Shown: piece after piece, positions 1 to 64,000 of the stretch
Position numbering within the stretch: position 1 is the first letter of the stretch
Layout: every line of letters starts with the position of its first letter
Virus record (IMG/VR): IMGVR_UViG_3300047560_001345
Strand: one strand, 5' to 3'
Length of the DNA: 64,000 nucleotides
Source: a virus
The notes under the pieces: model-generated
What the model was told of the DNA's origin: nothing
The model's input: the letters and a program-made list of their open reading frames with translations, nothing else
Databases searched by the model: none
Position numbers and translations under genes: made by a program

Positions 1-2423
1 CTGGACCGATACCGCGGCAAACTCTCTTCCTCTTCATCCTTGGTCGTACCAATAAACCCACCCTGACGGAACCGCATCAGCGCCAAGCTTACGCAGTCCA
101 CAAAGTCGTCATGCCGACCAGAGGGGAAGCTCGCCACCTCATCAATCAGCTCATCCGCCCACCGGGTCTGGGGCGCCCAGACCTTACCGGAAGCAAAAAT
201 ATCCGCCACGGCGTTGAGCCGGGTGATCTTGTCGTTCCCTCTCGTCGGGGTAAACTCCCCAACCGGTACACCCATCCGACGCATCTCGTAGATGAGCGGG
301 GCCCCAGATGCTTTTTTCTCAATGATGACCGAGTCTGGTTCCCATTCCTCGTAGTACTCCAAGAGCCGCTCCTTCAACACAGGAAACTCCATGCGCTCCC
401 GGTACGCATCAAGCAACATGAGGTTAGGCTGCCCGTCATCCTCATCATTGTTCCACACACCGAACACCACAATGGCCGAGTAGTCAGCACTGTTCTTCTT
501 CTCAAACGCCGTATCGAGCGTCATCAAGATAAAATCCGGCGGGGGCGGGTTCTTATGAGGCCATTTTCTCCACCAGTCGCGCTTGATGATGGCATTGGTT
601 TCCGAGGTCGGCTGTTGTTGGTACTGCGCAGCCCACTTACTGGGTGGAAGCTCGGCTTTGACCGCCTGCAACTCCTTCAGCGACCAAAATTCCGGCCAGA
701 GAGGTCTCTCGTTCAGCTCACCCTCGTTCATGATCGCCGGAAACTCAATAACCTCCCACTTATCCCCACCCTTCTCGATCGAATGCTCGAGAATCTGCCC
801 TGTTAAGTCTCGGAGCGACCAGCGGGTGTTGTGGCTTACAACGCCATTTGCAATGAAATTTTCGGTGCGATCGATCTCAACATCAAAAACTTCTTCCTCC
901 CCATCAGGAGTTATTGAGACTATCGGGTCCGCTGTGAAGTCTGAGATACGCTGCAGCTCGTTCAAGTATTGCTGCTGTCTTACCATAGCCAACGGCGAGA
1001 TTGCAGTCGTTGCAGAGGAGACCCCGAACTTTTCCAGTGTCGTGACAATGGTCAATGCACAGTTTGCCGCCCCAATGGGCCCGAACATTGTCTCCGGGCA
1101 GATTTCCGCATACTGCGCATCTGCCCCCTTGCTTTTTGAGCAGTGCTGAATACTCATCAAGCGTGATTCCATACCGGCTTTTGACCCGACGTGCGCGGCG
1201 CTGCTCTGCGGTCCCTCTTCCTTTTCCGTCCGCCCAATACTTTTTTGCGTAATGGTTTTGGCATAACCCGTCACAGTGCACAGGCTTCTCGCAATCCGGC
1301 TCAGCGCACGTTTTACCTTTCCATTTTCCGTGGTGCCCCGGCCCTCGTCTTGGGGCATTTGGGTTTTTGCGGTGGTAGCTGTCGCTGGCTTGGCAAGGTC
1401 CGCACTTTCCGGGTTTGGTTTTTGCTCGCGCAGGCCGGTTGCACCCTTCAACGATACAAGTAAATCTCCCCGCCGTAAGTTCCTTAATCTGGTCCATTCG
1501 AGTACCCCTTCGTTCATTATGAGAAACGGATGTCTCTCATTTGCTCGGAGTATTCTACCAGATTGTGTTTGTATCTTGTATATGGAATCAACACCATTTG
1601 ACTGCCAATTATTGACCTTACTGGTCGTCAATCTGCCATTGTCGAAGGTAGCCACCAGATCGCCGGAGCGCACATCCCGCAAGGGTCTCTCTTCCCCGCT
1701 GGCCATCAGGACCGGGGTGTCTCCGGTCATACACATAACAATCACGATGGCCCCGCCCGGCTGCAGACGCTGGCGTGGGCCTGATGTGTACCAGCTAAAG
1801 ACTTTATCGTAAATTTCAGGGTTGAACTGGGCTAGGACCGCCTCACCTTCTGAGTGGGGATCGTCAATAATGAGTAGATCAGCGCCACGGCCAGTAACAG
1901 TACCGCCCACGCCAGCAGCAAAATACTCCCCACCATGATTTGTATTCCACCGGCCAGCAGCAGTAGAGTCCTTCCGAAGCTCGACCGCTGGAAAAATCCT
2001 TCTATAGTCATCTGAATCCACCAAGTTTCTGACTTTACGACCAAACCCTTCTGCCAGCTCACCCGTATTGGATATCTGCATGACTTTTCTTTTGGGGAAC
2101 CGCCCAAAAAACCAGCTTGGAAGGAGGTAGCTGGCAAATTCTGATTTGGTGTGTCGAGGCCCCAGATTGATAATCACCCGTTTGAGCTCGCCATCAGCGA
2201 TGCGTTCAAAGATTTTGGCAATTCTCCGGTGGTGGGCGCCCGAAATAAAATCTGGCCAGACCGATTCCACGTAAGGAATGAACTCTAGCTGCGCCCTCTC
2301 CCGGGTTTTTCGGAGGTTGATCTCGGCCATTAAAGATTCAAGCCGCTTCCGCTGCTCGACGCTGGCAACGCTTAACAGCGCCTCATATTCCTCAGGTGTG
2401 ATGTCCTCAAGCTCAGCCAGCAT
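1..2423 (-). CDS. terL: Terminase large subunit (T7 gp19-like), interrupted by an intein. The 3' end runs off the window start, so the gene is partial.
   Basis: The minus-strand frame (codons at plus positions 3k) has no TTA/CTA/TCA from 2462 to 1, i.e. more than 800 stop-free codons. It is absent from the ORF track because there is no stop in the window. Translation gives MLAELEDITPEEYEALL... with a P-loop-like INLGPRHTKSEF, Walker B GADLLIIDDPH, and the nuclease-domain end ...FPSGRHDDFVDCVSLALMRF. Plus ORF 111..806 is its antisense shadow. The start could instead be M at 2330. Confidence 0.8.
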   Translation of the reverse strand, partial: MLAELEDITPEEYEALLSVASVEQRKRLESLMAEINLRKTRERAQLEFIPYVESVWPDFISGAHHRRIAKIFERIADGELKRVIINLGPRHTKSEFASYLLPSWFFGRFPKRKVMQISNTGELAEGFGRKVRNLVDSDDYRRIFPAVELRKDSTAAGRWNTNHGGEYFAAGVGGTVTGRGADLLIIDDPHSEGEAVLAQFNPEIYDKVFSWYTSGPRQRLQPGGAIVIVMCMTGDTPVLMASGEERPLRDVRSGDLVATFDNGRLTTSKVNNWQSNGVDSIYKIQTQSGRILRANERHPFLIMNEGVLEWTRLRNLRRGDLLVSLKGATGLREQKPNPESADLAKPATATTAKTQMPQDEGRGTTENGKVKRALSRIARSLCTVTGYAKTITQKSIGRTEKEEGPQSSAAHVGSKAGMESRLMSIQHCSKSKGADAQYAEICPETMFGPIGAANCALTIVTTLEKFGVSSATTAISPLAMVRQQQYLNELQRISDFTADPIVSITPDGEEEVFDVEIDRTENFIANGVVSHNTRWSLRDLTGQILEHSIEKGGDKWEVIEFPAIMNEGELNERPLWPEFWSLKELQAVKAELPPSKWAAQYQQQPTSETNAIIKRDWWRKWPHKNPPPPDFILMTLDTAFEKKNSADYSAIVVFGVWNNDEDDGQPNLMLLDAYRERMEFPVLKERLLEYYEEWEPDSVIIEKKASGAPLIYEMRRMGVPVGEFTPTRGNDKITRLNAVADIFASGKVWAPQTRWADELIDEVASFPSGRHDDFVDCVSLALMRFRQGGFIGTTKDEEEESLPRYRS
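828..1733 (-). mobile_element. Intein (302 codons) in TerL ATPase motif III (extein ...GGAIVIVM|TRWSLRDL...)
   Basis: In-frame with terL. Block A CMTGDTPVLMASGEERPLRDV begins at Cys codon 1733..1731. Block B is ...TQSGRILRANERHPFLI. Blocks F/G are EEEVFDVEIDRTENFIANGVVSHN, ending at Asn codon 830..828, followed by Thr (+1). Confidence 0.75.
904..1497 (-). CDS. Endonuclease VII-like (HNH-related) nuclease with N-terminal CxxC zinc modules. Free-standing ORF nested inside the intein in a different reading frame.
   Basis: Core RYGITLDEYSALLKKQGGRCAVCG...LCIDHCHDTGKVRGLLCNDCNLAVG matches the Endonuclease_7 family. N-terminal modules are CIVEGCNRPA...CGPCQ and CAEPDCEKPVHCDGLCQNHY. Own SD GAAGGGG sits 7 nt upstream of ATG 1497. 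The frame is bounded by a TGA at 1539..1537 and a TGA at 906..904. Register is 3k+1, whereas the intein/terL register is 3k. Confidence 0.8.
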   Translation of the reverse strand: MDQIKELTAGRFTCIVEGCNRPARAKTKPGKCGPCQASDSYHRKNPNAPRRGPGHHGKWKGKTCAEPDCEKPVHCDGLCQNHYAKKYWADGKGRGTAEQRRARRVKSRYGITLDEYSALLKKQGGRCAVCGNLPGDNVRAHWGGKLCIDHCHDTGKVRGLLCNDCNLAVGYGKTAAILERAAAYLRLHSGPDSLNNS

Positions 2424-2910
2424 TCGGCACTCGCTCCGCTTTCCCTTCGATCGTCTTTGCCTTCAAACTGGCAAACAACGCCTTGAGTTCCTGATTTAGC
2501 TCGTCATCCGACTTGGTCGTAATGCTGATTTCCTTCTTCTCCACCATCAGGTTGACCACACTGGACTTGGCCAGTGAATCAAGCGCCGATTTGGATACTT
2601 TGGGGTCAGGGTCTTGGGACTGCCGATACCACTGCGTTAGCACGTAGTTTTGCCACTGCTCTTGCGTGACTGGCATATCGAAATCGTACTGGCTAAACGC
2701 ATTTCGCAGGTAGCGTTCCGCGACGGGGGAAGGAGCGGGCTCAGTCTTCTGTCCTTGCTCCACAGTATTGTGGACCCACTCGATGTCTTCTTCAGACAGA
2801 GGGCCGGCGCTTTCTTCAGGAATGATGCCTTCCTGAAACGCGCTCATAGCAAACACCGCACTCGTATGTGCGGGAGGGACTCGACCGATGGGGATTTCAA
2901 AGTCTTCCAT
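2413..2910 (-). CDS. Hypothetical protein; positional candidate for terminase small subunit
   Basis: Track ORF 2413..2976 starts at a TTG; the first ATG is at 2910 (MEDFEIPIG...). It lies immediately upstream of terL and overlaps it by 11 nt. No recognisable motif. Confidence 0.3.
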   Translation of the reverse strand: MEDFEIPIGRVPPAHTSAVFAMSAFQEGIIPEESAGPLSEEDIEWVHNTVEQGQKTEPAPSPVAERYLRNAFSQYDFDMPVTQEQWQNYVLTQWYRQSQDPDPKVSKSALDSLAKSSVVNLMVEKKEISITTKSDDELNQELKALFASLKAKTIEGKAERVPNAG

Positions 2911-2972
2911 TGTATTTACGCAGGGTATGGTAGCCCAGATGGCACCAAGCCTAGATGGGACCCATAGGGATG

Positions 2973-3470
2973 TCAACCTGAAAAATGGTACTCACCAAAA
3001 AGCTTTTGCGCTTCAGCGCAATAGGCGGCATGGGCTTCTTCGGCTGTTTTATAACGCCCAATGTTGATCCGCTTTCCTTGCACACGGATTCTTGCCCGAT
3101 AGGTCCCACGTTTACTTTCGTATTCAACCCCTTTCATTTTTGTTTGGTTTCTTGGGTCGACTTTTTTGTTGGCGTTTTGTTGTGTTGGTGAAGCTTCTCG
3201 CAGGTTTTCTATGCGGTTGTCTTGCGGGTTGCGGTTGATGTGATCAATTGATTTAGGTAGGTAACCCCAATGCCATAAAAACACAAGCCGATGGGCGCCT
3301 CTAGATACGGTGTTGTTGAAAAGATCGATATGCCAATAACCGTCTTTTTTTGCGTAGCCTGCGCGTTTGCCCGCGTGTTGATTGTTTGCCGCGGAAGTCC
3401 AGATTAAGAAACCTTCAGGGTCATAAGTGAAAAGTTCTTTGAGTAGGTCTTGAGTGATTTTGTAATCCAT
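2973..3470 (-). CDS. HNH-AP2 homing endonuclease
   Basis: HNH_3-like HRLVFLWHWGYLPKSIDHINRNPQDNRIENLR plus a C-terminal AP2-like YRARIRVQGKRINIGRYKTAEEAHAAY. Paralogue of 22948..23421, 28041..28529 and 47118..47630. Confidence 0.8.
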   Translation of the reverse strand: MDYKITQDLLKELFTYDPEGFLIWTSAANNQHAGKRAGYAKKDGYWHIDLFNNTVSRGAHRLVFLWHWGYLPKSIDHINRNPQDNRIENLREASPTQQNANKKVDPRNQTKMKGVEYESKRGTYRARIRVQGKRINIGRYKTAEEAHAAYCAEAQKLFGEYHFSG

Positions 3471-3501
3471 GGCGTTTTTGCTGTGATGGTACCAAAATTA
3501 G

Positions 3502-3531
3502 ATTATACCCCACCGGGGGTGGTGGGGGCAA
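3502..3531 (-). promoter_or_regulatory. Putative sigma70-like promoter for the HNH/terminase operon
   Basis: On the minus strand: TTGCCC, 18 nt, TATAAT (plus coordinates 3531..3526 and 3507..3502), 32 nt upstream of the HNH ATG. Confidence 0.3.
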
Positions 3532-3836
3532 TAGGTGCAAAAATTTTATATAAAAATTTGGTGTGCAAAAAATAGGGGCCTCAAGATTGAAAATTGCTGG
3601 GATAGGGTGCGTATTGCTATTTAGATGCGCGCTCAGGGGAGGTAAAACATATAGGGGTCTCCCCACCGCCGGTAGGGTCGGCGCTTTGACCTACCTACAA
3701 AAGAAATTGCTTTTTCTCTTTATAAATCAATGACTTAGGCTTGGTGTACCCCCGCTATTTAAACGGCTGGAATGATCCGGTAGAAAAGGCAATTTGTTTT
3801 TGATCCAGCAAAATCAGGGGGTGTAGGCATTTGTAC

Positions 3837-3880
3837 CTATATATATATATTAGTTATTAAAAATAATAATAATAGCCCCA
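3837..3880. repeat. AT-rich simple repeat tract (TA)n/(TAA)n in the control region
   Basis: acctatatatatatatattagttattaaaaataataataat, flanked by G5/C5-containing short palindromes (e.g. cccctataagggggg at about 3908). Confidence 0.5.
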
Positions 3881-4207
3881 TATGAGAACCCCTTTTTTCA
3901 CGCATACCCCTATAAGGGGGGCTACTTGTTTATTCATGCTCATAACCCAAATTAATAAAAACATATGAATAATACTAGGGACAAACCTACAGAGCCCGCC
4001 ACACAAGGCCTCAAAAACATTGCCTTTTCAAAACCTGATCATTTCACCCGATTATATAGCAGGGGTACAAAGGGGGTAAAACCCTTACACCATAAGGGCC
4101 AGACGAATTATCTTTTGTCGAGTCAATATACCTTGAACCCCCCAGAAACAGTGCGACAATTGCGCCCTTCGCATTCTTATAGTGCATCGATAGAAATCAA
4201 TCTGGGG

Positions 4208-4236
4208 TTGACAATCACAAATGTTTTGCCCATAAT
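4208..4236 (+). promoter_or_regulatory. Early promoter P1 (sigma70 consensus-like)
   Basis: TTGACA (4208-4213), 17 nt, CATAAT (4231-4236). Confidence 0.6.
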
Positions 4237-4281
4237 GTCCCCACGTTGACCGGCAACGGCCAACGAAACCCCCGACTTTTA

Positions 4282-4299
4282 GTACATTGTTAAATGTAC
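4282..4299. promoter_or_regulatory. Perfect 7-bp palindrome GTACATT-n4-AATGTAC abutting the P2 -35; candidate operator
   Basis: The inverted repeat is seen directly upstream of P2. Confidence 0.3.
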
Positions 4300-4306
4300 C
4301 GGGGGG

Positions 4307-4335
4307 TTGACAAGGGAGACACTTCAAGCTAGAAT
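4307..4335 (+). promoter_or_regulatory. Early promoter P2 (sigma70 consensus-like)
   Basis: TTGACA (4307-4312), 17 nt, TAGAAT (4330-4335), preceded by a G6 run. Confidence 0.6.
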
Positions 4336-4682
4336 GGCTCCACGGTAGCGAGATCGCCACCGGCTCTTTAACAAAATGGGTGCATTGACTTGCACAAACT
4401 ATAAAGAAAGTTGCGGTAGGTGGGCCATGCCACCCGCTTTATAGAGTAGGTTTAGGTCTAATGCTGACCTACTGACGAGCCCAAAGCAGGGCGAAACCTT
4501 TCAATCTGGGGGTCATAAGCCATGCGATTTATGCAATATGTTTGTTCTTCGTTAGTTCTTCTGTCAGTCTACGTGCTAGGCGAATCCATAGTGGCGAGTG
4601 ACCACGTAATCACCCTTGGGATGCTTGTGTGCATTGCATCGAGCGCCTTTGTTGCCTTTTCAATCGAAACTCGGAGATAAGA

Positions 4683-5011
4683 CCATGAAACAGACAATCA
4701 CAAAATCAGATTTTCGCGATGCATTCCGCAAGATGGGGCGCAATAACCAATTCAGCTATGAGGGTTTGGGTATCCTGTTCGACTATTTTGAGCTATACGA
4801 AGAAGAGACAGGCGCAGAAGTGGAACTTGACGTTATCGCCATTTGCTGTGAGTACGCGGAAGCTACGTGGGAGGAGATTGCTGAGGATTATGGCATTGAC
4901 GTGGAAGGCTTAGATGAGACTGACACCCAGTCGGAAGTGATGAACTATTTAGAGTTGAACACCGTAATTGTCGGGGAAGTCGCCGGCGGTTGCGTCTATC
5001 GACAGTTTTGA
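4683..5011 (+). CDS. Strongly acidic first early protein (candidate DNA-mimic/anti-restriction, Ocr-like position)
   Basis: SD GGAGA then ATG 4683. About 109 aa with roughly 25 D/E versus 7 K/R (net about -18). First gene after P1/P2. Confidence 0.55.
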
Positions 5012-5021
5012 GGATCAAACA

Positions 5022-5273
5022 ATGGCTATTCTGTTTAGTGATGATGAATTCAAGAATCAATATTATGGCGTCAACTCTTTCAGAATGGCGCTATGGATGG
5101 CCCGAGACATCCATCAAATCAAAGGCCGGATCTACTGTAAACACCAACGCATAACCGAGGCCGGATGCTTACACCGCACATACAAGCTAGCACATAGCGA
5201 CTACGAATTTACCCTAAGCCGAGGGCTAACCACGGCTGAGATATGCAACATTCAATCGATCAAACAATTTTAA
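5022..5273 (+). CDS. Hypothetical early protein
   Basis: SD GAGGA; start adjusted within track ORF 4968..5273. Confidence 0.45.
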   Translation: MAILFSDDEFKNQYYGVNSFRMALWMARDIHQIKGRIYCKHQRITEAGCLHRTYKLAHSDYEFTLSRGLTTAEICNIQSIKQF

Positions 5274-5284
5274 GAGGTGTAACC

Positions 5285-5599
5285 ATGTGGGACTTAATCG
5301 ACGAACGCACGGTAGATGGCTTTGATATTTTAACCTCAGTGCAGGGCGATGACTGCGACCCCAAGCATAGCTTCGATGACCCCGAGATAGTGCAAGCTAT
5401 CTATGATGATGAGTTTGAATGGTTCGTGGTTCGCGTCGAGGCGCGAAAGGCGGGTGTGGTGCTCGGAGCCACATACTTGGGTGGGTGTTGTTATAAAGAA
5501 CACAAGGATTTTGTTGAGGCTGAGGATTACCATGCGGACATGGTGCGCGAGGCTATCGACGAGGCTAAGAAAACCATCACTAAAATTAACGAGGCATAA
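5285..5599 (+). CDS. Hypothetical acidic early protein
   Basis: Track ORF 5243..5599; start taken at MWDLIDER. Confidence 0.45.
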   Translation: MWDLIDERTVDGFDILTSVQGDDCDPKHSFDDPEIVQAIYDDEFEWFVVRVEARKAGVVLGATYLGGCCYKEHKDFVEAEDYHADMVREAIDEAKKTITKINEA

Positions 5600-5603
5600 G
5601 ACC

Positions 5604-6047
5604 ATGAGCACATTAGACCTAACCGCAGACATCATTGACGTGCGTGACGTTATCGCAAGATATGAGGAACTCGAACCTAAGCAAGACGCGCTATTTAAGG
5701 AGTTTGAATCCACCCCAGAAAACGAAGGTGTTGACTACGACTATTGGAAACGCAACCAGATTGCCTACGATGAGGCAGAGGATGAGGAGTTCGGCTTACT
5801 CGGTGCATTGCTAGAAGAACTCGCCGGGAACGGCGGTGATGAGGAATGGCGCGGCGAATGGTATCCCATCACACTGATCAAAGACTCTTACTTTATAGAC
5901 TACGCTGAGGAGCTAGTAAAAGATTGCGGGTATATCTCCCACGATTTCCCGTCGTGGATTGCTATCGACTGGTGGAAGACAGCGGAAGCTGTACAGGAGG
6001 ACTACGCATTGGTGACCGTGGACGACAACGACTATTGGTATAGGTAG
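5604..6047 (+). CDS. Hypothetical very acidic, Trp/Tyr-rich early protein
   Basis: Start M68 of track ORF 5403..6047 (SD GAGG). EDEEFGLLGALLEELAGNGGDEEW. Confidence 0.45.
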   Translation: MSTLDLTADIIDVRDVIARYEELEPKQDALFKEFESTPENEGVDYDYWKRNQIAYDEAEDEEFGLLGALLEELAGNGGDEEWRGEWYPITLIKDSYFIDYAEELVKDCGYISHDFPSWIAIDWWKTAEAVQEDYALVTVDDNDYWYR

Positions 6048-6144
6048 GAGATAAGGATGGAGTTCTACGCGCACGGTAGCGTGTTCGACGTGATCTATAA
6101 CCTATGTGCCCCCGATGAGGGGGCGTCTGATGAGGAGACATGAG

Positions 6145-6333
6145 ATGACTATTTTTAATGTGTGTTATGAGTGCCGACAAATCCGCGAGGTGTATGTCTA
6201 TGCTGAATCGGAAGAAGAGGCCCGAGCAAAGTTTGCTGAAGGCGATTGCGAGTGGGACACCCTCATTTGCGAGGACGATGGAAGCGCACCTTTAGTGGTT
6301 ACGGATGTCTGGCGCATAGACACGGAGGTGTGA
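6145..6333 (+). CDS. Hypothetical small protein
   Basis: SD GAGGAG then ATG 6145; ends ...WRIDTEV. A further 28-aa ORF 6056..6142 with SD AGGAGA precedes it. Confidence 0.4.
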   Translation: MTIFNVCYECRQIREVYVYAESEEEARAKFAEGDCEWDTLICEDDGSAPLVVTDVWRIDTEV

Positions 6334-6334
6334 G

Positions 6335-6505
6335 ATGAAAGACGAGTGGAAGCAAATGATAGATGCTATGCGTGATGCAGGGTATGCCGTGTGGTGGTTC
6401 ATGCCACACGAACTTGAGAGGTGCGATATAGATGCAGGAACGGCCGAGGATTGGATGGCCGATGCTTTGGTTGATATTCAACAATACCACAAGAACGGAG
6501 GTTGA
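6335..6505 (+). CDS. Hypothetical 56-aa protein (below track cutoff)
   Basis: GGAGGTGTGAGATGAAA junction. MKDEWKQMIDAMRDAGYAVWWFMPHELERCDIDAG... Confidence 0.4.
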   Translation: MKDEWKQMIDAMRDAGYAVWWFMPHELERCDIDAGTAEDWMADALVDIQQYHKNGG

Positions 6506-6506
6506 G

Positions 6507-6803
6507 ATGATCGACACACAAGAAAAGCTAGACGCATTTGTTAAGGCGCACCGCATCCGCATGATAGCTGAAGCTATGGTGGCGTTCGCACGCTACGCTG
6601 AAGGGGACGATAATGACGTGTGGAATGCATTCATGGCAAGTGATCTTGAGCAATGCGACTACAACATCCACCGCCCGGAGGATAGCAACCTGATCCGCAT
6701 TGTGGCTTATGCGTTGAAGCACGTACCGAATGAAGCGCCACACGTCCTACAGGTGAACACTAGGATCGAGTGCCATGTGGCCGACATTACTTGGGAGGCG
6801 TGA
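6507..6803 (+). CDS. Hypothetical protein with C-terminal ...ADITWEA
   Basis: Start MIDTQEKL after GGAGGTTGAGATGA; member of the WEE-tail group. Confidence 0.45.
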   Translation: MIDTQEKLDAFVKAHRIRMIAEAMVAFARYAEGDDNDVWNAFMASDLEQCDYNIHRPEDSNLIRIVAYALKHVPNEAPHVLQVNTRIECHVADITWEA

Positions 6804-6804
6804 G

Positions 6805-7041
6805 ATGAAATACGAAACCGAACTGTTCACAGGCGCAGGGGGTGGGCGCGTAGCAATCACGGTCGACTATGCTGTCGAAGCCGAGACTGTGCAGATCAAT
6901 TACATTCAAGGGCCCGTGTGGGTCAGCGAGTTAAACAAGTTTGTCATGGGTGACATAACCCAGTACATCGATGAGTATGCTTATGAAGGCATCAAAGATG
7001 AAATCTATCAGATCGTGGAGAAAAGCAATGAAGACCTATAA
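6805..7041 (+). CDS. Hypothetical protein
   Basis: GGGAGGCGTGAGATGAAA junction; MKYETELFTGAGGGRVAITVDY... Confidence 0.45.
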   Translation: MKYETELFTGAGGGRVAITVDYAVEAETVQINYIQGPVWVSELNKFVMGDITQYIDEYAYEGIKDEIYQIVEKSNEDL

Positions 7042-7327
7042 CTTGAACGCACAAGAGATCGATCTTGTGCTGAGTGCCTTGCGCTACACGGCAGAGTACG
7101 GGTACACCGCTGAATTGACGGATGGAGAGATTGACGAATACAGCGATATTCTCGCCCTAATCGAGAGGCTCGAACCTAAGCCGGTGAAGAAGGAAGGATG
7201 GGTAGGATTGTATCCAGAAGGAGAGGACGGTATGCCTTCGATGTGCGGAGCCTATGTAACAGAGGAAGAAGCGAGGGAGGACTGTCCGGGGGCGAACAAG
7301 TTCGTCAAAGTCACATGGGAGGAGTGA
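7028..7327 (+). CDS. Hypothetical protein with a C-terminal KPVKKEGWVGLY...VKVTWEE domain
   Basis: Paralogue of 12205..12510 over the C-terminal roughly 50 aa. Confidence 0.45.
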   Translation: MKTYNLNAQEIDLVLSALRYTAEYGYTAELTDGEIDEYSDILALIERLEPKPVKKEGWVGLYPEGEDGMPSMCGAYVTEEEAREDCPGANKFVKVTWEE

Positions 7328-7328
7328 G

Positions 7329-7490
7329 ATGAAAACTATACAACTGACTGAAGACGAACTGTCAACGCTGAGCGCTACAGTATCAACTGCACTGATGATG
7401 GGTGACATACCGCCGGGTTATGTGGAAGAGGTAAGAGGCATCATGCACAAACTGGCCGATGCGATGGTTACACAGACTGACAATAATTAA
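7329..7490 (+). CDS. Hypothetical 53-aa protein (below track cutoff)
   Basis: GGGAGGAGTGAGATGAAA junction; MKTIQLTEDELSTLSATVSTALMMGDIPPGYVEEVRG... Confidence 0.35.
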   Translation: MKTIQLTEDELSTLSATVSTALMMGDIPPGYVEEVRGIMHKLADAMVTQTDNN

Positions 7491-7514
7491 GGAACTGTTA
7501 TCAAGCCGGGGAGG

Positions 7515-7850
7515 GTGACCCTCCCCCATGGGAGGAAAGCCACGAGCAAGAAAGTTTGTCCTGATTGCGGGAATGAACGGTTTAAAGTGACAGGCATAGA
7601 ACGTCACGATTGGATAGTGGACGGTCACGGCGAGTTTATTGAAGATGATGGGTGTTATGACGCACGAATGGCAGATGAGACGCATTGGGAGTGCGACGAT
7701 TGCGGTGCGGTGTTTAACCATAACTCCGATTTGGTCGATCCAGATGAGAAGGATGATGACTTCGACCCGCCTGATTACGACTACGATGATCCGAAGGATG
7801 TGTACGAGCGCATGACGGATCTGGAGATACGCTACAACCGAGGGTATTGA
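7515..7850 (+). CDS. Zinc-ribbon protein with acidic C-terminus
   Basis: CPDCGNERF...CDDCGAVF; DDDFDPPDYDYDDP. Start uncertain. Confidence 0.4.
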   Translation: MTLPHGRKATSKKVCPDCGNERFKVTGIERHDWIVDGHGEFIEDDGCYDARMADETHWECDDCGAVFNHNSDLVDPDEKDDDFDPPDYDYDDPKDVYERMTDLEIRYNRGY

Positions 7851-7851
7851 T

Positions 7852-8046
7852 ATGAACCTTACATACGAATGGAAGAAAGCAATTGAACAGATGCGACTAG
7901 AGGGCTACGCCGTGGTAGCCTTTGCTCCGCAAGACCTAGAGGGTGTACACCCCAACGTAGCAGAGACCATCATGGCCTTGGCTTTAGGGCAGAAAATCAT
8001 TGAAGATAGATATGGAAAGCCAGATGAACACACAGACACAAAGTGA
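7852..8046 (+). CDS. Hypothetical protein
   Basis: Track ORF. Confidence 0.4.
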   Translation: MNLTYEWKKAIEQMRLEGYAVVAFAPQDLEGVHPNVAETIMALALGQKIIEDRYGKPDEHTDTK

Positions 8047-8242
8047 CAGGGCGCTCGATCTAGTCGAGCATTATGCAGACATAGTCTGGGACTTGAGCCA
8101 AGACGCAGTTGAAGGAAACCTAGAGGACCTTCTGTGCGACATACTGGTGGACTTGCGCCATCTATGTGCTAACCGAAATATCGATCTGCATGAACTTCTG
8201 GCCCGTAGCTACAGGCATTTTCTAGAGGAGAGACGAGGATGA
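8000..8242 (+). CDS. Hypothetical protein (start uncertain, may be 8012 or 8024)
   Basis: Track ORF; overlaps the previous ORF. Confidence 0.35.
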   Translation: MKIDMESQMNTQTQSDRALDLVEHYADIVWDLSQDAVEGNLEDLLCDILVDLRHLCANRNIDLHELLARSYRHFLEERRG

Positions 8243-8310
8243 CAGAAATAGTTGCCTTTGTACTAGGGTTCGGTATAGGCTACACATTATGGGTTTTTGT
8301 CTGGCGGTAA
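8239..8310 (+). CDS. 23-aa hydrophobic peptide MTEIVAFVLGFGIGYTLWVFVWR
   Basis: ATGA overlap with the preceding stop; SD GAGG; single TM-like helix. Confidence 0.3.
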   Translation: MTEIVAFVLGFGIGYTLWVFVWR

Positions 8311-8521
8311 CGCGGACGCTGGGAGGGAGGTTGCGAGTAGCCTCCCCAGACCTAGCTATGAGTGGTCTGCTTGCAAAAACCATAGCCAACCGCGATGAGA
8401 CACAGTTGCGCTCATATTGGGCAAGCACTACGGTGCTTGTTTGTCCGGCGTACCTGCCTCCGCTCAGGCGCGGTTCCCGTGGGGTCGGGTCACCACCCCA
8501 TCTAATTTAACTAGGAGGATT

Positions 8522-8671
8522 TGTGAAAACTTTAGCGTTCGATGTCATGGTGGTAGTGGCTTTCATCCTGTTGGTGAGCGACGAACCTGTGTGGAGTGTG
8601 ATCCTTTTTGTGGTTGCCTTCACCTACTGGGTGCTGGCTTGCGGCGGGTTGGAGGAATACCCCGATGACTG
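8522..8671 (+). CDS. 49-aa membrane protein (GTG start)
   Basis: SD AGGAGG then GTG; two hydrophobic segments. Confidence 0.35.
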
Positions 8672-8850
8672 ATGACTTTGACGCACCCAACACAAAACCG
8701 GGGTATTGCCCCGAGTGCAATATGAAAGCGGATATTTATGATCCCGCTACGCGAGATTGGCACTGCGTCCTATGCAACTGGCATGGCCGTCAACCGAAAC
8801 AAAAGTTTCTAGGTTGGTGCAGAGCAACCCAACGATTGGTGACAGAATGA
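8665..8850 (+). CDS. Small zinc-ribbon protein
   Basis: SD GGAGGAA; MTDDFDAPNTKPGYCPECN...WHCVLCNWHG. Confidence 0.45.
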   Translation: MTDDFDAPNTKPGYCPECNMKADIYDPATRDWHCVLCNWHGRQPKQKFLGWCRATQRLVTE

Positions 8851-9818
8851 TTGACATCAAAGTACGGGAGGAGCACCTCCCCATCCGAACGCCTATCGAA
8901 TTAGCCAATGCAATTGGTGACTACCTGTTGGTAGTCGATGCCAATGGTAAGGCCGAGCCGGGGACTGAGATTCCTGATGTGGTCTATGCGCGGTTTGAGA
9001 GGGCAAGAGAGCTACTCTTTATTGATACCCGTGTGTTCACTGCATTGGGGTTACAGGACACGATCAAGGATTGGCGTGAGAAGCCGTCCTATTGTGGCGT
9101 GCTTCAGAAACGTCTGGCTTCTGGCTCTGGGAAAACCGTGCGCGGATTCAACTCTGTGTGCTTTGACCTGAGCGAGAACCCGGCAGGGCGTACTGATCCG
9201 ATCAGACCGAGGCGTGGCCGACCCCTAAAGATCGAGCGCGTGAAGGCGCGTGTCGCTATGAATGAGGAGGTGGATAACACCCAAGCCAAGGTGCATGAGA
9301 CATTGGAGCGACTGCGCGTAGAGCTAGGCGATACTGAACTGTGGCCCGATATTCAGCGGATGGCTGACTGGGCAGAGCAGATGCTGAGTGAAGCAAGCCG
9401 ACTCCTGATGCGCGGTAAGAAACCCGGCCCGACCAAGGGCACGCGCAGACCCCGCAAGGCCATTCTCTTGGAAGATCGTGTTCATGTGAAAGCGATTGAT
9501 GATTTCCTGCAAGCCAACGTCAAGCGGTTGCACCGCATCATGCGGAAGACCATGGATGTGAACGGCAGACCCAAACTGGTTGAGAAGGAACTCAGACCTG
9601 AGTGTGATCCAGACGAATGGATCGGACGATATGAGGATGTGGTGGACAATGACGGACGCCAGACCCAACAGTTATTCATCCCCGTGGCAATGCTACGGCA
9701 CGATGAGGATCTGAAAGTTTACGCGCATGACTATCGCTATGTGCGACAGGTTTACCGCAGGATTGGCAGACAGACTGCATACTGTGCGGCCTTCAACATG
9801 GCGCGACCCAAGCCGTAA
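8847..9818 (+). CDS. Hypothetical 323-aa basic protein with an AT-hook-like RPRRGRP
   Basis: Start MIDIKVREEH (ATGA overlap). The largest unassigned early ORF. Confidence 0.5.
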   Translation: MIDIKVREEHLPIRTPIELANAIGDYLLVVDANGKAEPGTEIPDVVYARFERARELLFIDTRVFTALGLQDTIKDWREKPSYCGVLQKRLASGSGKTVRGFNSVCFDLSENPAGRTDPIRPRRGRPLKIERVKARVAMNEEVDNTQAKVHETLERLRVELGDTELWPDIQRMADWAEQMLSEASRLLMRGKKPGPTKGTRRPRKAILLEDRVHVKAIDDFLQANVKRLHRIMRKTMDVNGRPKLVEKELRPECDPDEWIGRYEDVVDNDGRQTQQLFIPVAMLRHDEDLKVYAHDYRYVRQVYRRIGRQTAYCAAFNMARPKP

Positions 9819-9899
9819 AAATTATTTGCTTTGTAAATATGGGGGTGTATGATCACCCCTGCAAACCAACCGGAAGTGGTACTTCCGAGAACCTAGGAG

Positions 9900-10106
9900 A
9901 TGAAAATGAAGAAAGATATTTCTGAAGAGGCGGCGATTGCTTTGATGGTTGGCGTAATGCCGCAAGAAAAGCTTGAAGAGGAGGCAACTGCACTGGTCGA
10001 GTTCATGCTTGATCGAGGGCTTTCACCGGGTCAAGGCTTAGTTGTGATGGGCAAGGTGGTCGAGGGCATGGGCCGGGCATTTGCCGCAAGCGGAGCAGTG
10101 CAATGA
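9900..10106 (+). CDS. Hypothetical protein
   Basis: SD TAGGAG; track ORF. Confidence 0.4.
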   Translation: MKMKKDISEEAAIALMVGVMPQEKLEEEATALVEFMLDRGLSPGQGLVVMGKVVEGMGRAFAASGAVQ

Positions 10107-10318
10107 AAACACTAGATCGCTTTGGTGATTGGATCATTACGACTGGCGCGGGTAACGTGTTCATGTTTGCTGTGGTGGTGCTTACTGCCCTGACGCTTTG
10201 GGACGCGGTGTTTGGCGAGATAGTTGTCCTGTCATCCAAGGAGTTTGAATGCGCACTGCCCGTGCCTGATGGGATCGGCAGCAAGTGCGTTGAATATCAC
10301 CTGAAGAGGGGGAAGTGA
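10103..10318 (+). CDS. Small membrane protein
   Basis: TM WIITTGAGNVFMFAVVVLTALTLW. Confidence 0.4.
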   Translation: MKTLDRFGDWIITTGAGNVFMFAVVVLTALTLWDAVFGEIVVLSSKEFECALPVPDGIGSKCVEYHLKRGK

Positions 10319-10509
10319 TGAGCAAGCGATTCGCCGTCGAGTACACAAAGAGCGTGACCTATGTGGGGTTTGTCACTGCCGATCACTGGACTGAAGCACA
10401 GACTAGGTTCTTTGATGAAGGCCCAGATATTCTAGAGAAACCATACATTGCAGGATCAGACATAAGGTTGAACGGCGTCGAAGACGTGCTAGATGAGGAG
10501 GATAGATAA
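10315..10509 (+). CDS. Hypothetical protein
   Basis: Track ORF. Confidence 0.4.
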   Translation: MMSKRFAVEYTKSVTYVGFVTADHWTEAQTRFFDEGPDILEKPYIAGSDIRLNGVEDVLDEEDR

Positions 10510-11097
10510 ATGGGACAACCAGAATTTGTTTTGAGACTGCTTGACGGCAGACATGGGAGCATGACCTTTGCCGAGGTCATGGGTAAGGTCAACGACACAC
10601 GCACGGCAGTGCAGAAAACGCTTTCCTATCTCTACAAAGAGCATCGTATCTCTAGGGTGCAGGACAATGATGGGATCATGAGTTACAACATCACCCCGCA
10701 TGGGAAGCAGTGGCTGACCAAAGCAGACGAGCAAAGGAATGGCTCGGGTGAGAAGAAGATTAAGTATGAACCGCCGACACTCCGTGGGAAAAAGATCACT
10801 AGTGTCTGGATGGATGAGGCTGCAGCAGTTGAAGCGGCCATGGCCGAGGCCGCTGACATTGCACAAGAACTGAGCCAGAAAAAGGTAGTAGATGTGACCG
10901 AGGCGCACGCTAAGGATACAAAAGAAGCAGTGCAGTCCGCCATGACGTGGGCTAACAAAGAGATGCTGTTGGAAGAGCGGAGACTGGGGTTCTCTGAAGG
11001 ATATGAAGCCGGTGTAAGGGAAGCCGCTCGGGAAGCCTACGAGGACGGCAAGCGTAGCGTGATGAAGAAACTGGAGGTGCTGTTATGTGGAGCGTAA
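10510..11097 (+). CDS. Putative winged-helix DNA-binding regulator with an acidic/coiled C-terminal region
   Basis: N-terminal FAEVMGKVNDTRTAVQKTLSYLYKEHRISRV resembles a PadR/MarR-type wHTH. Confidence 0.4.
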   Translation: MGQPEFVLRLLDGRHGSMTFAEVMGKVNDTRTAVQKTLSYLYKEHRISRVQDNDGIMSYNITPHGKQWLTKADEQRNGSGEKKIKYEPPTLRGKKITSVWMDEAAAVEAAMAEAADIAQELSQKKVVDVTEAHAKDTKEAVQSAMTWANKEMLLEERRLGFSEGYEAGVREAAREAYEDGKRSVMKKLEVLLCGA

Positions 11098-11405
11098 TGG
11101 AAGAGTTTAAGGTCATGGATAGGGTGCACACAGTTGGTGGGCACCAATGGGCTTTCAGATTCCCTAATGGGTATGGCGCGAGCGTCGTTACCGGAGAGCT
11201 GTTCTACACCACAGACACGGAGCCCTATGAGTTAGGTATGGTGAAGTTCGAGAGTGCAGAGGGGGATGATGTCTGCCGTTGGAATCTGGTCTATCCCGAA
11301 GGGTTGATGGAAGATGTGGTGGGCTATCTTACCGAAAGAGAAGTCATTGAGTGGCTTCAGAAGATTAAGGATTACACACCGCCGGAGGTGAACAATGAGC
11401 AGTGA
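11085..11405 (+). CDS. Hypothetical protein
   Basis: Track ORF. Confidence 0.4.
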   Translation: MWSVMEEFKVMDRVHTVGGHQWAFRFPNGYGASVVTGELFYTTDTEPYELGMVKFESAEGDDVCRWNLVYPEGLMEDVVGYLTEREVIEWLQKIKDYTPPEVNNEQ

Positions 11406-11760
11406 AATTTTCTGGTTGTATTTGTTGACCCGATTGGATGGGGTTTTAACCGTAGCCGTCTGTGTCCTTATTGTGTATGGCCTTGCCGTGGTGGGAGGCG
11501 CAATCCAGACGATTGAGGCCTATAACCTAGAGTATGAAGATAGCTTTATGAAGAAGGTGATGGACAAGTTGTATGTCCTCATCACGGCTATCGCGGTGGT
11601 GGTGTTTGTGCCTAATCAGAAGGATGTAGCTTTCATCCTCGCCGGGACGGGTGTGATTGAAGCGGCTAAGACGGATACGGCACAGCGTCTGGCAGGGAAG
11701 TCTGTCACTGTGGTTGAACAGTATCTCGATGAGCTGTTGAAGAAGGAGGAAAAGAAATGA
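11395..11760 (+). CDS. Membrane protein (3 TM) with a KKEEKK tail
   Basis: Hydrophobic segments. Confidence 0.45.
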   Translation: MSSEIFWLYLLTRLDGVLTVAVCVLIVYGLAVVGGAIQTIEAYNLEYEDSFMKKVMDKLYVLITAIAVVVFVPNQKDVAFILAGTGVIEAAKTDTAQRLAGKSVTVVEQYLDELLKKEEKK

Positions 11761-11972
11761 CCAGACTAACAAGAGAACAAGCAGCAATCCTCGGGTGCTA
11801 CACAGGCATATGCTTTGGTCCGTTTGGTGACGTACATAAGAAAGCTGAAGAGCTTCTTGATAGACCTATTTGGACGCATGAGTTTGGGCTACCAGATCTT
11901 TGGGCACAAATAAAAGCCAAGGTAGAGCCAGAGTTCATGGCTATCGCGGCAATGGAGGATGAACCATGCTAG
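11757..11972 (+). CDS. Hypothetical protein
   Basis: Track ORF. Confidence 0.4.
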   Translation: MTRLTREQAAILGCYTGICFGPFGDVHKKAEELLDRPIWTHEFGLPDLWAQIKAKVEPEFMAIAAMEDEPC

Positions 11973-12208
11973 GCCTACTCTTAGTCGGTAGCGCCCTGAT
12001 CACCTCCCCGGAGGGGTCGGCATACCTTCAACCGATGGGCGATGGCTATACCATCTGGTCACCGCAGGGCATCACAACCATGCGCGACTACGGTGGATGG
12101 CAGCAGATCCGCACCCCGGAGGGAACAACTAACGTCATCGATATGACCCCGGGCGTGCACCCTAACCTTGATCCAGTGATCGGCCCTGTGCTGGGCCCGG
12201 AGGAGTGA
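11966..12208 (+). CDS. Hypothetical protein
   Basis: Track ORF. Confidence 0.4.
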   Translation: MLGLLLVGSALITSPEGSAYLQPMGDGYTIWSPQGITTMRDYGGWQQIRTPEGTTNVIDMTPGVHPNLDPVIGPVLGPEE

Positions 12209-12510
12209 TGGGAACTAAACACAAACACTACGATGTGCTCGTCGCGTGGGCGGCGGGTGAGGAGATTGAGATTTATGAAGATGGCGGATGGTATTTATGG
12301 GTATCAGGCGTTCCTCCTTATTTTGAAGATAGCCAATACCGCATCAAACCCAAGCGCGTGAAGAAAGAGGGGTGGGTGAATGTTTATAAATGGAATCATT
12401 GCGCGGGTTTAACGGGTTATGCATATAAATCTAAGGAGTGTGCCGACAAACATGTTGTTATTGGTGACAGAGTAGCCTGTGTTCGCATCGAATGGGAGGA
12501 GGAAGAGTAA
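12205..12510 (+). CDS. Hypothetical protein with a KPKRVKKEGWVNVY...RIEWEEEE domain
   Basis: Paralogue of 7028..7327. Confidence 0.45.
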   Translation: MMGTKHKHYDVLVAWAAGEEIEIYEDGGWYLWVSGVPPYFEDSQYRIKPKRVKKEGWVNVYKWNHCAGLTGYAYKSKECADKHVVIGDRVACVRIEWEEEE

Positions 12511-12767
12511 TGGGCTCCAAGTTCAGCGGACGAGTGTTCTGTGAACAGGATATCCAGATCATCACCGAAGAAGTGTTGTTCCTCGTAGAGGGTGGGTTTA
12601 GACCCCATGACAAGGCTCATGTCCTTGGAGGGCTGGAGTATGCACTGGACAACATGAGTATCGAGGAGTGGAGGGTCTGGCTACATTACCCCCTGAGAAA
12701 AATCATAACCGATCTAACCAAACTAGGAGAGCAACATGAATGTAAAGCTGGTGTCGCTGACGCCTGA
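12510..12767 (+). CDS. Hypothetical protein
   Basis: TAATG overlap; the 32-nt overlap with thyX is tolerated. Confidence 0.4.
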
Positions 12768-13359
12768 TGCTGAAAAGCAGATCGCCTATTGTGCAAGGGT
12801 GTCATCACCCAACCAAGATAACCCGGAGTATGCAAAGCTCCTTGCTTACTGCATTCAGCACAAGCACTACTCGATCTTTGAACAGGCGTTCATGTCAGTC
12901 GAGATTGAAACGACCCGGATGATCTCAGCGCAGATCCTGCGCCACAGATCGTTCACATTCCAAGAGTTCTCTCAGCGGTATGCAGAGGCGCAGCACTTTG
13001 AAATCTACGAGGCACGCAGGCAAGACAGCAAGAACCGGCAGAACTCTATCGATGACCTGAGCCCTGAGATTAAGGCCGAGTGGCAGGCCCGGCAGCTAGC
13101 CAACTGTGAACGGGTAGTCGCTGATTATAACTGGGCACTGGAGAATGGGGTCGCAAAAGAATGTGCAAGGGCTGTACTTCCGATGCAAACTGTGACTAGA
13201 CTATATATGACGGGGTCGATTCGATCTTGGATACATTACCTTGAAGTGCGGTGTTCACCCGATACTCAGCTTGAGCATCGTGTCATTGCGCTAGAGATTA
13301 AGAAGATTTTTGTGCAGTCCTTGCCTGTGGTAGCAGAAGCATTGGGCTGGACGGAGTAA
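12736..13359 (+). CDS. thyX: Flavin-dependent thymidylate synthase ThyX
   Basis: ThyX signature [16 protein letters not shown] (RHR...S...SxR); SD AGGAGAG. Confidence 0.85.
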
Positions 13360-13432
13360 GTGTTATGGCCCCCACCTTTTATTAACAAGGGCTGAATGGG
13401 AGTTCACGGGGGCCACCTATTAAGAGGCCGTT

Positions 13433-13636
13433 ATGACGGACGATGAACGTAGGTGGAAGTTCCTTTTGGCGGGGCACGTAGAGGTCAGCATTGTTTACAA
13501 CAAGCTCACCGCCTCACCATTGGGTTTGCAAGTAGAAGTCGGAGATGACGTTGCGTTCTGCCGCACGCCATATGAAGTGAATCAGTTCATTGATCACTGC
13601 ATCAATCTCAGACATTTCAACGGATCAATTCATTGA
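13433..13636 (+). CDS. Hypothetical protein
   Basis: Track ORF. Confidence 0.35.
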   Translation: MTDDERRWKFLLAGHVEVSIVYNKLTASPLGLQVEVGDDVAFCRTPYEVNQFIDHCINLRHFNGSIH

Positions 13637-13643
13637 GGAGAAC

Positions 13644-13859
13644 ATGAAGAAAGACGAAAAGAACTTCATCGCAATCACGGCCATCGTGCCCATTGTGGTG
13701 GCACTGAACCTTGCCATCTTCGGGTATATCGGCCCGCAGTTGGTGTCGGCTAAGGACTCCTTTGTGGTGTTCCTTGGGGTAACCGGGGTGTTGCTGGCTA
13801 TCTGGATACAGGTGGTCGGCCTCCTCATTTGGTTGAAACGTAACGGAGAAGATAAATGA
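13644..13859 (+). CDS. 71-aa two-TM membrane protein
   Basis: SD GAGGAGAA then ATG 13644. Confidence 0.45.
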   Translation: MKKDEKNFIAITAIVPIVVALNLAIFGYIGPQLVSAKDSFVVFLGVTGVLLAIWIQVVGLLIWLKRNGEDK

Positions 13860-14047
13860 GTGATGAAGGAGAGTGGTGGTCGGACACAGCCCTGCGCTCG
13901 CAGGCTATGAACTTTGTGCTTGATTACTATCGTATCGGTACGAGCAACGGCAAAACGATTACAGACGAGGGTGGAGCGGTACATCTGACCCACATCGTAG
14001 AAGGCGCAAAGATGGTGTATGACTTTCTTAAAGGAGAAGATAAGTGA
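13856..14047 (+). CDS. Hypothetical protein MSDEGEWW...KGEDK
   Basis: ATGA overlap; tandem paralogue of the next ORF. Confidence 0.4.
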   Translation: MSDEGEWWSDTALRSQAMNFVLDYYRIGTSNGKTITDEGGAVHLTHIVEGAKMVYDFLKGEDK

Positions 14048-14217
14048 GTGATGAAGATATAACCAATATCGGGATAGAGGTCATTGACCTCTTACACAGC
14101 AAAGGGCTTTCTGTAGAGCAATCGGTCTACATACTGGCTGATCTTGTGGCCACTGGGGTTAAAACCATTGGACTGCATGATGTGACCGCAAACGATAGCA
14201 AAGGAGACTTTGAATGA
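14044..14217 (+). CDS. Hypothetical 57-aa protein (GTG start) VSDEDITN...KGDFE
   Basis: SD AAGGAGAAG then GTG; duplicated 24-nt junction GGAGAAGATAA(A/G)TGAGTGATGAAG. Confidence 0.35.
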   Translation: MSDEDITNIGIEVIDLLHSKGLSVEQSVYILADLVATGVKTIGLHDVTANDSKGDFE

Positions 14218-15092
14218 TTCAGACAGTGGGTGGGATTCTTTTGGTGGCGCTGATGTTGTTCGGACTCTCGTCCTGCGACAAAGTGCCGGCGGGTCATGTG
14301 GGGGTGTTAGTGCATCTCCTTGGGTCAGATAAAGGAGTCGATGCGGAGGAAGTGCCCGTGGGGCGCAAGTGGGTTGGGATCAATGAGGAGCTTTACCTGT
14401 TCCCGACCTTTACGCAGAACGATACTTGGAATAAGGAACTGTCCATTACGTTTCAGACAAAGGAAGGGTTGAACGTCAATACGGATCTAGGCATCAGCTA
14501 CCACGTCGACCCGAAGAAGGTCACGCTGGTGTTCCAGAAGTACCGCAAGGGTATTGAAGAGATCAGCCATATCTACCTGAGGAACATGGTGCAGGATGCA
14601 CTGGTCCGCGCCGCCTCCGTCAAGGATGTAGAGACCATCTACGGGCAGGGCAAGACGGAACTGTTATCAGAGGTAGAGGGCGTAGTCAGGGCTGAAGTTG
14701 GCGACATCGGGATTGTTGTCGAGCATATCTATTGGGTGGGAACCCTCCGGCTTCCTGACAACGTAGTCGCAGCAATCAACGCCAAGATTGGCGCAACACA
14801 AATGGCGGCACAACGTGAGAATGAAATCCAGCAGACTAAAGCAGAAGCGCAGAAAGCCATTGAACAAGCGCGTGGTGAGGCTGAATCTAAACTCGCTATT
14901 GCGAGAGCGAATGCAGACGCCGTACGTCTTCAGGGCGATGCTGAGGCTGAAGCAATTAATGCAAAGTCCAAGGCGCTTACTGCGAATCCGCAGCTTGTCC
15001 AATATGAGATCGCGCAAAAGTGGAATGGTGAACTGCCGACGACTACGTTTGGCGCGTCTTCGATTCCGATGTTAAGTCTGCCGACTAAATAA
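14214..15092 (+). CDS. SPFH/band-7 (HflK/C, YqiK-like) membrane lipoprotein
   Basis: Signal/lipobox LFGLSSC; band-7 core; C-terminal Ala/Glu-rich coiled coil AQRENEIQQTKAEAQKAIEQARGEAESKLAIARANADAVRLQGDAEAEAINAKSKAL. Confidence 0.7.
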   Translation: MIQTVGGILLVALMLFGLSSCDKVPAGHVGVLVHLLGSDKGVDAEEVPVGRKWVGINEELYLFPTFTQNDTWNKELSITFQTKEGLNVNTDLGISYHVDPKKVTLVFQKYRKGIEEISHIYLRNMVQDALVRAASVKDVETIYGQGKTELLSEVEGVVRAEVGDIGIVVEHIYWVGTLRLPDNVVAAINAKIGATQMAAQRENEIQQTKAEAQKAIEQARGEAESKLAIARANADAVRLQGDAEAEAINAKSKALTANPQLVQYEIAQKWNGELPTTTFGASSIPMLSLPTK

Positions 15093-15105
15093 GGACATCA
15101 TAGCC

Positions 15106-15417
15106 ATGGACGGCATTTTACTGAGAAACAAAATGACTGAAGAAACAAAGATTGAAGACGTAGCACCCGAGCAAGAAGCCAACGAGCACCATGATCTTAG
15201 CCAGAGAGTGTTAGCTCTCATGGAAGGTGTTCCGGCAAATCTGGCGATTAGTGCTCTGGGCTACAGCACCTGTGTGGTAGTGACCTCGACTATGCCCCCT
15301 GATGAATGGGAAGAAACTGCTAGAGCGATTGGTACTGCAATCCTTGGGTACCTCACGGATATAAAGCGAGTAGTAAGAGCTGAAGAAGTTGCAGCGGCTA
15401 ATGATGAAGAGCTCTGA
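15106..15417 (+). CDS. Hypothetical acidic protein
   Basis: Track ORF. Confidence 0.4.
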   Translation: MDGILLRNKMTEETKIEDVAPEQEANEHHDLSQRVLALMEGVPANLAISALGYSTCVVVTSTMPPDEWEETARAIGTAILGYLTDIKRVVRAEEVAAANDEEL

Positions 15418-15652
15418 TCGGGTAGGCACACGCACCATACCCTACTGGGTCGATATCTACGGCGTCCTCAAAGAGGTTGTCTGGGATAAGAAACCTGACG
15501 TAAGGCACCGCCCATTAACTTGGGCGGATCGCCCCATACCGAAGGAAAGACTCAAGGAACTCTGGATTGCGTCCGAAGGGAAACCACAAAAGTTTGCCCG
15601 CCTCATTGAGGCAGAGCATTCGATTAAAGAATGGGAGATTGAGAATGAGTAA
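15389..15652 (+). CDS. Hypothetical protein
   Basis: Track ORF. Confidence 0.4.
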   Translation: MQRLMMKSSDRVGTRTIPYWVDIYGVLKEVVWDKKPDVRHRPLTWADRPIPKERLKELWIASEGKPQKFARLIEAEHSIKEWEIENE

Positions 15653-15890
15653 GAATAATGGTGGACCTGCATTCCCGAATGTGAAGAATTGCCCAGATTT
15701 GTCTGAAAAAGGCATGACCCTCCGCGATTACTTCGCGACCAAGGCAATGCAGGGGATTTATGCCTGTCCGGTACAGCTTTACCGTGCTGATGGAACGCCT
15801 ATGCCTGATCCGCTTACAAGCGCCGACATAGCAAAGATGGCCTACGAAGAAGCAGACGCAATGCTGAAAGCGAGGGAAGAAAATGTTTGA
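15645..15890 (+). CDS. Hypothetical protein
   Basis: Start adjusted to MSKNNGGPAF. Confidence 0.4.
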   Translation: MSKNNGGPAFPNVKNCPDLSEKGMTLRDYFATKAMQGIYACPVQLYRADGTPMPDPLTSADIAKMAYEEADAMLKAREENV

Positions 15891-16140
15891 TAAGTCGACG
15901 TTGAAGCGCATACGGGCGCAGTTGGATATGGAGGATATAGATCCTACGGACAAGGATGTTGAGCTGGCACAGGTGCTGATCCTCATGGCTCAGCGGGAGA
16001 TGATCAAGGTTTTCTACGATGCCTGCCACAAGAACCCGACAGCAAACGCCAAGTGGGTTGCCAAGAAGATGCAGGATATCTGGCTCAATCAAAAGGATCT
16101 GGACGATGGAAAAGAAGAGTCCCGAATCATTCTCCGATAA
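15883..16140 (+). CDS. Hypothetical protein
   Basis: Track ORF. Confidence 0.4.
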   Translation: MFDKSTLKRIRAQLDMEDIDPTDKDVELAQVLILMAQREMIKVFYDACHKNPTANAKWVAKKMQDIWLNQKDLDDGKEESRIILR

Positions 16141-16351
16141 TGTCTTCACCTTTCACCCGGCATATCGGTTTGAAGTTGGGGTTGATGGTGAGCCAGAAGA
16201 AGGTGAAGACTGCTGTGGGTTTTGCGACTGGCCAAAGTCTTTAACCCCGGAACAATTCCTTGTGCACGGTCAGAATGGGTGGATCTGCGTGCAGTGCGTA
16301 AGGACGATAAGAAGTCTGATGGACGATCTGAAAGTAGGAGATGAAGAATGA
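16106..16351 (+). CDS. Small Cys-rich (zinc-finger-like) protein
   Basis: CCGFCDW...CVQCVRT. Confidence 0.4.
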   Translation: MEKKSPESFSDNVFTFHPAYRFEVGVDGEPEEGEDCCGFCDWPKSLTPEQFLVHGQNGWICVQCVRTIRSLMDDLKVGDEE

Positions 16352-16584
16352 TACATCCAAGGTCTACTGCTGGAAACGCTTTGCAAGTCGGCATCAATTT
16401 AATAATCGAAGACCTAGAGCTTAATGACGAAGACATCTGGGATTTAGATATACCAGAAGAGAAACGAGAGATCGTAATGCAGATCTTCATGGATGCTATA
16501 GCAAAAGTGGAGAACCAGAAAATACTCAACCACATACATTGGCTGACTGCCAGAGGGTATACGGTAGTCAAGGAGGACGAATGA
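16348..16584 (+). CDS. Hypothetical protein
   Basis: Track ORF. Confidence 0.4.
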   Translation: MIHPRSTAGNALQVGINLIIEDLELNDEDIWDLDIPEEKREIVMQIFMDAIAKVENQKILNHIHWLTARGYTVVKEDE

Positions 16585-16952
16585 AACCATTCAACTTAGA
16601 AGCCGCGTTGCGCGGTGAGAAGGTAGTCACCCGAGATGGCCGTGAGGTCACGCAGTTGGTGAAGTTTAAAGGGACGCATAGATCGCAGGAATTGTTTGGT
16701 GTGGTAGATGGGGTTGCTATCCCCTGCAGTTGGTATGAGGACGGAGTCCATATTGCCATCCTTAATCCTAGTGAATTTGATCTCTTCATGTACGAAGAAC
16801 CCGAACTCGCTATATGGAAGCCAAGCGCCTGTTGTAGCTTTAGGTGGCTAGAGACACAAGAGACTTTCCCGAGGCGCGTCCTGCAGCAGTTATACGTGAA
16901 CAAGCTGAAACCCGAGTATGAATGGCGCGCTGTGCCGGTAGTGGAGGAGTAA
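16581..16952 (+). CDS. Hypothetical protein
   Basis: SD AGGAGG then ATG 16581. Confidence 0.45.
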   Translation: MKPFNLEAALRGEKVVTRDGREVTQLVKFKGTHRSQELFGVVDGVAIPCSWYEDGVHIAILNPSEFDLFMYEEPELAIWKPSACCSFRWLETQETFPRRVLQQLYVNKLKPEYEWRAVPVVEE

Positions 16953-16954
16953 AG

Positions 16955-17128
16955 ATGAGTGAAGAGAATGGTTGGGAGCCAACAATGGAACTGCGGTTTA
17001 TGGACAGATACGTGGGTTTAACCCTAACGAAGCTACTCCAACAAAAGTGGGTCTCAGGAAAGGGAACCGCTAACAATCCATTCAAAGTGGAGTGGCGCAA
17101 CGCGCTAACATATACGGAGGAGAGATGA
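16955..17128 (+). CDS. Hypothetical 57-aa protein (PTMELRF...LLQQKW...EWRN)
   Basis: Paralogue of 18624..18830. Confidence 0.35.
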   Translation: MSEENGWEPTMELRFMDRYVGLTLTKLLQQKWVSGKGTANNPFKVEWRNALTYTEER

Positions 17129-17364
17129 GCGAAGAGCCCGTAATATATGCCTTAAACGAAGGCTGGCGATACAAATGCAGTGGGTATGTTGTACTGAGTG
17201 GGAGCATCCATGATGGGTACGATTGTTACGGCCCATTCCCAGACGCAGTCAAAGCATTTGATTTTGTAGAAGAGCATAAGAGAACATGGGGAGGGCACAT
17301 GGTTACCGTAAGTTTGATAGATCCTAAACTTGAATGGGTCCGGGGGAAGGATGACTCGCTCTAA
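17125..17364 (+). CDS. Hypothetical protein
   Basis: SD GGAGGAGAG then ATG. Confidence 0.4.
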   Translation: MSEEPVIYALNEGWRYKCSGYVVLSGSIHDGYDCYGPFPDAVKAFDFVEEHKRTWGGHMVTVSLIDPKLEWVRGKDDSL

Positions 17365-17575
17365 GTATGCAGAAGGTAACTACCTCATCATCGGGTTCGA
17401 CCCGATGGGTACCAAACTCTGGACTCGGCTGGCTAAAGCACAAACTCATCTGGGTGCTATCGATGAAGGTGAAGTTGCGTTAACAGGGCTCGAGTGCGCC
17501 AGCTACGTCACCCTCCGGGTGCAGCACAACAGCAAGACACAAGAACAACAAGCATGGGAGGCGAAACATGGATAG
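17351..17575 (+). CDS. Hypothetical protein
   Basis: Start adjusted. Confidence 0.35.
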   Translation: MTRSKYAEGNYLIIGFDPMGTKLWTRLAKAQTHLGAIDEGEVALTGLECASYVTLRVQHNSKTQEQQAWEAKHG

Positions 17576-17798
17576 CTTTGAAGCGAAGATGTTTCTGGTG
17601 TTTGTGGTAACCACTGTGCTCATCATCGGTGGTGGGCTATACCTCGCGGCGTTGAGTGCTGAGTACGAAGCTATCTGGGCGGCGAAGTGCGAACAAGCCG
17701 GAGGCGTACCGAGTAAGTACAGCACGATGGTAGGCAAGACTTCCCACAGCGAACGGCTGTGCATTAAGAAAGAGAATGTTGTGGAGGTAGGACAATGA
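17568..17798 (+). CDS. Small membrane protein
   Basis: TM MFLVFVVTTVLIIGGGLYLAAL. Confidence 0.4.
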   Translation: MDSFEAKMFLVFVVTTVLIIGGGLYLAALSAEYEAIWAAKCEQAGGVPSKYSTMVGKTSHSERLCIKKENVVEVGQ

Positions 17799-18364
17799 TT
17801 ATTTTTGCATGGCTTATCAGCACCCTGCTGTGGGTTGGTGTATGGATTCCTTTCTATCTGTTGGGTTTCCTCGTGACATGGCTTGGCCTTGTCGGTAAGA
17901 GCCGAAGTGCAGAACACATGCGGTTCCCTTGGTGGTTCTGGGACAGCAATGCCGGGATCAACGGGACGATTGATTACATGAATCTGAATTGGGTTGGCAT
18001 CTGCAATCCGTGGGTTATGAGTAGTCCTGATCCTATAGCTACGGCGAAGAGCGTGGTCAATTCACAGAAGGGCAACGAAAGAACTTTCGCTAGAAGGTGG
18101 CAGTGGGTCACATGGCGTAACCCGGTAACGAACGTCAGCCGATGGCTGATTGGTTGTGGTGAGAAGAAGTTCAACCGCAGAGTGTGGACGTTTGGAAAGC
18201 TCAAGATTGAGCGCCTGTCTTCATTCCCTTGGTGGTCCTACTCATTCTCTTTCTACTGGACAGATAAGCACTACTCGTTCTATCGCTTTGGTTGGAAGCT
18301 CGATGATGTGCAACAGGGCCGATCCTGCTTTATGTATCGGATCACTCCGTGGAGGAGCGTGTGA
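17795..18364 (+). CDS. Trp-rich membrane protein
   Basis: Two N-terminal TM segments; FPWWFWDSNAGINGTIDYMNLNWVG. Confidence 0.45.
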   Translation: MIIFAWLISTLLWVGVWIPFYLLGFLVTWLGLVGKSRSAEHMRFPWWFWDSNAGINGTIDYMNLNWVGICNPWVMSSPDPIATAKSVVNSQKGNERTFARRWQWVTWRNPVTNVSRWLIGCGEKKFNRRVWTFGKLKIERLSSFPWWSYSFSFYWTDKHYSFYRFGWKLDDVQQGRSCFMYRITPWRSV

Positions 18365-18627
18365 ACGAAGCACCGAAGAAGATATGGCTTCAAACAGGAT
18401 GCGAGGACGCTGGATGCAATGGCGAATGCTCATTTTCTGAGCTTGGAGAAGTTACTTGGTGTGAAGACCAGATTCACAAAGACGATATCGCCTACATCCG
18501 CGCAGACCTATTGGATGGGTTGGTTGAGGCGTTGGAGGGATTGCTGTCCTGTCAGGATGATCCTGTTGAAATTATGGAAAAAGTTATAACGGCAAAAACC
18601 GCGCTGAAAGCGTTGGAGGAAAAGTGA
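18361..18627 (+). CDS. Hypothetical protein (GTG start after SD GGAGGAG)
   Basis: Track ORF 18349..18627. Confidence 0.35.
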   Translation: MNEAPKKIWLQTGCEDAGCNGECSFSELGEVTWCEDQIHKDDIAYIRADLLDGLVEALEGLLSCQDDPVEIMEKVITAKTALKALEEK

Positions 18628-18830
18628 TGGAAAACAACATCGACATAACAGCCGGAGCCACGATCTTTCGAGGCAAGATATTTCAGCCGACCATGATGCT
18701 CAGGTTCGTTAAGCGATCGGTTTCGATAGATGAGCATACCGCGACCAAAGTGCGAGTTCTGCAACAGTTATGGGCTGACATAAATTCAAAAGAAACCGAA
18801 TGGCGGGATGTTCCGCTGGGGGAAAAGTGA
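18624..18830 (+). CDS. Hypothetical protein (PTMMLRF...LQQLW...EWRD)
   Basis: Paralogue of 16955..17128. Confidence 0.35.
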   Translation: MMENNIDITAGATIFRGKIFQPTMMLRFVKRSVSIDEHTATKVRVLQQLWADINSKETEWRDVPLGEK

Positions 18831-19153
18831 CCGACAAAGAACTCCTAGAACTTGCGGCGAAAGCGGCGGGGATTGAACTTGAATTTGTTGACGCTGAAGG
18901 AACTTATTGGCTAGGCAATGAAGTGCCTTGGAACCCCCTAACCGACGATGGTGACGCTTTGCGCCTTGCTGTGAAGTTGAGGTTGGATGTAATGACAGAC
19001 TGCCCTAATTCGGTTTGCATTGAAGTTCCGATAGGCAAAAAAGATAACTGGATTACAGAAAACACAGGTGATGACTCTTTTGAAAACGTCCTCATTGCAA
19101 CCCGTAGAGCCATCGTTAGAGCCGCCGCTGAGATTGGCAGGGGGATGGAATGA
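18827..19153 (+). CDS. Hypothetical protein (GTG start)
   Basis: GTGA overlap. Confidence 0.35.
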   Translation: MTDKELLELAAKAAGIELEFVDAEGTYWLGNEVPWNPLTDDGDALRLAVKLRLDVMTDCPNSVCIEVPIGKKDNWITENTGDDSFENVLIATRRAIVRAAAEIGRGME

Positions 19154-19266
19154 GTAAAGAAGTTCTTGAGGATCTCAAAACTGGTTTAGCTGTGCTTGCG
19201 TTTATTGTTTTAGTTGGCTTGGCGCTTATTTTTGTATTGTGGGTTGGAAAACAGGTGTTGTTATGA
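19150..19266 (+). CDS. 38-aa single-TM peptide
   Basis: ATGA overlaps at both ends; LAVLAFIVLVGLALIFVLWV. Confidence 0.3.
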   Translation: MSKEVLEDLKTGLAVLAFIVLVGLALIFVLWVGKQVLL

Positions 19267-19517
19267 GCGAAACAAAATTCACGCCGGGGCCTTGGAAAAT
19301 TGGGGCTTACGAAAGCGGACGAATGGCTGTTGATGGAGCAAACGGAGAAGAGGTCACAGGCTACATTGATATCGAAGACGCCCACCTAATCGCCGCCGCG
19401 CCTGATCTCTATTGGATTCTTCATCAGATAGCGACTGACATTGAAGCGCAAGGCGTTTTAATTGAATGGCATCAGGCCGCTTTAGACGCCCTAGCCAAAG
19501 CCAGAGGTGAGCCATGA
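19263..19517 (+). CDS. Hypothetical protein
   Basis: Track ORF 19239..19517 trimmed. Confidence 0.4.
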   Translation: MSETKFTPGPWKIGAYESGRMAVDGANGEEVTGYIDIEDAHLIAAAPDLYWILHQIATDIEAQGVLIEWHQAALDALAKARGEP

Positions 19518-19909
19518 GTACCGCAAACGAATTGCTGAGGGAGGCAATGGGCGCAATGCGATGGGCTAATGTATGTGTTGGCCCTAATGAGTTATGCGAT
19601 GACATTGAAAATTTCCTCGCCGCCAAGCCAGAAGCAAAGCCAAAAACATGGCAAGGGCTGAAAATGCACGAAGTTGCTTCGTTATGGAGCGAAGCATTAG
19701 ACCCTGCTTATTTTGCTAGAGCTATAGAGCAAGCACTGAAAGAAAAGAACACCAGACCCGAGCCAGCAAGAAAGCCGATGACAAGTGAGGAAATGGAGAA
19801 GCAGTACGAGATAGATAAAGAGTATTTCGGGGAGTCAGTTATGCGGGCTTTTTATAACGGCGTCCGTTTCGCAGAAAAACACCACGGGATAGGAGGGGAT
19901 GATGAATGA
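19514..19909 (+). CDS. Hypothetical protein
   Basis: Contains AIEQALKEKNT. Confidence 0.4.
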   Translation: MSTANELLREAMGAMRWANVCVGPNELCDDIENFLAAKPEAKPKTWQGLKMHEVASLWSEALDPAYFARAIEQALKEKNTRPEPARKPMTSEEMEKQYEIDKEYFGESVMRAFYNGVRFAEKHHGIGGDDE

Positions 19910-20129
19910 CAAACCAATAGCATGGATGATCCCCGGAGCCGTTACCTTGGATGCTTCACTGGCGAAAGCTAATGGAAATGATGTGATTCCCCTTTACAAA
20001 AAGGCCGAGTGGCAAGGGCTGACGGACGAGGAACGGGATGAAGTATCTAAGGATTACGGACCCCTGAGCGGAGGAGAGTGGACCCTGATGCTACTCGTGG
20101 AGCAAGCCCTAAAGGAGAAGAACACATGA
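19899..20129 (+). CDS. Hypothetical protein
   Basis: Ends VEQALKEKNT. Confidence 0.35.
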   Translation: MMNDKPIAWMIPGAVTLDASLAKANGNDVIPLYKKAEWQGLTDEERDEVSKDYGPLSGGEWTLMLLVEQALKEKNT

Positions 20130-20464
20130 CAGGCTATGCCTACACAAAGAAGGAGGATGACATTCTTAGAGAGTGGTACCCCAAGGAAGGGCTCCCCGGC
20201 GCGATGGTGAAACTGCAGTTGGCAGGGTATTCAAGAACGAGCAATTCGATCAGGCGTAGGGTAAGCATACTGGGGTTGAAGTCTCCCTATTGCAGTGCCA
20301 ACTTTGGCCCCGGACCCTATACACCAGACCCTAAGTTTGAGATGGCATACACCAAAGCCTGTTCGCTAATTAATGATGGAGTAAAAGTTGCCGATGCTTT
20401 AAGGACTGCCGGTATCGAACGGAGCCGGTATTACAGGACTAGGAAAGTGAGGGAGGGAAAATGA
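20126..20464 (+). CDS. Hypothetical protein with a possible C-terminal HTH
   Basis: ATGA overlap; ADALRTAGIERSRYYRTRK. Confidence 0.4.
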   Translation: MTGYAYTKKEDDILREWYPKEGLPGAMVKLQLAGYSRTSNSIRRRVSILGLKSPYCSANFGPGPYTPDPKFEMAYTKACSLINDGVKVADALRTAGIERSRYYRTRKVREGK

Positions 20465-20631
20465 ACGCACCAAGAACAATCTGGGTTGACCCGGGGTTGG
20501 CCGAGGATCTGGAAGAGAAGTCCGAATTCATCGAGGAAGTGCAATATATCCGAGCCGACGTGGTCGATCAAATGATCGATGATTTGCATCTGGAGTACAA
20601 AGAGCAGATGACTCTTATGGAGGAAGAATGA
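20461..20631 (+). CDS. Hypothetical 56-aa acidic protein (below track cutoff)
   Basis: ATGA overlaps at both ends. Confidence 0.3.
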   Translation: MNAPRTIWVDPGLAEDLEEKSEFIEEVQYIRADVVDQMIDDLHLEYKEQMTLMEEE

Positions 20632-20825
20632 CTAAGGAAGAATGGAAACAGACAAATGTCTATCGTAATGGGCTATTCCACTACAAACTCGGAAAACTCT
20701 TGATGAAGCCAACATCTCGCATGAGCGCGTTCGTGACTCTAGGTAAAGAGTTCAATATGGACCCACAAGTGATTTTCAAAATCATCGACGAACGTGCGGA
20801 GACAGAACATGGCCAAGACTCCTGA
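20628..20825 (+). CDS. Hypothetical protein
   Basis: Track ORF. Confidence 0.4.
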   Translation: MTKEEWKQTNVYRNGLFHYKLGKLLMKPTSRMSAFVTLGKEFNMDPQVIFKIIDERAETEHGQDS

Positions 20826-21126
20826 AGGCGCCGTCAAGGCGGATGTTAAGAAGACCCTTGAAGAATACGGGGTTTGGTTCTTCATGCCTGCAACGCATGG
20901 CTACGGTCGGTCAGGAGTGCCAGATTTTATTTGCTGCTTCCTTGGGTTCCTAATTGCCATCGAAACGAAGGCAGGGGATAATGCGCCTACCTTGCTTCAA
21001 CAGCGAGAGATACGACGAATCAAGGATGCAGGTGGATATGCGCTCACGATCAATGAGGCCAATCTGTCTGACCTCCGGCAACTCTTGAACGAGATCCAAT
21101 CCGATGCCAGACATCATCACAGTTGA
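20809..21126 (+). CDS. VRR-NUC domain nuclease (PD-(D/E)XK fold)
   Basis: GVPDFICCFLGFLIAIETKAG...LLQQREIRRIKDAGGYALTI matches the VRR-NUC pattern GxPD...ExK...Q. Confidence 0.6.
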   Translation: MAKTPEGAVKADVKKTLEEYGVWFFMPATHGYGRSGVPDFICCFLGFLIAIETKAGDNAPTLLQQREIRRIKDAGGYALTINEANLSDLRQLLNEIQSDARHHHS

Positions 21127-22951
21127 TTTTGAAACTTTCTATGATAAGGACTATTCACTCTCGAAGATGTCCACAGAAGCCTATGTGAACGATCCCCGGT
21201 ACGAAACGATCGGGGTAGGCGTCAAGGTCAATGACGGTGAAACAACCACATTTACTGGTCCTCGCAATCAGACGGCTGCCTTCCTTGCCCAGTATGACTG
21301 GGAAAATTCGTGGGCGCTGGCGCACAACGCGCTGTTCGATGCCACGATTCTGGCATACCGCTTCAATATTCACCCCAAGCTTTTGCTGGACACGCTATCG
21401 ATGGCCCGGGCCATTCACGGCACTGAGGTCGGCGGGTCTCTGGCTAAGCTGTCCAACTTCTACGGTGTCGGTGAAAAAGGTACCGAGGTGATGAATGCGC
21501 TGGGTAAGCGCAGGCTGCAGTTCCGCCGGGAAGAGATAGAAGCCTATATGCTCTACTGCGCCAATGACGTGGATCTCACTTATGAGATATTTAAACGCAT
21601 GGCCCCCTGCTTTAATAAGTCGGAGATTAAATTAATCGACATGACTTTAAGGATGCACACGCAGCCGCGTATGTATCTGGACCCCTTCGTCCTGAAAGAT
21701 CACCTCCACGAGGTTAAGGAGAAGAAGGAAGAGCTGATGGCCCGGGTGACAGCCGACAAGTCAGAACTCATGTCCAACCCGAAGTTTGCCGAGGCGCTGC
21801 TTAACCTTGGGGTGGAGCCGCCGATGAAGGTGAGTGCCCGCACTGGGAAAGAGACCTTTGCCTTTGCCAAGTCAGATGAAGGGATGAAAGCCCTGCTCGA
21901 CCATGAAGACCCCAATGTGCAAGCACTGGTGGCGGCGCGGCTGGGTGTGAAATCTACACTGGAAGAGACCCGCACCGAGCGGTTCATCGATCTCTCTGAA
22001 AGGTTCGGTAAGTTGCCTGTCCCGCTGAAATACTATGGTGCTATGACCGGGCGCTGGGCGGCCACAGACAAGACCAATCTTCAGAACCTCCCACGAGGAT
22101 CTAAGCTCAAGGAAGCCATCATTGCCCCTGAAGGTTGGAAGATTGTAGGCGCCGACTTATCCAACATCGAGCTGCGGGTGGGTCTCTACTTTGCCGGCCA
22201 GATGGATAAACTGAAGCTCTTGGCTGATGGCGTTGACCTCTATAAAGACTTTGCCTCAGACGTGTTTGGTGTCGACTACGATGATGTCGATGATGACCAG
22301 CGGTTCATTGGTAAGACCTCACAGCTCTCACTGATTTATGGCACGGGCCACAAAAAGCTTCGCAACCAGATCAAACTGATGTCCGGTAAGGATATTGGTG
22401 AGAAGGAAGCCAAGCGTATTGTGGACTTCTACCGTAGCGACTATACCAAAGTCGTTGAGTCGTGGAGCCATGGTGAGACTGCCCTGCGGGCGATCCTCAA
22501 CAACATGGCGTACATGTTCGGGGTGCACCCCAAGCTTGAGGTAATGGGTAAAGCAGGGATTCAGTTACCCTCCGAGATGTTCCTGCAATATCCTGACCTG
22601 CAGTTAGGCACTAACGAGGCCGGGAAGAAAGAATGGACCTACGCGCAGCGTAAGGAACGCATCAAGATCCACGGGCCCAAGTGCTATCAGAATGCCATTC
22701 AAGCATTGGCGCGGTGTGTGATGGGTGAGTCCATGGTGCGAGTCCATAAGCGCATTCCGGTAGCCCTGACTATCCATGACGCGCTCTACTGTGTGGTGCC
22801 GGATCAGATCGTGAATAAGGTCGCTAAGTTCATCATCGAGGAATTAAAAAGAGAGCCTGAGTGGGCGCCGGGCTTACCCCTTGACGCAGAGATCGGAGCC
22901 GGTCAGAGTCTCGCTTTCAAGATGAAAAAGCTGGAGGCTTTCTTAGGATGA
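21104..22951 (+). CDS. Family A DNA polymerase (3'-5' exo + pol; no 5'-3' exo domain)
   Basis: Exo I DFETFY, Exo II LAHNALFDATIL, Exo III YCANDVDLTYEIF. Motif A ADLSNIELRVG, motif B KTSQLSLIYG, motif C LTIHDALYC. Confidence 0.9.
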   Translation: MPDIITVDFETFYDKDYSLSKMSTEAYVNDPRYETIGVGVKVNDGETTTFTGPRNQTAAFLAQYDWENSWALAHNALFDATILAYRFNIHPKLLLDTLSMARAIHGTEVGGSLAKLSNFYGVGEKGTEVMNALGKRRLQFRREEIEAYMLYCANDVDLTYEIFKRMAPCFNKSEIKLIDMTLRMHTQPRMYLDPFVLKDHLHEVKEKKEELMARVTADKSELMSNPKFAEALLNLGVEPPMKVSARTGKETFAFAKSDEGMKALLDHEDPNVQALVAARLGVKSTLEETRTERFIDLSERFGKLPVPLKYYGAMTGRWAATDKTNLQNLPRGSKLKEAIIAPEGWKIVGADLSNIELRVGLYFAGQMDKLKLLADGVDLYKDFASDVFGVDYDDVDDDQRFIGKTSQLSLIYGTGHKKLRNQIKLMSGKDIGEKEAKRIVDFYRSDYTKVVESWSHGETALRAILNNMAYMFGVHPKLEVMGKAGIQLPSEMFLQYPDLQLGTNEAGKKEWTYAQRKERIKIHGPKCYQNAIQALARCVMGESMVRVHKRIPVALTIHDALYCVVPDQIVNKVAKFIIEELKREPEWAPGLPLDAEIGAGQSLAFKMKKLEAFLG

Positions 22952-23421
22952 AACCTCTCGATTACGAAGCATTAGGCCTTATCATCGACCCGGAAAAAGG
23001 AACGATTCATAGGCTAATAGAGTGCGGAGGCCGCGCTAAAGACAACGGCTATGTGCATATAAAGCTTAATGGCCGAACCTATTGCGCGCATCGTGTAATT
23101 TGGGAATATAAATTTGGCCCAATCCCACATGGAATGCAAATAGACCATATAAACGGAGTGCGAAACGATAATAGGATAGAGAATCTTAGGCTAGCAACCC
23201 ATGCGCAAAATGCACAGAACAGAAAGCTACGCACTGATAACACATCGGGGCATGTCGGTGTCACTTACAAAAAGCAAAGCCGTCGATGGGAAGCAAGAAT
23301 AGATGTCGATGGAGAGCGCATAGTACTGGGTTTCTTTCTGACTAAAGAAGAAGCGATACAGGCTAGAATTGCAGCTAAAGCTAAACTGCACTCATTTAAC
23401 CCTGTGGAGCGTAACAAATGA
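22948..23421 (+). CDS. HNH-AP2 homing endonuclease
   Basis: HRVIWEYKFGPIPHGMQIDHINGVRNDNRIENLR plus an AP2-like C-terminus. ATGA overlap with the pol stop. Confidence 0.8.
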   Translation: MKPLDYEALGLIIDPEKGTIHRLIECGGRAKDNGYVHIKLNGRTYCAHRVIWEYKFGPIPHGMQIDHINGVRNDNRIENLRLATHAQNAQNRKLRTDNTSGHVGVTYKKQSRRWEARIDVDGERIVLGFFLTKEEAIQARIAAKAKLHSFNPVERNK

Positions 23422-24086
23422 AAATTCCAGCTTGGAGCTTTAGCTCTCTGAAATTGTTTGAAACGTGCCCAAGAAAGTACCAAGCAGAAAAAGTAACGAA
23501 AGAGGTAGCTTATACCCAAAACGAGGCGGCGCTTTACGGAGAGCAGCTACACAAAGCGGCTGAAGATTACATCAAGGACGATACACCGATCGATCCGCGG
23601 TTTGCTTTCATCCAGCCCTATCTGGATGCGCTAAAGAAGAAACCCGGCATCAAGCATTGCGAGTTGAAATTGGGAGTCAAGCGGTCAAATGGCCGCTTGG
23701 TTGCGTGTGACTTCTTTGATCCAGATGTCTGGTTCAGAGGGGTCGCTGACCTCGTCATCATCAACGGGGATACGGCACTGGTCACCGACTATAAGACCAA
23801 CAAGAATTCCAAGTATGCGGATATGCGGCAGCTCAAACTCATGGCGGCCGCGCTCTTTTTGAAGTTCCCCCAGCTCAAGAAAATCAAGACTTCACTGATC
23901 TTTGTGGTCTGCAAAGACTTCATCAAAGACAAGGTCGAGCGGGAGTTTGGGTTGGATGTCTTCGCTGATCTGAATGAACTCCTGACCGCCCGAGAGGTCG
24001 CATACAAGACCAATGTTTGGAACCCTAAGAAGAATGGTTTGTGCCGTAACTGGTGTGACGTGAAGGGGTGCCCACACAATGGATGA
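23418..24086 (+). CDS. Cas4/RecB-like PD-(D/E)XK exonuclease with Fe-S-type Cys cluster
   Basis: N-terminal CPRKYQ; core GVADLVIINGDTALVTDYKT; C-terminal CRNWCDVKGCPH. Confidence 0.65.
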   Translation: MKIPAWSFSSLKLFETCPRKYQAEKVTKEVAYTQNEAALYGEQLHKAAEDYIKDDTPIDPRFAFIQPYLDALKKKPGIKHCELKLGVKRSNGRLVACDFFDPDVWFRGVADLVIINGDTALVTDYKTNKNSKYADMRQLKLMAAALFLKFPQLKKIKTSLIFVVCKDFIKDKVEREFGLDVFADLNELLTAREVAYKTNVWNPKKNGLCRNWCDVKGCPHNG

Positions 24087-24333
24087 GCCTATGAAGATTG
24101 ATGGCTTCGATGCTGCTATCATTGGCACAACCGATACATGGTTGCCTACCCCGAAGATTGTCTATGACGGCCAGAAGATTCTTGATATCCTCATGAATCA
24201 GGGTTTGACAGACATTGAGGCCCTTGAGTACTGCGCTTACAACATTGAGGGCGCATATGTGGGTGAAGGCACGCCTTTGATCGTTTGGCCTTATGAGGAA
24301 GAAGACGATGCCGACACCGAAAGAGAAGCGTAA
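24079..24333 (+). CDS. Hypothetical acidic protein
   Basis: Track ORF. Confidence 0.4.
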   Translation: MDEPMKIDGFDAAIIGTTDTWLPTPKIVYDGQKILDILMNQGLTDIEALEYCAYNIEGAYVGEGTPLIVWPYEEEDDADTEREA

Positions 24334-24580
24334 CTACACCCATGAGCGGGCCCTTGAGAAAAAGAAGCCCGGAGCTTTTGAAGCCCGCATGGAGCGTCAG
24401 CGCGCAAGGCGTGCGCTAGATAAGAAAGGTGTCGACCGTACAGGTAAGGATGTTTCTCATGTGAAGGCCCTTGCCCGGGGCGGTTCTAATTCAGACGGTG
24501 TGAAACTGGAAAGCCCGAAGAAGAATAGGACGTTCGCTCGATTGTCGAACGGCAAACCCAAAAACAAATACAGCAAATGA
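24293..24580 (+). CDS. Small basic protein with a minimal HNH-like motif
   Basis: GKDVSHVKALARGGSNSDGVKLESPKKNR shows H...N...N spacing. Confidence 0.35.
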   Translation: MRKKTMPTPKEKRNYTHERALEKKKPGAFEARMERQRARRALDKKGVDRTGKDVSHVKALARGGSNSDGVKLESPKKNRTFARLSNGKPKNKYSK

Positions 24581-24801
24581 TCCTCAAGACCAGAGCAATC
24601 AAGGACATCAGCCGCGAGTGCGGATTCCCTGAGCATATCATCGATCAGTACATGGATGAGATCACTCAACTTGTCTGGCGAATTGCCAAGAAGGAACGTA
24701 ACTTCTGTCGGACCAAGATCCGCGGCTGGGTATTTAACACTGACATTGGCAAGCCTTCCGTATTGGAAGTACTGAAAGACGAAGATCACGAGCTGCTTTA
24801 A
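24577..24801 (+). CDS. Hypothetical protein
   Basis: Track ORF. Confidence 0.4.
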   Translation: MILKTRAIKDISRECGFPEHIIDQYMDEITQLVWRIAKKERNFCRTKIRGWVFNTDIGKPSVLEVLKDEDHELL

Positions 24802-24848
24802 GCTCGATGGAAGTCGCGCCCCCTAAGGGCGCAGCAACAGGAGAACAT

Positions 24849-26420
24849 ATGGAGATCGTCCAGAATAAGGCGGTGCTCGTGAATACGCGGCACCCGCATA
24901 AAATCACAGAGGTGATTGAGAAAGCGACTATTGTGCAGCAAACAGAGCTACCCAATGGTCAGGTCGGGTCGACCGTGGCCGTGCCATGGAACATGCGGAA
25001 CACCAAGATCCTACGGAATCTGGGGTTCAAGAAAACGCCTGCCCCGATCACTGGCAAATACAAATGGCCCGGCATTTACACCCCGATGAAGCATCAGGTG
25101 GAGACGGCAGCATTCTTGACTATGCATCCTAGAGCGTTTTGTCTGAATGACATGGGTACGGGCAAGACCATGAGCTGTGCATGGGCGGCCGATTATTTGC
25201 TGGAGCGTGGGATTATCAATCGTGTGCTAATCATTGCCCCGCTGTCGATTCTCGACACGGCATGGCGGGCAGACCTCTTCAAATCGGTGATGCACCGACG
25301 AGTGGACATTGCCCATGGCACCCCAGAGAAACGCCGCGCTGTGCTCAAGGCGGGGGCTGAGTTCGTCATCATCAACTATGACGGTATTGAGGTGGTCCAT
25401 AAAGACCTGCTGGAAGGTGGCTTCGATCTCATCATTTGTGATGAGGCATCAGCCCTCAAGAACTCCAACATCAAACGCTGGAAGTTGATCAACCAATTGA
25501 TCTCCCCGGAGACTTGGGTCTGGCTCCTGACCGGTACGCCTGCAGCGCAGTCGCCTGATGAAGCCTACGGCCTCGCCAAGATGATCAACCCCAAGAGCGT
25601 GCCTAAGTACCACGGGGCCTTCAAGGATCTGGTCATGTATAAGGTCAGCACATTCCGCTATGTGCCGAGGAAGGAAGCCAAGGAGATTGTCCACCGCACT
25701 TTGCAGCCGGCCATCCGGTTCACCAAAGAAGAATGCATGGATCTGCCAGAGATGACTTACGTGGACCGTGAGGTTCCATTGACTTCCCAACAGGCAAGGT
25801 ATTATGAAAACTTGCGACAGGAGCTGCTCGTTGAAGCTGCGGGTCAGGAGATCAGTGCGATCAATGCTGCGGTTGAGATGAACAAGCTTCTTCAGATAAG
25901 TTCAGGCGCTGTCTATTCCGATACTGGAGAGATCGTAGCCTTCGACTGTAAGAACCGGCTGAATGAAATGCTGGAGATCGTTGAGCAGGCATCTCACAAG
26001 ACGCTTATTTTTGCGAACTTCAAACACTCAATTGACACTATTCAGGAGTTTTTAACCAAGCACAAGATCACTAATGCGGCCATCTCGGGCGATGTGTCCC
26101 TCAACAAACGGTCAGACATCATCCAGAGGTTCCAGACCACACCAGAGCCACACGTATTGGTCATTCAGCCGCAGGCGGCCTCCCATGGAATCACCCTGCA
26201 CGCAGCCAATACCATTATCTGGTGGTCACCCATCCCTAGCCTAGAGTATTATCTTCAGGCTAACGCCCGAGTGCATCGGGCAGGGCAAAAGAATCCTTGC
26301 ACCGTCATCCATTTGTTTGGTTCCACTGTGGAGCGGCAGATGTATACGCGACTGCAAGGTAAAAAAGAAGATCAGGCCAGCTTACTGGCCATGTACAAGG
26401 ACGTAATCGGGCTGACTTGA
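24849..26420 (+). CDS. SNF2/Rad54-like superfamily-2 helicase
   Basis: Walker A MGTGKT, DExx box LIICDEASALKN, helicase-C ...ISGDVSLNKRSDIIQRF...HRAGQ. Start at the ATG after SD AGGAGA; track start 24807. Confidence 0.85.
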   Translation: MEIVQNKAVLVNTRHPHKITEVIEKATIVQQTELPNGQVGSTVAVPWNMRNTKILRNLGFKKTPAPITGKYKWPGIYTPMKHQVETAAFLTMHPRAFCLNDMGTGKTMSCAWAADYLLERGIINRVLIIAPLSILDTAWRADLFKSVMHRRVDIAHGTPEKRRAVLKAGAEFVIINYDGIEVVHKDLLEGGFDLIICDEASALKNSNIKRWKLINQLISPETWVWLLTGTPAAQSPDEAYGLAKMINPKSVPKYHGAFKDLVMYKVSTFRYVPRKEAKEIVHRTLQPAIRFTKEECMDLPEMTYVDREVPLTSQQARYYENLRQELLVEAAGQEISAINAAVEMNKLLQISSGAVYSDTGEIVAFDCKNRLNEMLEIVEQASHKTLIFANFKHSIDTIQEFLTKHKITNAAISGDVSLNKRSDIIQRFQTTPEPHVLVIQPQAASHGITLHAANTIIWWSPIPSLEYYLQANARVHRAGQKNPCTVIHLFGSTVERQMYTRLQGKKEDQASLLAMYKDVIGLT

Positions 26421-26487
26421 CAGGCCCTCACTCGAGCATATAATCGAAATCACCTCGTCATTGTGGCGAGAGCAACAGGAGACAATT

Positions 26488-26886
26488 ATGACTGACGTAA
26501 CGGCCGACAGACTGGCTGCTGTCTACATCAAGATCCGCGATAAGCGGTCAGAATTAAAGCGCGCCTTTGAGCAGGAAGATGAAGAGCTCAAGGCCCAACA
26601 AGAATTGGTCTCGGAAAAGCTCATGGATATGATGAAGGCAATCAATGCCAATAGTCTCAAGACATCCAAGGGCACCGTGTCTCGCACCGTTAAGCACCGC
26701 TACACCACCACAAACTGGCCGGAGCTTTACGACTTCATCAAGAAGCACGATGCATTTGAGCTGCTGCAGCAACGCATCCATGAGACCAATATGAAGTCTT
26801 TTCTGGATGAGAATCCCGAAGAACTGCCACCCGGCTTGAACTGCTTGAGTTCATACCAAATTAGTGTCCGTCGATCTAAAGGTTGA
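26488..26886 (+). CDS. Hypothetical protein
   Basis: SD AGGAGA then ATG 26488; the track begins at a TTG. Confidence 0.4.
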   Translation: MTDVTADRLAAVYIKIRDKRSELKRAFEQEDEELKAQQELVSEKLMDMMKAINANSLKTSKGTVSRTVKHRYTTTNWPELYDFIKKHDAFELLQQRIHETNMKSFLDENPEELPPGLNCLSSYQISVRRSKG

Positions 26887-26916
26887 TTGACTGTACGTTT
26901 TGCCCCGGCCTATGAT
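26887..26916 (+). promoter_or_regulatory. Putative sigma70 promoter upstream of the SSB-like gene
   Basis: TTGACT, 18 nt, TATGAT. Confidence 0.4.
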
Positions 26917-26970
26917 GTGCGTCCTGCCGAGGGTACCCGTGGTTGTTGCCACGAGTGAATTAGGACGCAC
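26917..26970 (+). promoter_or_regulatory. 5' leader stem-loop: perfect 9-bp inverted repeat GTGCGTCCT...AGGACGCAC
   Basis: Starts at the predicted +1 and encloses 36 nt; SD GAGGA follows. Confidence 0.4.
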
Positions 26971-26997
26971 AAGGCTCCATACTTTTGAGGATTAATC

Positions 26998-27960
26998 ATG
27001 GCTAATGAAATTGCACTTTTCCGCGACAAGAACGCAGCACTCCCGGCAGCAGCTAGGGGTGTGGATGAAATTACCAAGGCCCTTATGGGCGGCAGCTCCG
27101 TCGGCAAGCGCATCTCTATTCTGGGTGGTGTCTGGCGTATGATCGCTGGCGGCGAAGAGATCGCAAAGAACGAAGACCGCAATCTGGACGTTGTCATTGT
27201 CAACGCTGCGGCCAAGACTTCACGCTCTTACTACAAAGGCACTTACTCGGAAGAGTCTAAGGGTCAGCTTCCTGACTGCTGGTCTAATGACGGCATCAAG
27301 CCCGACCCAAAGTCCGAAGCGCCACAGGCCAGTGCCTGTGCTAATTGCCCCATGAACGTGGCAGGATCAGGCCAAGGCACTTCACGCGCATGTCGCTTCC
27401 ATCGTCGTGTTGCAGTCGTGTTGGCTAACAACATCGAGCAGGGTGAAGTGTTCCAGTTGGTTCTTCCGTCCCAGTCTATCTTCGGTAAGGCTGAAGATGG
27501 CAAGATGCCTCTCGAAGCTTACGCTCGCTTCATCGGCGGCCACGGCCTCTCTATCAACTCTGTGGTCACCGAACTCAAGTTCGACACCAGCTCAGCAACT
27601 CCTAAGATTGTCTTCCGTGCGGTTCGCCCGTTGACTGAGGATGAGATGGATGCAGTCATCGAGCATGGTCAGTCACAGGATGCTATCAACGCGATCACCT
27701 TCAACCCGGCACAGACCGATCGTCAGGGTGCTGCTGAGAAGCCTGCGGCTGAAACAAAGAAGGTTGAGAAGAAGCCTGCAGTCTTCCGTGATGAGCCTGC
27801 GGAAGAACCGAAGCCTAAGAAGGCCAAGGCAGCTCCTGCACCGGTTGAAGAGCCTGAAGAGGAAGAAGCACCGCAGGTCCGTAGCAAGGCTAAGCCTGCT
27901 GAAGAACCGAATGAACTTGCGGCCGTACTGGGCGCATGGGGCGACGATGATGATGAGTAA
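26998..27960 (+). CDS. Putative ssDNA-binding protein with a Cys/His zinc module and an acidic Asp-rich C-terminal tail
   Basis: CWSNDG...ACANCPMN...ACRFH; Lys/Pro/Glu-rich linker; terminal ...GAWGDDDDE. Own promoter and terminator, located between the helicase and primase genes. Confidence 0.45.
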   Translation: MANEIALFRDKNAALPAAARGVDEITKALMGGSSVGKRISILGGVWRMIAGGEEIAKNEDRNLDVVIVNAAAKTSRSYYKGTYSEESKGQLPDCWSNDGIKPDPKSEAPQASACANCPMNVAGSGQGTSRACRFHRRVAVVLANNIEQGEVFQLVLPSQSIFGKAEDGKMPLEAYARFIGGHGLSINSVVTELKFDTSSATPKIVFRAVRPLTEDEMDAVIEHGQSQDAINAITFNPAQTDRQGAAEKPAAETKKVEKKPAVFRDEPAEEPKPKKAKAAPAPVEEPEEEEAPQVRSKAKPAEEPNELAAVLGAWGDDDDE

Positions 27961-27987
27961 GGGTTAATTATTATTTAGCCCACCAAG

Positions 27988-28014
27988 AAAAGGGGAGCAC
28001 TGCTCCCCTTTTCT
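27988..28014 (+). terminator. Rho-independent terminator after the SSB-like gene
   Basis: GGGGAGC-act-GCTCCCC followed by TTTTCT. Confidence 0.6.
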
Positions 28015-28040
28015 CACTCATATTTAGGAGCACAGGTACT

Positions 28041-28529
28041 ATGCACAGTGCAATGCCATCGCAATGTTTGCTAAGACAATTGTTTGATTACGACCCCAAA
28101 GATGGAAAGTTGTATTGGAAACGCTCAGGCAAAGTCGCCGGATCTACAGACAGTAGTGGGCACAGGCAAGTAAAAATAAAGGGTGTAACTTATCAACTGC
28201 ACAGAATTGTTTGGCTGTGGTGGTACGGTGATGGCTCTTTACCGATGTGCCAACTAGATCATATTGATAGAGATCGAAGCAACAATCGGATAGAAAATCT
28301 TAGGTTGGCGGCACGTAATGATTCCGACAACCAACAAAACACATCTCTTAGGAAAGATAACACTTCTGGTATTAAAGGCGTCTCTTGGATTGCGCGCATA
28401 AGGAAATGGGAAGTACAAATCCAGACGGATAAGAAAAAGAAATATGTGGGTGTTTATGAAAACCTATTAGATGCAGTGGCCGCACGCTTAGCCGCGGAAA
28501 AGGAGCTTTTTACTTTTCTGCATCAGTAG
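28041..28529 (+). CDS. HNH-AP2 homing endonuclease
   Basis: HRIVWLWWYGDGSLPMCQLDHIDRDRSNNRIENLR plus AP2-like GVSWIARIRKWEVQI...GVYENLLDAVAARLAAEKELF. Confidence 0.8.
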   Translation: MHSAMPSQCLLRQLFDYDPKDGKLYWKRSGKVAGSTDSSGHRQVKIKGVTYQLHRIVWLWWYGDGSLPMCQLDHIDRDRSNNRIENLRLAARNDSDNQQNTSLRKDNTSGIKGVSWIARIRKWEVQIQTDKKKKYVGVYENLLDAVAARLAAEKELFTFLHQ

Positions 28530-28538
28530 GAGAACAAG

Positions 28539-31532
28539 GTGAACAGGCGGGAATTTTTCAACACATTATTCGGAGATGAACCTCAAGGATGGATATGCAT
28601 CCGGGGGATTTATTTCAAACCAAGGCCCGGTCAGGGTCCTTACCATATCTGGGCAAAGGATTTTGATGAGGCTGATCAAGCAATCGAACACTTTCAGTCT
28701 GAAGGCAGGGAGCCTTACTATGTCCCCGGGCTGTTCAAGGAGAAAGGTGATAAATACAGCGGTGCTACCGCATCCAACGTAAAAAGCCATCGATCGTTCT
28801 ATGTGGACATCGATTGTGGTCCAGATGCTAAGAAGCCCTATAAGACCCAGAAAGAAGGTCTAGCGGCCCTACAGCAATTCTTAACCCACACAGGGCTGCC
28901 CATGCCTACGCTGGTCAGTTCTGGTTATGGCATCCACTGCTACTGGATCATGGACCGGGACATCCCATACGACCTATGGAAGCCGGCTGTCATGGGTCTG
29001 GTGGCTAAGGCCAATGAGTATCAGTTTGAAACCGATCGACGTGTGATCGGAGACGGCGCATCACTTCTGCGCCCGCCAGACAGTTTCAACACCAAGAATC
29101 CCGACAAACCCAAGCAGGTCAAGGTGCGGCACGCTGCCCCGGTGATGACACTGGAAACTTTCCAACGCATCATCCCTGTTGCGCTAACTCATGGTACGGT
29201 CAATACGTCTATTGACCCGATGACCAGCAGCTTGATGGGTGAGTACCCGAGCTGCAGTTTTGACGTATTGCTTCGCAAAAGCCTCATCACTAAGCAAATC
29301 AAAGTCCCGGTCAAGAAGATCATTAAGGACAAGGATGGCAATGATCAGGCTGTGCTCCGAGAGGAACCTGTGGAAGCCTGTGCTGGCTGTCAGCAGATCA
29401 AGAAGTGTTACGAGGAACGTGCGCACCTTGAATACGATATGTGGCTTCTTGCCCTGTCTGTGGCTCAGTTCTGCACCGATGCAGATGAAGCAATTCAGCT
29501 CATCTCAGAAGGTCACCCAGACTATGATGCTGTGGCTGTGGCTAAGAAAGCTGCGTCTCTCAACAAGGGACCAGCCGCGTGCGCGGCATTCCAACAGAAA
29601 AACCCTGATGGTTGCATCGGATGTGTTCATCGGACTCAAGGCAAGATCAAAGGCCCAATCAGTCTGGGTCGCTCAGTAGAGCTTTCCACTGCGTCTGATT
29701 TGATCATTGAGAACGTGATCCATGAAGGGCTGCCCGGAGAGACCACAGTCGAAGCACCTCTTTCCTACCCAGCACCATGGGCCCGGCCCAGACAGGGTGG
29801 TGTAGTCCGCAGGGACTTTGATGAAGTCGAGCAGGCTGAAGAGGCCGGCGAATCCATGGAGACCTTTGTCTATGGTAACGACCTCTGGGTGAAAGAGCTG
29901 ATGCAGGATGAAGATGAGGGTATGGCATTGCACATGGTGCATGTACAGCCGTTCGGCCCCCACCAGAAGCGTGCAGTGCAGTTCATGATCCCTTATGAAG
30001 AGATTGCCAAGCAGGACACCCTACAGAAGCGTCTTGCGCATCACGGGGTCCATGGCGCCTTTTTTAAAGGGACCACTGCCTTGCTTCAGCAATACATCCA
30101 AGCGTGGGTTGTGCAGCTTGAGAGGGAGACTAAACCGGGTATTGCTCGGGCTCACTACGGCTGGCATGAAGGAAGCTTTGTGGTTGGTAAGCGTGAATAC
30201 GTGGCCAACATGAGCCCAACCTACAGCCCGCCTTCCAAAGCTACAGCACACACGGCTGATGCGTTTGATCCGGTAGGATCACTTGCTGAATGGGTTGAGA
30301 TGGCGAACCTGTACGGGGCCCCGGGTAATGAGGCCAAGGCATTCACCATGTTCATCGCCTACGGCGCTCCGCTCTACAAGTTCTTGGAGCTAGGTAGCTG
30401 TCTGGTGCATCTGTCCAATAAGGAGTCAGGCGTGGGTAAGTCGACCAATCAGAGGGTCGGTGCCAGTGTCTGGGGTGACCCCAAGGAACTCATGCTCTTG
30501 AAGACCGATACCGACAATGCTCGGTATCATCAGATGGGTGTGTACAGGCACTTGCCTGTGTGGATCGATGAGATTACCAACATGGACCCGGACGAGCTGA
30601 GTGAGCTGGCGTACCGCATCTCGGAAAACCGAGGCAAGCATCGTCAGTATTCACATAGTAACTCACTGCGCAGGAACCAGACCAAGTGGGAAACCATTGT
30701 GGTCTCATCAGGTAACAACAGCCTGTATGACACCCTGAAACAGCATCGGATCAATCTTGGTGGGGAAATGAACCGAATCATCGAGCTGAACATCGATGTG
30801 AAGGACGCCCTGACTCAAGAGGAAGCCAGCCATTGGTATGAGCATGTGTTGCCAAACAACTATGGTCTAGCCGGGCACATCTATGCGCAGTACCTTGCGG
30901 ATATGGAAGATGATCTCAAACGGGAAACTTTTGAGACTTACCAGAGCTACGTGAAGAAGTTCAACTTCAAACGTCAGCATCGGTTCTTCCGAGGTGTGTG
31001 CGCAGCCGTGTTCACTGGTGCAAGAGCTGCTAAAGCTTTAGGTCTGCACAACATCGATGTAGACCGGGTGGAAGCATGGGCTATCCAACAGCTTGGCGAT
31101 ATCACAACCGTGATGAAGGAGTCTGTAGAGCAGGATGCATTGCAGACGCTGGGTCAGTTCATCAACGAGAACAAGCGCAATGAGCTGATCGTGAACCATG
31201 GGGAGATCACAGCAGGTGGCTTAGCCATCTCTGAGATGCCCATCAAGGAGCCTTTGGGCCGACTGGTGATGCGCATGGAGCGTGACACCGACAGACTGTA
31301 TATCGCCTCGTCACCTCTTAGATCGTGGTGTGCAGATCACCGAGCACACTTTGATGCGATGATTGCTGAAATGAAAGCCAAAGGCGTGTTGATCTCTTCA
31401 TCTCAGTTCAAGGCACTTGCGGCCGGGACAGCGAGCCCCGGCGTCAGCGTGAGATGCATCGTTATTGATATGGCAAAGGTTCACATATTGAACAGTGACC
31501 TTGCCGCAGAGATTGAGCATCCCCTACAATAG
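28539..31532 (+). CDS. Bifunctional AEP primase/polymerase-like N-domain plus D5-type (SF3) helicase
   Basis: AEP motifs FYVDIDCG and SGYGIHCYW; Walker A LSNKESGVGKST; Walker B/D5 LPVWIDEITNM. Confidence 0.85.
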   Translation: MNRREFFNTLFGDEPQGWICIRGIYFKPRPGQGPYHIWAKDFDEADQAIEHFQSEGREPYYVPGLFKEKGDKYSGATASNVKSHRSFYVDIDCGPDAKKPYKTQKEGLAALQQFLTHTGLPMPTLVSSGYGIHCYWIMDRDIPYDLWKPAVMGLVAKANEYQFETDRRVIGDGASLLRPPDSFNTKNPDKPKQVKVRHAAPVMTLETFQRIIPVALTHGTVNTSIDPMTSSLMGEYPSCSFDVLLRKSLITKQIKVPVKKIIKDKDGNDQAVLREEPVEACAGCQQIKKCYEERAHLEYDMWLLALSVAQFCTDADEAIQLISEGHPDYDAVAVAKKAASLNKGPAACAAFQQKNPDGCIGCVHRTQGKIKGPISLGRSVELSTASDLIIENVIHEGLPGETTVEAPLSYPAPWARPRQGGVVRRDFDEVEQAEEAGESMETFVYGNDLWVKELMQDEDEGMALHMVHVQPFGPHQKRAVQFMIPYEEIAKQDTLQKRLAHHGVHGAFFKGTTALLQQYIQAWVVQLERETKPGIARAHYGWHEGSFVVGKREYVANMSPTYSPPSKATAHTADAFDPVGSLAEWVEMANLYGAPGNEAKAFTMFIAYGAPLYKFLELGSCLVHLSNKESGVGKSTNQRVGASVWGDPKELMLLKTDTDNARYHQMGVYRHLPVWIDEITNMDPDELSELAYRISENRGKHRQYSHSNSLRRNQTKWETIVVSSGNNSLYDTLKQHRINLGGEMNRIIELNIDVKDALTQEEASHWYEHVLPNNYGLAGHIYAQYLADMEDDLKRETFETYQSYVKKFNFKRQHRFFRGVCAAVFTGARAAKALGLHNIDVDRVEAWAIQQLGDITTVMKESVEQDALQTLGQFINENKRNELIVNHGEITAGGLAISEMPIKEPLGRLVMRMERDTDRLYIASSPLRSWCADHRAHFDAMIAEMKAKGVLISSSQFKALAAGTASPGVSVRCIVIDMAKVHILNSDLAAEIEHPLQ

Positions 31533-31570
31533 CGCCTGACAGTGCAAGCGACTTAGCAGGAATGTGCTCT

Positions 31571-31601
31571 GGCCCCGGTATCTCCTCCCGGGGCCTTTTT
31601 T
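31571..31601 (+). terminator. Rho-independent terminator at the convergence point of the plus and minus blocks
   Basis: GGCCCCGG-9 nt-CCGGGGCC followed by TTTTTT. Confidence 0.7.
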
Positions 31602-34600
31602 ATTCCTCTTCGCTCGCTCTCTTTTCCAAATCTTCCAAGCTCTTGGTGATCTCCCGCCTACGCGCAATCACCTCTTGCAGATCCTTCTCAGCCGCTTCCG
31701 CGCTCTTATAGTCCTTGCTGTTCTTGATGCGGTCTTCCTGCATCTGCAGTGTAGAGAGAACACTCTTGAGATTCTGAGCCGCCTTGGCGTAGCGACCTTC
31801 TTCCCTGAACTTATCAGCAACCCCCTCAAAACCGTGGCGCTGTGCATATCTGGCGCTGTGCGCATTGAGTGCTTGCTCTGCAGCAAACTCGTACGCCCGT
31901 GACCGGTCGACCATATCAGGATTGGAGATAGCACCAGTGATGTCCCGAGCGAGGTCCACTATATCTCTGATCTGCTGCCTGCCATCAGGCTGACCAAACG
32001 CAGAGGTAACACCTGCTGCAATACCCTTGGCCGCAAGCTCGCCAACCTTGGCGATTGACGGTGTGTAACCCGTAGCCAGATAACGAAGCGTGGCCGGAGA
32101 AACAGCGCCGCCAGTAACGTCAGAGAAGAAGTCGGCTGCCGCTGACTTACCGCGTTCCCGCAACTCAGGCCGCAGTGACTGATCACCGATCGGACGGGTT
32201 TCACCCGGGCGGAGAGATAGCTTGTAGCCTACCGCAGATTCGAGAAGCGGGCGGACAAGATACGGAACACCGGGCAATTCAGATCCGGGCGGCATCAGAT
32301 CCCGCCACAAAGTGCCGACCATCATGTCTTTTGCATCACGTGGATCTTTACCGAGCGATGCCGTAACAATAGCTTCTGGAACTGCCTTGAAGACCGTGGT
32401 TTCAAACGCCGCTGGAATCTTCATCAGGTTGTTAGTGCCGGGTAAAGGCACATACCAGTTACGGGCGCGGTTTTCGGCGCTCAGGTTTTGGTAGTCCTTA
32501 TTGTCGGACATGAAAGCTGAATAGGCTGTAGCCATGGCGGCCATCGCTGCGGCGTGCCCCCAGAAAGTCTTCATGACCGCTTTTCCTTCAGAGCTATTCC
32601 GATCAAACCCGTAGCCCGTGGCGTGGCGGATGAGAGCATCCATACCCTGAGCCCATGAGTTGAAGAACGGAATGGTGCTGTTGAAGTATTGCGCCGATGC
32701 AGCGGTGCCTCGGTTTGCAAAATTCAGCATATCGCCAACACGTTGGATGGCACCTTCACGTGCCTTCTCAGGGCTCATGCCCTGCTTCAGAAGCTGCTGC
32801 TCGTACTCACGCATGACCGTGACCTTGGATGCAGCGTCGATATTCTCCTGTACCTTTTGGCCCAGCTTCTTGGCATTATCGTAATAGAACGCTGCCTTCT
32901 CTTTCAGAGTGCTAGGGTCAATGTTGGCTTTGCCAAGCTGGATCAACCGCTCATCACTCAGGTAGTCGTGAGATCCTGAAATGCCTCGGCCTTTAAGTTC
33001 TTGGTATGCCTGCCGTGCAGTGCCCTTACCCGTAGCCAGCTCAGTCAATGCACCCATAGCTTTGAACGGGGCAAAGAAAGATTTAGCGCCTGCGCCTGAC
33101 ATGAAGGCTGACATGACCGGTTCGCGCCACATCTGGCGGTACCAGTAGGCCGGATCGATCAGCATCCACTGGCTGAGCTCTTTGGTGACAGCACGGGTGA
33201 TCTTGCCGAGCTTGCTGCGCGGCGCATTGTTGATGATCTGATACGCATCAAACAGCCCGTCGTCTTCTACCCGGTAATAACGCCGCTTGCCGTCTTCCAT
33301 GACTGCTACGAGATGCGCAGTATCCTTCGGGATACGGCCGGCCGCTGTACGCTTGGCAAAGCCCATTCCCGCAAGGTCCGCCAGAGTGGCTCGCTTTGAG
33401 TTGTTGTGGATAGCCCATGCACCGACCTTAGCCTGATGCCTGAACATGTTCTGCAGGAAGTTAACCCGATCCATGTCTTCCGCGCCGCGGCCGCCCCGGA
33501 GTTTCTTCGGAGTACCTACACGCTTCTGGCCACCACCGACAAAGAAATAGTCACCACGCCCTTCCAGATCGTCATTAAGATCCTCGATGCTCTTATAGAG
33601 CGGGGCGTAGTCATACTTGTCAGCAATGAATGACTGATAGGTCTTGTCAGAAATGACACCCGTATCCCGTAAGAGTTTGGCATTCTGCTTGTAGAGCTGG
33701 CGAACATTCTGCGCCATCTCTTTAACTTCAGGAGAGCTGTTCAGGAATGCCCGGGCCTCCGCCACAGCTTCATCTGACACGTCGAAGACCTTACCATCCT
33801 TCGTATGCTTCACACCTTTGTAGCGGGTCTCCACATTGTGGATGAGCGCCTTACGTGCCTTGATGACATCACGCGCAGCTTTCTGCTCTGCTTTGAGCGC
33901 CTTGTGATCACCCTCTAATTGCTCGAGACGGTCTACATCGATGTCTTTATCCGGCAGCGCCTTAATGTCCGCAATCTCTTGCTTCTGCTTATCAAGCACA
34001 TCCTGCCGAGAGTAAAACTCAGACTCGACTGCCGCCAGTTCACGGCGGTTATCCTCAAGCAATTGGCGGTGTTCTTCCGCCCGGAGATTGTGCCCGTTCT
34101 GTGCCAGTGTGTTGATAGCCTTGGCAAACTTGTCCTGCGCTTCCTTACCCATAGCAAGGAACGATTCCTTGATCTTCATCGGGTTGATCGCATCATCATT
34201 GCGCGTTGCAACGAGACCATACTTGTCGAGGTACAGGTAACCCGACTCAAGCGCATGGTTGATGATCTGGATGTCACGGGTCGACTGCGCCATTTTGGCT
34301 GTTGACCGGATCTGATTGCCGTTTCTTGAGTAGAGCGGAAGTTCTCTCAATACATACTCGATCGGTGACCGTGCATTGACCAGAGCCGCCCGGGCCCGGG
34401 TGTAATACTTGTCGAACCAATTGTCGTATTGGATCGTCTTGACTTCCTGCTCCACATCTTCAGCCGCGTGGCGGCGTGAGTAGAGAGGTTCTGCACCTTC
34501 GGCGCGAGCTGCCGTCTTGACCTTTTCACCCTGCTTCAGAATGGCATCAGCCATCGGCCCGAAATCATCTTCACGCAACCACTTGGCGCTGCCCGTCAAT

Positions 34601-37600
34601 TTGTGCGCAGTGCGGCGCAACCATGACATGAACTGTTTAACGACCGGCAAATTCTTTGCGTGCTCGACCAGATAACCCAGAGCTTCTTCATGAATATGGT
34701 CTGGATGTGTGCCTTCCGGTACCCGGGCATACGCATCCTTGACGGCCTGCACCCCACGATCACGCAGCGTCTGGACCTGCTTCAGAATGTTTTGGAATTC
34801 AGGATCGGTCTTGCCCAGCTTCTTTGCATGAACAGCAACCTCATGGCGTACTAAACCGCGGAGGTTATGGCGGGTGTCGATATTGTCAGCGATCAGCACA
34901 GTGCGCCCGGTCTTGGGGTCATGGAACCCGCGGACATCTGGGCCGACACCTTCTTGTTCACGAGTAGACAGCACTACTTCTGGCGCGTCTTCACCAAAGG
35001 TTTCCTTAACTTTCTGCCCCAGCGACTCAACAGTATGTGCCTGCTCAGGTGCTTCGCCCTTGGTATACAGATGCACATCAGGATCAGGTTCCGCCCCTAG
35101 AGTCTTGGCGGTTTCAGCATCAATCTCTTCCTGCGTGACTTTCTTATGTTCAACCGGGCCCAGCTTTTCAACGAGATCGTCGAAGTAACCCTTGGTATCA
35201 GCACCTTCTATGTGGGCCGCTTTCCAAAGACCCTGTGCCTCACGAGGCATATCTCTGAATGCCGGATCAGTCGGACTGCGCAGGTCTTCCCATGCCTCGA
35301 CGTGAGGTGCCATAGGGCCAGTCGGGCGTTCGGATACTTTAGGCGCTACAGGTTCTTCTGCTACAGGTGCAGCAGGTTCTACAGCCTTTTCAGCCGTTGG
35401 CTCAATAGTCTTGGCCGCCTCAACCACCGGGGGTTCCGGCGCTTTCGGAGGCTCTATTTCTGCCGATGCAGCTTTCTCTCTAACAACCTTTGCAATTGCA
35501 GACTCTTGTGCATGCAAAGGAGAGAATTTACCCTTAGAAGTCAGCTTGCTAACTGCCGTACCCTTCACCATGTAGACAGAGCCGTTATGGTCGACAAGCG
35601 TGCCTTCCGGGGTCTTAACAGCACTTGGCGGCTCGGCAGCTTTCGGTGCTTCTACAGGAGGGGGCTCAACCGCTTTCGGAGGTTCAACTACCTTAGGCGG
35701 TTCAACGGGCGCAGGCGCTTCTACAGGCTTAGCCTGCTGCATTTCACCAACACGGGCGATCAGAGCATCTACTTTTTCTTCAGGGACTTGGACTTTTTCA
35801 CCGCTGACTTCAGGAGCTTTGACCCCTTGTCCGCTTGGTTCCACTCCTTGGCCACTGACTGCTTGATCCCTACCTTCTTCGCGAATGATGGGTTGTGGGC
35901 CGCGGCCGCCATCAACCGGGCCTGCTTCGGGGATTTGCTGGGCATTCTTCACCTCATCTAGGTATTGGCCAAACTCAATGACTTTCGTCGGATTAATGTT
36001 CTGAATGTTCTTGGTGACCAGCTCATCGATCGCTGCATGATCTTCGAGGTTGTTCGGGTCCAGCTTCTCCAGCTTCTTGGCAATCGGCTGTGAAGGTCTC
36101 AACCCAAGCATTTCTACCGGCCATGGCGCAGCCGCTGCTTCTACTGGCGGAGCAGGCGGTTCAACAATAGGTTCGGGTATAATGGCCGCAGCTTCGGGTG
36201 TAACGGGCTCTACCGGAACTTGAGCTTCGGGTGTAACGGGCGGAACAGTACGCGCAGCTTTAAGCGCAGCGTCTGCTTCCAGCACTTGCTGAGCCAGATC
36301 CTCAACCGTACCTTCTTCCTCAAGAACTTTTTCCTTCTTACCCTTTGCCTTTACGGCAGGCTCAGTCGGAACTTCAGGAGGTAAAGGCGCTTCGCCCGGG
36401 GGTACTTCAGCAGGAGGCGGAACCTCTGCACGTGGCTGCTTAGCGCGACCCATGGCGCCGCCGACCATACCACCGCCCATCACGTCACCCATGAAGGTGC
36501 CGAGGTATTCTTCAGCCGCTGCTTTATCAGCAGGTGATACAGGCTGGCCTGCGGCCAGACGCTCAAGAGCCACAGACGGGATATCCGCAGCAGTCGCACC
36601 AGCAGCACCTTTAGCGGCGCTTTCAAGGAACTTGCCCGCAGCAGGATTGAGGGCCCGCATACCCATGGTTTGGAATGCAGTCTCACCAAGAGCAGCTAGG
36701 AGATTAGTCGGTTCAGCAATTGAATAGGGTTTGCCCTGCTCATCAAAGCGTTGCGCAGAGCTGCCTACGGCAGAAAGACCCGCGGTACCCGCCATAGCGG
36801 CCACGCCAGCCGGCCCTGCCATAAGCGCAGGAGCTGCCGCCGGAAGACTGCCCAAAGCCGCGCCGCCATAATAGCCGAGCTTTGATAGCAGAGGATCAGT
36901 CGGAAGCGGTGCTTCATACTGCTTGGCCAGCTCAGCTTGGCGTTCCTTTGCAGACTTGATCCACTCTTGACCCATAGCTTGAGTCGGGCCGAACTCTTCA
37001 GCAATCTCACCTGCACCGCGCTGCAATAGAGAGGGAATGCTCTTGAATGCAGAGGCAGCACCCGCACCGAAGCCAGTCTTGGCCGCGTGCTCTTGGGTCA
37101 TCCACTCTTGGTCAGGGTGTTGCTTGGCCAGCTCGGCCAACGCCTGATTCACATCCGCGCTCTCCAATAGACGTAGCGTCTTATTGTTTGTCAGGGCATG
37201 CGGGATGATTCTTTCAAGATTTTTACCCTGCTCGCGAAATGCTTGAATAGCCTGCACTGGATCAGCCTCGGCCGGGAGGGTCAGCGTGCGCGGCTTCTTA
37301 GCATCATGATCGAAGACTTCAAAGCTCTGCATACCAGAAGCTGGAGGCCCTTGCGGCGCCTGTTCTGGCGCACCACGCAGCATGGTCTGAGCCTGCGCAA
37401 TGCGATTCTCGTAATTGGCAAAGCGTTCGTCCGGGCGTTCATAGGACGCACCAAAAGCGCGGGTTGCTTCTGCAACATCCTTAGCCGCCAGCAACTGCTT
37501 CAAAGCCTTGCTTTCAGGGCCCTGCAGTTCATGCCACATGTAATCGAGCTGGACGTTAGGATCACTTGCGTGGCGACCCATGGCTTCAGCAAATGGGATC

Positions 37601-37953
37601 AGACCGACATAGCCCTTACCACCGTGAAGACGTTCACGATTCCACTGACCATAGCCCAGAGAATAGGGATCATGCGCAGTGCGGCCGCCGCCTTCAGCAC
37701 GAGAGTGCCCGCCAGACTCCTGAGCAATATTGCCGACAATAGCTGCCGCCTGATGCGGAGCTAATCCTTTGTCGAGGAAGTAATTGAAGGCATGGCGGAG
37801 AGCGGCAACATTACCACCGCGGGCTGGCGCCTTCGGCGCAGCCTCTTGTCGGGGTAGGTATTGCTCTAATTCAGATACGCCACCGGTATTGGTGGGTGGC
37901 TCGATTGCGTATTGGTCGCCAAAGTCAAGCGGGTTGAATTCGCCTCGAGCCAT
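31600..37953 (-). CDS. 2117-aa polyvalent internal/ejection protein: N-terminal lytic transglycosylase (SLT) domain, Pro-rich repeats, HExxH zincin-like module
   Basis: SLT motifs GNIAQESGG...SLGYGQWN; PVEPV/PPKxVEPP repeats; RGLVRHEVAVHAKKLG (HEVAVH). The size and position are T7 gp16-like. Confidence 0.55.
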   Translation of the reverse strand: MARGEFNPLDFGDQYAIEPPTNTGGVSELEQYLPRQEAAPKAPARGGNVAALRHAFNYFLDKGLAPHQAAAIVGNIAQESGGHSRAEGGGRTAHDPYSLGYGQWNRERLHGGKGYVGLIPFAEAMGRHASDPNVQLDYMWHELQGPESKALKQLLAAKDVAEATRAFGASYERPDERFANYENRIAQAQTMLRGAPEQAPQGPPASGMQSFEVFDHDAKKPRTLTLPAEADPVQAIQAFREQGKNLERIIPHALTNNKTLRLLESADVNQALAELAKQHPDQEWMTQEHAAKTGFGAGAASAFKSIPSLLQRGAGEIAEEFGPTQAMGQEWIKSAKERQAELAKQYEAPLPTDPLLSKLGYYGGAALGSLPAAAPALMAGPAGVAAMAGTAGLSAVGSSAQRFDEQGKPYSIAEPTNLLAALGETAFQTMGMRALNPAAGKFLESAAKGAAGATAADIPSVALERLAAGQPVSPADKAAAEEYLGTFMGDVMGGGMVGGAMGRAKQPRAEVPPPAEVPPGEAPLPPEVPTEPAVKAKGKKEKVLEEEGTVEDLAQQVLEADAALKAARTVPPVTPEAQVPVEPVTPEAAAIIPEPIVEPPAPPVEAAAAPWPVEMLGLRPSQPIAKKLEKLDPNNLEDHAAIDELVTKNIQNINPTKVIEFGQYLDEVKNAQQIPEAGPVDGGRGPQPIIREEGRDQAVSGQGVEPSGQGVKAPEVSGEKVQVPEEKVDALIARVGEMQQAKPVEAPAPVEPPKVVEPPKAVEPPPVEAPKAAEPPSAVKTPEGTLVDHNGSVYMVKGTAVSKLTSKGKFSPLHAQESAIAKVVREKAASAEIEPPKAPEPPVVEAAKTIEPTAEKAVEPAAPVAEEPVAPKVSERPTGPMAPHVEAWEDLRSPTDPAFRDMPREAQGLWKAAHIEGADTKGYFDDLVEKLGPVEHKKVTQEEIDAETAKTLGAEPDPDVHLYTKGEAPEQAHTVESLGQKVKETFGEDAPEVVLSTREQEGVGPDVRGFHDPKTGRTVLIADNIDTRHNLRGLVRHEVAVHAKKLGKTDPEFQNILKQVQTLRDRGVQAVKDAYARVPEGTHPDHIHEEALGYLVEHAKNLPVVKQFMSWLRRTAHKLTGSAKWLREDDFGPMADAILKQGEKVKTAARAEGAEPLYSRRHAAEDVEQEVKTIQYDNWFDKYYTRARAALVNARSPIEYVLRELPLYSRNGNQIRSTAKMAQSTRDIQIINHALESGYLYLDKYGLVATRNDDAINPMKIKESFLAMGKEAQDKFAKAINTLAQNGHNLRAEEHRQLLEDNRRELAAVESEFYSRQDVLDKQKQEIADIKALPDKDIDVDRLEQLEGDHKALKAEQKAARDVIKARKALIHNVETRYKGVKHTKDGKVFDVSDEAVAEARAFLNSSPEVKEMAQNVRQLYKQNAKLLRDTGVISDKTYQSFIADKYDYAPLYKSIEDLNDDLEGRGDYFFVGGGQKRVGTPKKLRGGRGAEDMDRVNFLQNMFRHQAKVGAWAIHNNSKRATLADLAGMGFAKRTAAGRIPKDTAHLVAVMEDGKRRYYRVEDDGLFDAYQIINNAPRSKLGKITRAVTKELSQWMLIDPAYWYRQMWREPVMSAFMSGAGAKSFFAPFKAMGALTELATGKGTARQAYQELKGRGISGSHDYLSDERLIQLGKANIDPSTLKEKAAFYYDNAKKLGQKVQENIDAASKVTVMREYEQQLLKQGMSPEKAREGAIQRVGDMLNFANRGTAASAQYFNSTIPFFNSWAQGMDALIRHATGYGFDRNSSEGKAVMKTFWGHAAAMAAMATAYSAFMSDNKDYQNLSAENRARNWYVPLPGTNNLMKIPAAFETTVFKAVPEAIVTASLGKDPRDAKDMMVGTLWRDLMPPGSELPGVPYLVRPLLESAVGYKLSLRPGETRPIGDQSLRPELRERGKSAAADFFSDVTGGAVSPATLRYLATGYTPSIAKVGELAAKGIAAGVTSAFGQPDGRQQIRDIVDLARDITGAISNPDMVDRSRAYEFAAEQALNAHSARYAQRHGFEGVADKFREEGRYAKAAQNLKSVLSTLQMQEDRIKNSKDYKSAEAAEKDLQEVIARRREITKSLEDLEKRASEEE

Positions 37954-37960
37954 GTGTCAC

Positions 37961-39286
37961 CTAATCTTGAGGGTTGTCGTCACTGAGCCATGCTGGGTAG
38001 TTACCAAGTTGGTATGGATTACCCCAACCGCCGCCAGTAGTTGGCGTCGGAGCAGCGTTTCTAAACTGCGAACGCGCTGACGATACTAATGTAGGCAGCA
38101 TTTGCTCCACTTGTTTAGGATTGTACCCCATATCGACTAGTGATTTAGCTAACGCCGTGATGTTATTGGATGATAGATCAGTGACGCCTGCGGCTTTAAG
38201 CTTCTGCACTTCACGCATAGCGTCTGCGTGGATATTAGCCACGTTTTCACGAGAGGTAGCACCAACATCTACGCCATACCGCTGCGCTGCTGCCCCGATA
38301 TCTGCCTTTTGGATGTCATACTTGCCCGCTTGCTCGCCCGTCAGCAATCTGGTCTTGCGTTCTTCTTCCAGTTCACGCAGCTTCTGAGCGTATTCGCGAG
38401 CGGCCTTACTCTGTGCCAGATCCTGTGCAAGAATCGTAGAGAGAGCTTTGCTGCGCTGTTCGTAAGGGAGCATACGAGACTTAGCATACATGGCATCCAT
38501 GAGCTCTTGTTCGCGGTCTTCCGTTTTCTGATGCTGACCCATAGACTGCATCATGGACATGATGCCTGCACCTGCGCGGCGCTGGCCTGAACCGGTCGCG
38601 CCAAGATAACCACCAAGAGCAGAAGCAATGTTCTCGAAGACATTCATCTTGCTGCGCTGTGCATTCTGGTGGTCATGGCGAGCAATCAACTCAGCCGCTA
38701 CATCAGGCGGTACGCCTTCCAGATCGACATATTGCTGAATGCGTTCTTCATAGCTAGGAGAGCTTGACTCACCTGCACCGACCGTACGAGAAGTCGTCGG
38801 ATTAGTAAGCGGGCTAGGACGCGCAAGGTCCTGCTCATAAGCTCGTGTATCAGGCGCATCAAGCATCTTTGGCATTCCGCTCAACCATGGGTTGGTCTCG
38901 CCACCGATCTCAAAACCACGAACAGGGCCGCCTCCGGCCAGAGCAACAATGCCGCCCGCAGCCATTTGCTGTTGGTTTGCTTGAGCTGCTTGCTCAAGAC
39001 CCGGCGCAGCAAGACCCATCATATTGGGATCGAACATCGGGGCAGGCGGTTGAGCCTGCGCAACAAGCTGGCTAGCCACAGTCCCCTGCGGTGCAGGAGG
39101 TGCGGGTTGAACCTTGTTGTAGGAGTTGAGGAGGGCAGCGGCAATGCCGCCCTCTACGCTGCCGGTCTGTTGGCCTTGCTGGACAAGCCCGCTCAGCATC
39201 TGTTTGCCTTGCGGGGTGTTAGGAATCATCTTCAGGCTTTCGTAGATTTCCTGCGGCCCGGGAGCCATCACATTCGGATAGTTCAT
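37961..39286 (-). CDS. Internal virion protein (441 aa)
   Basis: Pro/Gln/Ala-rich N-terminus and coiled C-terminal half; positional evidence only. Confidence 0.35.
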   Translation of the reverse strand: MNYPNVMAPGPQEIYESLKMIPNTPQGKQMLSGLVQQGQQTGSVEGGIAAALLNSYNKVQPAPPAPQGTVASQLVAQAQPPAPMFDPNMMGLAAPGLEQAAQANQQQMAAGGIVALAGGGPVRGFEIGGETNPWLSGMPKMLDAPDTRAYEQDLARPSPLTNPTTSRTVGAGESSSPSYEERIQQYVDLEGVPPDVAAELIARHDHQNAQRSKMNVFENIASALGGYLGATGSGQRRAGAGIMSMMQSMGQHQKTEDREQELMDAMYAKSRMLPYEQRSKALSTILAQDLAQSKAAREYAQKLRELEEERKTRLLTGEQAGKYDIQKADIGAAAQRYGVDVGATSRENVANIHADAMREVQKLKAAGVTDLSSNNITALAKSLVDMGYNPKQVEQMLPTLVSSARSQFRNAAPTPTTGGGWGNPYQLGNYPAWLSDDNPQD

Positions 39287-39296
39287 GATGCGTTCC

Positions 39297-41102
39297 TTAC
39301 TGAATCTTCTGGATCTGATTGGTCATGCCGGACTGACCGCCGCCCATACCGCCAAGAATACCCATACCTTGGTTTGCCAGCGTTGTCGGCCCACCATAAA
39401 TATTGGCTGCATTCTGCTGAAGCTGGTTAAAGTAGCCCTGACCAAGTCCCTGAAGCGTTGAACCTGCCTGACCCCACATGTTGGCAAGGTTGGTATTGTA
39501 TCCGCCAATGGTAGAACCAAGAGACCCGAGACCGCCTGCGCCACCCAGCATTTGACCATAAGCACCAACATTCTGTTGATTAGCTTGAAGCCCCGCACTC
39601 TGGTTCGCCAGCGCCGCCTGCTGCGCGAGCTGTGCATTCTGGAGATTCGCTTGCTGTTGGTTCATGGTATTCAGATTTACCGTATTCCAGTCTACGCCTT
39701 GGTTAGCCTGCTGGGCAGCAAGTTGCTGAGCTACATAGTTGTTGTAGGCCTGATTCTGTGCGGCTGCGCCGAACTGAGAAGCAGCATTCATCGCGGCCTG
39801 ATTAGCCTGAGCTTCAGTCAATCCCATATTCATATACTGAGACTTGAGCTGATTGATAGCCTGCGTATTGGCTAAACCGACCTGCGAACCAAGTTGCTGT
39901 TCCTGCTGGAACTGACCCATACCCTGACCGTAAGCCTGTTGCAAACCTTTCTGTTCGATATCCGCAAGTGTATATCCAAGGTTTCTACGCCCTTCGGATT
40001 CCTGCAGTGCGGCACGGGTGCCACCAAAAGCCTTCTGCTGAGTGGCCTGACTGCGCTGCTGGTTCTCTCGCATCTGGGCCTGACGATTAGCTTCAAAGAG
40101 CTCTTGATCAAGCACGTTTTGGGTATACGGGTTCATGTATTGCCGAGCAACACCCGGATCGGTCCAAGACTGAGGCGCTGCGGTCTGTGTGGCTTTTTCC
40201 CGTTTTGTCTGTGCAATCGGTGTGGCGTTGTAGCGTTCTACCTGAGCCTGTTGAGCGGCAATATCACGGATGTCCCCACGATTAGCTTGAGCTGCCATTC
40301 CTTGAGCTGCTTGTACTTGCTGCGGCGTGTAGCTAGCGCGATTCTGCAACCCTTGGATTGCTTGATTGTATGCCTGTGTGGCCTGCCCAAATTGCTCCGG
40401 CTGTTTGTTCATCTGCTGAAGAACGTCAGTCGCTTGATTGTAATAGGGATTAGTGACGCGGAACGTGCCTGTAGCTGGATCATACGCACCGCCAAAGAAC
40501 CCGGCCTGACCCATATAGGCGGCTGCGGGGGTAATGCCCTGTGCTGCAAGGTTAGCTTTACCTGCGTCCTGCTGCGCCGTGTACTGCTGGAAAGCCTGCC
40601 TAGTTTGCGTCAGATAGTCATACTTCTTCTGATTAGCTGGTGAAAGTTTTCTACCGGCATCGAGTTGCCGTTGTAGGCTAGCAAGAGTATTAGCCTGACC
40701 TCTATTGAGGTCTTTAGGTGTAGTGTCGCCACCATCCGCAAACGTACGTTCATCGTCATCTAATGACATGATTCCGCCACGAGCAGCGAGCTTGGTCGGA
40801 GGTGCTTCAGGTTTCTGCCCCGCATCAGGCGGCGGCATTGCGATCTTAGGGCCGGACATATAGCGATGCGCGGCTGCACCTGCCTCTTCAGTAGAAGCCC
40901 CTTCAGGCAAACCAAAGAATGCAGCGAGCTGTGACGGATCACCATGCTGCACACCAAGTAGCATATCTTGCTGCTCTTTGATGTTACCCAAGGCCGGCTT
41001 GAGGATGGGCATGGCCAGCTTCGTCGCCTGAGGAGATCCCCAAATGCCTGTAGCAAGCTGCTGGTATTGTGATGTACTGGAGGGAACTGATGCGCTACCC
41101 AT
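39297..41102 (-). CDS. Gln/Asn-rich low-complexity internal virion protein (about 600 aa)
   Basis: Long Q/N/A/G tracts (NQQQANLQNAQLAQQAALANQSAGLQANQQN...). Start taken at the ATG with SD AAGAGG just after the upstream stop; track start 41168. Confidence 0.4.
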   Translation of the reverse strand: MGSASVPSSTSQYQQLATGIWGSPQATKLAMPILKPALGNIKEQQDMLLGVQHGDPSQLAAFFGLPEGASTEEAGAAAHRYMSGPKIAMPPPDAGQKPEAPPTKLAARGGIMSLDDDERTFADGGDTTPKDLNRGQANTLASLQRQLDAGRKLSPANQKKYDYLTQTRQAFQQYTAQQDAGKANLAAQGITPAAAYMGQAGFFGGAYDPATGTFRVTNPYYNQATDVLQQMNKQPEQFGQATQAYNQAIQGLQNRASYTPQQVQAAQGMAAQANRGDIRDIAAQQAQVERYNATPIAQTKREKATQTAAPQSWTDPGVARQYMNPYTQNVLDQELFEANRQAQMRENQQRSQATQQKAFGGTRAALQESEGRRNLGYTLADIEQKGLQQAYGQGMGQFQQEQQLGSQVGLANTQAINQLKSQYMNMGLTEAQANQAAMNAASQFGAAAQNQAYNNYVAQQLAAQQANQGVDWNTVNLNTMNQQQANLQNAQLAQQAALANQSAGLQANQQNVGAYGQMLGGAGGLGSLGSTIGGYNTNLANMWGQAGSTLQGLGQGYFNQLQQNAANIYGGPTTLANQGMGILGGMGGGQSGMTNQIQKIQ

Positions 41103-41113
41103 GGTGATACCTC

Positions 41114-41518
41114 TTAAAGCGATGCGCCAATTATAGTGTGTTTCTTCCTGAGGCCATAGCGTTCCCACAGCCGGAGGATCTCATCTCTAGCGCCAGCTTC
41201 AACTGACGTAGCGCCATTGGCGCGAAATATATTGAACAAGATCTCAGCATTCTCATGGCCCGTAACGAGCCTACCACCTAAGGCAATAATAAATGCGGTC
41301 CTATCACGGGGTTTATTGAAGTACTGCACTGCTGCAGCACCTTTAAATTTACCCGGCTCATCAAAAGCAACGATCAGAGACCATGCCCCTGACGTAATAA
41401 AAACTCGAGCTTCATCGATCGTATAGTCTTCAGTGTAGCCCAGCGCATTCTCGATATAGTCCTCCACCAATGGGAGAACCTGATTTACAAGATGTACGGG
41501 GACTTCCTGAATGTTCAT
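41114..41518 (-). CDS. Small acetyltransferase-like (GNAT-fold?) protein within the virion module
   Basis: TAFIIALGGRLVTGHENAEILFNIF resembles a GNAT motif-A region; weak. Confidence 0.3.
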   Translation of the reverse strand: MNIQEVPVHLVNQVLPLVEDYIENALGYTEDYTIDEARVFITSGAWSLIVAFDEPGKFKGAAAVQYFNKPRDRTAFIIALGGRLVTGHENAEILFNIFRANGATSVEAGARDEILRLWERYGLRKKHTIIGASL

Positions 41519-42354
41519 GCAGTGCGCCTTTCCTTAGCGCGGCGCTTGGCTAGACTGCCTGCCTTCGGCTTCGGCCCTGCACGCAATGCATTGAATAGGT
41601 GATCCAGATACTCGGCGCCAGCCTTGGTCGACCCATTACCAATCGCGCTAACTACGTCGGCCGGGATAATAAAATCGCCATCACGCAGGTGAATAGCACC
41701 GCCTTTGGCTTTGCCATAAGGCTTCCACGATGAGGGAAGAGAACCATAAACATCCTGCGTCATCTGAGCACCTTCCAGATTTGCAGCGCCTATTTTTTGC
41801 TGTCCGCTCTTATCATAAACTGGCTGGCCGCCGCCCCCAACAAATGAGAGCCCCGTCTCAAGGAGTTTAGGTGCCGCCGCTTTAGTCAGAGTTGACCCTG
41901 CAGTACCAAGCAATGAGCTTTCTGCGGCGGGGGCTGCTACAGGCGCAGCCACCGGAGCCGCGGCGGGTAAAGCTGAAGGAATACCGATACCCGGAGCACC
42001 TGCTGCCGTGCCAATACCTTGACTGGTTATTGCGCCCGGGGCCTCGGTTAACGCGGCCTGTGTAACAGCTTGCCCGCCTGTCTGAGTAGCTGCATTACCT
42101 ACAGCTCCGCTTGCTACGCCTTCGGCTGCGCCGCTGGCTGCTCCACCTAAAGCACCGATACCTGCACCGATACCCCCACCGACCGCGCCTGTCAGGCCAC
42201 CCATCAAAGCACCTTTAAGACGATCCTTTGGGTTAGTGAGAGCGCCTATCCCTGCGCCTGCGGCTTCTCCTATTGCTACCGTAGCGGCTGCGGCGAGAGC
42301 TCCCTCGACGCCCATCAATCCAGCGATTCCCAGACCTGTCGCAATAAAGCTCAT
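41515..42354 (-). CDS. Gly/Ala-rich internal virion protein with a basic C-terminus
   Basis: GxGxG repeats. C-terminal GGAIHLRDGDFIIPADVVSAIGNG is shared with 42782..44161. Confidence 0.4.
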   Translation of the reverse strand: MSFIATGLGIAGLMGVEGALAAAATVAIGEAAGAGIGALTNPKDRLKGALMGGLTGAVGGGIGAGIGALGGAASGAAEGVASGAVGNAATQTGGQAVTQAALTEAPGAITSQGIGTAAGAPGIGIPSALPAAAPVAAPVAAPAAESSLLGTAGSTLTKAAAPKLLETGLSFVGGGGQPVYDKSGQQKIGAANLEGAQMTQDVYGSLPSSWKPYGKAKGGAIHLRDGDFIIPADVVSAIGNGSTKAGAEYLDHLFNALRAGPKPKAGSLAKRRAKERRTA

Positions 42355-42782
42355 TTCGGAGCCTCCAATAATCTGTTGTATTCTTCCATTGTGTCACACA
42401 CGAGAGCTTTTTCCACCGCCTCAATCTCCTGCTCTTCGCAGTGGTGGACAGTTATCCACTCGACTTCGTCATGGACAAAAATGAACCTCTGTGTACCCTT
42501 AGGAGTGATGACCACATCCGGGGCAATAACGTCACGTTTGTTGCCTTGCTCGTCCATAATGGTGATGTGCCCGCGCATACATACCGCAATGTGGTCGGAT
42601 TTATGCACCTTGGTAACGAATACGGTACCTGTAGGGACGATGATCCGGCGGCCGTACAACTCATCGGTGTGGTAATGGATTGGCTCTGGATTGACGCGCT
42701 CAACACCGCGCTCCTCAATGAACTGGTCCATGCTAGACCGGATCGCATCGATCGACGGAAGTTCTTTGGCAACTGCATTCAT
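42351..42782 (-). CDS. Small cupin-like protein (weak)
   Basis: HYHTDELYGRRIIVPTGTVFVTKVHKSDHIAVCMRGHITIM shows spaced His pairs on a beta-rich segment. Confidence 0.25.
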   Translation of the reverse strand: MNAVAKELPSIDAIRSSMDQFIEERGVERVNPEPIHYHTDELYGRRIIVPTGTVFVTKVHKSDHIAVCMRGHITIMDEQGNKRDVIAPDVVITPKGTQRFIFVHDEVEWITVHHCEEQEIEAVEKALVCDTMEEYNRLLEAPK

Positions 42783-44161
42783 TAGACCCCCAGCACTCGG
42801 CCGGCAGCAGCATACCCTGCGCCTTCTCTGACCTGTTCTTCCTTACCGTGAGCCGCTTTGCGGACAGCCCGGAGAAGCTCATCCAACCGATCAGCGCCAA
42901 TCATCTGAGCAATATCACTAGGAACCAGATACTCACCGTCTGCTACGCGCACGTCCTCAAGCCCATCGATGTTAGCATCAATGTCATCAGACATCCCGTC
43001 GCCCTCACCTTCGATCAGGCCACCGTCAGCAAAGCTTGCGCCTTGGTGGATGGTGTTGATAACACTTGTCGGAGCTGCAGCTCCATAAGGTTGCGCGGAA
43101 CTGATTCTTGATTGAGGGTAAAACTGCTGGGGGTTGAAAGGCTGCGTATTGACATAACCGCCGTTGGCAAAACTAGCCAACCCACGGGCTTGGCTGTCGA
43201 TATAGTTTGAAAGGCCGCCAGCCTGCGTAACCTTGTCTGCCATCGGTCCCGGGATCGTGACACTCACCGGGAGCGGGCCCTGACCTTGGATAGTGATTGG
43301 ACCACCTGCAGCATAGCCACCCATATTGTTAAAACGGGCCGGGCCATAGGTCTGACGCGCCAAACGATCTGCTTCAAGCTGCTGAAGAAGGCTGTATCCT
43401 GCAGCCTGCTTTTCTTCTTGCTTTGCTATGTCTTGCTGTTCTTTGCCTGCTGTGATGGTGCTACCTAGCATACCCATGGTAAACAGAGGGCTCATATAGT
43501 CTTCCATCTTATGGAAGCCTTCGGATGACATCATCTTACTGGCAATGTCTCCGGCGGAATACTGTGCGCCACCAGAAGAATCGATCGACTTATCTATCGC
43601 TCGGCCTACACTTTCCGTAGGATCACGCAACTGCGCGGTCGGATCATAACCAAAACCAGTCTTAGGCGCTTGTGGTTGGAAACCGCTCTCAGAAGGCATC
43701 TTCATGTCAGTGACACTCATGCTCTTCTCAAACTTTGGTTGGTAGGGTTTACCCATCAGGTCTTCGCCAGCCATGCTGCCGAGGAAACCGGAACCTAATC
43801 CCTGCACTGCAGAACCGAGAGCCGCATTCTTGCCGCCCGCTGCAACCCCAACAGCCGTATTGATCGCCGCACCAGTCAGGGCAGGGACCGCTTTTTTAAC
43901 AAGATCACCCATTAACCCTTCAGGTGCAATCTCTGACAACATAGGCGTCATCATGGCGCCTGCGCCAAAACTTCCAATCCCACCAAGGATGCTGCCAGCG
44001 ATATTACCCCAACCGTATGCTTCAGAGATGCCGGTCTTTGGGTTAGTGGTCAAAGGGCCTAGCACCTTACTCAGTGCTGCGACTTCCGTAGGGTTGACGT
44101 GTAGCAACATAGAGTCGCCATTGCGTCCCAGAGCGGCTAATCCTTTGGCTGTGTGCTGCAT
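42782..44161 (-). CDS. Gly/Ala/Met-rich internal virion protein (459 aa)
   Basis: Shares the C-terminal module EDVRVADGEYLVPSDIAQMIGADRLDELL with the 279-aa neighbour. Confidence 0.4.
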   Translation of the reverse strand: MQHTAKGLAALGRNGDSMLLHVNPTEVAALSKVLGPLTTNPKTGISEAYGWGNIAGSILGGIGSFGAGAMMTPMLSEIAPEGLMGDLVKKAVPALTGAAINTAVGVAAGGKNAALGSAVQGLGSGFLGSMAGEDLMGKPYQPKFEKSMSVTDMKMPSESGFQPQAPKTGFGYDPTAQLRDPTESVGRAIDKSIDSSGGAQYSAGDIASKMMSSEGFHKMEDYMSPLFTMGMLGSTITAGKEQQDIAKQEEKQAAGYSLLQQLEADRLARQTYGPARFNNMGGYAAGGPITIQGQGPLPVSVTIPGPMADKVTQAGGLSNYIDSQARGLASFANGGYVNTQPFNPQQFYPQSRISSAQPYGAAAPTSVINTIHQGASFADGGLIEGEGDGMSDDIDANIDGLEDVRVADGEYLVPSDIAQMIGADRLDELLRAVRKAAHGKEEQVREGAGYAAAGRVLGV

Positions 44162-44169
44162 ATCAATAC

Positions 44170-44484
44170 CTACGGGATAATTTTGATAGTGCCGGAATCG
44201 TTCCAGAGCTGGCCTTTAACAAGACCCGTGGATGAAGTCGGAAGATTCTTGGCGATAATTGTAAGCGTTTCGGTCAGCTCTTGGGGGTTTACGGTGAACT
44301 GCGTATCTTCATCCCGATCTGTGACTGTCAGGTTGTCCGTCTTTACGGGGCCGGGATTCTGAATCTGCTTCAGAATAAACGTCAACACGCGAACGATCTG
44401 GTTCTGATACTGAACGTCGTATTCCAATGGCGGTAGGGGAAGTACCGCAAACGCTCCGGGTGAGATCTGATTAGGCTTGGCCAT
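44170..44484 (-). CDS. Hypothetical virion-module protein
   Basis: Track ORF. Confidence 0.35.
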   Translation of the reverse strand: MAKPNQISPGAFAVLPLPPLEYDVQYQNQIVRVLTFILKQIQNPGPVKTDNLTVTDRDEDTQFTVNPQELTETLTIIAKNLPTSSTGLVKGQLWNDSGTIKIIP

Positions 44485-44487
44485 AAA

Positions 44488-47115
44488 TCACCTACGTCCA
44501 TCAGGCTGGATCTGGAGTCGGGGAGAGCCCAACTGCCATTTAGTTCCCAAAGAGTCAGATTCAACTCGGAATACAAGCTGACGACCTCTGATCCTAATCC
44601 ATACTTCTTGTGTGTAATCATAGACCTGCGTCGAGACTTCGCTTCCTGTAATACCACTCGCGGTATTCTGCATGGTGCTCAACCCCGCTACGCCCTGCCC
44701 CGGATAGTTCCGCGCTTTGAGAGTCATAGTCGCTACAGGAGCGGTGTTAGATGAACCGATAAAGTCGATGTCAGGAATCAGGCGTTTTACGAACGAGAAT
44801 TGGTATCCACCATCGCCCAGATCAAAGTCAGCAGATTCAATGTACGCCGCGATTGGTTGCGTAGGATTCACTGATCCATCATCCGTGCCTACTTCATGTT
44901 CTACAACATACCCTGTTAGCTGCACCGCGCAGCCGGTACCTGCTGCACTTCCTGTGGCAATGAACGTATCACCCTGCGTAGCCGATGCCGCGCCCACGGA
45001 AACCCAATCGGTATTACCAACGTAAGAGATGATGTACGTATCGCCAGTAACAAGACTGCTTGAAGGTGTCTGTGCTGAAGCACCCAAAGGATTGCCGATA
45101 ATATGCGAGTCCAGCCACGCCGTGCGTGAGAGCTGGCCGTAGTACCAGAGTTTCTCAAGGTAGTTGTAGATCACATAGCGGTCATTGATCAGTGAATCCG
45201 CGGAAGGATACATCCACCAGACTTCGTTGTACTTTTCATTGGTGCCTGCGCAAACCTGATCCCACTGATCCGTATTGAGATCATCAAATACGTACTGGCG
45301 AAGTGCACAAGGCAGTGTGTCCACACGACCTGAATAAGCATAGAACTTATCCTGACCCATCCAGTAAGTCACACCTGTGGCTGTTGTGAAAGCATTCGGA
45401 GAAACAATCGTGATATCGACTGAGATTGGATTGAATCCATAAACGTAAGGGGCACCCAGATACTGCATGGAGTAGAGGGCTGTGTCGGTCCAGATCAGAA
45501 TTTCCTGTCGTGTTCTTTCCGCTGCAATGATCTTGGAACCGTAGGTCAGGCGGTATGAGCCTGCCGTGTTCGTTACTGTGGGGTACCACACTTGCGGGGC
45601 TTCTTGCGAGCACCACGCGACAAACATAGGATCTTGAACTACTTCGAGAGCTGTGCCTGTGCCCGTACCCGGACCATCGGCAACGAAGGTTACCCCTAGC
45701 GCATTGGAAGTCGCGCCAATCAAAGTAAAGTCCGTTGTGCCTATAAAGTTGATGATGTAGGTTGTTCCCGAAACAAAAGATCCCGCAGATACCGGCGCAA
45801 GCGCCGCAGACACCGCGTCATTGCAGCCTAAAGCCACAATATGTCGTTCATCTGTAGCCAGAACATAAGCCGCAACTGAAGGTGTAGCGGGGTCCCAAAC
45901 AGTACCTGTGCCTGTAGCCGCACCCGAGGTGAGATCCGCGATGAACCCCACGCCTACGGTGTTGCTGGTCGCACCAATCGACGTAAAGCTCGTCGTACCC
46001 ACAGAGGCAATCATGTAGTAATTGCCGTTGACAATTTGAGTCGCTGGAATCGAAGCTACTGTTTGATCAGTAATGTTTACGCCGGGGCCTGTTACCGAAC
46101 CGTACTGTGACAGATTAGTCGCCGCATCCCAATAGAAAATGGGGCCGTTGCGTAGGTTGAAATAAAGATCCTGCCCGTAGTTGCTGGCGCTCCAGAGACG
46201 CAGCACAGACTCAAAGCCACCTGTGTACGGGAAATTCCAAGGATGATTAAAGCCCCCCGCCGGATTACCGGGCCAAGGACCTGCACCCCATCCATGAAGG
46301 AACTGCGTAAATGCTGAACCTACATGAATCTGATACGCCGCAATGACTGCGCTACCACCACCATTCGCTGTGCTCGTAGCCTGAGTTCCTGTATCGACAA
46401 TGATGTAACTCGTATCCGCAGCAAAGATCTGAAACTCGGCGTTGATAGCCGTGGCTGCAATTCCGCCTACGGGACCCGTAGCGCCCGATAGAGTAACGAA
46501 ATCCCCCGGATATGCTCCGTTATTGGTATTACTTACCGCAATCATTGAGCTTGAAACCACGGCACCTGAAGAATGCGCCGCCTCCGTCGTGCTGAGATAG
46601 CCTCTCGTGCAAGGGTAAGAAGTCGTTCCGAGTGTATTAGCTCCGGTATCCACCGCAGGGACATAAATGTCTTCTGATCCGATACGAACGACAAAAGGCG
46701 CTAGGCGCGCCATATTATTTGCAGTTACAGAGGCTACCGGAATAACCGTGGTCGTGGCACTGATGCTGGAAGTCAGCGTCGAACGCATGGTATGAATGGG
46801 GTTCGCGCCAAGCGTGAATGTAGCGCGGATAGGCGTAATGTTATAGAAAACATTGCCTGTAAGAATGTAGTACTTTAAGTTGGTTCCTACACCCAGCAGA
46901 TAGTAGTCTGAAAGGGAAACCCATTCGGCAAAATGACGGCAAACGCCATCATAGGAACTTGCGCTATATTGAACCCAGCCGCCTAGTTTCTCGGGAAGCC
47001 CGGAACGAAATCTTACTTTATCGCAGGCATAGTAGCCCCCTTCACCGGCATAACTAGTTCCTTCTCTGTTGATCCCCGGACGTAAGTTCAATACTTGCAG
47101 GCGGTTTTCCGGCAT
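44488..47115 (-). CDS. Tail tubular protein B/nozzle candidate (T7 gp12-like, 875 aa)
   Basis: Size, position and N-terminal resemblance (QVLNLRPGINREG versus T7 gp12 QSIKNLKGGISQQ). Recalled from memory, not searched. Confidence 0.35.
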   Translation of the reverse strand: MPENRLQVLNLRPGINREGTSYAGEGGYYACDKVRFRSGLPEKLGGWVQYSASSYDGVCRHFAEWVSLSDYYLLGVGTNLKYYILTGNVFYNITPIRATFTLGANPIHTMRSTLTSSISATTTVIPVASVTANNMARLAPFVVRIGSEDIYVPAVDTGANTLGTTSYPCTRGYLSTTEAAHSSGAVVSSSMIAVSNTNNGAYPGDFVTLSGATGPVGGIAATAINAEFQIFAADTSYIIVDTGTQATSTANGGGSAVIAAYQIHVGSAFTQFLHGWGAGPWPGNPAGGFNHPWNFPYTGGFESVLRLWSASNYGQDLYFNLRNGPIFYWDAATNLSQYGSVTGPGVNITDQTVASIPATQIVNGNYYMIASVGTTSFTSIGATSNTVGVGFIADLTSGAATGTGTVWDPATPSVAAYVLATDERHIVALGCNDAVSAALAPVSAGSFVSGTTYIINFIGTTDFTLIGATSNALGVTFVADGPGTGTGTALEVVQDPMFVAWCSQEAPQVWYPTVTNTAGSYRLTYGSKIIAAERTRQEILIWTDTALYSMQYLGAPYVYGFNPISVDITIVSPNAFTTATGVTYWMGQDKFYAYSGRVDTLPCALRQYVFDDLNTDQWDQVCAGTNEKYNEVWWMYPSADSLINDRYVIYNYLEKLWYYGQLSRTAWLDSHIIGNPLGASAQTPSSSLVTGDTYIISYVGNTDWVSVGAASATQGDTFIATGSAAGTGCAVQLTGYVVEHEVGTDDGSVNPTQPIAAYIESADFDLGDGGYQFSFVKRLIPDIDFIGSSNTAPVATMTLKARNYPGQGVAGLSTMQNTASGITGSEVSTQVYDYTQEVWIRIRGRQLVFRVESDSLGTKWQLGSPRLQIQPDGRR

Positions 47116-47117
47116 GA

Positions 47118-47630
47118 CTAGTCTCTGGGTTTAGGTTGAAAAGGCCATAAACGCTTTTGCGCCTCTAACCTAGCCGCGTAGGCTTCTTCCGCGGTATCGA
47201 AATAACCTAAATTATATCTGCGACCGTTTGCACAAATACGGGATAAGAATTTATTAACAGTTTTGCTGAAGCAAACACCAGCGTAACCTACTGAATTATT
47301 CTTATACGTTTTTAAGTTTTGTCCGTTATCCACGCAATTATTAGGCGCTTCTCTGAGATTGTTAATTCTATTATCGCGCCTGTCGCCGTTAATATGATCT
47401 AGCTGACATGGGGGAAAGACACCATGTATGTAAAGCCAAGCTAAGCGGTGGGCCATGTGCAGCATATTCATTACCTTAATCTGAATGTAACCATCTTTTT
47501 GATGCACTCGACCCGCTGTGCTACCTGTTTTTACACTTCCCCTACAAACCTTCCACTTAAAAATCCCGGTCAGAGGATCGTAGTCCAGAAGTTCCTTTAG
47601 TTCAGCCTGCGTGATAGACTCTTTTCGCAT
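47118..47630 (-). CDS. HNH-AP2 homing endonuclease
   Basis: HRLAWLYIHGVFPPCQLDHINGDRRDNRINNLR plus AP2-like YAGVCFSKTVNKFLSRICANGRRYNLGYFDTAEEAYAARLEAQKRL. Confidence 0.8.
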   Translation of the reverse strand: MRKESITQAELKELLDYDPLTGIFKWKVCRGSVKTGSTAGRVHQKDGYIQIKVMNMLHMAHRLAWLYIHGVFPPCQLDHINGDRRDNRINNLREAPNNCVDNGQNLKTYKNNSVGYAGVCFSKTVNKFLSRICANGRRYNLGYFDTAEEAYAARLEAQKRLWPFQPKPRD

Positions 47631-47711
47631 TTTCGTGACTCTTTACTAGTCGCGTTGATGAAGCACCTCTGGGCAGCGCCAACTGCCCTCTGGTGCGATT
47701 TTACTCTGTTT

Positions 47712-48599
47712 TTACAGGATGACCCAATACTGCCCGTCAGGGATAGTAACCGTCGCACCTGAGTTGATTTCTATAGGGCCTACACTGGATGCGCTGAACC
47801 CCGGAGGGAGTTCGTAAGTCGTAGTGACAATCATCTGGTTCTGAACAAAAACCTGATCACCACCCGCACCTGTAGCACCGCCACCTACGGGACCCCAACC
47901 TCCGGCAATGTAGCCTTCAAACTGATTGTAATCCGAGTTGTAGCGGAACCAGCCATCAAGCGCCGTACCGGGGCGATCAGCTATGGTACCTGAAGGAATG
48001 GTAATAGCACCGAACTGAGAATCCTGAATAGGAAACTGCCACCAGTCCGCGCCATCGTAGCCTTCAAAGATTCCATCATCCGTGTTGTATCGGAAATAAC
48101 CATCTACCGCGGGAGAAGGACGCTGCGCCGTAGTGCCAGCGGGGGTAATGATAGCCCCCGTAGGACCTGTTTCATAAACTGCATTATTAGCTAGGGCGTT
48201 GTCGCCGTAGTAGAAGTTCGTGCCATCACACCAGACCAAGGTGCTCAAACCCGGCGGAATCGTTACCGTAGCGCCTGAACCTGTCGTAATGACGACATCG
48301 GAATCATCAAGGGTATTATTGGCAATGACGTAGATTTTGGTCACAGCAGGGGCTGTGATCGTGCAAGTCGTACCCGGAGAACCTCCGCAATTCAGCACCA
48401 TCATACGTGCTTCGTCTTGCACGTAGTTGTACACACTGAGTGTGTACGTAGCGCCCGTCAGGGTCAGGGTTGCCATACCCGAAATGGCTTGCTCGATGAG
48501 CGTACCAAGGTTGGTGTTAGCCGTGGTTCCCCAAGTGTTCGCCTGCTCGCCCGAGGCAATGAGCTGAATTCGGAGATTAGGAGAAGGTGTGGATGGCAT
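47712..48599 (-). CDS. Tail fibre protein
   Basis: Gly/Thr/Ala-rich beta-type composition; NxT repeats. Confidence 0.5.
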   Translation of the reverse strand: MPSTPSPNLRIQLIASGEQANTWGTTANTNLGTLIEQAISGMATLTLTGATYTLSVYNYVQDEARMMVLNCGGSPGTTCTITAPAVTKIYVIANNTLDDSDVVITTGSGATVTIPPGLSTLVWCDGTNFYYGDNALANNAVYETGPTGAIITPAGTTAQRPSPAVDGYFRYNTDDGIFEGYDGADWWQFPIQDSQFGAITIPSGTIADRPGTALDGWFRYNSDYNQFEGYIAGGWGPVGGGATGAGGDQVFVQNQMIVTTTYELPPGFSASSVGPIEINSGATVTIPDGQYWVIL

Positions 48600-48617
48600 G
48601 GGGGATACCTCGAAGGG

Positions 48618-48857
48618 TTACTTCTTTTCTTTGGTGACGACCAAAACAAGACCAGAAATAGCCACTCCCGCAGAAGTGATCTCTTTCCAAAGCTCAGGGT
48701 CTACATTAACCCCGACGCTGACCAGAATAACGGACAGCCCATACCACGTAGATGGCTCTCTCAAACGGTCAAAAATCCAAGATACTGCAGCCATGTTAAA
48801 TCCTCTTGAGCTGAAAGTGCATTCCATCGGGTTTGGTCCACAGCCCACCCCAATCAA
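48618..48857 (-). CDS. Putative holin (two TM)
   Basis: Two hydrophobic helices plus a KEKK tail, directly upstream of the endolysin. Confidence 0.35.
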   Translation of the reverse strand: MIGVGCGPNPMECTFSSRGFNMAAVSWIFDRLREPSTWYGLSVILVSVGVNVDPELWKEITSAGVAISGLVLVVTKEKK

Positions 48858-49218
48858 AACCAGCGTCTGTGAAGCATTGTACCAATTCTGGGCTCATCGT
48901 AGGTTTCTTTCCAAAACCATTCCACGCAGCATTGATGTCTATGGCAATACCCCAAGAATGCAGGGACATGCTCACGGCACCGCGTTTGTTCCGAATGTTG
49001 AAGCAGCCGTCCCAAGTCTTAACCTGATCCGCCAACCCACGCTCGTTGATATTCTTGAACGCCTGCGCCAACGGCTCGACCATGATCTTGTTACAGTAGA
49101 CCTTTTTCGGAATAGCACCATGCTCACAGCAGGTCGGAACATCCCAGACGGTCATAAACTTTGCTTCATTAGCCGCAGGATCACCCCATTTCAGAAAGGC
49201 TTGTCTTGATGTGATCAT
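48796..49218 (-). CDS. Endolysin, peptidase M15 (VanY/L-Ala-D-Glu peptidase-like)
   Basis: SMSLHSWGIAIDIN...PDGMHFQ is a zinc-binding H-x-D...H pattern. Start at the ATG forming an ATGA overlap with the tail-fibre stop. Confidence 0.65.
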   Translation of the reverse strand: MITSRQAFLKWGDPAANEAKFMTVWDVPTCCEHGAIPKKVYCNKIMVEPLAQAFKNINERGLADQVKTWDGCFNIRNKRGAVSMSLHSWGIAIDINAAWNGFGKKPTMSPELVQCFTDAGFDWGGLWTKPDGMHFQLKRI

Positions 49219-50114
49219 TGTTCGTCCTGTATGGGTGTCCAGTTTGGTGTCTGGGCATCGTTGATGTTGGTCCAATTGGGTGTCTGCGCATCGTTGATAT
49301 TGACCCAGTTAGCGAGCTGAGCATCGGGAATCTTAATCCAACCATGCACTTCGAGATGAGTCGCAAGAGTCATCACCTCGTTATCGGAGACCACGAAGTG
49401 GGCGGTAATGGTCTGCGCCGCGGTAGCGGTTAAGTTCTCGGTGATAGTCTGTGGGAACCCTGCGCTGGCAGTATACGCGTCGCTGACGCTTTGATTCTCG
49501 TCGATAGAGAAGAGGATAACCAACCCACCTACGGCGTCTTCAAGGCTTGTAAAGGCTTCGTCTACAGACCCTACAAACTGCGCCGTGATGACGGAGTTCT
49601 CTGTCAGATCAATGTTTTCCAGCACCGTCTCAGGATACTGCGCGGTGATTCCTATGACATCTTCAGAGAGAATGTTCTCCACAATACCGAAGTACAGCAC
49701 ATCCACATGCGCGCTGGTGTCTGCCAGCGTCATGTCTTCCGTAAGGGTATCGAGGAAGTTGGATTGTTCTGTACTGCTATCCGTGAGGATGATGTCTTCA
49801 GTCCGCGAAGCGGCGAACTGCGCAGCAATGGTTTCGCTTTCACTGGAAGTGAAAGGTTCTGTCAGAGACTGAAGGAACGCGCTGGCCTGCGTGCTCGAAT
49901 CATCAGAGGTGAAGTTCTCAGTCAGTGACTGAAGAAACGCAGAGGTCTGCGTGCTGGAATCCGCAAGGGTGATGTTTTCTGTTACGGACGCTGGGAACCC
50001 CGCGGACGCTGTATAAGCATCCGCTAGAGTGATATTTTCCGATTGCGACAGGATGAACGCATTTCCCGATTGACCTGCAAACGGTGCCGCCGAGATGGCA
50101 TACCTGCCGAACAT
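49215..50114 (-). CDS. Tail fibre protein with internal tandem peptide repeats
   Basis: About 15-aa repeats xTENxTLxDxSTQxSAFLQSL; C-terminal NINDAQTPNWT repeated three times. Confidence 0.5.
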   Translation of the reverse strand: MFGRYAISAAPFAGQSGNAFILSQSENITLADAYTASAGFPASVTENITLADSSTQTSAFLQSLTENFTSDDSSTQASAFLQSLTEPFTSSESETIAAQFAASRTEDIILTDSSTEQSNFLDTLTEDMTLADTSAHVDVLYFGIVENILSEDVIGITAQYPETVLENIDLTENSVITAQFVGSVDEAFTSLEDAVGGLVILFSIDENQSVSDAYTASAGFPQTITENLTATAAQTITAHFVVSDNEVMTLATHLEVHGWIKIPDAQLANWVNINDAQTPNWTNINDAQTPNWTPIQDEQ

Positions 50115-50119
50115 TTAGA

Positions 50120-50473
50120 TTAGCTGCCCCAGACAGGCTGAGGTTCAACAGGCCAAACGGGATTAGCAACCGGGTTCAGGATCAAACCCCGAAGAGTCGC
50201 ACGATAAGACTCAAAATCCGCCTTGTTGGTGAGGTTTACATCCGGCAGGACTGACCAGTCAGAAGCTGCAATCAGTGTCTTAGCCTGAGCGGTACACGCC
50301 GCGAGCTCGGCTTCCAGCATCAATTCATCAGCTCTGATATTTGCCGCATCGTGATCGTACTCAACGGGGTTGTTCTGAGCATCCCACGCATTGACCCAAT
50401 CGGTCATGTAAGTCACTTGGGGGTTGAGGGACATTACAGCCTGACCCCAGTACATAAGATTCGCTTGAGACAT
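50120..50473 (-). CDS. Hypothetical (possible fibre assembly/chaperone) protein
   Basis: Position only. Confidence 0.3.
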   Translation of the reverse strand: MSQANLMYWGQAVMSLNPQVTYMTDWVNAWDAQNNPVEYDHDAANIRADELMLEAELAACTAQAKTLIAASDWSVLPDVNLTNKADFESYRATLRGLILNPVANPVWPVEPQPVWGS

Positions 50474-50475
50474 TT

Positions 50476-51201
50476 TTAACCCTCGTAGATGATGTTGATG
50501 GTTCCAGCAGTGAAGTTACCAGTGGGTACCGTAATACGAATACGGTCAAGCGCCCCTGAAAGAGCTACTGATCCGCTACTGATAAGATTACCGTTGGCCG
50601 CCGTTGTCATATTCCCAGAAATAGCCCATTTGTTGGCTGAAACATCGGTCAATGCACAAACCATAAAGCCATTTGCTGCTGAATTAGCTGCGCCCAACAC
50701 ACCCGTTGATGAAACCACCAAAGAACTATTGCCTGAAGTGCTACTTTGCGTCCATCCGCCTGTGTACCCGCTAGTGACATAGCTACCTGATCCTAATTGA
50801 ATCACAGCTAAATCGGCTGATGTAGTTACTCCTGAACTTTGAACAGTAATCCTCTTCACCCAACTAGGAATTCCCGTAAACCCAACAGCCGTTCCCGAAG
50901 TCGTCGCTTGCGCCGTACCTTGGACGATCCTTTCCGCAGCGACACCACCTGACTGAAGAGCCGTAGTGGCGTTCAGAGTTCCCGCAAATGTAGAAGTACC
51001 CGTACCCGAAACGGTGAGGTTTCCAAGAAGAGTCGCGTTCCCAGCGTTGGTCACAGTGATTGCATCAGCAGTCGTAGCGCCGGAGTTGCCTACCCCAAGG
51101 CGAACAGTACCGTCCGGCGAAGCAGGCTGGTAGAGCGTGAAGTTATTTGTTGCCGTGGCCGACTGACCGATCTGGGCGTTGTTTGTCTTTAAAGTTGACA
51201 C
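50476..51201 (-). CDS. Tail fibre paralogue A (C-terminal ...TINIIYEG)
   Basis: Shares the N-terminal IVQGTAQ block and the C-terminus INIIYEG with 51205..51879. Confidence 0.5.
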   Translation of the reverse strand: MSTLKTNNAQIGQSATATNNFTLYQPASPDGTVRLGVGNSGATTADAITVTNAGNATLLGNLTVSGTGTSTFAGTLNATTALQSGGVAAERIVQGTAQATTSGTAVGFTGIPSWVKRITVQSSGVTTSADLAVIQLGSGSYVTSGYTGGWTQSSTSGNSSLVVSSTGVLGAANSAANGFMVCALTDVSANKWAISGNMTTAANGNLISSGSVALSGALDRIRITVPTGNFTAGTINIIYEG

Positions 51202-51204
51202 TTG

Positions 51205-51879
51205 TTAGCCCTCGTAGATGATGTTGATAGTGCCGCCGCCAGCAAACGTGTTTCCAGCCGAAAACCCAGCGTTTACTTGTATTCTATCCAGCGTTCCAGC
51301 AAGAGTAATTGATCCGGCTATGAAGCCCGAATAAGATGCTGGGTATTCGCAGGAGCCCGTTACAGCCCAAGTATTTGAGCTTGCCGACAACAACGTAAGA
51401 ATCAATACTGAGTATGTCGGTGAAGGAAAACCAGCGGTGTTTTGGTTATTTGAATAAAAAGTACCACCGCTATTGAAAAGAAAAGTACTAGATACGTACC
51501 CTGAAGTCGTATAGCTTCCAGACCCCAACTGGGTGATCGGGGTTGTACTTGTTGCAGTAGCATTGTTTACTATAAGCGTAATTCTTTTCGCCCAGCTAGG
51601 AACGCCAGTGAAACTTACAGCGGTTGCTCCAGCAGCGGGTGATTGAGCCGTACCTTGGACGATCTGCTCGTAGCCTGTAATGCTCGGCGTTCCCGTAATC
51701 GTCGGGCTCGTAATCGTCGGGCTGGTCAGCGTTTTGTTCGTCAGGGTCTGAGTCGTGGACAAGTCCACCAACGTGCTTGTCGTATTAGGAATCGTCGCGG
51801 TTGTATTCGACGCAGAGTCACCTGCTGAGAGCGTTACGCTACCCCCAGAAGGAAGGTTAAGTTTTAGGTTTCCGCTCAC
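51205..51879 (-). CDS. Tail fibre paralogue B (C-terminal ...TINIIYEG)
   Basis: See above. Confidence 0.5.
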   Translation of the reverse strand: MSGNLKLNLPSGGSVTLSAGDSASNTTATIPNTTSTLVDLSTTQTLTNKTLTSPTITSPTITGTPSITGYEQIVQGTAQSPAAGATAVSFTGVPSWAKRITLIVNNATATSTTPITQLGSGSYTTSGYVSSTFLFNSGGTFYSNNQNTAGFPSPTYSVLILTLLSASSNTWAVTGSCEYPASYSGFIAGSITLAGTLDRIQVNAGFSAGNTFAGGGTINIIYEG

Positions 51880-52064
51880 GGTGTTACCTCAATCCAAGAA
51901 GTCGTTGCTTCGTCCCAAGCGTAGTTTTTCCCATCCGTAGGATACAGCACGGGGGCTTCCCACAGGATAGTAATAGGGCTCAACACCCAGCTAGGGTACG
52001 GCTGCGGAGGCAGATTAAACCCCGGAGTCGTAATGCCTGAAGTACCGTTAATTGTAACTGCCAT
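51876..52064 (-). CDS. Small hypothetical protein
   Basis: Track ORF. Confidence 0.3.
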   Translation of the reverse strand: MAVTINGTSGITTPGFNLPPQPYPSWVLSPITILWEAPVLYPTDGKNYAWDEATTSWIEVTP

Positions 52065-52562
52065 TTAAACCACCACCCAAGTTGATCCGCTACTTACTGT
52101 TACCGTAATGCCTGAAGCCACGCTGACCGGGCCTGCTGAGACGGCGTTATTGCCTGATGCGATAGTATAACTCGCGGAGACCGTCTGCGAATTCACAAGC
52201 AATCCATTGCTTGCCACCATCTGCGGTGCAGTCGCATCATTCAGAGAGTCCTTATAGACAGACTGCGTTGCAGGATAATCGCACCAGACATTTGAGGGAT
52301 TACCCGCGAATGAAATCTTCGCCGTAGTCCCCGAAGAATTCGAGTACACCGTATCTCGCGTGAGCGTACCCGCTCCGACTGTACCCAGACCTACTTCCCA
52401 AACATTCGCAGTCTGGTCGAAGATCACGTAGTAGGTCGTGTTCCCATTGCCGATGGCTGATGAGAAAGTCTTGTACCCAACCGAAGCCCCTGCAAGCGTC
52501 AGCGTTCCCGTACCACTTGTCGTGGTCGTCTCCTGTATTCGGTCAGCTAATACGAGCCCCAT
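52065..52562 (-). CDS. Tail fibre/structural protein
   Basis: Gly/Thr/Ser-rich. Confidence 0.4.
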   Translation of the reverse strand: MGLVLADRIQETTTTSGTGTLTLAGASVGYKTFSSAIGNGNTTYYVIFDQTANVWEVGLGTVGAGTLTRDTVYSNSSGTTAKISFAGNPSNVWCDYPATQSVYKDSLNDATAPQMVASNGLLVNSQTVSASYTIASGNNAVSAGPVSVASGITVTVSSGSTWVVV

Positions 52563-52590
52563 GCTGTATACCTATTTAGCTAAAGCTAAA

Positions 52591-53202
52591 TTATGACGTG
52601 GCTGAGGTCGAATATGTGCAACTGACTGTGTCTCCAGCCGTTACCGTCTTGGCCGTAGTGAAGTTGCCTTCAGAATACAGCGTACCTGCGGTTGAGCTCT
52701 GAGTATTCACAGCGCCCGTACCCGTGACCAAGAAACATCCGTAGACCGTACCGCCCGCGCCCGTAATGGTGTAGGTGATTGCCGTAGCCGTAGATGAAGT
52801 CACGTTGGAAGGCGTAGTACCCGTAGAAGTTGCCGCAGCAAAAGAAGCCGTACCACGAACTGCAGATCCGCCCACCGTATAGTTTGTGAATTCCGCCGCA
52901 TTGGTCGTAACCAGCGTGGTCATGGTATCTGTAGCTGCCGGAGTCAGGCTGACCTTGGTCAGACCCAAGAATGGACCTACCGTGGTGTACGTTCCCGTGG
53001 TGCGAAGCAGAGTATTCAGGAGCAGTTCTTTGCCTGCGGCGACAACGAGATTAGGAAAAGATTCTTCCCACTTCAGATTGCCATCCTGACCACGACACTC
53101 AACATGCCATGCGCCTTCGATGCCCATGCCTTCAGGAATAACCGCGTTGGCCTGCAGGGACGCTACAGCGTGGTCGCCAAAATTTGAAAGTTCGTTACTC
53201 AT
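52591..53202 (-). CDS. Tail fibre/structural protein
   Basis: Thr/Ala/Gly-rich. Confidence 0.4.
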   Translation of the reverse strand: MSNELSNFGDHAVASLQANAVIPEGMGIEGAWHVECRGQDGNLKWEESFPNLVVAAGKELLLNTLLRTTGTYTTVGPFLGLTKVSLTPAATDTMTTLVTTNAAEFTNYTVGGSAVRGTASFAAATSTGTTPSNVTSSTATAITYTITGAGGTVYGCFLVTGTGAVNTQSSTAGTLYSEGNFTTAKTVTAGDTVSCTYSTSATS

Positions 53203-53212
53203 CTGAACTCCA

Positions 53213-53635
53213 TCAGTTAATGATGACCACCGCTGTGGTGCTCGTGTTTGGAGGGAAAGCGACCGTTACAGGTTCTAAACCATCCCAAGTGTAGGTTCCG
53301 CCGAAATTAAGAACCGCTACGGCCTTGTTTCCTTTGGATGAATTGTATACCAAGCCAGCCGCGGCTGAAATGATAGCGCCGGGCCATACAGCATTTTCCC
53401 AACTAGCATAGGCGACGGTGCCTGATTGGGTCACGCCTAAATTAGCCAGAACCGTTCCGCCTGCGGTATATCCCGTACCTGATGTCTCTCCGGCGGCTGT
53501 ATAAACCGCCGTTGCTGAACTTAGATTGGCGTTGCTCGTGTAGAGCGCCATGTAGAAAACATCATTATCAAGGTCGTGAACACCTTGCAAAATCTCTTTT
53601 TTGAAGCTAGTTACTAGCGCCTGTGAGATAGCCAT
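53213..53635 (-). CDS. Structural protein
   Basis: Position and composition. Confidence 0.35.
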   Translation of the reverse strand: MAISQALVTSFKKEILQGVHDLDNDVFYMALYTSNANLSSATAVYTAAGETSGTGYTAGGTVLANLGVTQSGTVAYASWENAVWPGAIISAAAGLVYNSSKGNKAVAVLNFGGTYTWDGLEPVTVAFPPNTSTTAVVIIN

Positions 53636-54327
53636 TAGACCACCTTATCCCTGACTTGCACAGTTCTGTAAGCATCTTGACGATCCTTACCATCACCAAG
53701 CTGTTTGAGCGGGATCATGGCTTCTTGGAACTTTGCTTGATACGACTGCAGCACATCCGCTTCGCCTTTGAGGAAAAGGTAGGCTTCCGTAAGGGCACCG
53801 TATAGCAACACGTTCGGGAAGTTCGTACTCAACCAAGTCGATCCAGCAGTCACAATAGACTGCGGATAGGCGAAGTAATGTAGCTCGATGTCGTAGTTCA
53901 CATCCGGGGTAGGCCCAAGGATGTAGGTGTTGTTGTCGAACAAAGCATAGTACTGAGGTACGCCAGTAACCGCCGGATAAGGAAAAAACTCACGGATATA
54001 ATTCACGTCCTTATTCAACAAATACCGATAGTCGTTAGGCACTAACGGCTCATCTACATTCATCACCGCGACAGAGAACGTCGCCAAAAAATCAGATGGG
54101 AGCGTCAGATAGGGAAAGTTGGCCGTAGCCGACCCCGTGACATTTTTACGAAACGCGGGGAGCTGGACCGTGTTGTTAACGAGCCGTTCAGTATCCTGCA
54201 CAAACGTCGGAATGTTGTCGACGAACGTCTGCTCATTCACTTCCGTGAATGCCTGAATAGCGTTGACCAGCCCCGCGTATGTCGTAATGTCGTAAGCAGT
54301 CATGCTTATGCCATCGGTCCTCGGCAC
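53635..54327 (-). CDS. Structural protein
   Basis: Position. Confidence 0.35.
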   Translation of the reverse strand: MPRTDGISMTAYDITTYAGLVNAIQAFTEVNEQTFVDNIPTFVQDTERLVNNTVQLPAFRKNVTGSATANFPYLTLPSDFLATFSVAVMNVDEPLVPNDYRYLLNKDVNYIREFFPYPAVTGVPQYYALFDNNTYILGPTPDVNYDIELHYFAYPQSIVTAGSTWLSTNFPNVLLYGALTEAYLFLKGEADVLQSYQAKFQEAMIPLKQLGDGKDRQDAYRTVQVRDKVV

Positions 54328-54530
54328 TTGGTGCCTTTAGTCTGCGCACCAGTACCCCGCATGGTGATCTCACCGTGACGGTTCATCGGAGGGCGGTTAC
54401 CCTTGCTATAGCCGCCGACTGACATATCCAGCTTTTCGATCGCCTTGCCGCCGGGTTCGACGTTCGTGTGGATCTCGGTACCCTGCTTATAGTAAGCAGA
54501 AGCCGGCTTATTCTCTTTTGCTCTAGCCAT
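54306..54530 (-). CDS. Small basic Gly/Lys-rich protein (family member A)
   Basis: MARAKENKPASAYYKQG... Confidence 0.35.
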   Translation of the reverse strand: MARAKENKPASAYYKQGTEIHTNVEPGGKAIEKLDMSVGGYSKGNRPPMNRHGEITMRGTGAQTKGTKCRGPMA

Positions 54531-54531
54531 G

Positions 54532-54741
54532 TTATTTGCTCCGGGTAGGCTTCTTCTGGTTCATTGCGCGAGCCAGATTGCGACCGTACTTCTTCATCTC
54601 GAGAGAGGTTACACCACCCTTCTTGAGACCTTTAAGATCGGTCTTCTTACCACCGTGAAGCTGCTTATCGTGCATGCCGATAGCCTTCTTCACCATCTTT
54701 TTGTCTTCTTTAATGTCTTCGTGCTTCATTTGGCACCTCAA
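54532..54741 (-). CDS. Small Lys-rich basic protein (family member B)
   Basis: ...HGGKKTDLKGLKKGGVTSLEMKKYG... Confidence 0.35.
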   Translation of the reverse strand: MRCQMKHEDIKEDKKMVKKAIGMHDKQLHGGKKTDLKGLKKGGVTSLEMKKYGRNLARAMNQKKPTRSK

Positions 54742-55130
54742 AAATCAACAGGGCCCATGACGGGCGGGACGGGACGGAAGATAGGTACAACCGAAGCATA
54801 CCCAGTTACATTTACGTTATTTAGCTCAGTATACGCTATGAGAGTCGCAACTGGATTAAATGCGAAGTCAGAACAGCTTGCATTCCTGTTTGTATCAGGA
54901 CGTGGGTTACGGAGCGCCTGAGGGTCATTCGCAGCCTTCTGGCCGCCCAAAATACCCCACCAGTATGCTTCATTGTCCCCATTCCGATAGTCTTGGCACT
55001 CTTTACAGACTTTGATGTTCTGCTGTTTGCCCAAGATATAGACGTACGTAAAGGTCCGCAGCGGGCCTCGAAACCCACATCGATCGCAGAACCCAAACGC
55101 TCGTCTATTACTAGCAAACCGAGTAGCCAT
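54738..55130 (-). CDS. Zinc-ribbon protein
   Basis: CDRCGF...CKEC. Confidence 0.35.
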   Translation of the reverse strand: MATRFASNRRAFGFCDRCGFRGPLRTFTYVYILGKQQNIKVCKECQDYRNGDNEAYWWGILGGQKAANDPQALRNPRPDTNRNASCSDFAFNPVATLIAYTELNNVNVTGYASVVPIFRPVPPVMGPVDF

Positions 55131-55828
55131 TACCAGCCACCTCCTATCCGTTGGCTTTCTGGAGGTAAGTAGTTCCGCTTAGAAATATTCACAACCGCTG
55201 GGATTACTTGAATGTTCCATGGTACATGTAGCCCGCTGACCTCTTGCCCTTTAAGCGGCACAATGTGATCTAACTGCCACGGCACCTGCGTTGCTTCAGA
55301 TCTAAGTTTAGCTAGCTCGTGTGCTTCTTTAAAGAACCATCGGTAGTCAACATCGTCACTTCTTACAGCTCTATTTTTTCTAAACGCCCTGCGCTCACTA
55401 ACGTACGCTTGTACAAGAGCTTTATTGCTTTTACGCCATTCTACACAACGAAGCTTGTTTTTTTCTTTGTGTTTAGCATAAGACTTTCTTGCCTTGGCTC
55501 GATACTTTTCTGGGTTGTTTGTGCGATCTTTAGCCTCTTGTGCACGTACTTTATCTGGGTTGTTCTTTTTCCATTCTGCTTTGCGCGCCCGTTCTTTGGT
55601 TACAAACTCGGGGTTTAGTTTGTTCTGTGCATACCGAGCTTTCTCGTATGCCAATCGCTTTTCTATGTTCTCAACGTACTTTTTATTTGCGCGTTCTCGG
55701 CTGCATATCACACATGATCCGCCTACATAACGCTCCGCTGTATGCCCTTTAGGGCAAGGCTTACCGTTGAAGTACGTCTTCAATCCTAAGCTTTTAGCTT
55801 CTGCGTTAGTTAAAACTTTATCTGCCAC
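55130..55828 (-). CDS. Zn-finger + HNH endonuclease (His-Me finger)
   Basis: N-terminal YFNGKPCPKGHTAERYVGGSCVIC; C-terminal QLDHIVPLKGQEVSGLHVPWNIQVI. Paralogue of 61384..61980. Confidence 0.7.
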   Translation of the reverse strand: MADKVLTNAEAKSLGLKTYFNGKPCPKGHTAERYVGGSCVICSRERANKKYVENIEKRLAYEKARYAQNKLNPEFVTKERARKAEWKKNNPDKVRAQEAKDRTNNPEKYRAKARKSYAKHKEKNKLRCVEWRKSNKALVQAYVSERRAFRKNRAVRSDDVDYRWFFKEAHELAKLRSEATQVPWQLDHIVPLKGQEVSGLHVPWNIQVIPAVVNISKRNYLPPESQRIGGGW

Positions 55829-56516
55829 TGATATATCCCGCCATAGGGACCATCCTTATAGGTGCTTTCTCACGATCTTCGTCAGCCGCCAGTTGCCATG
55901 CTTCATCATACATCTGTTTGAGCATCGGAATCCGATCGTAGGACTCAGGGTTCTTTATCGCCATGTGGTAAGACAGCCCAGCGATGATTGCAGGTATAAA
56001 CCTGAACGGCATGTCCAATGTATTAGAGCCGGCCTGTCCAGCGTCCTGAATTCGGCGCAGATACCAATAATGGAAAAAATACCCAGACTGATTTGGAGTC
56101 GGCCAGATATTGATTTGCGGGATCGGCGCCAAGCGATCGATCCACACCTGCACAGGGCGTCCCTGCGTCAGCTTGTTCGGAATTGCTGCATAGGTCGGAA
56201 GCGCGATGCGCGGAATGACCAGATCAACCTGATTGGCTTGGCTGCCCGGATACTGCCGGATCACCTGCTCTACGATGTCGACGCAATCTTCAGGGAGGTT
56301 GTAAGTGCCCGTGCCCTGAGTCAGAGTGATCTCAGCTTCCTCAATGGTCCAGAGGTTAATCCCTCGGTTGGCCCATTCCTGAAATAGGATATTGAGGCTG
56401 CGCCGCGCTGTCCGCCCCTGATAACCCGTACGGATCTCGAAGCCTGCGCGCTCGCAGGCCTCTTCAATGATCTCGGTGACATCAGGTGTCCAGTTAGCAG
56501 TGCCTGAAGTGGTCAT
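55818..56516 (-). CDS. Tail tubular protein A/adaptor candidate (T7 gp11-like)
   Basis: TARRSLNILFQEWANRGINLWTIEEAEITL resembles T7 gp11 [27 protein letters not shown]. Recalled from memory. Confidence 0.35.
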   Translation of the reverse strand: MTTSGTANWTPDVTEIIEEACERAGFEIRTGYQGRTARRSLNILFQEWANRGINLWTIEEAEITLTQGTGTYNLPEDCVDIVEQVIRQYPGSQANQVDLVIPRIALPTYAAIPNKLTQGRPVQVWIDRLAPIPQINIWPTPNQSGYFFHYWYLRRIQDAGQAGSNTLDMPFRFIPAIIAGLSYHMAIKNPESYDRIPMLKQMYDEAWQLAADEDREKAPIRMVPMAGYISGR

Positions 56517-57517
56517 TACGATACCTGATTAACGGTTACGATGACGGCAGGGGCTGATGGGTACGCCGGGCTTGCGCTTGGAGAGTAAGTTACAACAGAT
56601 GTATGCCCCAACGTAGTCAACCATTTTAAAGTCAGCTTGTTTAAGGTAGTCAGCGTCAAAAACAAATTCACTGTCATAATGTATGCGCCGGGATTTGATG
56701 AGCTCGCGCGAGCTGGAACTGAAGCCCAACTTGCTGAAGACGGCACATCTGTCCCATCCAGAACATACCAAACACCCGCCAAATCCTGCGCATTTTCTGT
56801 GTTCAAAAACTGAACGCTGTACTGAATATTGTACGTACCTGCTACGGCTACTGAGATTTCGCGCGTCGTCGTGTTGAGCGTAACCCCATTGCTAATGTCG
56901 CTGGTGTTGATCTGCAGGAGTGTTGATGTGTTAAGCGGAGTCGTTTGCGCCCCATTTACATAAGTTCCTGAAGTGTGTGATACGTTGCTAGAACCATTGA
57001 CACCACGAGTGCACCCAGTGAACGAAGTTGCCGTAATCCCTGTATAGGTGATAAGTTCAACGCCGATAATAATCGCGCCGGTAGCCGAAAAACCTGTTGT
57101 GGAAACCACAGGGATCGTAGTAACCGTACCGTTAATCGTACTCGTCAGTGTCGTTGAATAATCAAAATGGAACGCGCCGTACTGGGTGTTGATATCTGAA
57201 GGGCTAAGAACTTTCCAGATCGGAGCTGCGGAAGCAGAGCCTGTACCCGTTTGTGTCAGGAACTTCTGGGTCGTAGTAGTGTTGCCGGAGAGTTTGGACA
57301 GCGTGTTCGTAGCGGACGCGTAGAGCGTGTCGCCCAACGTGTAGGAAGTGACATTCGTACCACCCTGAGTCGTAGTGACCGGATGAACATTCAGAGTCTG
57401 CGCGACAAAATTGGTAACTGTCGTCTGAACATTAGCGCCAGATTGAACCAATGGAACAATTTCCGTACCGTTTAAGGTAGCGGCATTGGTCATTGCTGAG
57501 ATTTTAGTGTCGGCCAT
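56516..57517 (-). CDS. Tail spike/fibre-like structural protein
   Basis: Thr/Ser/Asn/Gly-rich 333 aa. Confidence 0.4.
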   Translation of the reverse strand: MADTKISAMTNAATLNGTEIVPLVQSGANVQTTVTNFVAQTLNVHPVTTTQGGTNVTSYTLGDTLYASATNTLSKLSGNTTTTQKFLTQTGTGSASAAPIWKVLSPSDINTQYGAFHFDYSTTLTSTINGTVTTIPVVSTTGFSATGAIIIGVELITYTGITATSFTGCTRGVNGSSNVSHTSGTYVNGAQTTPLNTSTLLQINTSDISNGVTLNTTTREISVAVAGTYNIQYSVQFLNTENAQDLAGVWYVLDGTDVPSSASWASVPARASSSNPGAYIMTVNLFLTLTTLNKLTLKWLTTLGHTSVVTYSPSASPAYPSAPAVIVTVNQVS

Positions 57518-57520
57518 TGG

Positions 57521-57748
57521 TTATGACTCCAAATAGATTTTGCTGCCATCCTCCTGCAGCACGTACCCTGAGTTTTCCATCAGAATAAAATAATTCACTA
57601 CCGGGATAGGCGAGGCGTAAAGGTCAACAACCCCATGATCCCCTACATCATCCCCAAAACTGTCGACATTGTTCGCAACCACACTGATCGCAGTGCCTCG
57701 CGATGTATTCGCAAGATTGGCAACTCCAGTGTAGCCAACGTAAGCCAT
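57521..57748 (-). CDS. Small structural protein
   Basis: Track ORF. Confidence 0.3.
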   Translation of the reverse strand: MAYVGYTGVANLANTSRGTAISVVANNVDSFGDDVGDHGVVDLYASPIPVVNYFILMENSGYVLQEDGSKIYLES

Positions 57749-58038
57749 TAGTTAGGGCCTGCCTGAATAACCGTCAGCGTAGCCGTACCGCCGCCAGAAT
57801 TCACCGTGAGGCGGATCTGAAGGACCGGAAACGCATAATTACCATCCTGCGCCGTAGTCTTAGACGCGATCGTCGGATGATCGTACCAATTCGTACCATC
57901 AAAGGTATGCTGAACCGTGTAATTCACGGTTCCTGAAACCGCAACACCAAAGCCGACATTAAACGGTGAGATGTAGGAAGAGACTACGTACCCATTGGTA
58001 GAGCCCGTGCCGGTTTGTGAGAGAGTAACTGGACGCAT
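57748..58038 (-). CDS. Small structural protein
   Basis: Track ORF. Confidence 0.3.
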   Translation of the reverse strand: MRPVTLSQTGTGSTNGYVVSSYISPFNVGFGVAVSGTVNYTVQHTFDGTNWYDHPTIASKTTAQDGNYAFPVLQIRLTVNSGGGTATLTVIQAGPN

Positions 58039-58046
58039 GATCTACC

Positions 58047-58322
58047 TCAGCAATTCCAAGCCCGCAGGCTTTTGTTAATACGACTGTTTGGGTCATTCGC
58101 TGTCTTGCTTGAAGTCAGCTTTTTCTTCATCCCCGACATCCGGGCGCAGAATGATTTGCGTCGTCCTGTGTCTTCCTTAGTCTTGGGTTTTGGCGCCGGA
58201 GGCTTCAGGTTCATCCCCTGCTTCTTGGCGGAGGCGCGCCCCTTAGCGTTCAGACCGCCTTTTTCAGATTGGCCCTCTTTACGCTGCCACGCTGGTGTTC
58301 TAGCCATTATTATGCTCCACAA
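58047..58322 (-). CDS. Small basic Lys/Pro-rich protein (family member C)
   Basis: MARTPAWQRKEGQSEKGGLNAKGRASAKKQG... Confidence 0.35.
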   Translation of the reverse strand: MWSIIMARTPAWQRKEGQSEKGGLNAKGRASAKKQGMNLKPPAPKPKTKEDTGRRKSFCARMSGMKKKLTSSKTANDPNSRINKSLRAWNC

Positions 58323-58851
58323 CGGCCTTACATAAGTTCATAAAATCAGAAACCGACAATTCGTGTTTTGCCACATTGACCATGCGACAGACTAATTGCA
58401 CATTACCTACTTCGTAACCTAAATCAGAGTCAATCCGATCAAGACTACAGTTAGTGTGCACGCGGCCTTTTCCAAGGTCCATAGTCATAGGCCACCCTGT
58501 AACCGCGCAGCAGCCTTTTTGCGCAAACCACAAGAGCTCCAAGGCGTCCAAAGATATGACTTCTGCTCCCTTTTTACGCCCTATGGCTTTGCTGCGAAGA
58601 TATGCTAGATAGTTTCTAGCGGTCTTTGTCCGCTTAAAATTTGTAAATTGAAGCCGTTCGGCACCCCAAGTACGCTCGTGGTATGACGACTGCTTTACCG
58701 AAATGCAGGTTTTGCACCATGAATTATACTTAGGCTCCCCCGAGACTTTTCGGCCCGTAGTGTAAAAGTCAGAAATATGCTTAGCCTCGCCACAATGGGT
58801 GCAGGCTTTGACTTGCTTGTGCTCATCAACCCAAACTAGCGGCTTAGCCAT
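58300..58851 (-). CDS. HNH endonuclease with N-terminal Zn finger
   Basis: CTHCGEAK...CKTC; HNH core GKGRVHTNCSLDRIDSDLGYEVGNVQLVCRMVNVAKHE. Confidence 0.7.
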   Translation of the reverse strand: MAKPLVWVDEHKQVKACTHCGEAKHISDFYTTGRKVSGEPKYNSWCKTCISVKQSSYHERTWGAERLQFTNFKRTKTARNYLAYLRSKAIGRKKGAEVISLDALELLWFAQKGCCAVTGWPMTMDLGKGRVHTNCSLDRIDSDLGYEVGNVQLVCRMVNVAKHELSVSDFMNLCKAVVEHNNG

Positions 58852-59006
58852 TACTTCTTCCTCGCTGCACGCAGATTATCGACGAGATTCGGGTAAGGGC
58901 GTCCGGCCTTCTTAGCCGCTGCCTTAGCTGCGGTTTTCTTAGCTGAACTCAGCTTCTTAGGCTTTCCGAGACCTTTTGGCCTTGGTTTGTCCCATACTTC
59001 TTTCAT
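58851..59006 (-). CDS. 51-aa Lys/Ala-rich basic protein (family member D; below track cutoff)
   Basis: MKEVWDKPRPKGLGKPKKLSSAKKTAAKAAAKKAGRPYPNLVDNLRAARKK. ATGA overlap with the upstream stop; TAATG overlap with the HNH start. Confidence 0.3.
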   Translation of the reverse strand: MKEVWDKPRPKGLGKPKKLSSAKKTAAKAAAKKAGRPYPNLVDNLRAARKK

Positions 59007-59467
59007 CGCTGCTGCGGCCTCTGTACAACCTGAGATGAAGGGTTACCTTGAATCTGGAGGCCCTGCGGCTGCTGAAACTGTGAAAAGCTCAAAGGCTTGT
59101 TTCCTTGCTGCTGTGGAAGACCAGAAGCTATTCCAGAAGGAGGCGCTCCCAATGGGGTCTGCATCGGTGCCGGCTGGCCGCCTACACCGCCATCACTGCC
59201 GCTGCCATCAAAACCCATATTGGCCGGAGCGTAGTCCGCGCCTGAATCAGGCCCACCATTGTACTGTGTCGACATAAGCTGCTGCGGCTGGTTCGGCTGT
59301 CCTTGCCCTTGATACTGCATGAAGCCCTGAGGGGCTGATGAATTCATCATACCCCCCGGTTGGCCTTGCGTACTGGCACCCTGCAATCCCTGCATTGTGC
59401 TCGGGATATTCGGAACGCCTGAAGCTCCTGCAGCCATTATTTGATTCCCTCGTACATAAAAGTCCAC
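59003..59467 (-). CDS. Gln/Gly/Pro-rich low-complexity protein
   Basis: QGQPGGMMNSSAPQGFMQYQGQGQPNQPQQ... Confidence 0.35.
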   Translation of the reverse strand: MDFYVRGNQIMAAGASGVPNIPSTMQGLQGASTQGQPGGMMNSSAPQGFMQYQGQGQPNQPQQLMSTQYNGGPDSGADYAPANMGFDGSGSDGGVGGQPAPMQTPLGAPPSGIASGLPQQQGNKPLSFSQFQQPQGLQIQGNPSSQVVQRPQQR

Positions 59468-60099
59468 CCTTTATGTTTATAGCCTAATTTGATAGCGCGA
59501 CATACCTTCTCGGTGTGCCCCCTAATGTATTTTGCTGCTTCTGTGAGCGTATCAAATCTGTGTGTGCCATGCTCAGGATGCGATCCGATTACCGCTCTAG
59601 CTTTTCCATTAGCTGCGCCACATCGTTTTCCTAATTGCGCTTTAAATGCCTCCGGTAGCGGACGCGCTTTAAAGATTGCACTTAATTTAGCGCGAGTTTC
59701 GTCGCTGACCACTCTGCCCGACATACGAGCTGCCTGTGCTTGCCTGAACTCTTCTGAGCGCTTTTGGCCCTTATTTTTAGCTGCGGTCCGTACATAAGCA
59801 TCGGGAGAGTTAGGGCATCCGGCCTTACCTTCACCGCCATCAGTCATATTGACCAGAGCGGCGCCCATAGCTCTAAAGCACTTTATTAATCCTTTTTCAA
59901 GCTCAAACGCAACGCTTTCAGATGAGCACTCCAGTATACCCACGCCGATATTGTCTGCGCCATATTTAACTACAGTGCGCTCATGCACGATGTTTCTACG
60001 CCCTTTTCTAAGGCTTTTGGCCCTATTTAGCGTACCTTTCCCCACGTAGAACACGCTGGAGTCTGGTTTACAATGTACGTAAGCGCACTGTCCGCTCAT
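59437..60099 (-). CDS. GIY-YIG homing endonuclease
   Basis: AYVHCKPDSSVFYVGKGT...R...E core; C-terminal repeated basic DNA-binding motifs (SDETRAKLSAIFKARP / PEAFKAQLGKR). Confidence 0.7.
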   Translation of the reverse strand: MSGQCAYVHCKPDSSVFYVGKGTLNRAKSLRKGRRNIVHERTVVKYGADNIGVGILECSSESVAFELEKGLIKCFRAMGAALVNMTDGGEGKAGCPNSPDAYVRTAAKNKGQKRSEEFRQAQAARMSGRVVSDETRAKLSAIFKARPLPEAFKAQLGKRCGAANGKARAVIGSHPEHGTHRFDTLTEAAKYIRGHTEKVCRAIKLGYKHKGWTFMYEGIK

Positions 60100-60377
60100 C
60101 GGATTTTGCCGCGAGTGCGGCCTTTCTGGGCGATACCGTCGATCGATCCACCCTTTGCATAACCTTTACACATGCCGCCTTTCTTCATGCCCATGCCGCC
60201 CATGGCCGGACCCATCGGACCCATACCATCCACAGCGCCTGCCGGAGCCTTTGCCTTGATTTTCATAGAAGACTTGGCGGGTTTGGGCGCCATCGCCTTA
60301 CGGGGATCTTTCTTAGCCATATCATTACCTCTAGCCTTTTCTTGAATGGGGGCAATCCCCCGCGATGGGCGTGTCAT
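60096..60377 (-). CDS. Small basic Gly/Lys/Met-rich protein (family member E)
   Basis: ...MGGMGMKKGGMCKGYAKGGSIDG... ATGA-coupled to the GIY-YIG gene. Confidence 0.35.
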   Translation of the reverse strand: MTRPSRGIAPIQEKARGNDMAKKDPRKAMAPKPAKSSMKIKAKAPAGAVDGMGPMGPAMGGMGMKKGGMCKGYAKGGSIDGIAQKGRTRGKIR

Positions 60378-60676
60378 TTGTCTACCTTACTGTCCAGCTT
60401 GTCCATTATCCGATTAAACATGCCTCTAATTTCAGCAATATCAATCCGGTAATCTTCCTTGCGGACGTAATGCTCATGGATCGTCTGGTTCGTTTCCTTC
60501 ATATCCTTCTGCAATTCCTTAATTGCATCCCAGATAATCTTTACGAACCAACCGAGGATGGCGCCAATTAGCGCCATCACACCGTCGAGTATGTTTTGGA
60601 ACTCCATGTCCTGCATCCTTCCCTTATTACGGGGTCGGAGTTGCAGATCCATTTGAGTTCTTCTGGACGTAGACAA
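60374..60676 (-). CDS. Single-TM protein with a charged coiled C-terminus (holin/spanin-like?)
   Basis: TM ILDGVMALIGAILGWFVKIIW. Confidence 0.3.
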   Translation of the reverse strand: MSTSRRTQMDLQLRPRNKGRMQDMEFQNILDGVMALIGAILGWFVKIIWDAIKELQKDMKETNQTIHEHYVRKEDYRIDIAEIRGMFNRIMDKLDSKVDK

Positions 60677-61112
60677 CAGTCACAGTCGCCGCACCAGTCA
60701 CTGCTGAACCTCCAAGGGTCGCCGTAACCAGAACGTCAGAAGTACCAATATTGTTGATCGCAGTACCCACCAGATTGCCTCCGGCAGTAGAGATCACACC
60801 AGCACTGGTGATCGTGGTAGAAGTAAGATACTTGTTCGCCGTCGTACCATCACCGATCGTCAGCGTAGTCGCTGCATTGAACAGGGTCGTGGTGTTGACG
60901 TAGATATTGAGAATCTGTGAACCAGCCGGGAGGGTGGCTACAACCGTGGGGCTTACGCCCGCGGCGAGATCGCCTGACTGAGAAAGAACCATCAGACCGA
61001 CGTTACGTACGGTGCCCGGAGTGGTTCCAGTGGTGTCCTTAACGGTACCGGTACCCCAAGGACCAAGGTGAGTTGCAAAACCCATGATATACCTCATTGC
61101 GCCTGCACCCAT
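60627..61112 (-). CDS. Structural protein (161 aa, Thr/Gly-rich; possible decoration protein)
   Basis: Own sigma70-like promoter upstream. Confidence 0.4.
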   Translation of the reverse strand: MGAGAMRYIMGFATHLGPWGTGTVKDTTGTTPGTVRNVGLMVLSQSGDLAAGVSPTVVATLPAGSQILNIYVNTTTLFNAATTLTIGDGTTANKYLTSTTITSAGVISTAGGNLVGTAINNIGTSDVLVTATLGGSAVTGAATVTVVYVQKNSNGSATPTP

Positions 61113-61175
61113 CCATCTTGCGCGTTGTCCGCTGGGTCGGTTGGATGAGCATTAAAAACCCCAGATCTTGGAGTT

Positions 61176-61204
61176 CTTATAAGCTACTTACTTTGCTGTG
61201 TCAA
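61176..61204 (-). promoter_or_regulatory. Sigma70 consensus-like promoter on the minus strand
   Basis: TTGACA (plus 61204..61199), 17 nt, TATAAG (plus 61181..61176). Confidence 0.5.
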
Positions 61205-61400
61205 CGCCTTCATTTTTGAGGCGTATTCCACCTCCGAGGGCACCGATGATGGCGGCGATTCCGGCTCCGATCTCAAGGGGAGCAGCGCCCACCACAATAG
61301 CTGAGCCAACAAGAGCCACACCAAGAAACCCAATAATCCTAATAGCACAGAAAGTTTCATTGTCTCGCTCCGTCAGGGCTGTTTTAACCAGTTTGTTCAT
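61188..61400 (-). CDS. 70-aa membrane protein
   Basis: Gly/Ala-rich TM IIGFLGVALVGSAIVVGAAPLEIGAGIAAIIGALGGGI. Confidence 0.3.
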   Translation of the reverse strand: MNKLVKTALTERDNETFCAIRIIGFLGVALVGSAIVVGAAPLEIGAGIAAIIGALGGGIRLKNEGVDTAK

Positions 61401-61980
61401 TTCGTATCCGTTTGTTTGACTTCTTTAGGTTCTCTTCTTTCAGCAGAATCTGCAAGTTCCATGGCACATTAAGCCCGCATACGTCTTCACCCATTATGGG
61501 CTCTATATGGTCAACCTCAAACTTTCTACCTGTTTCTTTGATGAGACGCTGGGCCTCAAGATAAAGCTCCCGCACTTCTTTTTTATGTTCTGCGGTCAGC
61601 CATTTTGGTGTGGCGTGCTTATACCGTCTGCGCCTAGCGTTCGTTATTGCGCGTTTCTTTTCTGGGTACTTTTCTTCCCAAACCTTGGTGTACTTACGTT
61701 TTGCTTCGGTGGGCCGCGCCATAGCCTTAGCAATCACTACGTCTTTGTTTTGCTCATAATACTTGCGCTTGTTGTCTTTCCCGCGGTCTGACTTGTTGTA
61801 GTCAGCAAAGTAGTCTTTGCGGTTCGCATAGCTTGCTTGATGCTCCAACTTACGACACTCGACGCAGGAGCCTTTAGTCTCCCGTAGCGCAATATGGCCG
61901 TGCTTACATGGTTTGCCTGTGAAGTAGTGTTTGGCGCCTTGTGCTTTGGCGTCGGCCCTATTAGTAGGAATGCTGTTCAT
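61384..61980 (-). CDS. Zn-finger + HNH endonuclease (His-Me finger)
   Basis: YFTGKPCKHGHIALRETKGSCVEC; EVDHIEPIMGEDVCGLNVPWNLQIL. Confidence 0.7.
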   Translation of the reverse strand: MNSIPTNRADAKAQGAKHYFTGKPCKHGHIALRETKGSCVECRKLEHQASYANRKDYFADYNKSDRGKDNKRKYYEQNKDVVIAKAMARPTEAKRKYTKVWEEKYPEKKRAITNARRRRYKHATPKWLTAEHKKEVRELYLEAQRLIKETGRKFEVDHIEPIMGEDVCGLNVPWNLQILLKEENLKKSNKRIRNEQTG

Positions 61981-62041
61981 AAATTACCCGTTTCAAAACA
62001 GTACGAGTGAATTGTACAAACAAAATTGCCCGTGTCAAGAC

Positions 62042-62072
62042 AAAAAGAAAGGGCCCGAAGGCCCTTTCTCTT
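62042..62072. terminator. Bidirectional rho-independent terminator downstream of the capsid gene
   Basis: AAAGGGCC-cgaa-GGCCCTTT flanked by an A-run and TTTCTCTT. Confidence 0.65.
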
Positions 62073-62096
62073 AACAACCTAAGTCGTTGATTTACA

Positions 62097-63008
62097 TCAA
62101 GTACCCTGCGATCCGAAGATGGCCAAGTAATCGGACCACCCAAAGCTGTACCTCTCACGGGCCTTATACCTAGCGTTACCCGTGTCAAAATCGGCGTCCA
62201 TTGATGTAGACAGCGGGGTACGTACAAAGTGCTTCAGGCCGTTCGGAACATCGGTGGTCAGGAACCAAGCGTTGGTGTCGGTCAACCAGTGGTTGACAGT
62301 CCAGCCGCCCGGGATTGAACCGTTGTTCTTCAGAGCGTTGATGTCGTTGTCGGTGGTGCCAACGCGGAGCTCAGTTTCGAGGATGCGGGTCGCCACGAAC
62401 TGCAGAGCAGACGGGATGATCAGCTTCTTCGGCTTAGCTGCGATGAGCAGGCCACGTTCATCGGTCCACAGAGAGATCTGAATAACCGCATTTTCAAGTG
62501 AGGTTTCGTTCAGATCGGCTGCGATAGCCGGGATGTTGGAGATGGTTGAACCGTAGGTCAACGGGTGGTCATTCGCGAACAGAGACTTACCGTCACCACC
62601 TTTGTAGTTCGAGTTGAAGCCGTTGTTCAGAATGTTGGCGCCCTTGACTTCCTTGGTGTAAGCCATCGCCCGAGCCAGTGCCTTGGTGTAACGTGCAGAC
62701 AGTGAGTCGTACAGGTTATCTTCGATCGCTTCCTCAGTGAGGGAGAAACCGAGGGCAATGGTTTCGTGGGTGTATCGGGTAGACCACGCTTCCTGAGCGG
62801 TGTCATACGCGATTGCACTACCTTCCTGTTTGACAGGAGCTGCACCGAAACCGGAGAGCTTCTGTTCTTCTTCAAAGGAACGCTCGGAACTTTCGGTCTC
62901 GAAAATTTCCTTGTATTCCTCACCATAACGCTCGTATTCCAGACCGAACAAACCGTTCAGGCCGGGGAGCAGCTCTTTAAGTAATTGAGCGCGTGAAATA
63001 GCAGCCAT
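62097..63008 (-). CDS. Major capsid protein candidate (303 aa)
   Basis: Strong SD AAGGGAG; followed by a terminator; size and position typical of an HK97-fold MCP. No motif-level proof. Confidence 0.4.
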   Translation of the reverse strand: MAAISRAQLLKELLPGLNGLFGLEYERYGEEYKEIFETESSERSFEEEQKLSGFGAAPVKQEGSAIAYDTAQEAWSTRYTHETIALGFSLTEEAIEDNLYDSLSARYTKALARAMAYTKEVKGANILNNGFNSNYKGGDGKSLFANDHPLTYGSTISNIPAIAADLNETSLENAVIQISLWTDERGLLIAAKPKKLIIPSALQFVATRILETELRVGTTDNDINALKNNGSIPGGWTVNHWLTDTNAWFLTTDVPNGLKHFVRTPLSTSMDADFDTGNARYKARERYSFGWSDYLAIFGSQGT

Positions 63009-63021
63009 TTACGTTACTCCC

Positions 63022-63678
63022 TTAGATACCGGTGGTCTGACGGTAGAAATGGAACCCAGCATTGAAGGTTACGAGAACCTGCTGATAGGTGCCATCGCTC
63101 AGTGCAGTGCTACGAACTACGTCTACGATGCGCAGCGGCAGCGTGTTGGTGGTTGCAGCAGAAGCCAGATTGACAGTGACAAGGCTGTCGCCGGTGGTGG
63201 TGTTAACAAGACCGGTCTTGACGTAGTAACCTGCATTGAGGCCTACGCTAGCCTGAGTTGCTGCACCTGAGGTGTACAGATTGCCAGAGGCATCAGAAAC
63301 GGTGGCTACGAAGATTGCGTCGGGGTCTTCACAAACGTAAGCCCAGCCGTAACCGTAGTTCTCGTTGTCGGTGCCGATAGCGGTACCGGTCGGCCAATAC
63401 TGGCTCCACAGCGGGTACTTCAGACCAGAAGCCTGAGTGTACTGACAGCCGAGGAAGATACCGACAGGCGGGGTAGCAAAAGCTGCCTTTGCGCCAGCGG
63501 CGGTGTCGATACGAATGATCGTACCATCGGTGGTGTAGGTGACGAAGTCGCCATAGCCGATGTTCTGCGCATAAGCAGAAGCGATCGGGATCTGACGAAT
63601 GGCGCCACTGTAAACGCGCCCGCCCAGAAGGTTCACAGGAACCAGACCTGAGGGGCCAATACCGTTAGGGTATGCCAT
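63022..63678 (-). CDS. Abundant head protein (218 aa; capsid/decoration candidate)
   Basis: SD AGGAG; Gly/Thr/Ala-rich. Confidence 0.4.
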   Translation of the reverse strand: MAYPNGIGPSGLVPVNLLGGRVYSGAIRQIPIASAYAQNIGYGDFVTYTTDGTIIRIDTAAGAKAAFATPPVGIFLGCQYTQASGLKYPLWSQYWPTGTAIGTDNENYGYGWAYVCEDPDAIFVATVSDASGNLYTSGAATQASVGLNAGYYVKTGLVNTTTGDSLVTVNLASAATTNTLPLRIVDVVRSTALSDGTYQQVLVTFNAGFHFYRQTTGI

Positions 63679-63714
63679 AGGATGCTCCTAAAATTTTAAG
63701 GTCGGCTTCTAAAA

Positions 63715-63939
63715 CTAGAAACCACTGCCAAATGAGACTTTCGTGTTCGTATCCTTGAATAAAGGCATACGAGGATCGTTTTCACGCAGGAAGCTGTTGT
63801 CGACAGCCTGCGCTTGCCCCTGAGTCAGGTTTTCGTAGTACTTCTGCCGCGCTTGCGCGTTCTCGGTCGTCGTCCTACAAAGCACCAAACCACCGATCTC
63901 GATGAGATCCGTAGAGGGTGACAAACCAAAAGAGGCCAA
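63715..63939 (-). CDS. Hypothetical protein, probably the C-terminal part of a gene whose start lies upstream of the track's first ATG or beyond the window
   Basis: Track ORF. Confidence 0.25.
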   Translation of the reverse strand: MASFGLSPSTDLIEIGGLVLCRTTTENAQARQKYYENLTQGQAQAVDNSFLRENDPRMPLFKDTNTKVSFGSGF

Positions 63940-64000
63940 ATCGGCGCTGATTTCCGGGTAGTCTGCTGCTTTGCACGGTACCCACCCTTCGCGTCTGGCC

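Follow-up and report, generated by a model that had tools for sequence, protein, structure and literature searches.

How a tailed phage comes to carry about one homing-endonuclease-like element per 7 kb is the question raised by the DNA analysed here, a window of 64,000 nucleotides that represents most of the ~69-kb genome of an uncultured tailed phage (metagenomic contig, 68,984 bp). The window holds eight free-standing homing-endonuclease-like genes and a terminase intein that carries a ninth nuclease ORF in another frame, i.e., nine nuclease-type ORFs and one intein, which correspond to nine independent insertions and occupy ~8.4% of the sequence. The first-pass annotation had counted at least ten such genes, and was borne out in part: all ten ORFs lie at the positions and on the strands it gave, and searches of Pfam, NCBIfam and PHROGs uphold a nuclease family for nine of them, so that a total of ten holds only when the intein is counted separately. 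Three of the nine (the genes starting at 55130, 58300 and 61384) are without a Pfam or NCBIfam match. All nine are intact. Neither introns nor tRNAs were found in the window, and a scan of ~50 other window ORFs returned no further endonuclease genes.

The ORF that drops out, a 95-residue frame at 24293–24580 (+) previously read as a mini-HNH gene, matches no nuclease family in any of these three databases. It is syntenic and 52–57% identical in L001–L005, all five of the relatives that share the polymerase module, and this conservation at the same position identifies it as a core gene of the replication module rather than a mobile homing endonuclease gene.

In the region that could be compared with relatives, the window has 3.9 elements per 10 kb and the relatives ~0.25–0.4 per 10 kb, i.e., about a tenfold difference, with the relatives' count a lower bound since it derives from window-seeded HMMs and a single PHROG scan (minimum ORF length 100 aa). 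The load, earlier called exceptional, is real and unusually dense, on a par with the densest cases published rather than unprecedented. It is comparable with that of Pectobacterium phage CB7, where 23 homing endonuclease genes cover 7% of ~142 kb, and is denser than that of T4, which has 15 (PMC7344957).

Four of the genes belong to the HNH-AP2 family, as had been proposed: 2973–3470 (−; HNH_3 E 1.7e-14, phrog_99 E 9e-58), 22948–23421 (+; 1.2e-22 and 5e-57), 28041–28529 (+; 1.4e-11 and 2.5e-59) and 47118–47630 (−; 1.1e-12 and 2e-61). HNH_3 scores are 44–80 bits (cut-off 24.8), phrog_99 matches all four at about 1e-57 to 1e-61, and the motif DH(I/L)(N/D)...N...N is visible in every copy, as in the known family (HNH_3 plus AP2; phrog_99), whose two-domain architecture they have in common. 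In contrast to known members, their AP2 matches (E 1.1e-7 for 2973–3470, down to 1.4e-3) fall below the Pfam gathering threshold, and the four co-resident paralogues are only 35–40% identical to each other. Since identity to genes of other phages is higher, up to 50%, sequence comparison points to separate acquisitions rather than duplication.

Each of these genes had been placed beside a conserved target, which holds fully for two. The 22948 gene lies between the DNA polymerase and a PD-(D/E)xK exonuclease gene, with an ATGA overlap at each end, and the 28041 gene is flanked by a terminator-like hairpin and by the primase/helicase gene (DUF927, phrog_8841), and has its own AGGAG ribosome-binding site. 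Polymerase and exonuclease genes directly adjoin in L001–L005, and the 28041 slot measures merely 207–258 bp in L003 and L004, with no such gene; these two empty slots are less informative, because the polymerase-module relatives are just ~60% identical. The terminase assignment is correct in part: the 2973 gene heads the late (terminase) operon, and a 187-aa ORF (2413–2976) with no family match intervenes before the large terminase subunit. A tail-tube neighbour is unsupported for the 47118 gene, which sits between a 295-aa ORF and the gene of an 875-aa virion structural protein (phrog_3287).

The large terminase subunit is interrupted by a 302-aa intein (828–1733, −; Intein_splicing 63.8 bits), whose limits, read from the translation, are Cys1 and a His-Asn pair followed by Thr+1. 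It is missing exactly and in frame from L014, L016, L020 and L024, where the equivalent of position 1734 adjoins that of 827, and of 43 related, capsid-linked terminases ~41 lack it; the two that have it also have the nested gene. The latter, an Endonuclease VII-type gene at 904–1497 (−; PF02945 E 3e-20, 72 bits, cut-off 23.6), is encoded on the same strand as terminase and intein but in frame 3 (offset 926 nt, 2 mod 3), with a Shine-Dalgarno-like AAGGGG 7 nt upstream of its ATG. Intein and nested nuclease agree with what the first-pass annotation had described. The arrangement recurs in 80 of 80 related loci, the terminase frame being open in 79, and CxxC...DHxH...CNDCN is invariant across Endo VII homologues. 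Diversity at the three codon positions of the nested frame is 0.275, 0.192 and 0.469, the third far above the first and the first above the second, and on this codon-position evidence it is the Endo VII frame, not the intein frame, that is under purifying amino-acid selection.

Four further genes lie between positions 55130 and 61980. The zinc-finger HNH genes 55130–55828 (−; phrog_1035 E 2e-19) and 61384–61980 (−; phrog_26577 E 2e-20, phrog_1035 E 4e-15) are paralogues, as claimed (E 1e-17); the pair also matches phrog_1081, no Pfam family matches either, and their homologues keep an invariant C-H-C-C finger and DH...N...N motif. A fold search with the predicted model of the 61384 product found nothing significant, colicin E7 HNH being at rank 2 (E 2.5). 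An SU10-type adaptor gene has received the 55130 gene in its 3′ end; by junction alignment the final codons of the 55130 gene (GGW-stop) and the TAATG leading into the next gene were originally the adaptor's, and the insertion measures 689 bp (55145–55833), against 4 bp for the empty allele of L014 and L248. The 61384 gene directly follows the major capsid gene and is part of a 700-bp cassette (61401–62100; 65 bp in L014). The cassette includes a sigma-70-like promoter at 62011–62038 (−; TTGACA, 16 nt, TACAAT), placed between the 61384 gene and the terminator hairpin of the capsid gene; the promoter matches at 11 of 12 positions, and no other promoter-like site in 8.6 kb is as good. In L014 the ribosome-binding site and ATG of the next gene come straight after the terminator.

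The third gene of this region, 58300–58851 (−), had been described as a zinc-finger HNH gene. It has nuclease-family support as an Endo VII-like gene (phrog_1035 E 4e-25; N-terminal CxxC...CxxC), with the qualification that its catalytic Asp-His is replaced by Asp-Arg, D138-R139 being invariant in 25 homologues. This variant may be active; its predicted model is too poor for use, with pLDDT <50 in the nuclease region. The gene lies at the start codon of a DUF6321 gene with the repeat TAATGGCTA on its flanks, and the 533-bp insertion (58310–58842) corresponds to ~0 bp in L014 and L248. The fourth, 59437–60099 (−), overlaps its neighbours by ATGA upstream and TAATG downstream. It is not matched by the Pfam GIY-YIG model; NUMOD3 (22.3 bits, cut-off 20.4), phrog_314 (E 7e-19), a TIGR01453 score below cut-off (E 3e-8) and alignment of its core residues with Pfam-positive relatives support the earlier assignment, as a divergent GIY-YIG gene. 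With these, translational coupling by ATGA or TAATG is confirmed at six junctions.

Endonuclease content differs sharply among relatives, as mobility would predict. Every element is polymorphic, with base-precise empty sites for four (55130, 58300, 61384 and the intein) in relatives as close as L014 and L248 (major capsid protein 92% identical to that of the window phage). Most relatives have nothing in the four HNH-AP2 slots, or have a different endonuclease gene there; the 2973 slot is empty in L014, L020, L024 and L012, and holds a 38%-identical HNH_3 (HNH-AP2) gene in L016. Two slots are re-used by unrelated endonuclease genes, i.e., the one after the capsid gene, filled by Pfam-confirmed GIY-YIG plus NUMOD3 genes in L012, L015 and L016, and that of the 47118 gene, where L086 (flank 79% identical) has a GIY-YIG-like ORF in the reverse orientation. 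Some relatives carry one element alone, the 61384 type in L248 (83% identical, same slot), the 58300 type in L250 (same slot) and the GIY-YIG gene in L014, its only occurrence among relatives (81% identity). These distributions indicate, from comparison of the genomes, that elements were gained or lost independently, with the limit that presence and absence alone do not distinguish homing-driven gain from precise loss.

The family matches and this polymorphism support the original interpretation. As no introns were found, intron-less homing is the best explanation, and the nine elements are very probably independent selfish nucleases accumulated by that route. The eight free-standing genes sit between genes of essential operons (those of terminase, polymerase/exonuclease, primase, capsid, adaptor and one virion structural gene), where ATGA/TAATG overlaps, re-created start and stop signals, or an own promoter or ribosome-binding site would keep the neighbours expressed. 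The ninth is the intein, its central linker overprinted in frame 3 by the Endo VII-type gene. On co-infection with an element-less relative, the nuclease would cut the DNA of the relative in or close to the empty slot, and repair from the element-bearing genome would copy in the endonuclease gene with some flanking sequence; in the intein, separately translated Endo VII would cut and protein splicing would restore the terminase. We infer cleavage activity and specificity for these nucleases; homing may still be under way, and the slots may act as recombination hot spots.

Alternatively, the load could be a fossil one, vertically inherited and decaying or inactive, with homing over and relatives having lost elements by deletion. 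The Arg that the 58300 family has at the catalytic His position, the GIY-YIG domain too divergent for its Pfam model, and same-slot homologues that have diverged about as much as their flanks (81% for the GIY-YIG gene of L014, flanks 83–92%) fit this view. However, it is improbable given nine intact ORFs, invariant catalytic and zinc residues in the Endo VII and DH-type HNH genes, and clear purifying selection on the nested frame; furthermore, seamless empty sites with intact coupling signals would be a rare outcome of random deletion, the families are abundant in metagenomes (969 and 178 matches), and the 58300 homologue of L250 reaches 86% identity, with the other genes of that phage at 35–65%.

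Slightly less probable still is that some genes are domesticated, serving packaging or acting as weapons against co-infecting competitors or satellites. Packaging-associated HNH proteins assist terminase in cos phages, and the 2973 gene lies directly upstream of the terminase genes, with a same-family gene in the same place in L016; moreover, all endonuclease genes lie inside operons whose coupling signals are intact. Yet the 2973 gene is dispensable, since the four relatives with an empty slot have the same terminase module; it is of the same HNH_3 plus AP2 family as three copies at unrelated sites, and close relatives also do without each of the other elements. A chimeric assembly pooling the elements of several strains, conceivable for a metagenomic contig with no close cultured relative, is highly improbable, as the independent Logan assembly L175 (SRR35185515) carries four of the genes, among them 61384, GIY-YIG and 58300, in the same order at 100% aa identity, junctions are in frame and coupled, and composition is uniform along the window.

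All nuclease families in this intron-less set have been described before. An Endo VII-like nuclease in frame 3 of a large-terminase intein, the same arrangement as here, was reported in a 2025 preprint that calls its distribution ambiguous; new in our data are at least 367 metagenomic copies (IMG/VR contigs) and the codon-position evidence for selection. The best GenBank matches (~60% aa identity) are encoded under the terminase gene of Gordonia phages with such an intein, whereas the present lineage is environmental and non-actinophage-like. Out-of-frame HNH insertions hidden in phage genes, described as the ShiLan domain (Arsenault et al. 2025, PMC11855218), likewise have a nuclease ORF overprinted on an insertion open in the host-gene frame; in contrast to them, the insertion here has splicing blocks and is a true intein, which explains its removal at the protein level.

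In T4-like phages (seg, mob) and ICP1, HNH and GIY-YIG genes lie between or beside essential genes, vary in presence among relatives, share single slots between nuclease classes and swap DNA-binding modules (Barth et al. 2023, PMC10448857), all features in common with the window phage. The latter differs from these phages and from CB7 in its smaller genome (~69 kb) and distant relationship, its DNA polymerase being at most 36% identical to that of any GenBank phage. Furthermore, none of its elements is intron-borne, and its load stands out in a lineage whose other members carry few such elements.

Nine nuclease open reading frames (ORFs) and one intein, forming nine insertions that take up 8.4% of the window (~5.4 kb), make up its endonuclease load, and a scan of ~50 further ORFs of the window yielded no other endonuclease gene. 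All ten homing-endonuclease-like ORFs proposed in the first-pass annotation lie where it had placed them, and one of these, the "mini-HNH" gene at 24293-24580, is taken off the list of homing endonucleases: it matches only PHROGs of unknown function and nothing in Pfam or NCBIfam, and all five polymerase-module relatives (metagenomic loci L001-L005) have it in synteny, at 52-57% identity. The finding is real and well characterized, and concerns elements of known kinds, with no new class being established. It offers a well-resolved natural experiment, in which selfish nuclease genes have filled a small phage genome to saturation with essential operons unbroken, and the alleles with and without an element are both defined to the base.

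The gene content is organized in two divergent blocks. The early/replication block on the plus strand (~3965-31532) includes genes for a ThyX thymidylate synthase (12736-13359, E 1.5e-43), an SPFH/Band-7 protein (14214-15092, E 9e-21), DNA polymerase (21104-22951), a PD-(D/E)xK exonuclease (23418-24086), a helicase (24807-26420) and a DUF927 primase/helicase (28539-31532). The late block, on the minus strand, runs from 64000 down to 31600 and resumes from 3470 to position 1, where the terminase genes lie; it includes the genes for the major capsid protein (62097-63008), two SU10-type adaptors (55818-56516 and 53635-54327), a Peptidase_M15_4 endolysin-like protein (48796-49275, E 8e-15) and the large terminase subunit (1-2423), which runs off the left edge of the window. 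The late block ends with a single minus-strand ORF of 2117 aa (31600-37953), for which only weak matches to relatives (24-27%) were seen.

A megablast search with 50 kb of the window against GenBank phages gave no match, and presence or absence was therefore scored against IMG/VR loci rather than cultured relatives. The DNA polymerase is at most 36% identical to those of GenBank phages (Rhizobium and Pseudomonas phages), none of which is close to this one, and a related-locus search seeded with the primase returned nothing. IMG/VR holds at least 599 contigs with a capsid protein ~80% or more identical. A 68,984-bp JGI contig carries an identical protein and the capsid gene follows ~6 kb after the terminase in relatives, which together indicate a genome of ~69 kb with ~5 kb outside the window.

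The nested Endo VII gene and its intein are upheld. A 302-aa segment of the large terminase subunit (828-1733; CMTGDTP...VVSHN/T) scores 63.8 bits vs. 35.8 for Intein_splicing, and has an N-terminal Cys, a C-terminal His-Asn and a Thr as +1 nucleophile. It is precisely missing, in frame, from the related loci L014, L016, L020 and L024, and is absent from ~41 of 43 capsid-linked terminases; splicing blocks and exact absence in homologues point to an intein that is predicted to splice. Nested within it on the same strand, at an offset of 926 nt (2 mod 3) and hence in frame 3, the ORF at 904-1497 scores 72.3 bits vs. 23.6 for Endonuclease VII (PF02945), and residues C127, C130, D149, H150, H152, C162, N163, C165 and N166 are invariant in 18 homologues.

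Relatives of the nested Endo VII number at least 367 in IMG/VR, and in all 80 loci fetched it sits inside the terminase intein at the same offset; the terminase frame is open over ~2.4 kb in 79 of these loci, and the remaining third frame is shut within tens of bases. Amino-acid identity to these relatives is 59-86% in the Endo VII frame, 29-66% and often undetectable in the overlapped middle of the intein frame, and 63-90% and 50-98% in the N-terminal and C-terminal intein blocks, respectively. Nucleotide diversity at codon positions 1, 2 and 3 of Endo VII is 0.275, 0.192 and 0.469 (58 distinct sequences), and 0.20, 0.08 and 0.44 in the catalytic third of the protein; the position that varies most is the second codon position of the intein frame. 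This distribution indicates that the nested Endo VII frame is under amino-acid selection with the intein frame merely kept open, and supports the idea that inteins gain endonucleases through invasion. An AAGGGG motif 7 nt upstream of the nested ATG, and a stop codon that in many relatives shuts the Endo VII frame right before its start, favor independent initiation.

Non-canonical inteins that hold an Endo VII-like endonuclease out of frame have already been published (Gosselin et al. 2025), and the present element belongs to that type, with an Endo VII-like ORF on the same strand, in frame 3, and the large terminase subunit as host. It is homologous to the published cases in Gordonia phages, which are the best GenBank matches (~60% identity, under the terminase gene), and the IMG/VR relatives make the out-of-frame Endo VII intein common in environmental phages, beyond actinophages. 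The sole related locus with a shift in the terminase frame (L163:4001-4663) has it in the C-terminal part of the intein, which may be due to an error in sequencing or to decay of this copy.

The four HNH-AP2 genes (2973-3470, 22948-23421, 28041-28529 and 47118-47630) all score above the gathering cut-off for Pfam HNH_3 (44.3-79.7 bits vs. 24.8), which bears out the HNH part of their assignment. The C-terminal AP2 domain is detected at E 1e-7 to 1.4e-3 and is spanned by strong full-length matches to phrog_99 (E 1e-57 to 1e-61), but remains below the cut-off (19-32.5 bits vs. 33.3). Within the window the four genes match each other only, with 35-40% identity. Comparison with relatives revealed the presence/absence polymorphism anticipated for such sites, as the slots, i.e., the gene junctions holding HNH-AP2 genes in the window, are empty in most of them, or filled by a different endonuclease gene. 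The polymerase directly abuts the exonuclease in L001-L005, with no HNH-AP2 gene between, and the gap 5' of the primase is only ~200-260 bp there. Ahead of the terminase operon, four relatives have an empty slot and the related locus L016 has a 38%-identical HNH_3 gene, and the 47118 slot is occupied in another such locus, L086, by a GIY-YIG-like ORF on the opposite strand.

Three clean insertions are defined by L014 and L248, close relatives with a capsid protein 92% identical to that of the window. The 61384 gene cassette (61401-62100) comprises 700 bp vs. 65 bp in the empty allele, the 58300 gene insertion (58310-58842) 533 bp vs. ~0 bp, and the 55130 gene insertion (55145-55833) 689 bp vs. 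4 bp; the junctions of all three are seamless. The 61384 cassette is located between the capsid-gene terminator and the start of the next gene, and brings with it a TTGACA-16-TACAAT promoter-like site. The 58300 gene opens with ATGGCTAAG of the displaced DUF6321 gene, and its end re-creates TAATGGCTA ahead of that gene. Insertion of the 55130 gene took place a few codons upstream of the adaptor gene stop, such that it terminates on the original GGTGGCTGGTAATG of the adaptor and the adaptor gene has acquired a new short tail. An apparent 540-bp polymorphism that distant relatives show between the adaptor gene and the gene that follows it was discarded, being a longer adaptor gene and no insertion. 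L248 has the 61384 type only, and the related locus L250 the 58300 type only. The L250 copy of the 58300 gene is 86% identical and other L250 genes 35-65%; with gene order rearranged and DUF6321 conserved everywhere, this is only suggestive of co-conversion around the gene.

The 55130 and 61384 genes (55130-55828 and 61384-61980) are paralogues of each other, as annotated, and their assignment as zinc-finger HNH genes draws on matches to phrog_1035, phrog_1081 and phrog_26577 and on conserved motifs, but finds no sequence match in Pfam, NCBIfam or PDB. Homologues, 26 in number, share a PC..GH...G.C..C finger at the N-terminus and a DH..P...N...N..K.N motif at the C-terminus, D157-H158...N175...N184 is invariant, and several homologues carry the JGI label McrA-type HNH. 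The AlphaFold model for the 61384 gene has a mean pLDDT of 80, with a terminal beta-beta-alpha element (residues 154-187) at ~80. Foldseek with this model returned no significant match, and neither did PDB sequence searches with three of the nucleases; hhalign of the DH-type HNH genes against Endo VII found nothing, hhalign among the families being weak here because the alignments are shallow.

The putative Zn-HNH gene at 58300-58851 is Endo VII-like by PHROGs (phrog_1035, E 4e-25; phrog_2633, E 3e-6), and hhalign gives a weak match to Endo VII, from shallow alignments, over the segment preceding the catalytic motif (E 0.004). However, Asp-Arg, invariant in 25 homologues, replaces the catalytic Asp-His dyad of Endo VII, and the AlphaFold model has pLDDT <50 in the nuclease region, so nuclease activity is uncertain. 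Across the family (178 metagenomic homologues), the zinc-binding Cys set is only partly kept.

For the GIY-YIG gene (59437-60099), NUMOD3 at 22.3 bits (cut-off 20.4) and phrog_314 support the annotation, and alignment of its N-terminus with Pfam-positive GIY-YIG genes of relatives shows Y7, Y18-x-G20 and E68 to be invariant; the Pfam GIY-YIG model itself, however, reports no match at E up to 0.1, and TIGR01453 is sub-threshold (33.9 bits, cut-off 56). Among relatives this gene is present in L014 only. The slot after the capsid gene is occupied by GIY-YIG+NUMOD3 genes in the related loci L012, L015 and L016, and those of L012 and L015 have a C-terminal zinc-finger domain that shares ~50% identity with the N-terminal domain of the window HNH gene. 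This domain, YFTG.PC..GH...R...G.C..C (phrog_1081), is N-terminal on both window HNH nucleases (61801-61980 in the 61384 gene) and C-terminal on the GIY-YIG nucleases of L012 (11323-11490) and L015 (11815-11973), a placement that reflects the swapping of a DNA-binding module between nuclease classes.

Introns of group I or II are dismissed as carriers, since Rfam found none in the window (nor did ARAGORN find tRNAs). The best explanation of the data is intron-less homing, as first proposed, together with an intein having a separately translated nuclease: free-standing endonuclease genes would spread by such homing, and alongside them the intein would carry its own nuclease. The seamless insertions and the empty alleles in relatives agree with this; activity, target sites and present mobility are inferred. 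The essential neighbors, unstable slots and domain swaps in the window fit the patterns described by Barth et al. 2023, in which endonuclease genes adjoin essential genes, the content of cognate slots is unstable and nucleases exchange domains.

The load had been called exceptional, which holds within the lineage of this phage. Across 930 kb of sequence from terminase to adaptor in relatives, HMMs seeded with window genes detect 23 endonuclease-like ORFs (0.25 per 10 kb), with a maximum of three in any relative locus, vs. six in 15.5 kb (3.9 per 10 kb) for the corresponding stretch of the window. Only a few more came to light when the non-core ORFs of 19 long loci (350 kb), in the form of 98 cluster representatives, were scanned against PHROGs. 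The window is thus an outlier in load within its own lineage, with a regional excess of about tenfold. Against the high loads published for phage CB7 (23 genes in ~142 kb, 7% of the genome) and T4 (15 genes; both PMC7344957), its density is equal or slightly higher.

Overprinting may extend beyond the terminase. In polymerase-module relatives, the DNA polymerase and helicase genes contain ~0.8-kb insertions with the host frame open throughout (L004:963-3659, nested ORF 2261-3001; L004:4942-7428, nested ORF 6155-6874; L003:6735-9248, nested ORF 8023-8700). Inside each, on the same strand but out of frame, is a distinct ORF of 225-246 aa that carries a "(L/M)DRIDNNG.Y.P.N" motif. The first residues of the helicase insertion, "C(I/V)xYNTPVLTD", are intein-like, and Pfam recognized neither inteins nor HNH domains in the insertions. 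They are candidates for additional overprinted endonuclease insertions; the 2025 preprint that reported the out-of-frame Endo VII intein does not list helicase as a host. The Asp-Arg motif, common to the nested ORFs and the 58300 family, could represent an uncharacterized His-Me finger catalytic variant, and retargeting of the fixed slots may come about when different nuclease domains are joined to a single zinc-finger DNA-binding module. That overprinting is, in this phage lineage, a general route pairing free-standing endonucleases with in-frame insertions, combined with the Asp-Arg variant and slot re-targeting, appears doubtful at present.

An 84-aa ORF (24079-24333; phrog_13182, unknown function) with no nuclease match in any library searched separates the exonuclease gene from the "mini-HNH". 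It is missing from that position in L001-L005, where the flanking genes are 13-23 bp apart, and is a further small lineage-specific insertion. Directly downstream of the DUF6321 gene, three ORFs of 333, 75 and 96 aa (56520-58036) are replaced in L014 and L248 by one unrelated 262-aa ORF, and in L250 the 96-aa and 75-aa ORFs have homologues at other positions; this region is a mosaic boundary, ~270 bp from the 58300 gene.

Follow-up and report, generated by a model that had tools for sequence, protein, structure and literature searches.

Five small basic ORFs in the 64,000-nt window analyzed here (the whole stretch of DNA under study, IMG/VR record IMGVR_UViG_3300047560_001345) are conserved, selected, late-operon genes of a phage virion module. 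Judged from sequence, they represent at least three unrelated families: DUF6321 (p91), phrog_34011 (p51) and a loose set comprising p69, p74 and p93. The four homing endonuclease genes (HEGs) scattered through the region have invaded tight junctions of this conserved operon independently and sporadically. By analogy, we tentatively suggest that the five are small late virion-module proteins working like gp7.3 and gp6.7 of phage T7.

Genome setting of the small basic genes

By its sequence, the source phage is an uncultured podophage of the HTVC023P/Pag-Yong1-like type (Pelagibacter phage HTVC023P, Planktothrix phage Pag-Yong1). Its major capsid protein is 68% identical to that of Pag-Yong1 and 60% identical to that of HTVC023P, and the presence of this gene fixes the context as a virion module (Table 1). 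All on one strand, the five small genes of this late operon are located between the capsid gene and a pair of SU10-type adaptor genes, and gaps or overlaps do not exceed 8 nt. The second adaptor-like protein probably starts at the ATG at 54303, which yields a 222-aa product matching a 222-aa gene call. A conserved zinc-ribbon protein of 130 aa is encoded in 78 of 82 related loci and in Pag-Yong1, and HTVC023P has it at the same position. It is not a homing endonuclease, and it has no endonuclease match in Pfam or PHROG.

A conserved 58-aa basic gene, the sixth of this kind, is nested out of frame within a 2117-aa ORF (31600–37953). Two PHROGs annotated 'virion structural protein' have its module as their N-terminus, as do tail-family proteins. 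Counting against the T7-like model, small basic genes are also found beside membrane or lysis genes: TM100 here, the holin gene in Pag-Yong1, and gp48/gp49 in HTVC023P. Candidate homologues of the five are the 55-, 81-, 83- and 54-aa proteins and the 308-aa tail protein of Pag-Yong1, and gp43 and gp50-53 of HTVC023P.

Table 1. Coordinates of the small basic genes and their neighbors in the window
Feature	Coordinates	Strand	Length (aa)	Assignment or remark
Sixth small Lys-rich basic gene	35769..35945	-	58	phrog_16759
Second SU10_adaptor-like protein	53635..54327	-		Pfam E=3e-25
p74	54306..54530	-	74	small uncatalogued family
p69	54532..54729	-	65 (true length)	ATG start; uncatalogued family
Zinc-ribbon (CxxC...CxxC) protein	54738..55130	-	130	between two adaptor-like genes
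HNH endonuclease, free-standing	55130..55828	-	232	phrog_1035, E=2e-19; between adaptor and zinc-ribbon gene
Head-tail adaptor, SU10_adaptor PF24175	55818..56516	-		Pfam E=4e-14
p91	58047..58307	-	86 (true length)	DUF6321 PF19846; ATG start
HNH/EndoVII-type endonuclease, free-standing	58300..58851	-	183	phrog_1035, E=4e-25; between p51 and p91
p51	58851..59006	-	51	phrog_34011, E=2e-18
GIY-YIG homing endonuclease, free-standing	59437..60099	-	220	phrog_314 'homing endonuclease', E=7e-19; NUMOD3 motif
p93	60096..60377	-	93	ORF; no Pfam or PHROG match
TM100 (transmembrane helix + coiled coil)	60374..60676	-	100	phrog_462, E=4e-13
HNH endonuclease, free-standing	61384..61980	-	198	phrog_26577 and phrog_1035; immediately downstream of major capsid gene
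Major capsid protein	62097..63008	-		phrog_371

The five ORFs are genes under purifying selection

All five ORFs picked out in the first-pass annotation are present on the minus strand where it had placed them, but two of its starts lay too far upstream, and p91 and p69 are accordingly shorter. Genes called independently on two other assemblies encode proteins of 93, 51, 86, 65 and 74 aa, covering all five. Hence the 51-aa ORF, real but described earlier as unannotated, is called elsewhere; an 86-aa JGI protein (P0001) is 100% identical to p91. The basic, K/G-rich composition was confirmed, with K at 11–25%, G at 6–18% and a net charge of +7 to +18. The pI, computed for four of the five and for the nested ORF, is 10.3–11.2, and a charge–hydropathy plot puts all five on the disordered side of the boundary. 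Among the 578 ORFs of ≥35 aa in the window, four of the five count as Lys-rich basic small ORFs, together with the nested ORF and eight others.

Each of the five genes is under purifying selection (ω 0.02–0.35; dS saturated). Values are about 0.05 for p91, about 0.1 for p69, 0.2–0.3 for p74 and 0.09–0.35 for p93. The most constrained is p51 (ω 0.02–0.06), with 90–96% amino-acid identity in relatives; p51 and p91 are held more tightly than the capsid protein (ω 0.02–0.06 versus 0.08–0.11). By tblastn over the 82 related loci, p91 was found in 56, p69 in 44, p93 in 22, and p51 and p74 in 17 each, while iterated profile searches of these loci detected each small gene in 17–72. Homologues in the large databases number more than 8,000 for p91, at least 6,687 for the p93-type tail and 367 for p69. 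We therefore reject the idea that the five are spurious ORFs, open by chance where composition is biased. All are short, and Pfam gives no match for four and PHROG none for three, but selection and independent gene calls on all five, with homologues in the hundreds to thousands, leave that idea next to no probability.

Several families linked by short modules

The five had been proposed to form one paralogous family, a view that the comparisons contradict. No pairwise BLASTP alignment, composition-corrected, was better than E=0.86, and in profile–profile comparison (hhalign) the probability was ≤0.3% for eight of the ten pairs. The exceptions were p69 with p93 (7.6%) and p69 with p74 (23–44%, a score inflated by hybrid sequences common to both alignments). 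The KGG motif is indeed invariant within the p69, p91 and p93 families; it does not unite the five.

Of these proteins, p91 is the best catalogued. It is a full-length member of PF19846 (75.8 bits; cut-off 28.5), a family equivalent to phrog_4689/727/3477, and its homologues occur in 510 phage records. The predicted fold is a small four-helix domain with two invariant Cys (AF2 mean pLDDT 84), and the model had no fold match in the PDB. A full-text search by the family name DUF6321 retrieved no paper. The domain recurs at 45–67% identity among T4-like myoviruses, T7-like podoviruses, pelagiphages and Ma-LMM01-type phages. In the T7-like phage P-SCSP1u it lies between the capsid gene and gp11, and elsewhere it is fused within varied multi-module proteins of 56–1143 aa. 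One such fusion, the 517-aa gp029 of cyanophage S-SCSM1, has DUF6321 at its C-terminus and is annotated 'virion protein' in its record. The S-SCSM1 paper identified 45 virion proteins via mass spectrometry and states that 13 proteins of unknown function were detected. The homologous fusion Syn9 gp114 carries no structural label in its record.

The Ala/Lys-rich p51 includes the stretch ..AKKTAAKAAAKKAGRPYPNLVDNLRAARKK; it lacks a Pfam match and is 62% identical to a 55-aa protein of Pag-Yong1 (UMO75999).

On sequence evidence, p69, p74 and p93 are uncatalogued families joined only via shuffled short modules. None of the three matched Pfam or PHROG, tblastn at the thresholds used found no match to their families in 50,697 deposited phage records, and a local search returned only a weak tail variant, in Pag-Yong1. 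The interchangeable modules comprise a helix at the N-terminus, 'D.KQDK..(A)VHKHE..H', a turn with (A/K)KGG, and invariant tails that alternate at the C-terminus; hybrid proteins fuse the p69 N-module to a p93-type or p74-type tail. In p69, an invariant LKKGG lies between the N-terminal helix module KHEDIKEDKKMVKKAIGMHDKQLH and a second helix, KKYGRNLARAMNQ (AF2 pLDDT 68; helices 3–25 and 42–58), and the family has 14 invariant columns. The p74 family comprises 26 representative clusters at E≤1e-3. Its conserved C-terminal core reads ..N.SVGG.SKGN.PP.N..GE..MRGTGA.TKGTKCRGPMA-COOH, and matches, where inspected, end within one residue of the C-terminus.

Sequence comparison makes p93 a member of a very large uncatalogued 'AKGG...GKT-tail' family. 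A conserved N-terminus (MTxPSRGI..IQ..ARG.DM) precedes a variable Gly/Pro/Met/Lys-rich middle and a C-terminal tail, KKGG..KGYAKGGSIDGIAQKGRTRGKIR. The invariant tail, YAKGGS..RADGxAxKGKTKGxxV, is carried by at least 6,687 environmental proteins (database matches, E≤0.01), among which no Pfam domain was found. It sits on N-terminal bodies of 33–482 aa that are otherwise not alignable; the HKHE module is also present in 61 of the 120 top matches. The tail string ends exactly 5 aa before the C-terminus in all 120 of these, and in 68 of 98 cases in the loci. Tail genes number one to three per locus, with four or more in some loci. In its behavior, the tail looks like a terminal docking peptide.

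Homing endonucleases are independent insertions

The first-pass annotation had each small gene abutting an HNH or GIY-YIG gene. This is true of p93, p51 and p91; p69 instead neighbors the zinc-ribbon gene, and p74 lies between p69 and the adaptor-like gene. Small basic genes thus occupy three of the eight HEG-neighbor slots, with 2.4 expected by chance.

At the adaptor/zinc-ribbon junction, the gap is ≤32 nt in 68 of 78 relatives, and the other ten have an insert of 0.5–0.8 kb. The three inserts examined encode an HNH (L014), a GIY-YIG (L008) and a LAGLIDADG (L056) enzyme. Downstream of the capsid gene, one relative has a GIY-YIG gene (L006) and three have an HNH gene (L052, L057, L062). The GIY-YIG gene of the window is inserted just downstream of p93 and has no close homologue at the same position in relatives. 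In seven relatives p51 and p91 are spaced by 2–14 nt, and the HNH gene that separates them here has an 85%-identical counterpart in one locus only (L024). Close HEG homologues (70–85% identity) were found in one locus each or none; the three HEGs flanking small genes have at most one apiece, in different loci. Junctions lacked an insert in 68 of 78 and 7 of 15 relatives, and HEG-free relatives keep all five small genes, with the flanking genes directly adjacent.

Two readings had been offered earlier. In one, HEGs were inserted between paralogous packaged DNA-binding proteins; the insertion part is borne out by the intact junctions of HEG-free relatives, and the paralogy part falls with the finding of at least three unrelated families. 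In the other, the small proteins were accessory DNA-binding partners co-mobilised with the HEGs, an idea encouraged by overlaps of 1–8 nt with a HEG in three of the five. That HEG-free relatives retain all five genes, and that the same junctions hold different HEG types, refutes this second reading. The small genes occur in 17–56 of 82 loci by tblastn, against at most one close homologue for each HEG; one junction holds HNH, GIY-YIG or LAGLIDADG depending on the relative, and adjacency is at chance level. We give co-mobilisation hardly any credence.

Possible roles in the virion

Evidence for virion association is indirect, consisting of module position in three phage lineages and the annotation of the S-SCSM1 DUF6321 fusion. 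Under the T7-like model, the small proteins would be produced along with the structural proteins and become part of the particle. Each would dock on a symmetric component through a short terminal peptide of high conservation; the portal barrel, the adaptor/nozzle junction and an internal core are candidates for that component. The basic disordered body could then contact DNA, and at infection the proteins might exit together with the DNA or ahead of it. Because they are encoded between two adaptor-like genes, p69 and p74 would be the strongest candidates for acting at the channel as gp7.3 does. Encoded between capsid and adaptor, p93, p51 and p91 are candidates for internal or ejected cargo.

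A bulk protamine- or histone-like role, with high-copy proteins neutralising genome charge and sequence mattering little beyond charge, appears less likely than a specific virion-associated one, and we regard it as quite improbable. Net charges of +7 to +18 in 51–93 aa, predicted disorder in all five, an H1-tail-like AKKxAAKAAAKKA run in p51 and location in a late operon would all suit such a role. Yet each family keeps precise non-charge motifs (ω down to 0.02), constraint is tighter on p51 and p91 than on the capsid protein, helices are predicted for p91 and p69, and no histone, HU or protamine family was matched in Pfam. Moreover, at about +15 each, thousands of copies would be needed for a genome of about 69 kb.

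DUF6321 is 60–67% identical between myoviruses and podoviruses whose particles differ greatly. This speaks against its docking to a single structural partner, and suits a role that needs no particular partner, for example DNA or host binding. The five might be late or injected effectors acting in the cell on the host or on phage DNA (nucleoid-, ribosome- or defence-directed), with no architectural role in the particle and a place in the virion module that reflects only timing or co-packaging. Movement of DUF6321 between phage types at 45–67% identity, and its varied fusions, more like transferable cargo than a fitted structural part, speak for this. However, the position in podoviruses is consistently between capsid and adaptor genes, the fixed-distance C-terminal tail on many bodies resembles a docking signal, and no enzymatic or known effector domain was detected. 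On balance, we consider effectors unlikely.

Cationic 'disruptin'-type lysis peptides offer another analogue, in which the small proteins would act on the envelope with adjacent membrane proteins. In nine of nine loci p93 follows the TM/coiled-coil gene at -1 to 2 nt and is always translationally coupled to it (here with a 4-nt overlap), and the TM/coiled-coil protein has weak Rz-like spanin and holin-like PHROG matches. In Pag-Yong1, homologues of p51 and p91 directly follow the annotated holin, and the M15 peptidase of HTVC023P is flanked by small basic genes. Nevertheless, bulky hydrophobic or Cys residues make up only 10–16%, no amphipathic hydrophobic face is evident, p69 and p74 lie between adaptor genes far from any membrane gene, and a virion-protein annotation exists for one DUF6321 fusion. 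A lysis function is very unlikely.

Comparison with known systems

The T7-like model that we favor draws on gp7.3 (99 aa) and gp6.7 (88 aa), likewise tiny Lys/Gly/Ala-rich proteins of a podovirus structural block. The gene 7.3 product has 16% K, 14% G and a net charge of +10, and its gene is directly followed by the HNH gene 7.7 and then the portal gene, recalling the small basic genes beside HEGs here. In a structure solved at about 3 Å, a C-terminal loop/peptide of gp7.3 is anchored at the nozzle–adaptor junction and a basic disordered N-terminal body surrounds the DNA end; gp6.7 is a core protein (PMC11784390). A variable basic body with an invariant terminal peptide would be the counterpart here. 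The five proteins have no detectable sequence or profile similarity to gp6.7 or gp7.3. T7 has two such genes, against five or six here, and the terminal tails here are common to several genes and shuffled between modules.

The T4 internal proteins IPI–III are packaged, basic and injected, and bear a short capsid-targeting sequence that is N-terminal and cleaved by the prohead protease. They resemble the present proteins as small basic proteins thought to travel with DNA and bearing a short terminal targeting peptide, but here the conserved peptide is C-terminal, with no homology and no sign of processing. Encapsulin cargo-loading peptides are C-terminal docking tags on HK97-fold shells; the likeness to the AKGG...GKT tail, a short conserved C-terminal tag on otherwise unrelated bodies, is conceptual, and the motif is unrelated in sequence. 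In T4-like cyanophages, DUF6321 forms the C-terminal domain of multi-module proteins of 443–856 aa, whereas p91 stands alone.

As for the HEGs, T4 seg/mob and T7 gene 7.7 are likewise HNH or GIY-YIG genes in intergenic junctions of highly conserved genes, with presence/absence polymorphism among close relatives and unrelated HEGs recurring at one junction. Beside such free-standing HEGs of phage late operons, the four within 7 kb here are nothing unusual.

Five small basic genes in a late operon

The virion module spans ~49 to 63.7 kb of the window, with every gene on the minus strand (see table). Its major capsid protein is 68% identical to those of Planktothrix phage Pag-Yong1 and Synechococcus phage MinM2, and 60% identical to that of Pelagibacter phage HTVC023P. 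A megablast search with the 7.6-kb region turned up no DNA-level relative among 50,697 phage records. A JGI contig of 68,984 bp encodes a DUF6321 protein identical (100%) to p91, and assemblies of two other sequencing runs yield this genotype again. The five small genes (p93, p51, p91, p69 and p74, named by length in amino acids as first read) belong to a translationally coupled late operon that runs from the capsid to the adaptor genes with overlaps or gaps of ≤8 nt. Between the two SU10-type (head-tail) adaptor paralogues lie three small genes, encoding a 130-aa zinc ribbon, p69 and p74, a layout repeated in Pag-Yong1 and HTVC023P. Pag-Yong1/MinM2 encodes homologues of p51 and p91, a 308-aa tail protein and basic proteins of 83 and 54 aa, and the corresponding candidates in HTVC023P are gp43 and gp47–53. 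Two other neighbors were noted. A transmembrane/coiled-coil protein is translationally coupled to p93, at –1 to 2 nt, in all nine loci having both, and a Gln/Gly/Pro/Met-rich low-complexity protein (144–154 aa), which has homologues in five related loci by tblastn and no family match, is encoded between the GIY-YIG gene and p51.

Coordinates of the features discussed (positions in the window, or in the related phage locus named)
Feature	Location	Strand	Remarks
Major capsid protein	62097-63008	(-)	
HNH/EndoVII-type homing endonuclease gene	61384-61980	(-)	free-standing
Transmembrane/coiled-coil protein	60374-60676	(-)	100 aa; phrog_462
p93	60096-60377	(-)	
GIY-YIG homing endonuclease gene	59437-60099	(-)	free-standing; NUMOD3 motif
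Low-complexity protein	59003-59467	(-)	
p51	58851-59006	(-)	
HNH/EndoVII-type homing endonuclease gene	58300-58851	(-)	free-standing
p91	58047-58307	(-)	86 aa
SU10-type adaptor	55818-56516	(-)	
HNH/EndoVII-type homing endonuclease gene	55130-55828	(-)	free-standing; adaptor/130-aa gene junction
p69	54532-54729	(-)	65 aa
p74	54306-54530	(-)	
SU10-type adaptor	53635-54327	(-)	
Large ORF	31600-37953	(-)	2117 aa
Nested Lys-rich basic ORF	35769-35945	(-)	58 aa; other frame inside large ORF
HTVC023P gp51, gp52	L002 18701-19353		
p93-family tail with Walker-A string	L074 3842-4162		
S-SCSM1 gp029	L083 3687-5240		
P-SCSP1u gene 17	L084 4201-4377		58 aa
Syn9 gp114	L085 3903-5234		

All five ORFs are present in the sequence, although p91 and p69 begin later than the first-pass annotation had them. 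The 51-aa ORF, described there as unannotated, is called by independent gene callers, as are the other four. In a scan of 578 ORFs of ≥35 aa, the Lys-rich basic small ORFs included four of the five and one nested ORF, besides eight other short hits. In a comparison with relatives that are saturated at synonymous sites, dN/dS was 0.02–0.06 for p51, ~0.05 for p91, ~0.1 for p69, 0.09–0.35 for p93 and 0.2–0.3 for p74, as against 0.08–0.11 for the capsid protein in the same comparison. The five ORFs are real genes.

The basic composition reported earlier was borne out, with net charges of +7 to +18 and pI values of 10.3–11.2 where computed. Bulky hydrophobic residues are scarce (10–16%), and a charge-hydropathy plot places all five proteins on its disordered side. 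Only the neighboring membrane proteins point to a role in lysis: the transmembrane/coiled-coil gene always precedes p93, and the Pag-Yong1 homologues come after a holin. The small proteins' want of hydrophobic character makes this reading weaker. Nor do we favor bulk, protamine-like condensation of DNA, given the tight, motif-specific conservation. For protamine, histone-like or HU-type families there was no Pfam match at E ≤ 1, and PDB sequence searches gave no match for p91 and only weak uL11 matches for p93. The uL11 N-terminal domain (p93 residues 29–74; Pfam 11.3 bits versus a gathering threshold of 32.9, PDB E = 0.007) was rejected: homologues of p93 do not conserve the residues that match, so the similarity is probably compositional. 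Structure prediction gave a confident small four-helix domain for p91 (pLDDT 84) and, for p69, two helices joined via a Gly/Lys-rich LKKGG linker (pLDDT 68), and these models argue against featureless polycations. The p91 model has no fold match in the PDB, where Foldseek returned no hit for the DUF6321 model below E = 5; in BFVD, every significant hit except one was to a protein with a DUF6321 domain.

The small genes do not form one family

The five had been proposed to be paralogues. Composition-corrected BLASTP among them gave no significant match (best E = 0.86). Profile-profile comparison with hhalign, using alignments from 82 related loci recovered through the adaptor protein, gave ≤0.3% probability for eight of ten pairs; the exceptions were p69–p93 (7.6%) and p69–p74 (23–44%), the latter inflated by hybrid sequences common to both. 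Judged by these comparisons, the five are not a single paralogous family. Two belong to families already catalogued as being of unknown function: p91 is a full-length DUF6321 protein (PF19846; 75.8 bits versus a gathering threshold of 28.5, profile positions 2–72 of 72), and p51 matches phrog_34011 (E = 2.2e-18, positions 5–52 of 55). No match to p69, p74 or p93 was found in Pfam or PHROGs. The spacing AAAK-5-YP-4-N in p51 recalls a 'YPSAYAN' module seen elsewhere; kinship had no HMM support, so we keep it as a resemblance only.

Homing endonucleases in tight junctions

Among the 82 loci, tblastn found p91 in 56, p69 in 44, p93 in 22, and p51 and p74 in 17 each. Iterated profile searches raised the counts to 72 for p74, 66 for p69 and 60 for p93, and left p91 and p51 unchanged. 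Close homologues (70–85% identity) of the homing endonuclease genes (HEGs) of the window were found in at most one locus each (L014, L024) or in none. The statement that each small gene abuts an HNH or GIY-YIG gene holds for p93, p51 and p91. It fails for p69, which adjoins the conserved zinc-ribbon gene (found in 78 of the 82 relatives), and for p74, which adjoins p69 and the second adaptor-like gene. Small basic genes fill three of eight HEG-neighbor slots, versus 2.4 expected by chance.

The junctions themselves are usually closed. Adaptor and 130-aa genes lie within 32 nt of each other in 68 of 78 loci, and the remaining ten carry a 0.5–0.8 kb insert. Three of these inserts were examined and encode HNH (L014), GIY-YIG (L008) and LAGLIDADG (L056) endonucleases; in the window the insert is HNH. 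This junction is a hot spot at which HEGs of three families have inserted independently. Similarly, in seven loci 2–14 nt separate p51 from p91, as is also the case in Pag-Yong1, and L024 alone has the same HNH gene between them. Downstream of the capsid gene, the insert is GIY-YIG in L006 and HNH in L052, L057, L062 and the window. These patterns show the HEGs to be recurrent, independent invaders of tight junctions between conserved genes. With no co-occurrence of small genes and HEGs across the relatives in this synteny check, they refute the proposal that the small genes are accessory partners co-mobilized with the endonucleases.

DUF6321 in other phage lineages

DUF6321 occurs in 510 phage records. 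The T7-like Prochlorococcus phage P-SCSP1u encodes it between the capsid gene and gp11, and T4-like cyanophages have it as the C-terminal domain of larger proteins, of 443–517 aa (Syn9 gp114, S-SCSM1 gp029). These fusions concatenate small basic or Cys-containing modules ('YPSAYA', DUF5872-like, 'CWxGY...YPNC' and DUF6321) that are separate tiny genes in podophages; HTVC023P, for example, has stand-alone small basic genes matching the 'YPSAYA' (gp51) and DUF5872-like (gp52) modules. Pfam recognizes only DUF6321 and sub-threshold DUF5872 in HTVC023P gp51–53, P-SCSP1u gp17 and the S-SCSM1 fusion. Fusion of the modules suggests that the small proteins act together. S-SCSM1 gp029 is annotated in its record as 'virion protein', and the paper behind that record identified 45 proteins of the virion by mass spectrometry, of which 13 have no known function. 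This annotation is indirect evidence for presence in the particle. The spread of DUF6321 over unrelated particle types makes an injected or late effector without an architectural role a serious rival for this family.

After DUF6321 in P-SCSP1u, gene 17 encodes a basic protein (GLYANIHAKRKR..., phrog_16028), and a module of this type is fused upstream of DUF6321 in PHROGs 11180 and 28131. The protein belongs to the same toolkit of small modules; we noticed no homologue of it in the window. A full-text literature search for 'DUF6321' found no paper, and the CRP-901/902 paper contains no virion proteomics. When genome contigs were searched, 79 of 80 DUF6321 matches (L170–L249) fell on MAG contigs, the other being an environmental assembly labeled as a strain. 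The MAG labels span unrelated phyla (Gemmatimonadota, Verrucomicrobiota, Nanopelagicaceae, archaea and others), and many of the contigs are phage-genome-sized. These are probably mis-binned phage contigs and give no clue to host. One match lies in a 1.05-Mb contig (L198).

A nested basic gene

The nested ORF found in the composition scan (26% K, pI 10.8) has an SD-like GAGGTGA upstream of its ATG. Its full length aligns with phrog_16759 (E = 6e-23), and it also matches two PHROGs annotated 'virion structural protein' at their N-termini. Nesting is kept in the seven closest relatives, within open frames of >2100 aa, and in two more within a 637-aa frame. The other homologues, about 70, are for the most part genes standing alone; the rest form the N-terminal domains of larger proteins, and some end in the AKGG tail. 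Between relatives, identity in the overlap is ~90% for the nested frame and ~50% for the large frame, whose flanks show 20–40%. This ORF is probably a real overprinted gene.

A C-terminal tail on many bodies

The C-terminus of p93 (...GYAKGGSIDGIAQKGRTRGKIR) carries a tail that we define as (Y/M)AKGG, then DG.A.(K/R)G(K/R)T(K/R)G..x, ending five residues past T; in p93, R replaces K at the GKT position. The p93-type form is (Y/M)AKGGS..(R)ADG(C/I)A.(K/R)GKT(K/R)G(K/R)x(V/I/C)-COOH. At least 6,687 database proteins share the tail at E ≤ 0.01, an uncatalogued family. The best 120 matches are 47–163 aa long, have no Pfam domain and are nearly all unnamed or 'hypothetical'; in 120 of 120, the string G-x4-G-(K/R/H)-T stops exactly five residues short of the C-terminus. 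In related loci, the tail sits on otherwise unalignable bodies of 33–482 aa, and some relatives have consecutive tail-bearing genes (e.g. four each in L050, L056 and L074). With p93, p69 and a canonical tail protein as queries, tblastn found no match in the 50,697 phage records at the thresholds used, to which the low-complexity filter may contribute.

The invariant tail of p93-family proteins, which are too small for NTPases, contains a literal Walker-A string, G-C-A-T-K-G-K-T (e.g. L074; database proteins P0121–P0240). A P-loop NTPase (GxxxxGK[ST], matched by DGCATKGKT) was considered and rejected, because the motif lies five residues from the C-terminus of 47–163-aa proteins with no NTPase domain.

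The link among p69, p74 and p93 is modular. In hybrid proteins, the p69 N-terminal module (D.KQDK.M...AVHKHE...H.GK..TKLAKGG) is followed by a p93-type or a p74-type tail, the latter being MRGTGAATKGTRARGPMG-COOH. The KGG motif on which the claim of kinship had drawn does therefore exist, and the p69, p91 and p93 families each keep it invariant, yet it marks a turn between shuffled modules and is no sign of common descent of the five. For the KGG stress-protein repeat (PF10685; YciG/GsiB), neither p93 nor p69 had a Pfam match at E ≤ 1; one JGI homologue in the p93-tail search is auto-named 'YciG'.

Proposed role and comparison with known systems

As they stand, the findings are mostly ordinary: conserved hypothetical small genes and selfish insertions. 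New at the level of sequence comparison are a very large family defined by its tail, evidence that modules have been shuffled, and a 'Rosetta-stone' fusion that leads to a virion protein of a cyanomyovirus. The analysis also dispels the tempting but mistaken idea that small basic genes and HEGs belong together, and documents late-operon junctions that three HEG families have hit repeatedly.

A variable basic body with an invariant terminal peptide at fixed distance, common to several genes per genome, is as expected for a shared docking partner. From gene position, the DUF6321 lineages, this architecture and a solved precedent in T7, we tentatively propose a mechanism like that of gp7.3 and gp6.7, and give it close to even weight. 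The terminal peptide of the small proteins would dock on a common structural partner, the docked proteins would contact DNA, and they would be released at ejection. If so, very abundant freshwater and marine podophages would have counterparts of the T7 small proteins that hold the DNA end and tie core to portal, and the shared tail would offer a simple handle: packaged or ejected proteins could be spotted by it in phage genomes from metagenomes, and foreign cargo could be loaded with it.

A broader reading, which we consider rather unlikely, is that the invariant tail (…AKGGS..RADGxAxKGKTKGxxV-COOH, or alternatively …MRGTGAxTKGTKxRGPMA-COOH) might be a general cargo-docking or loading signal. 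Abundant uncultured aquatic podophages would use it to place a changing set of small, basic proteins at the portal, in the core or inside the capsid, with new cargo arising as bodies are shuffled onto the tail, and DUF6321 and the nested 58-aa gene would be part of the same packaged toolkit. Encapsulin cargo-loading peptides would then have a counterpart in phages.

The T7 likeness lies in small basic proteins of a podovirus structural block, encoded beside portal or adaptor genes. The difference is that T7 gp6.7 (DUF5476) and gp7.3 have no sequence homology to the five (no significant match by phmmer --max or hhalign), so the small proteins may work like the T7 proteins and are not proposed as members of their families. 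In the ~3 Å cryo-EM structure of T7, six copies of gp7.3 are held by their C-terminal loops where nozzle and adaptor meet, their first 83 residues, which are basic, surround the DNA end, and gp6.7 is a core protein that ties portal, gp14 and gp15 together (PMC11784390). In the T7 genome, gene 7.3, which encodes a 99-aa Lys/Gly/Ala-rich protein, is followed directly by the HNH gene 7.7 and then by the portal gene. Small basic genes and free-standing HEGs in a podovirus structural block have a textbook counterpart in T7.
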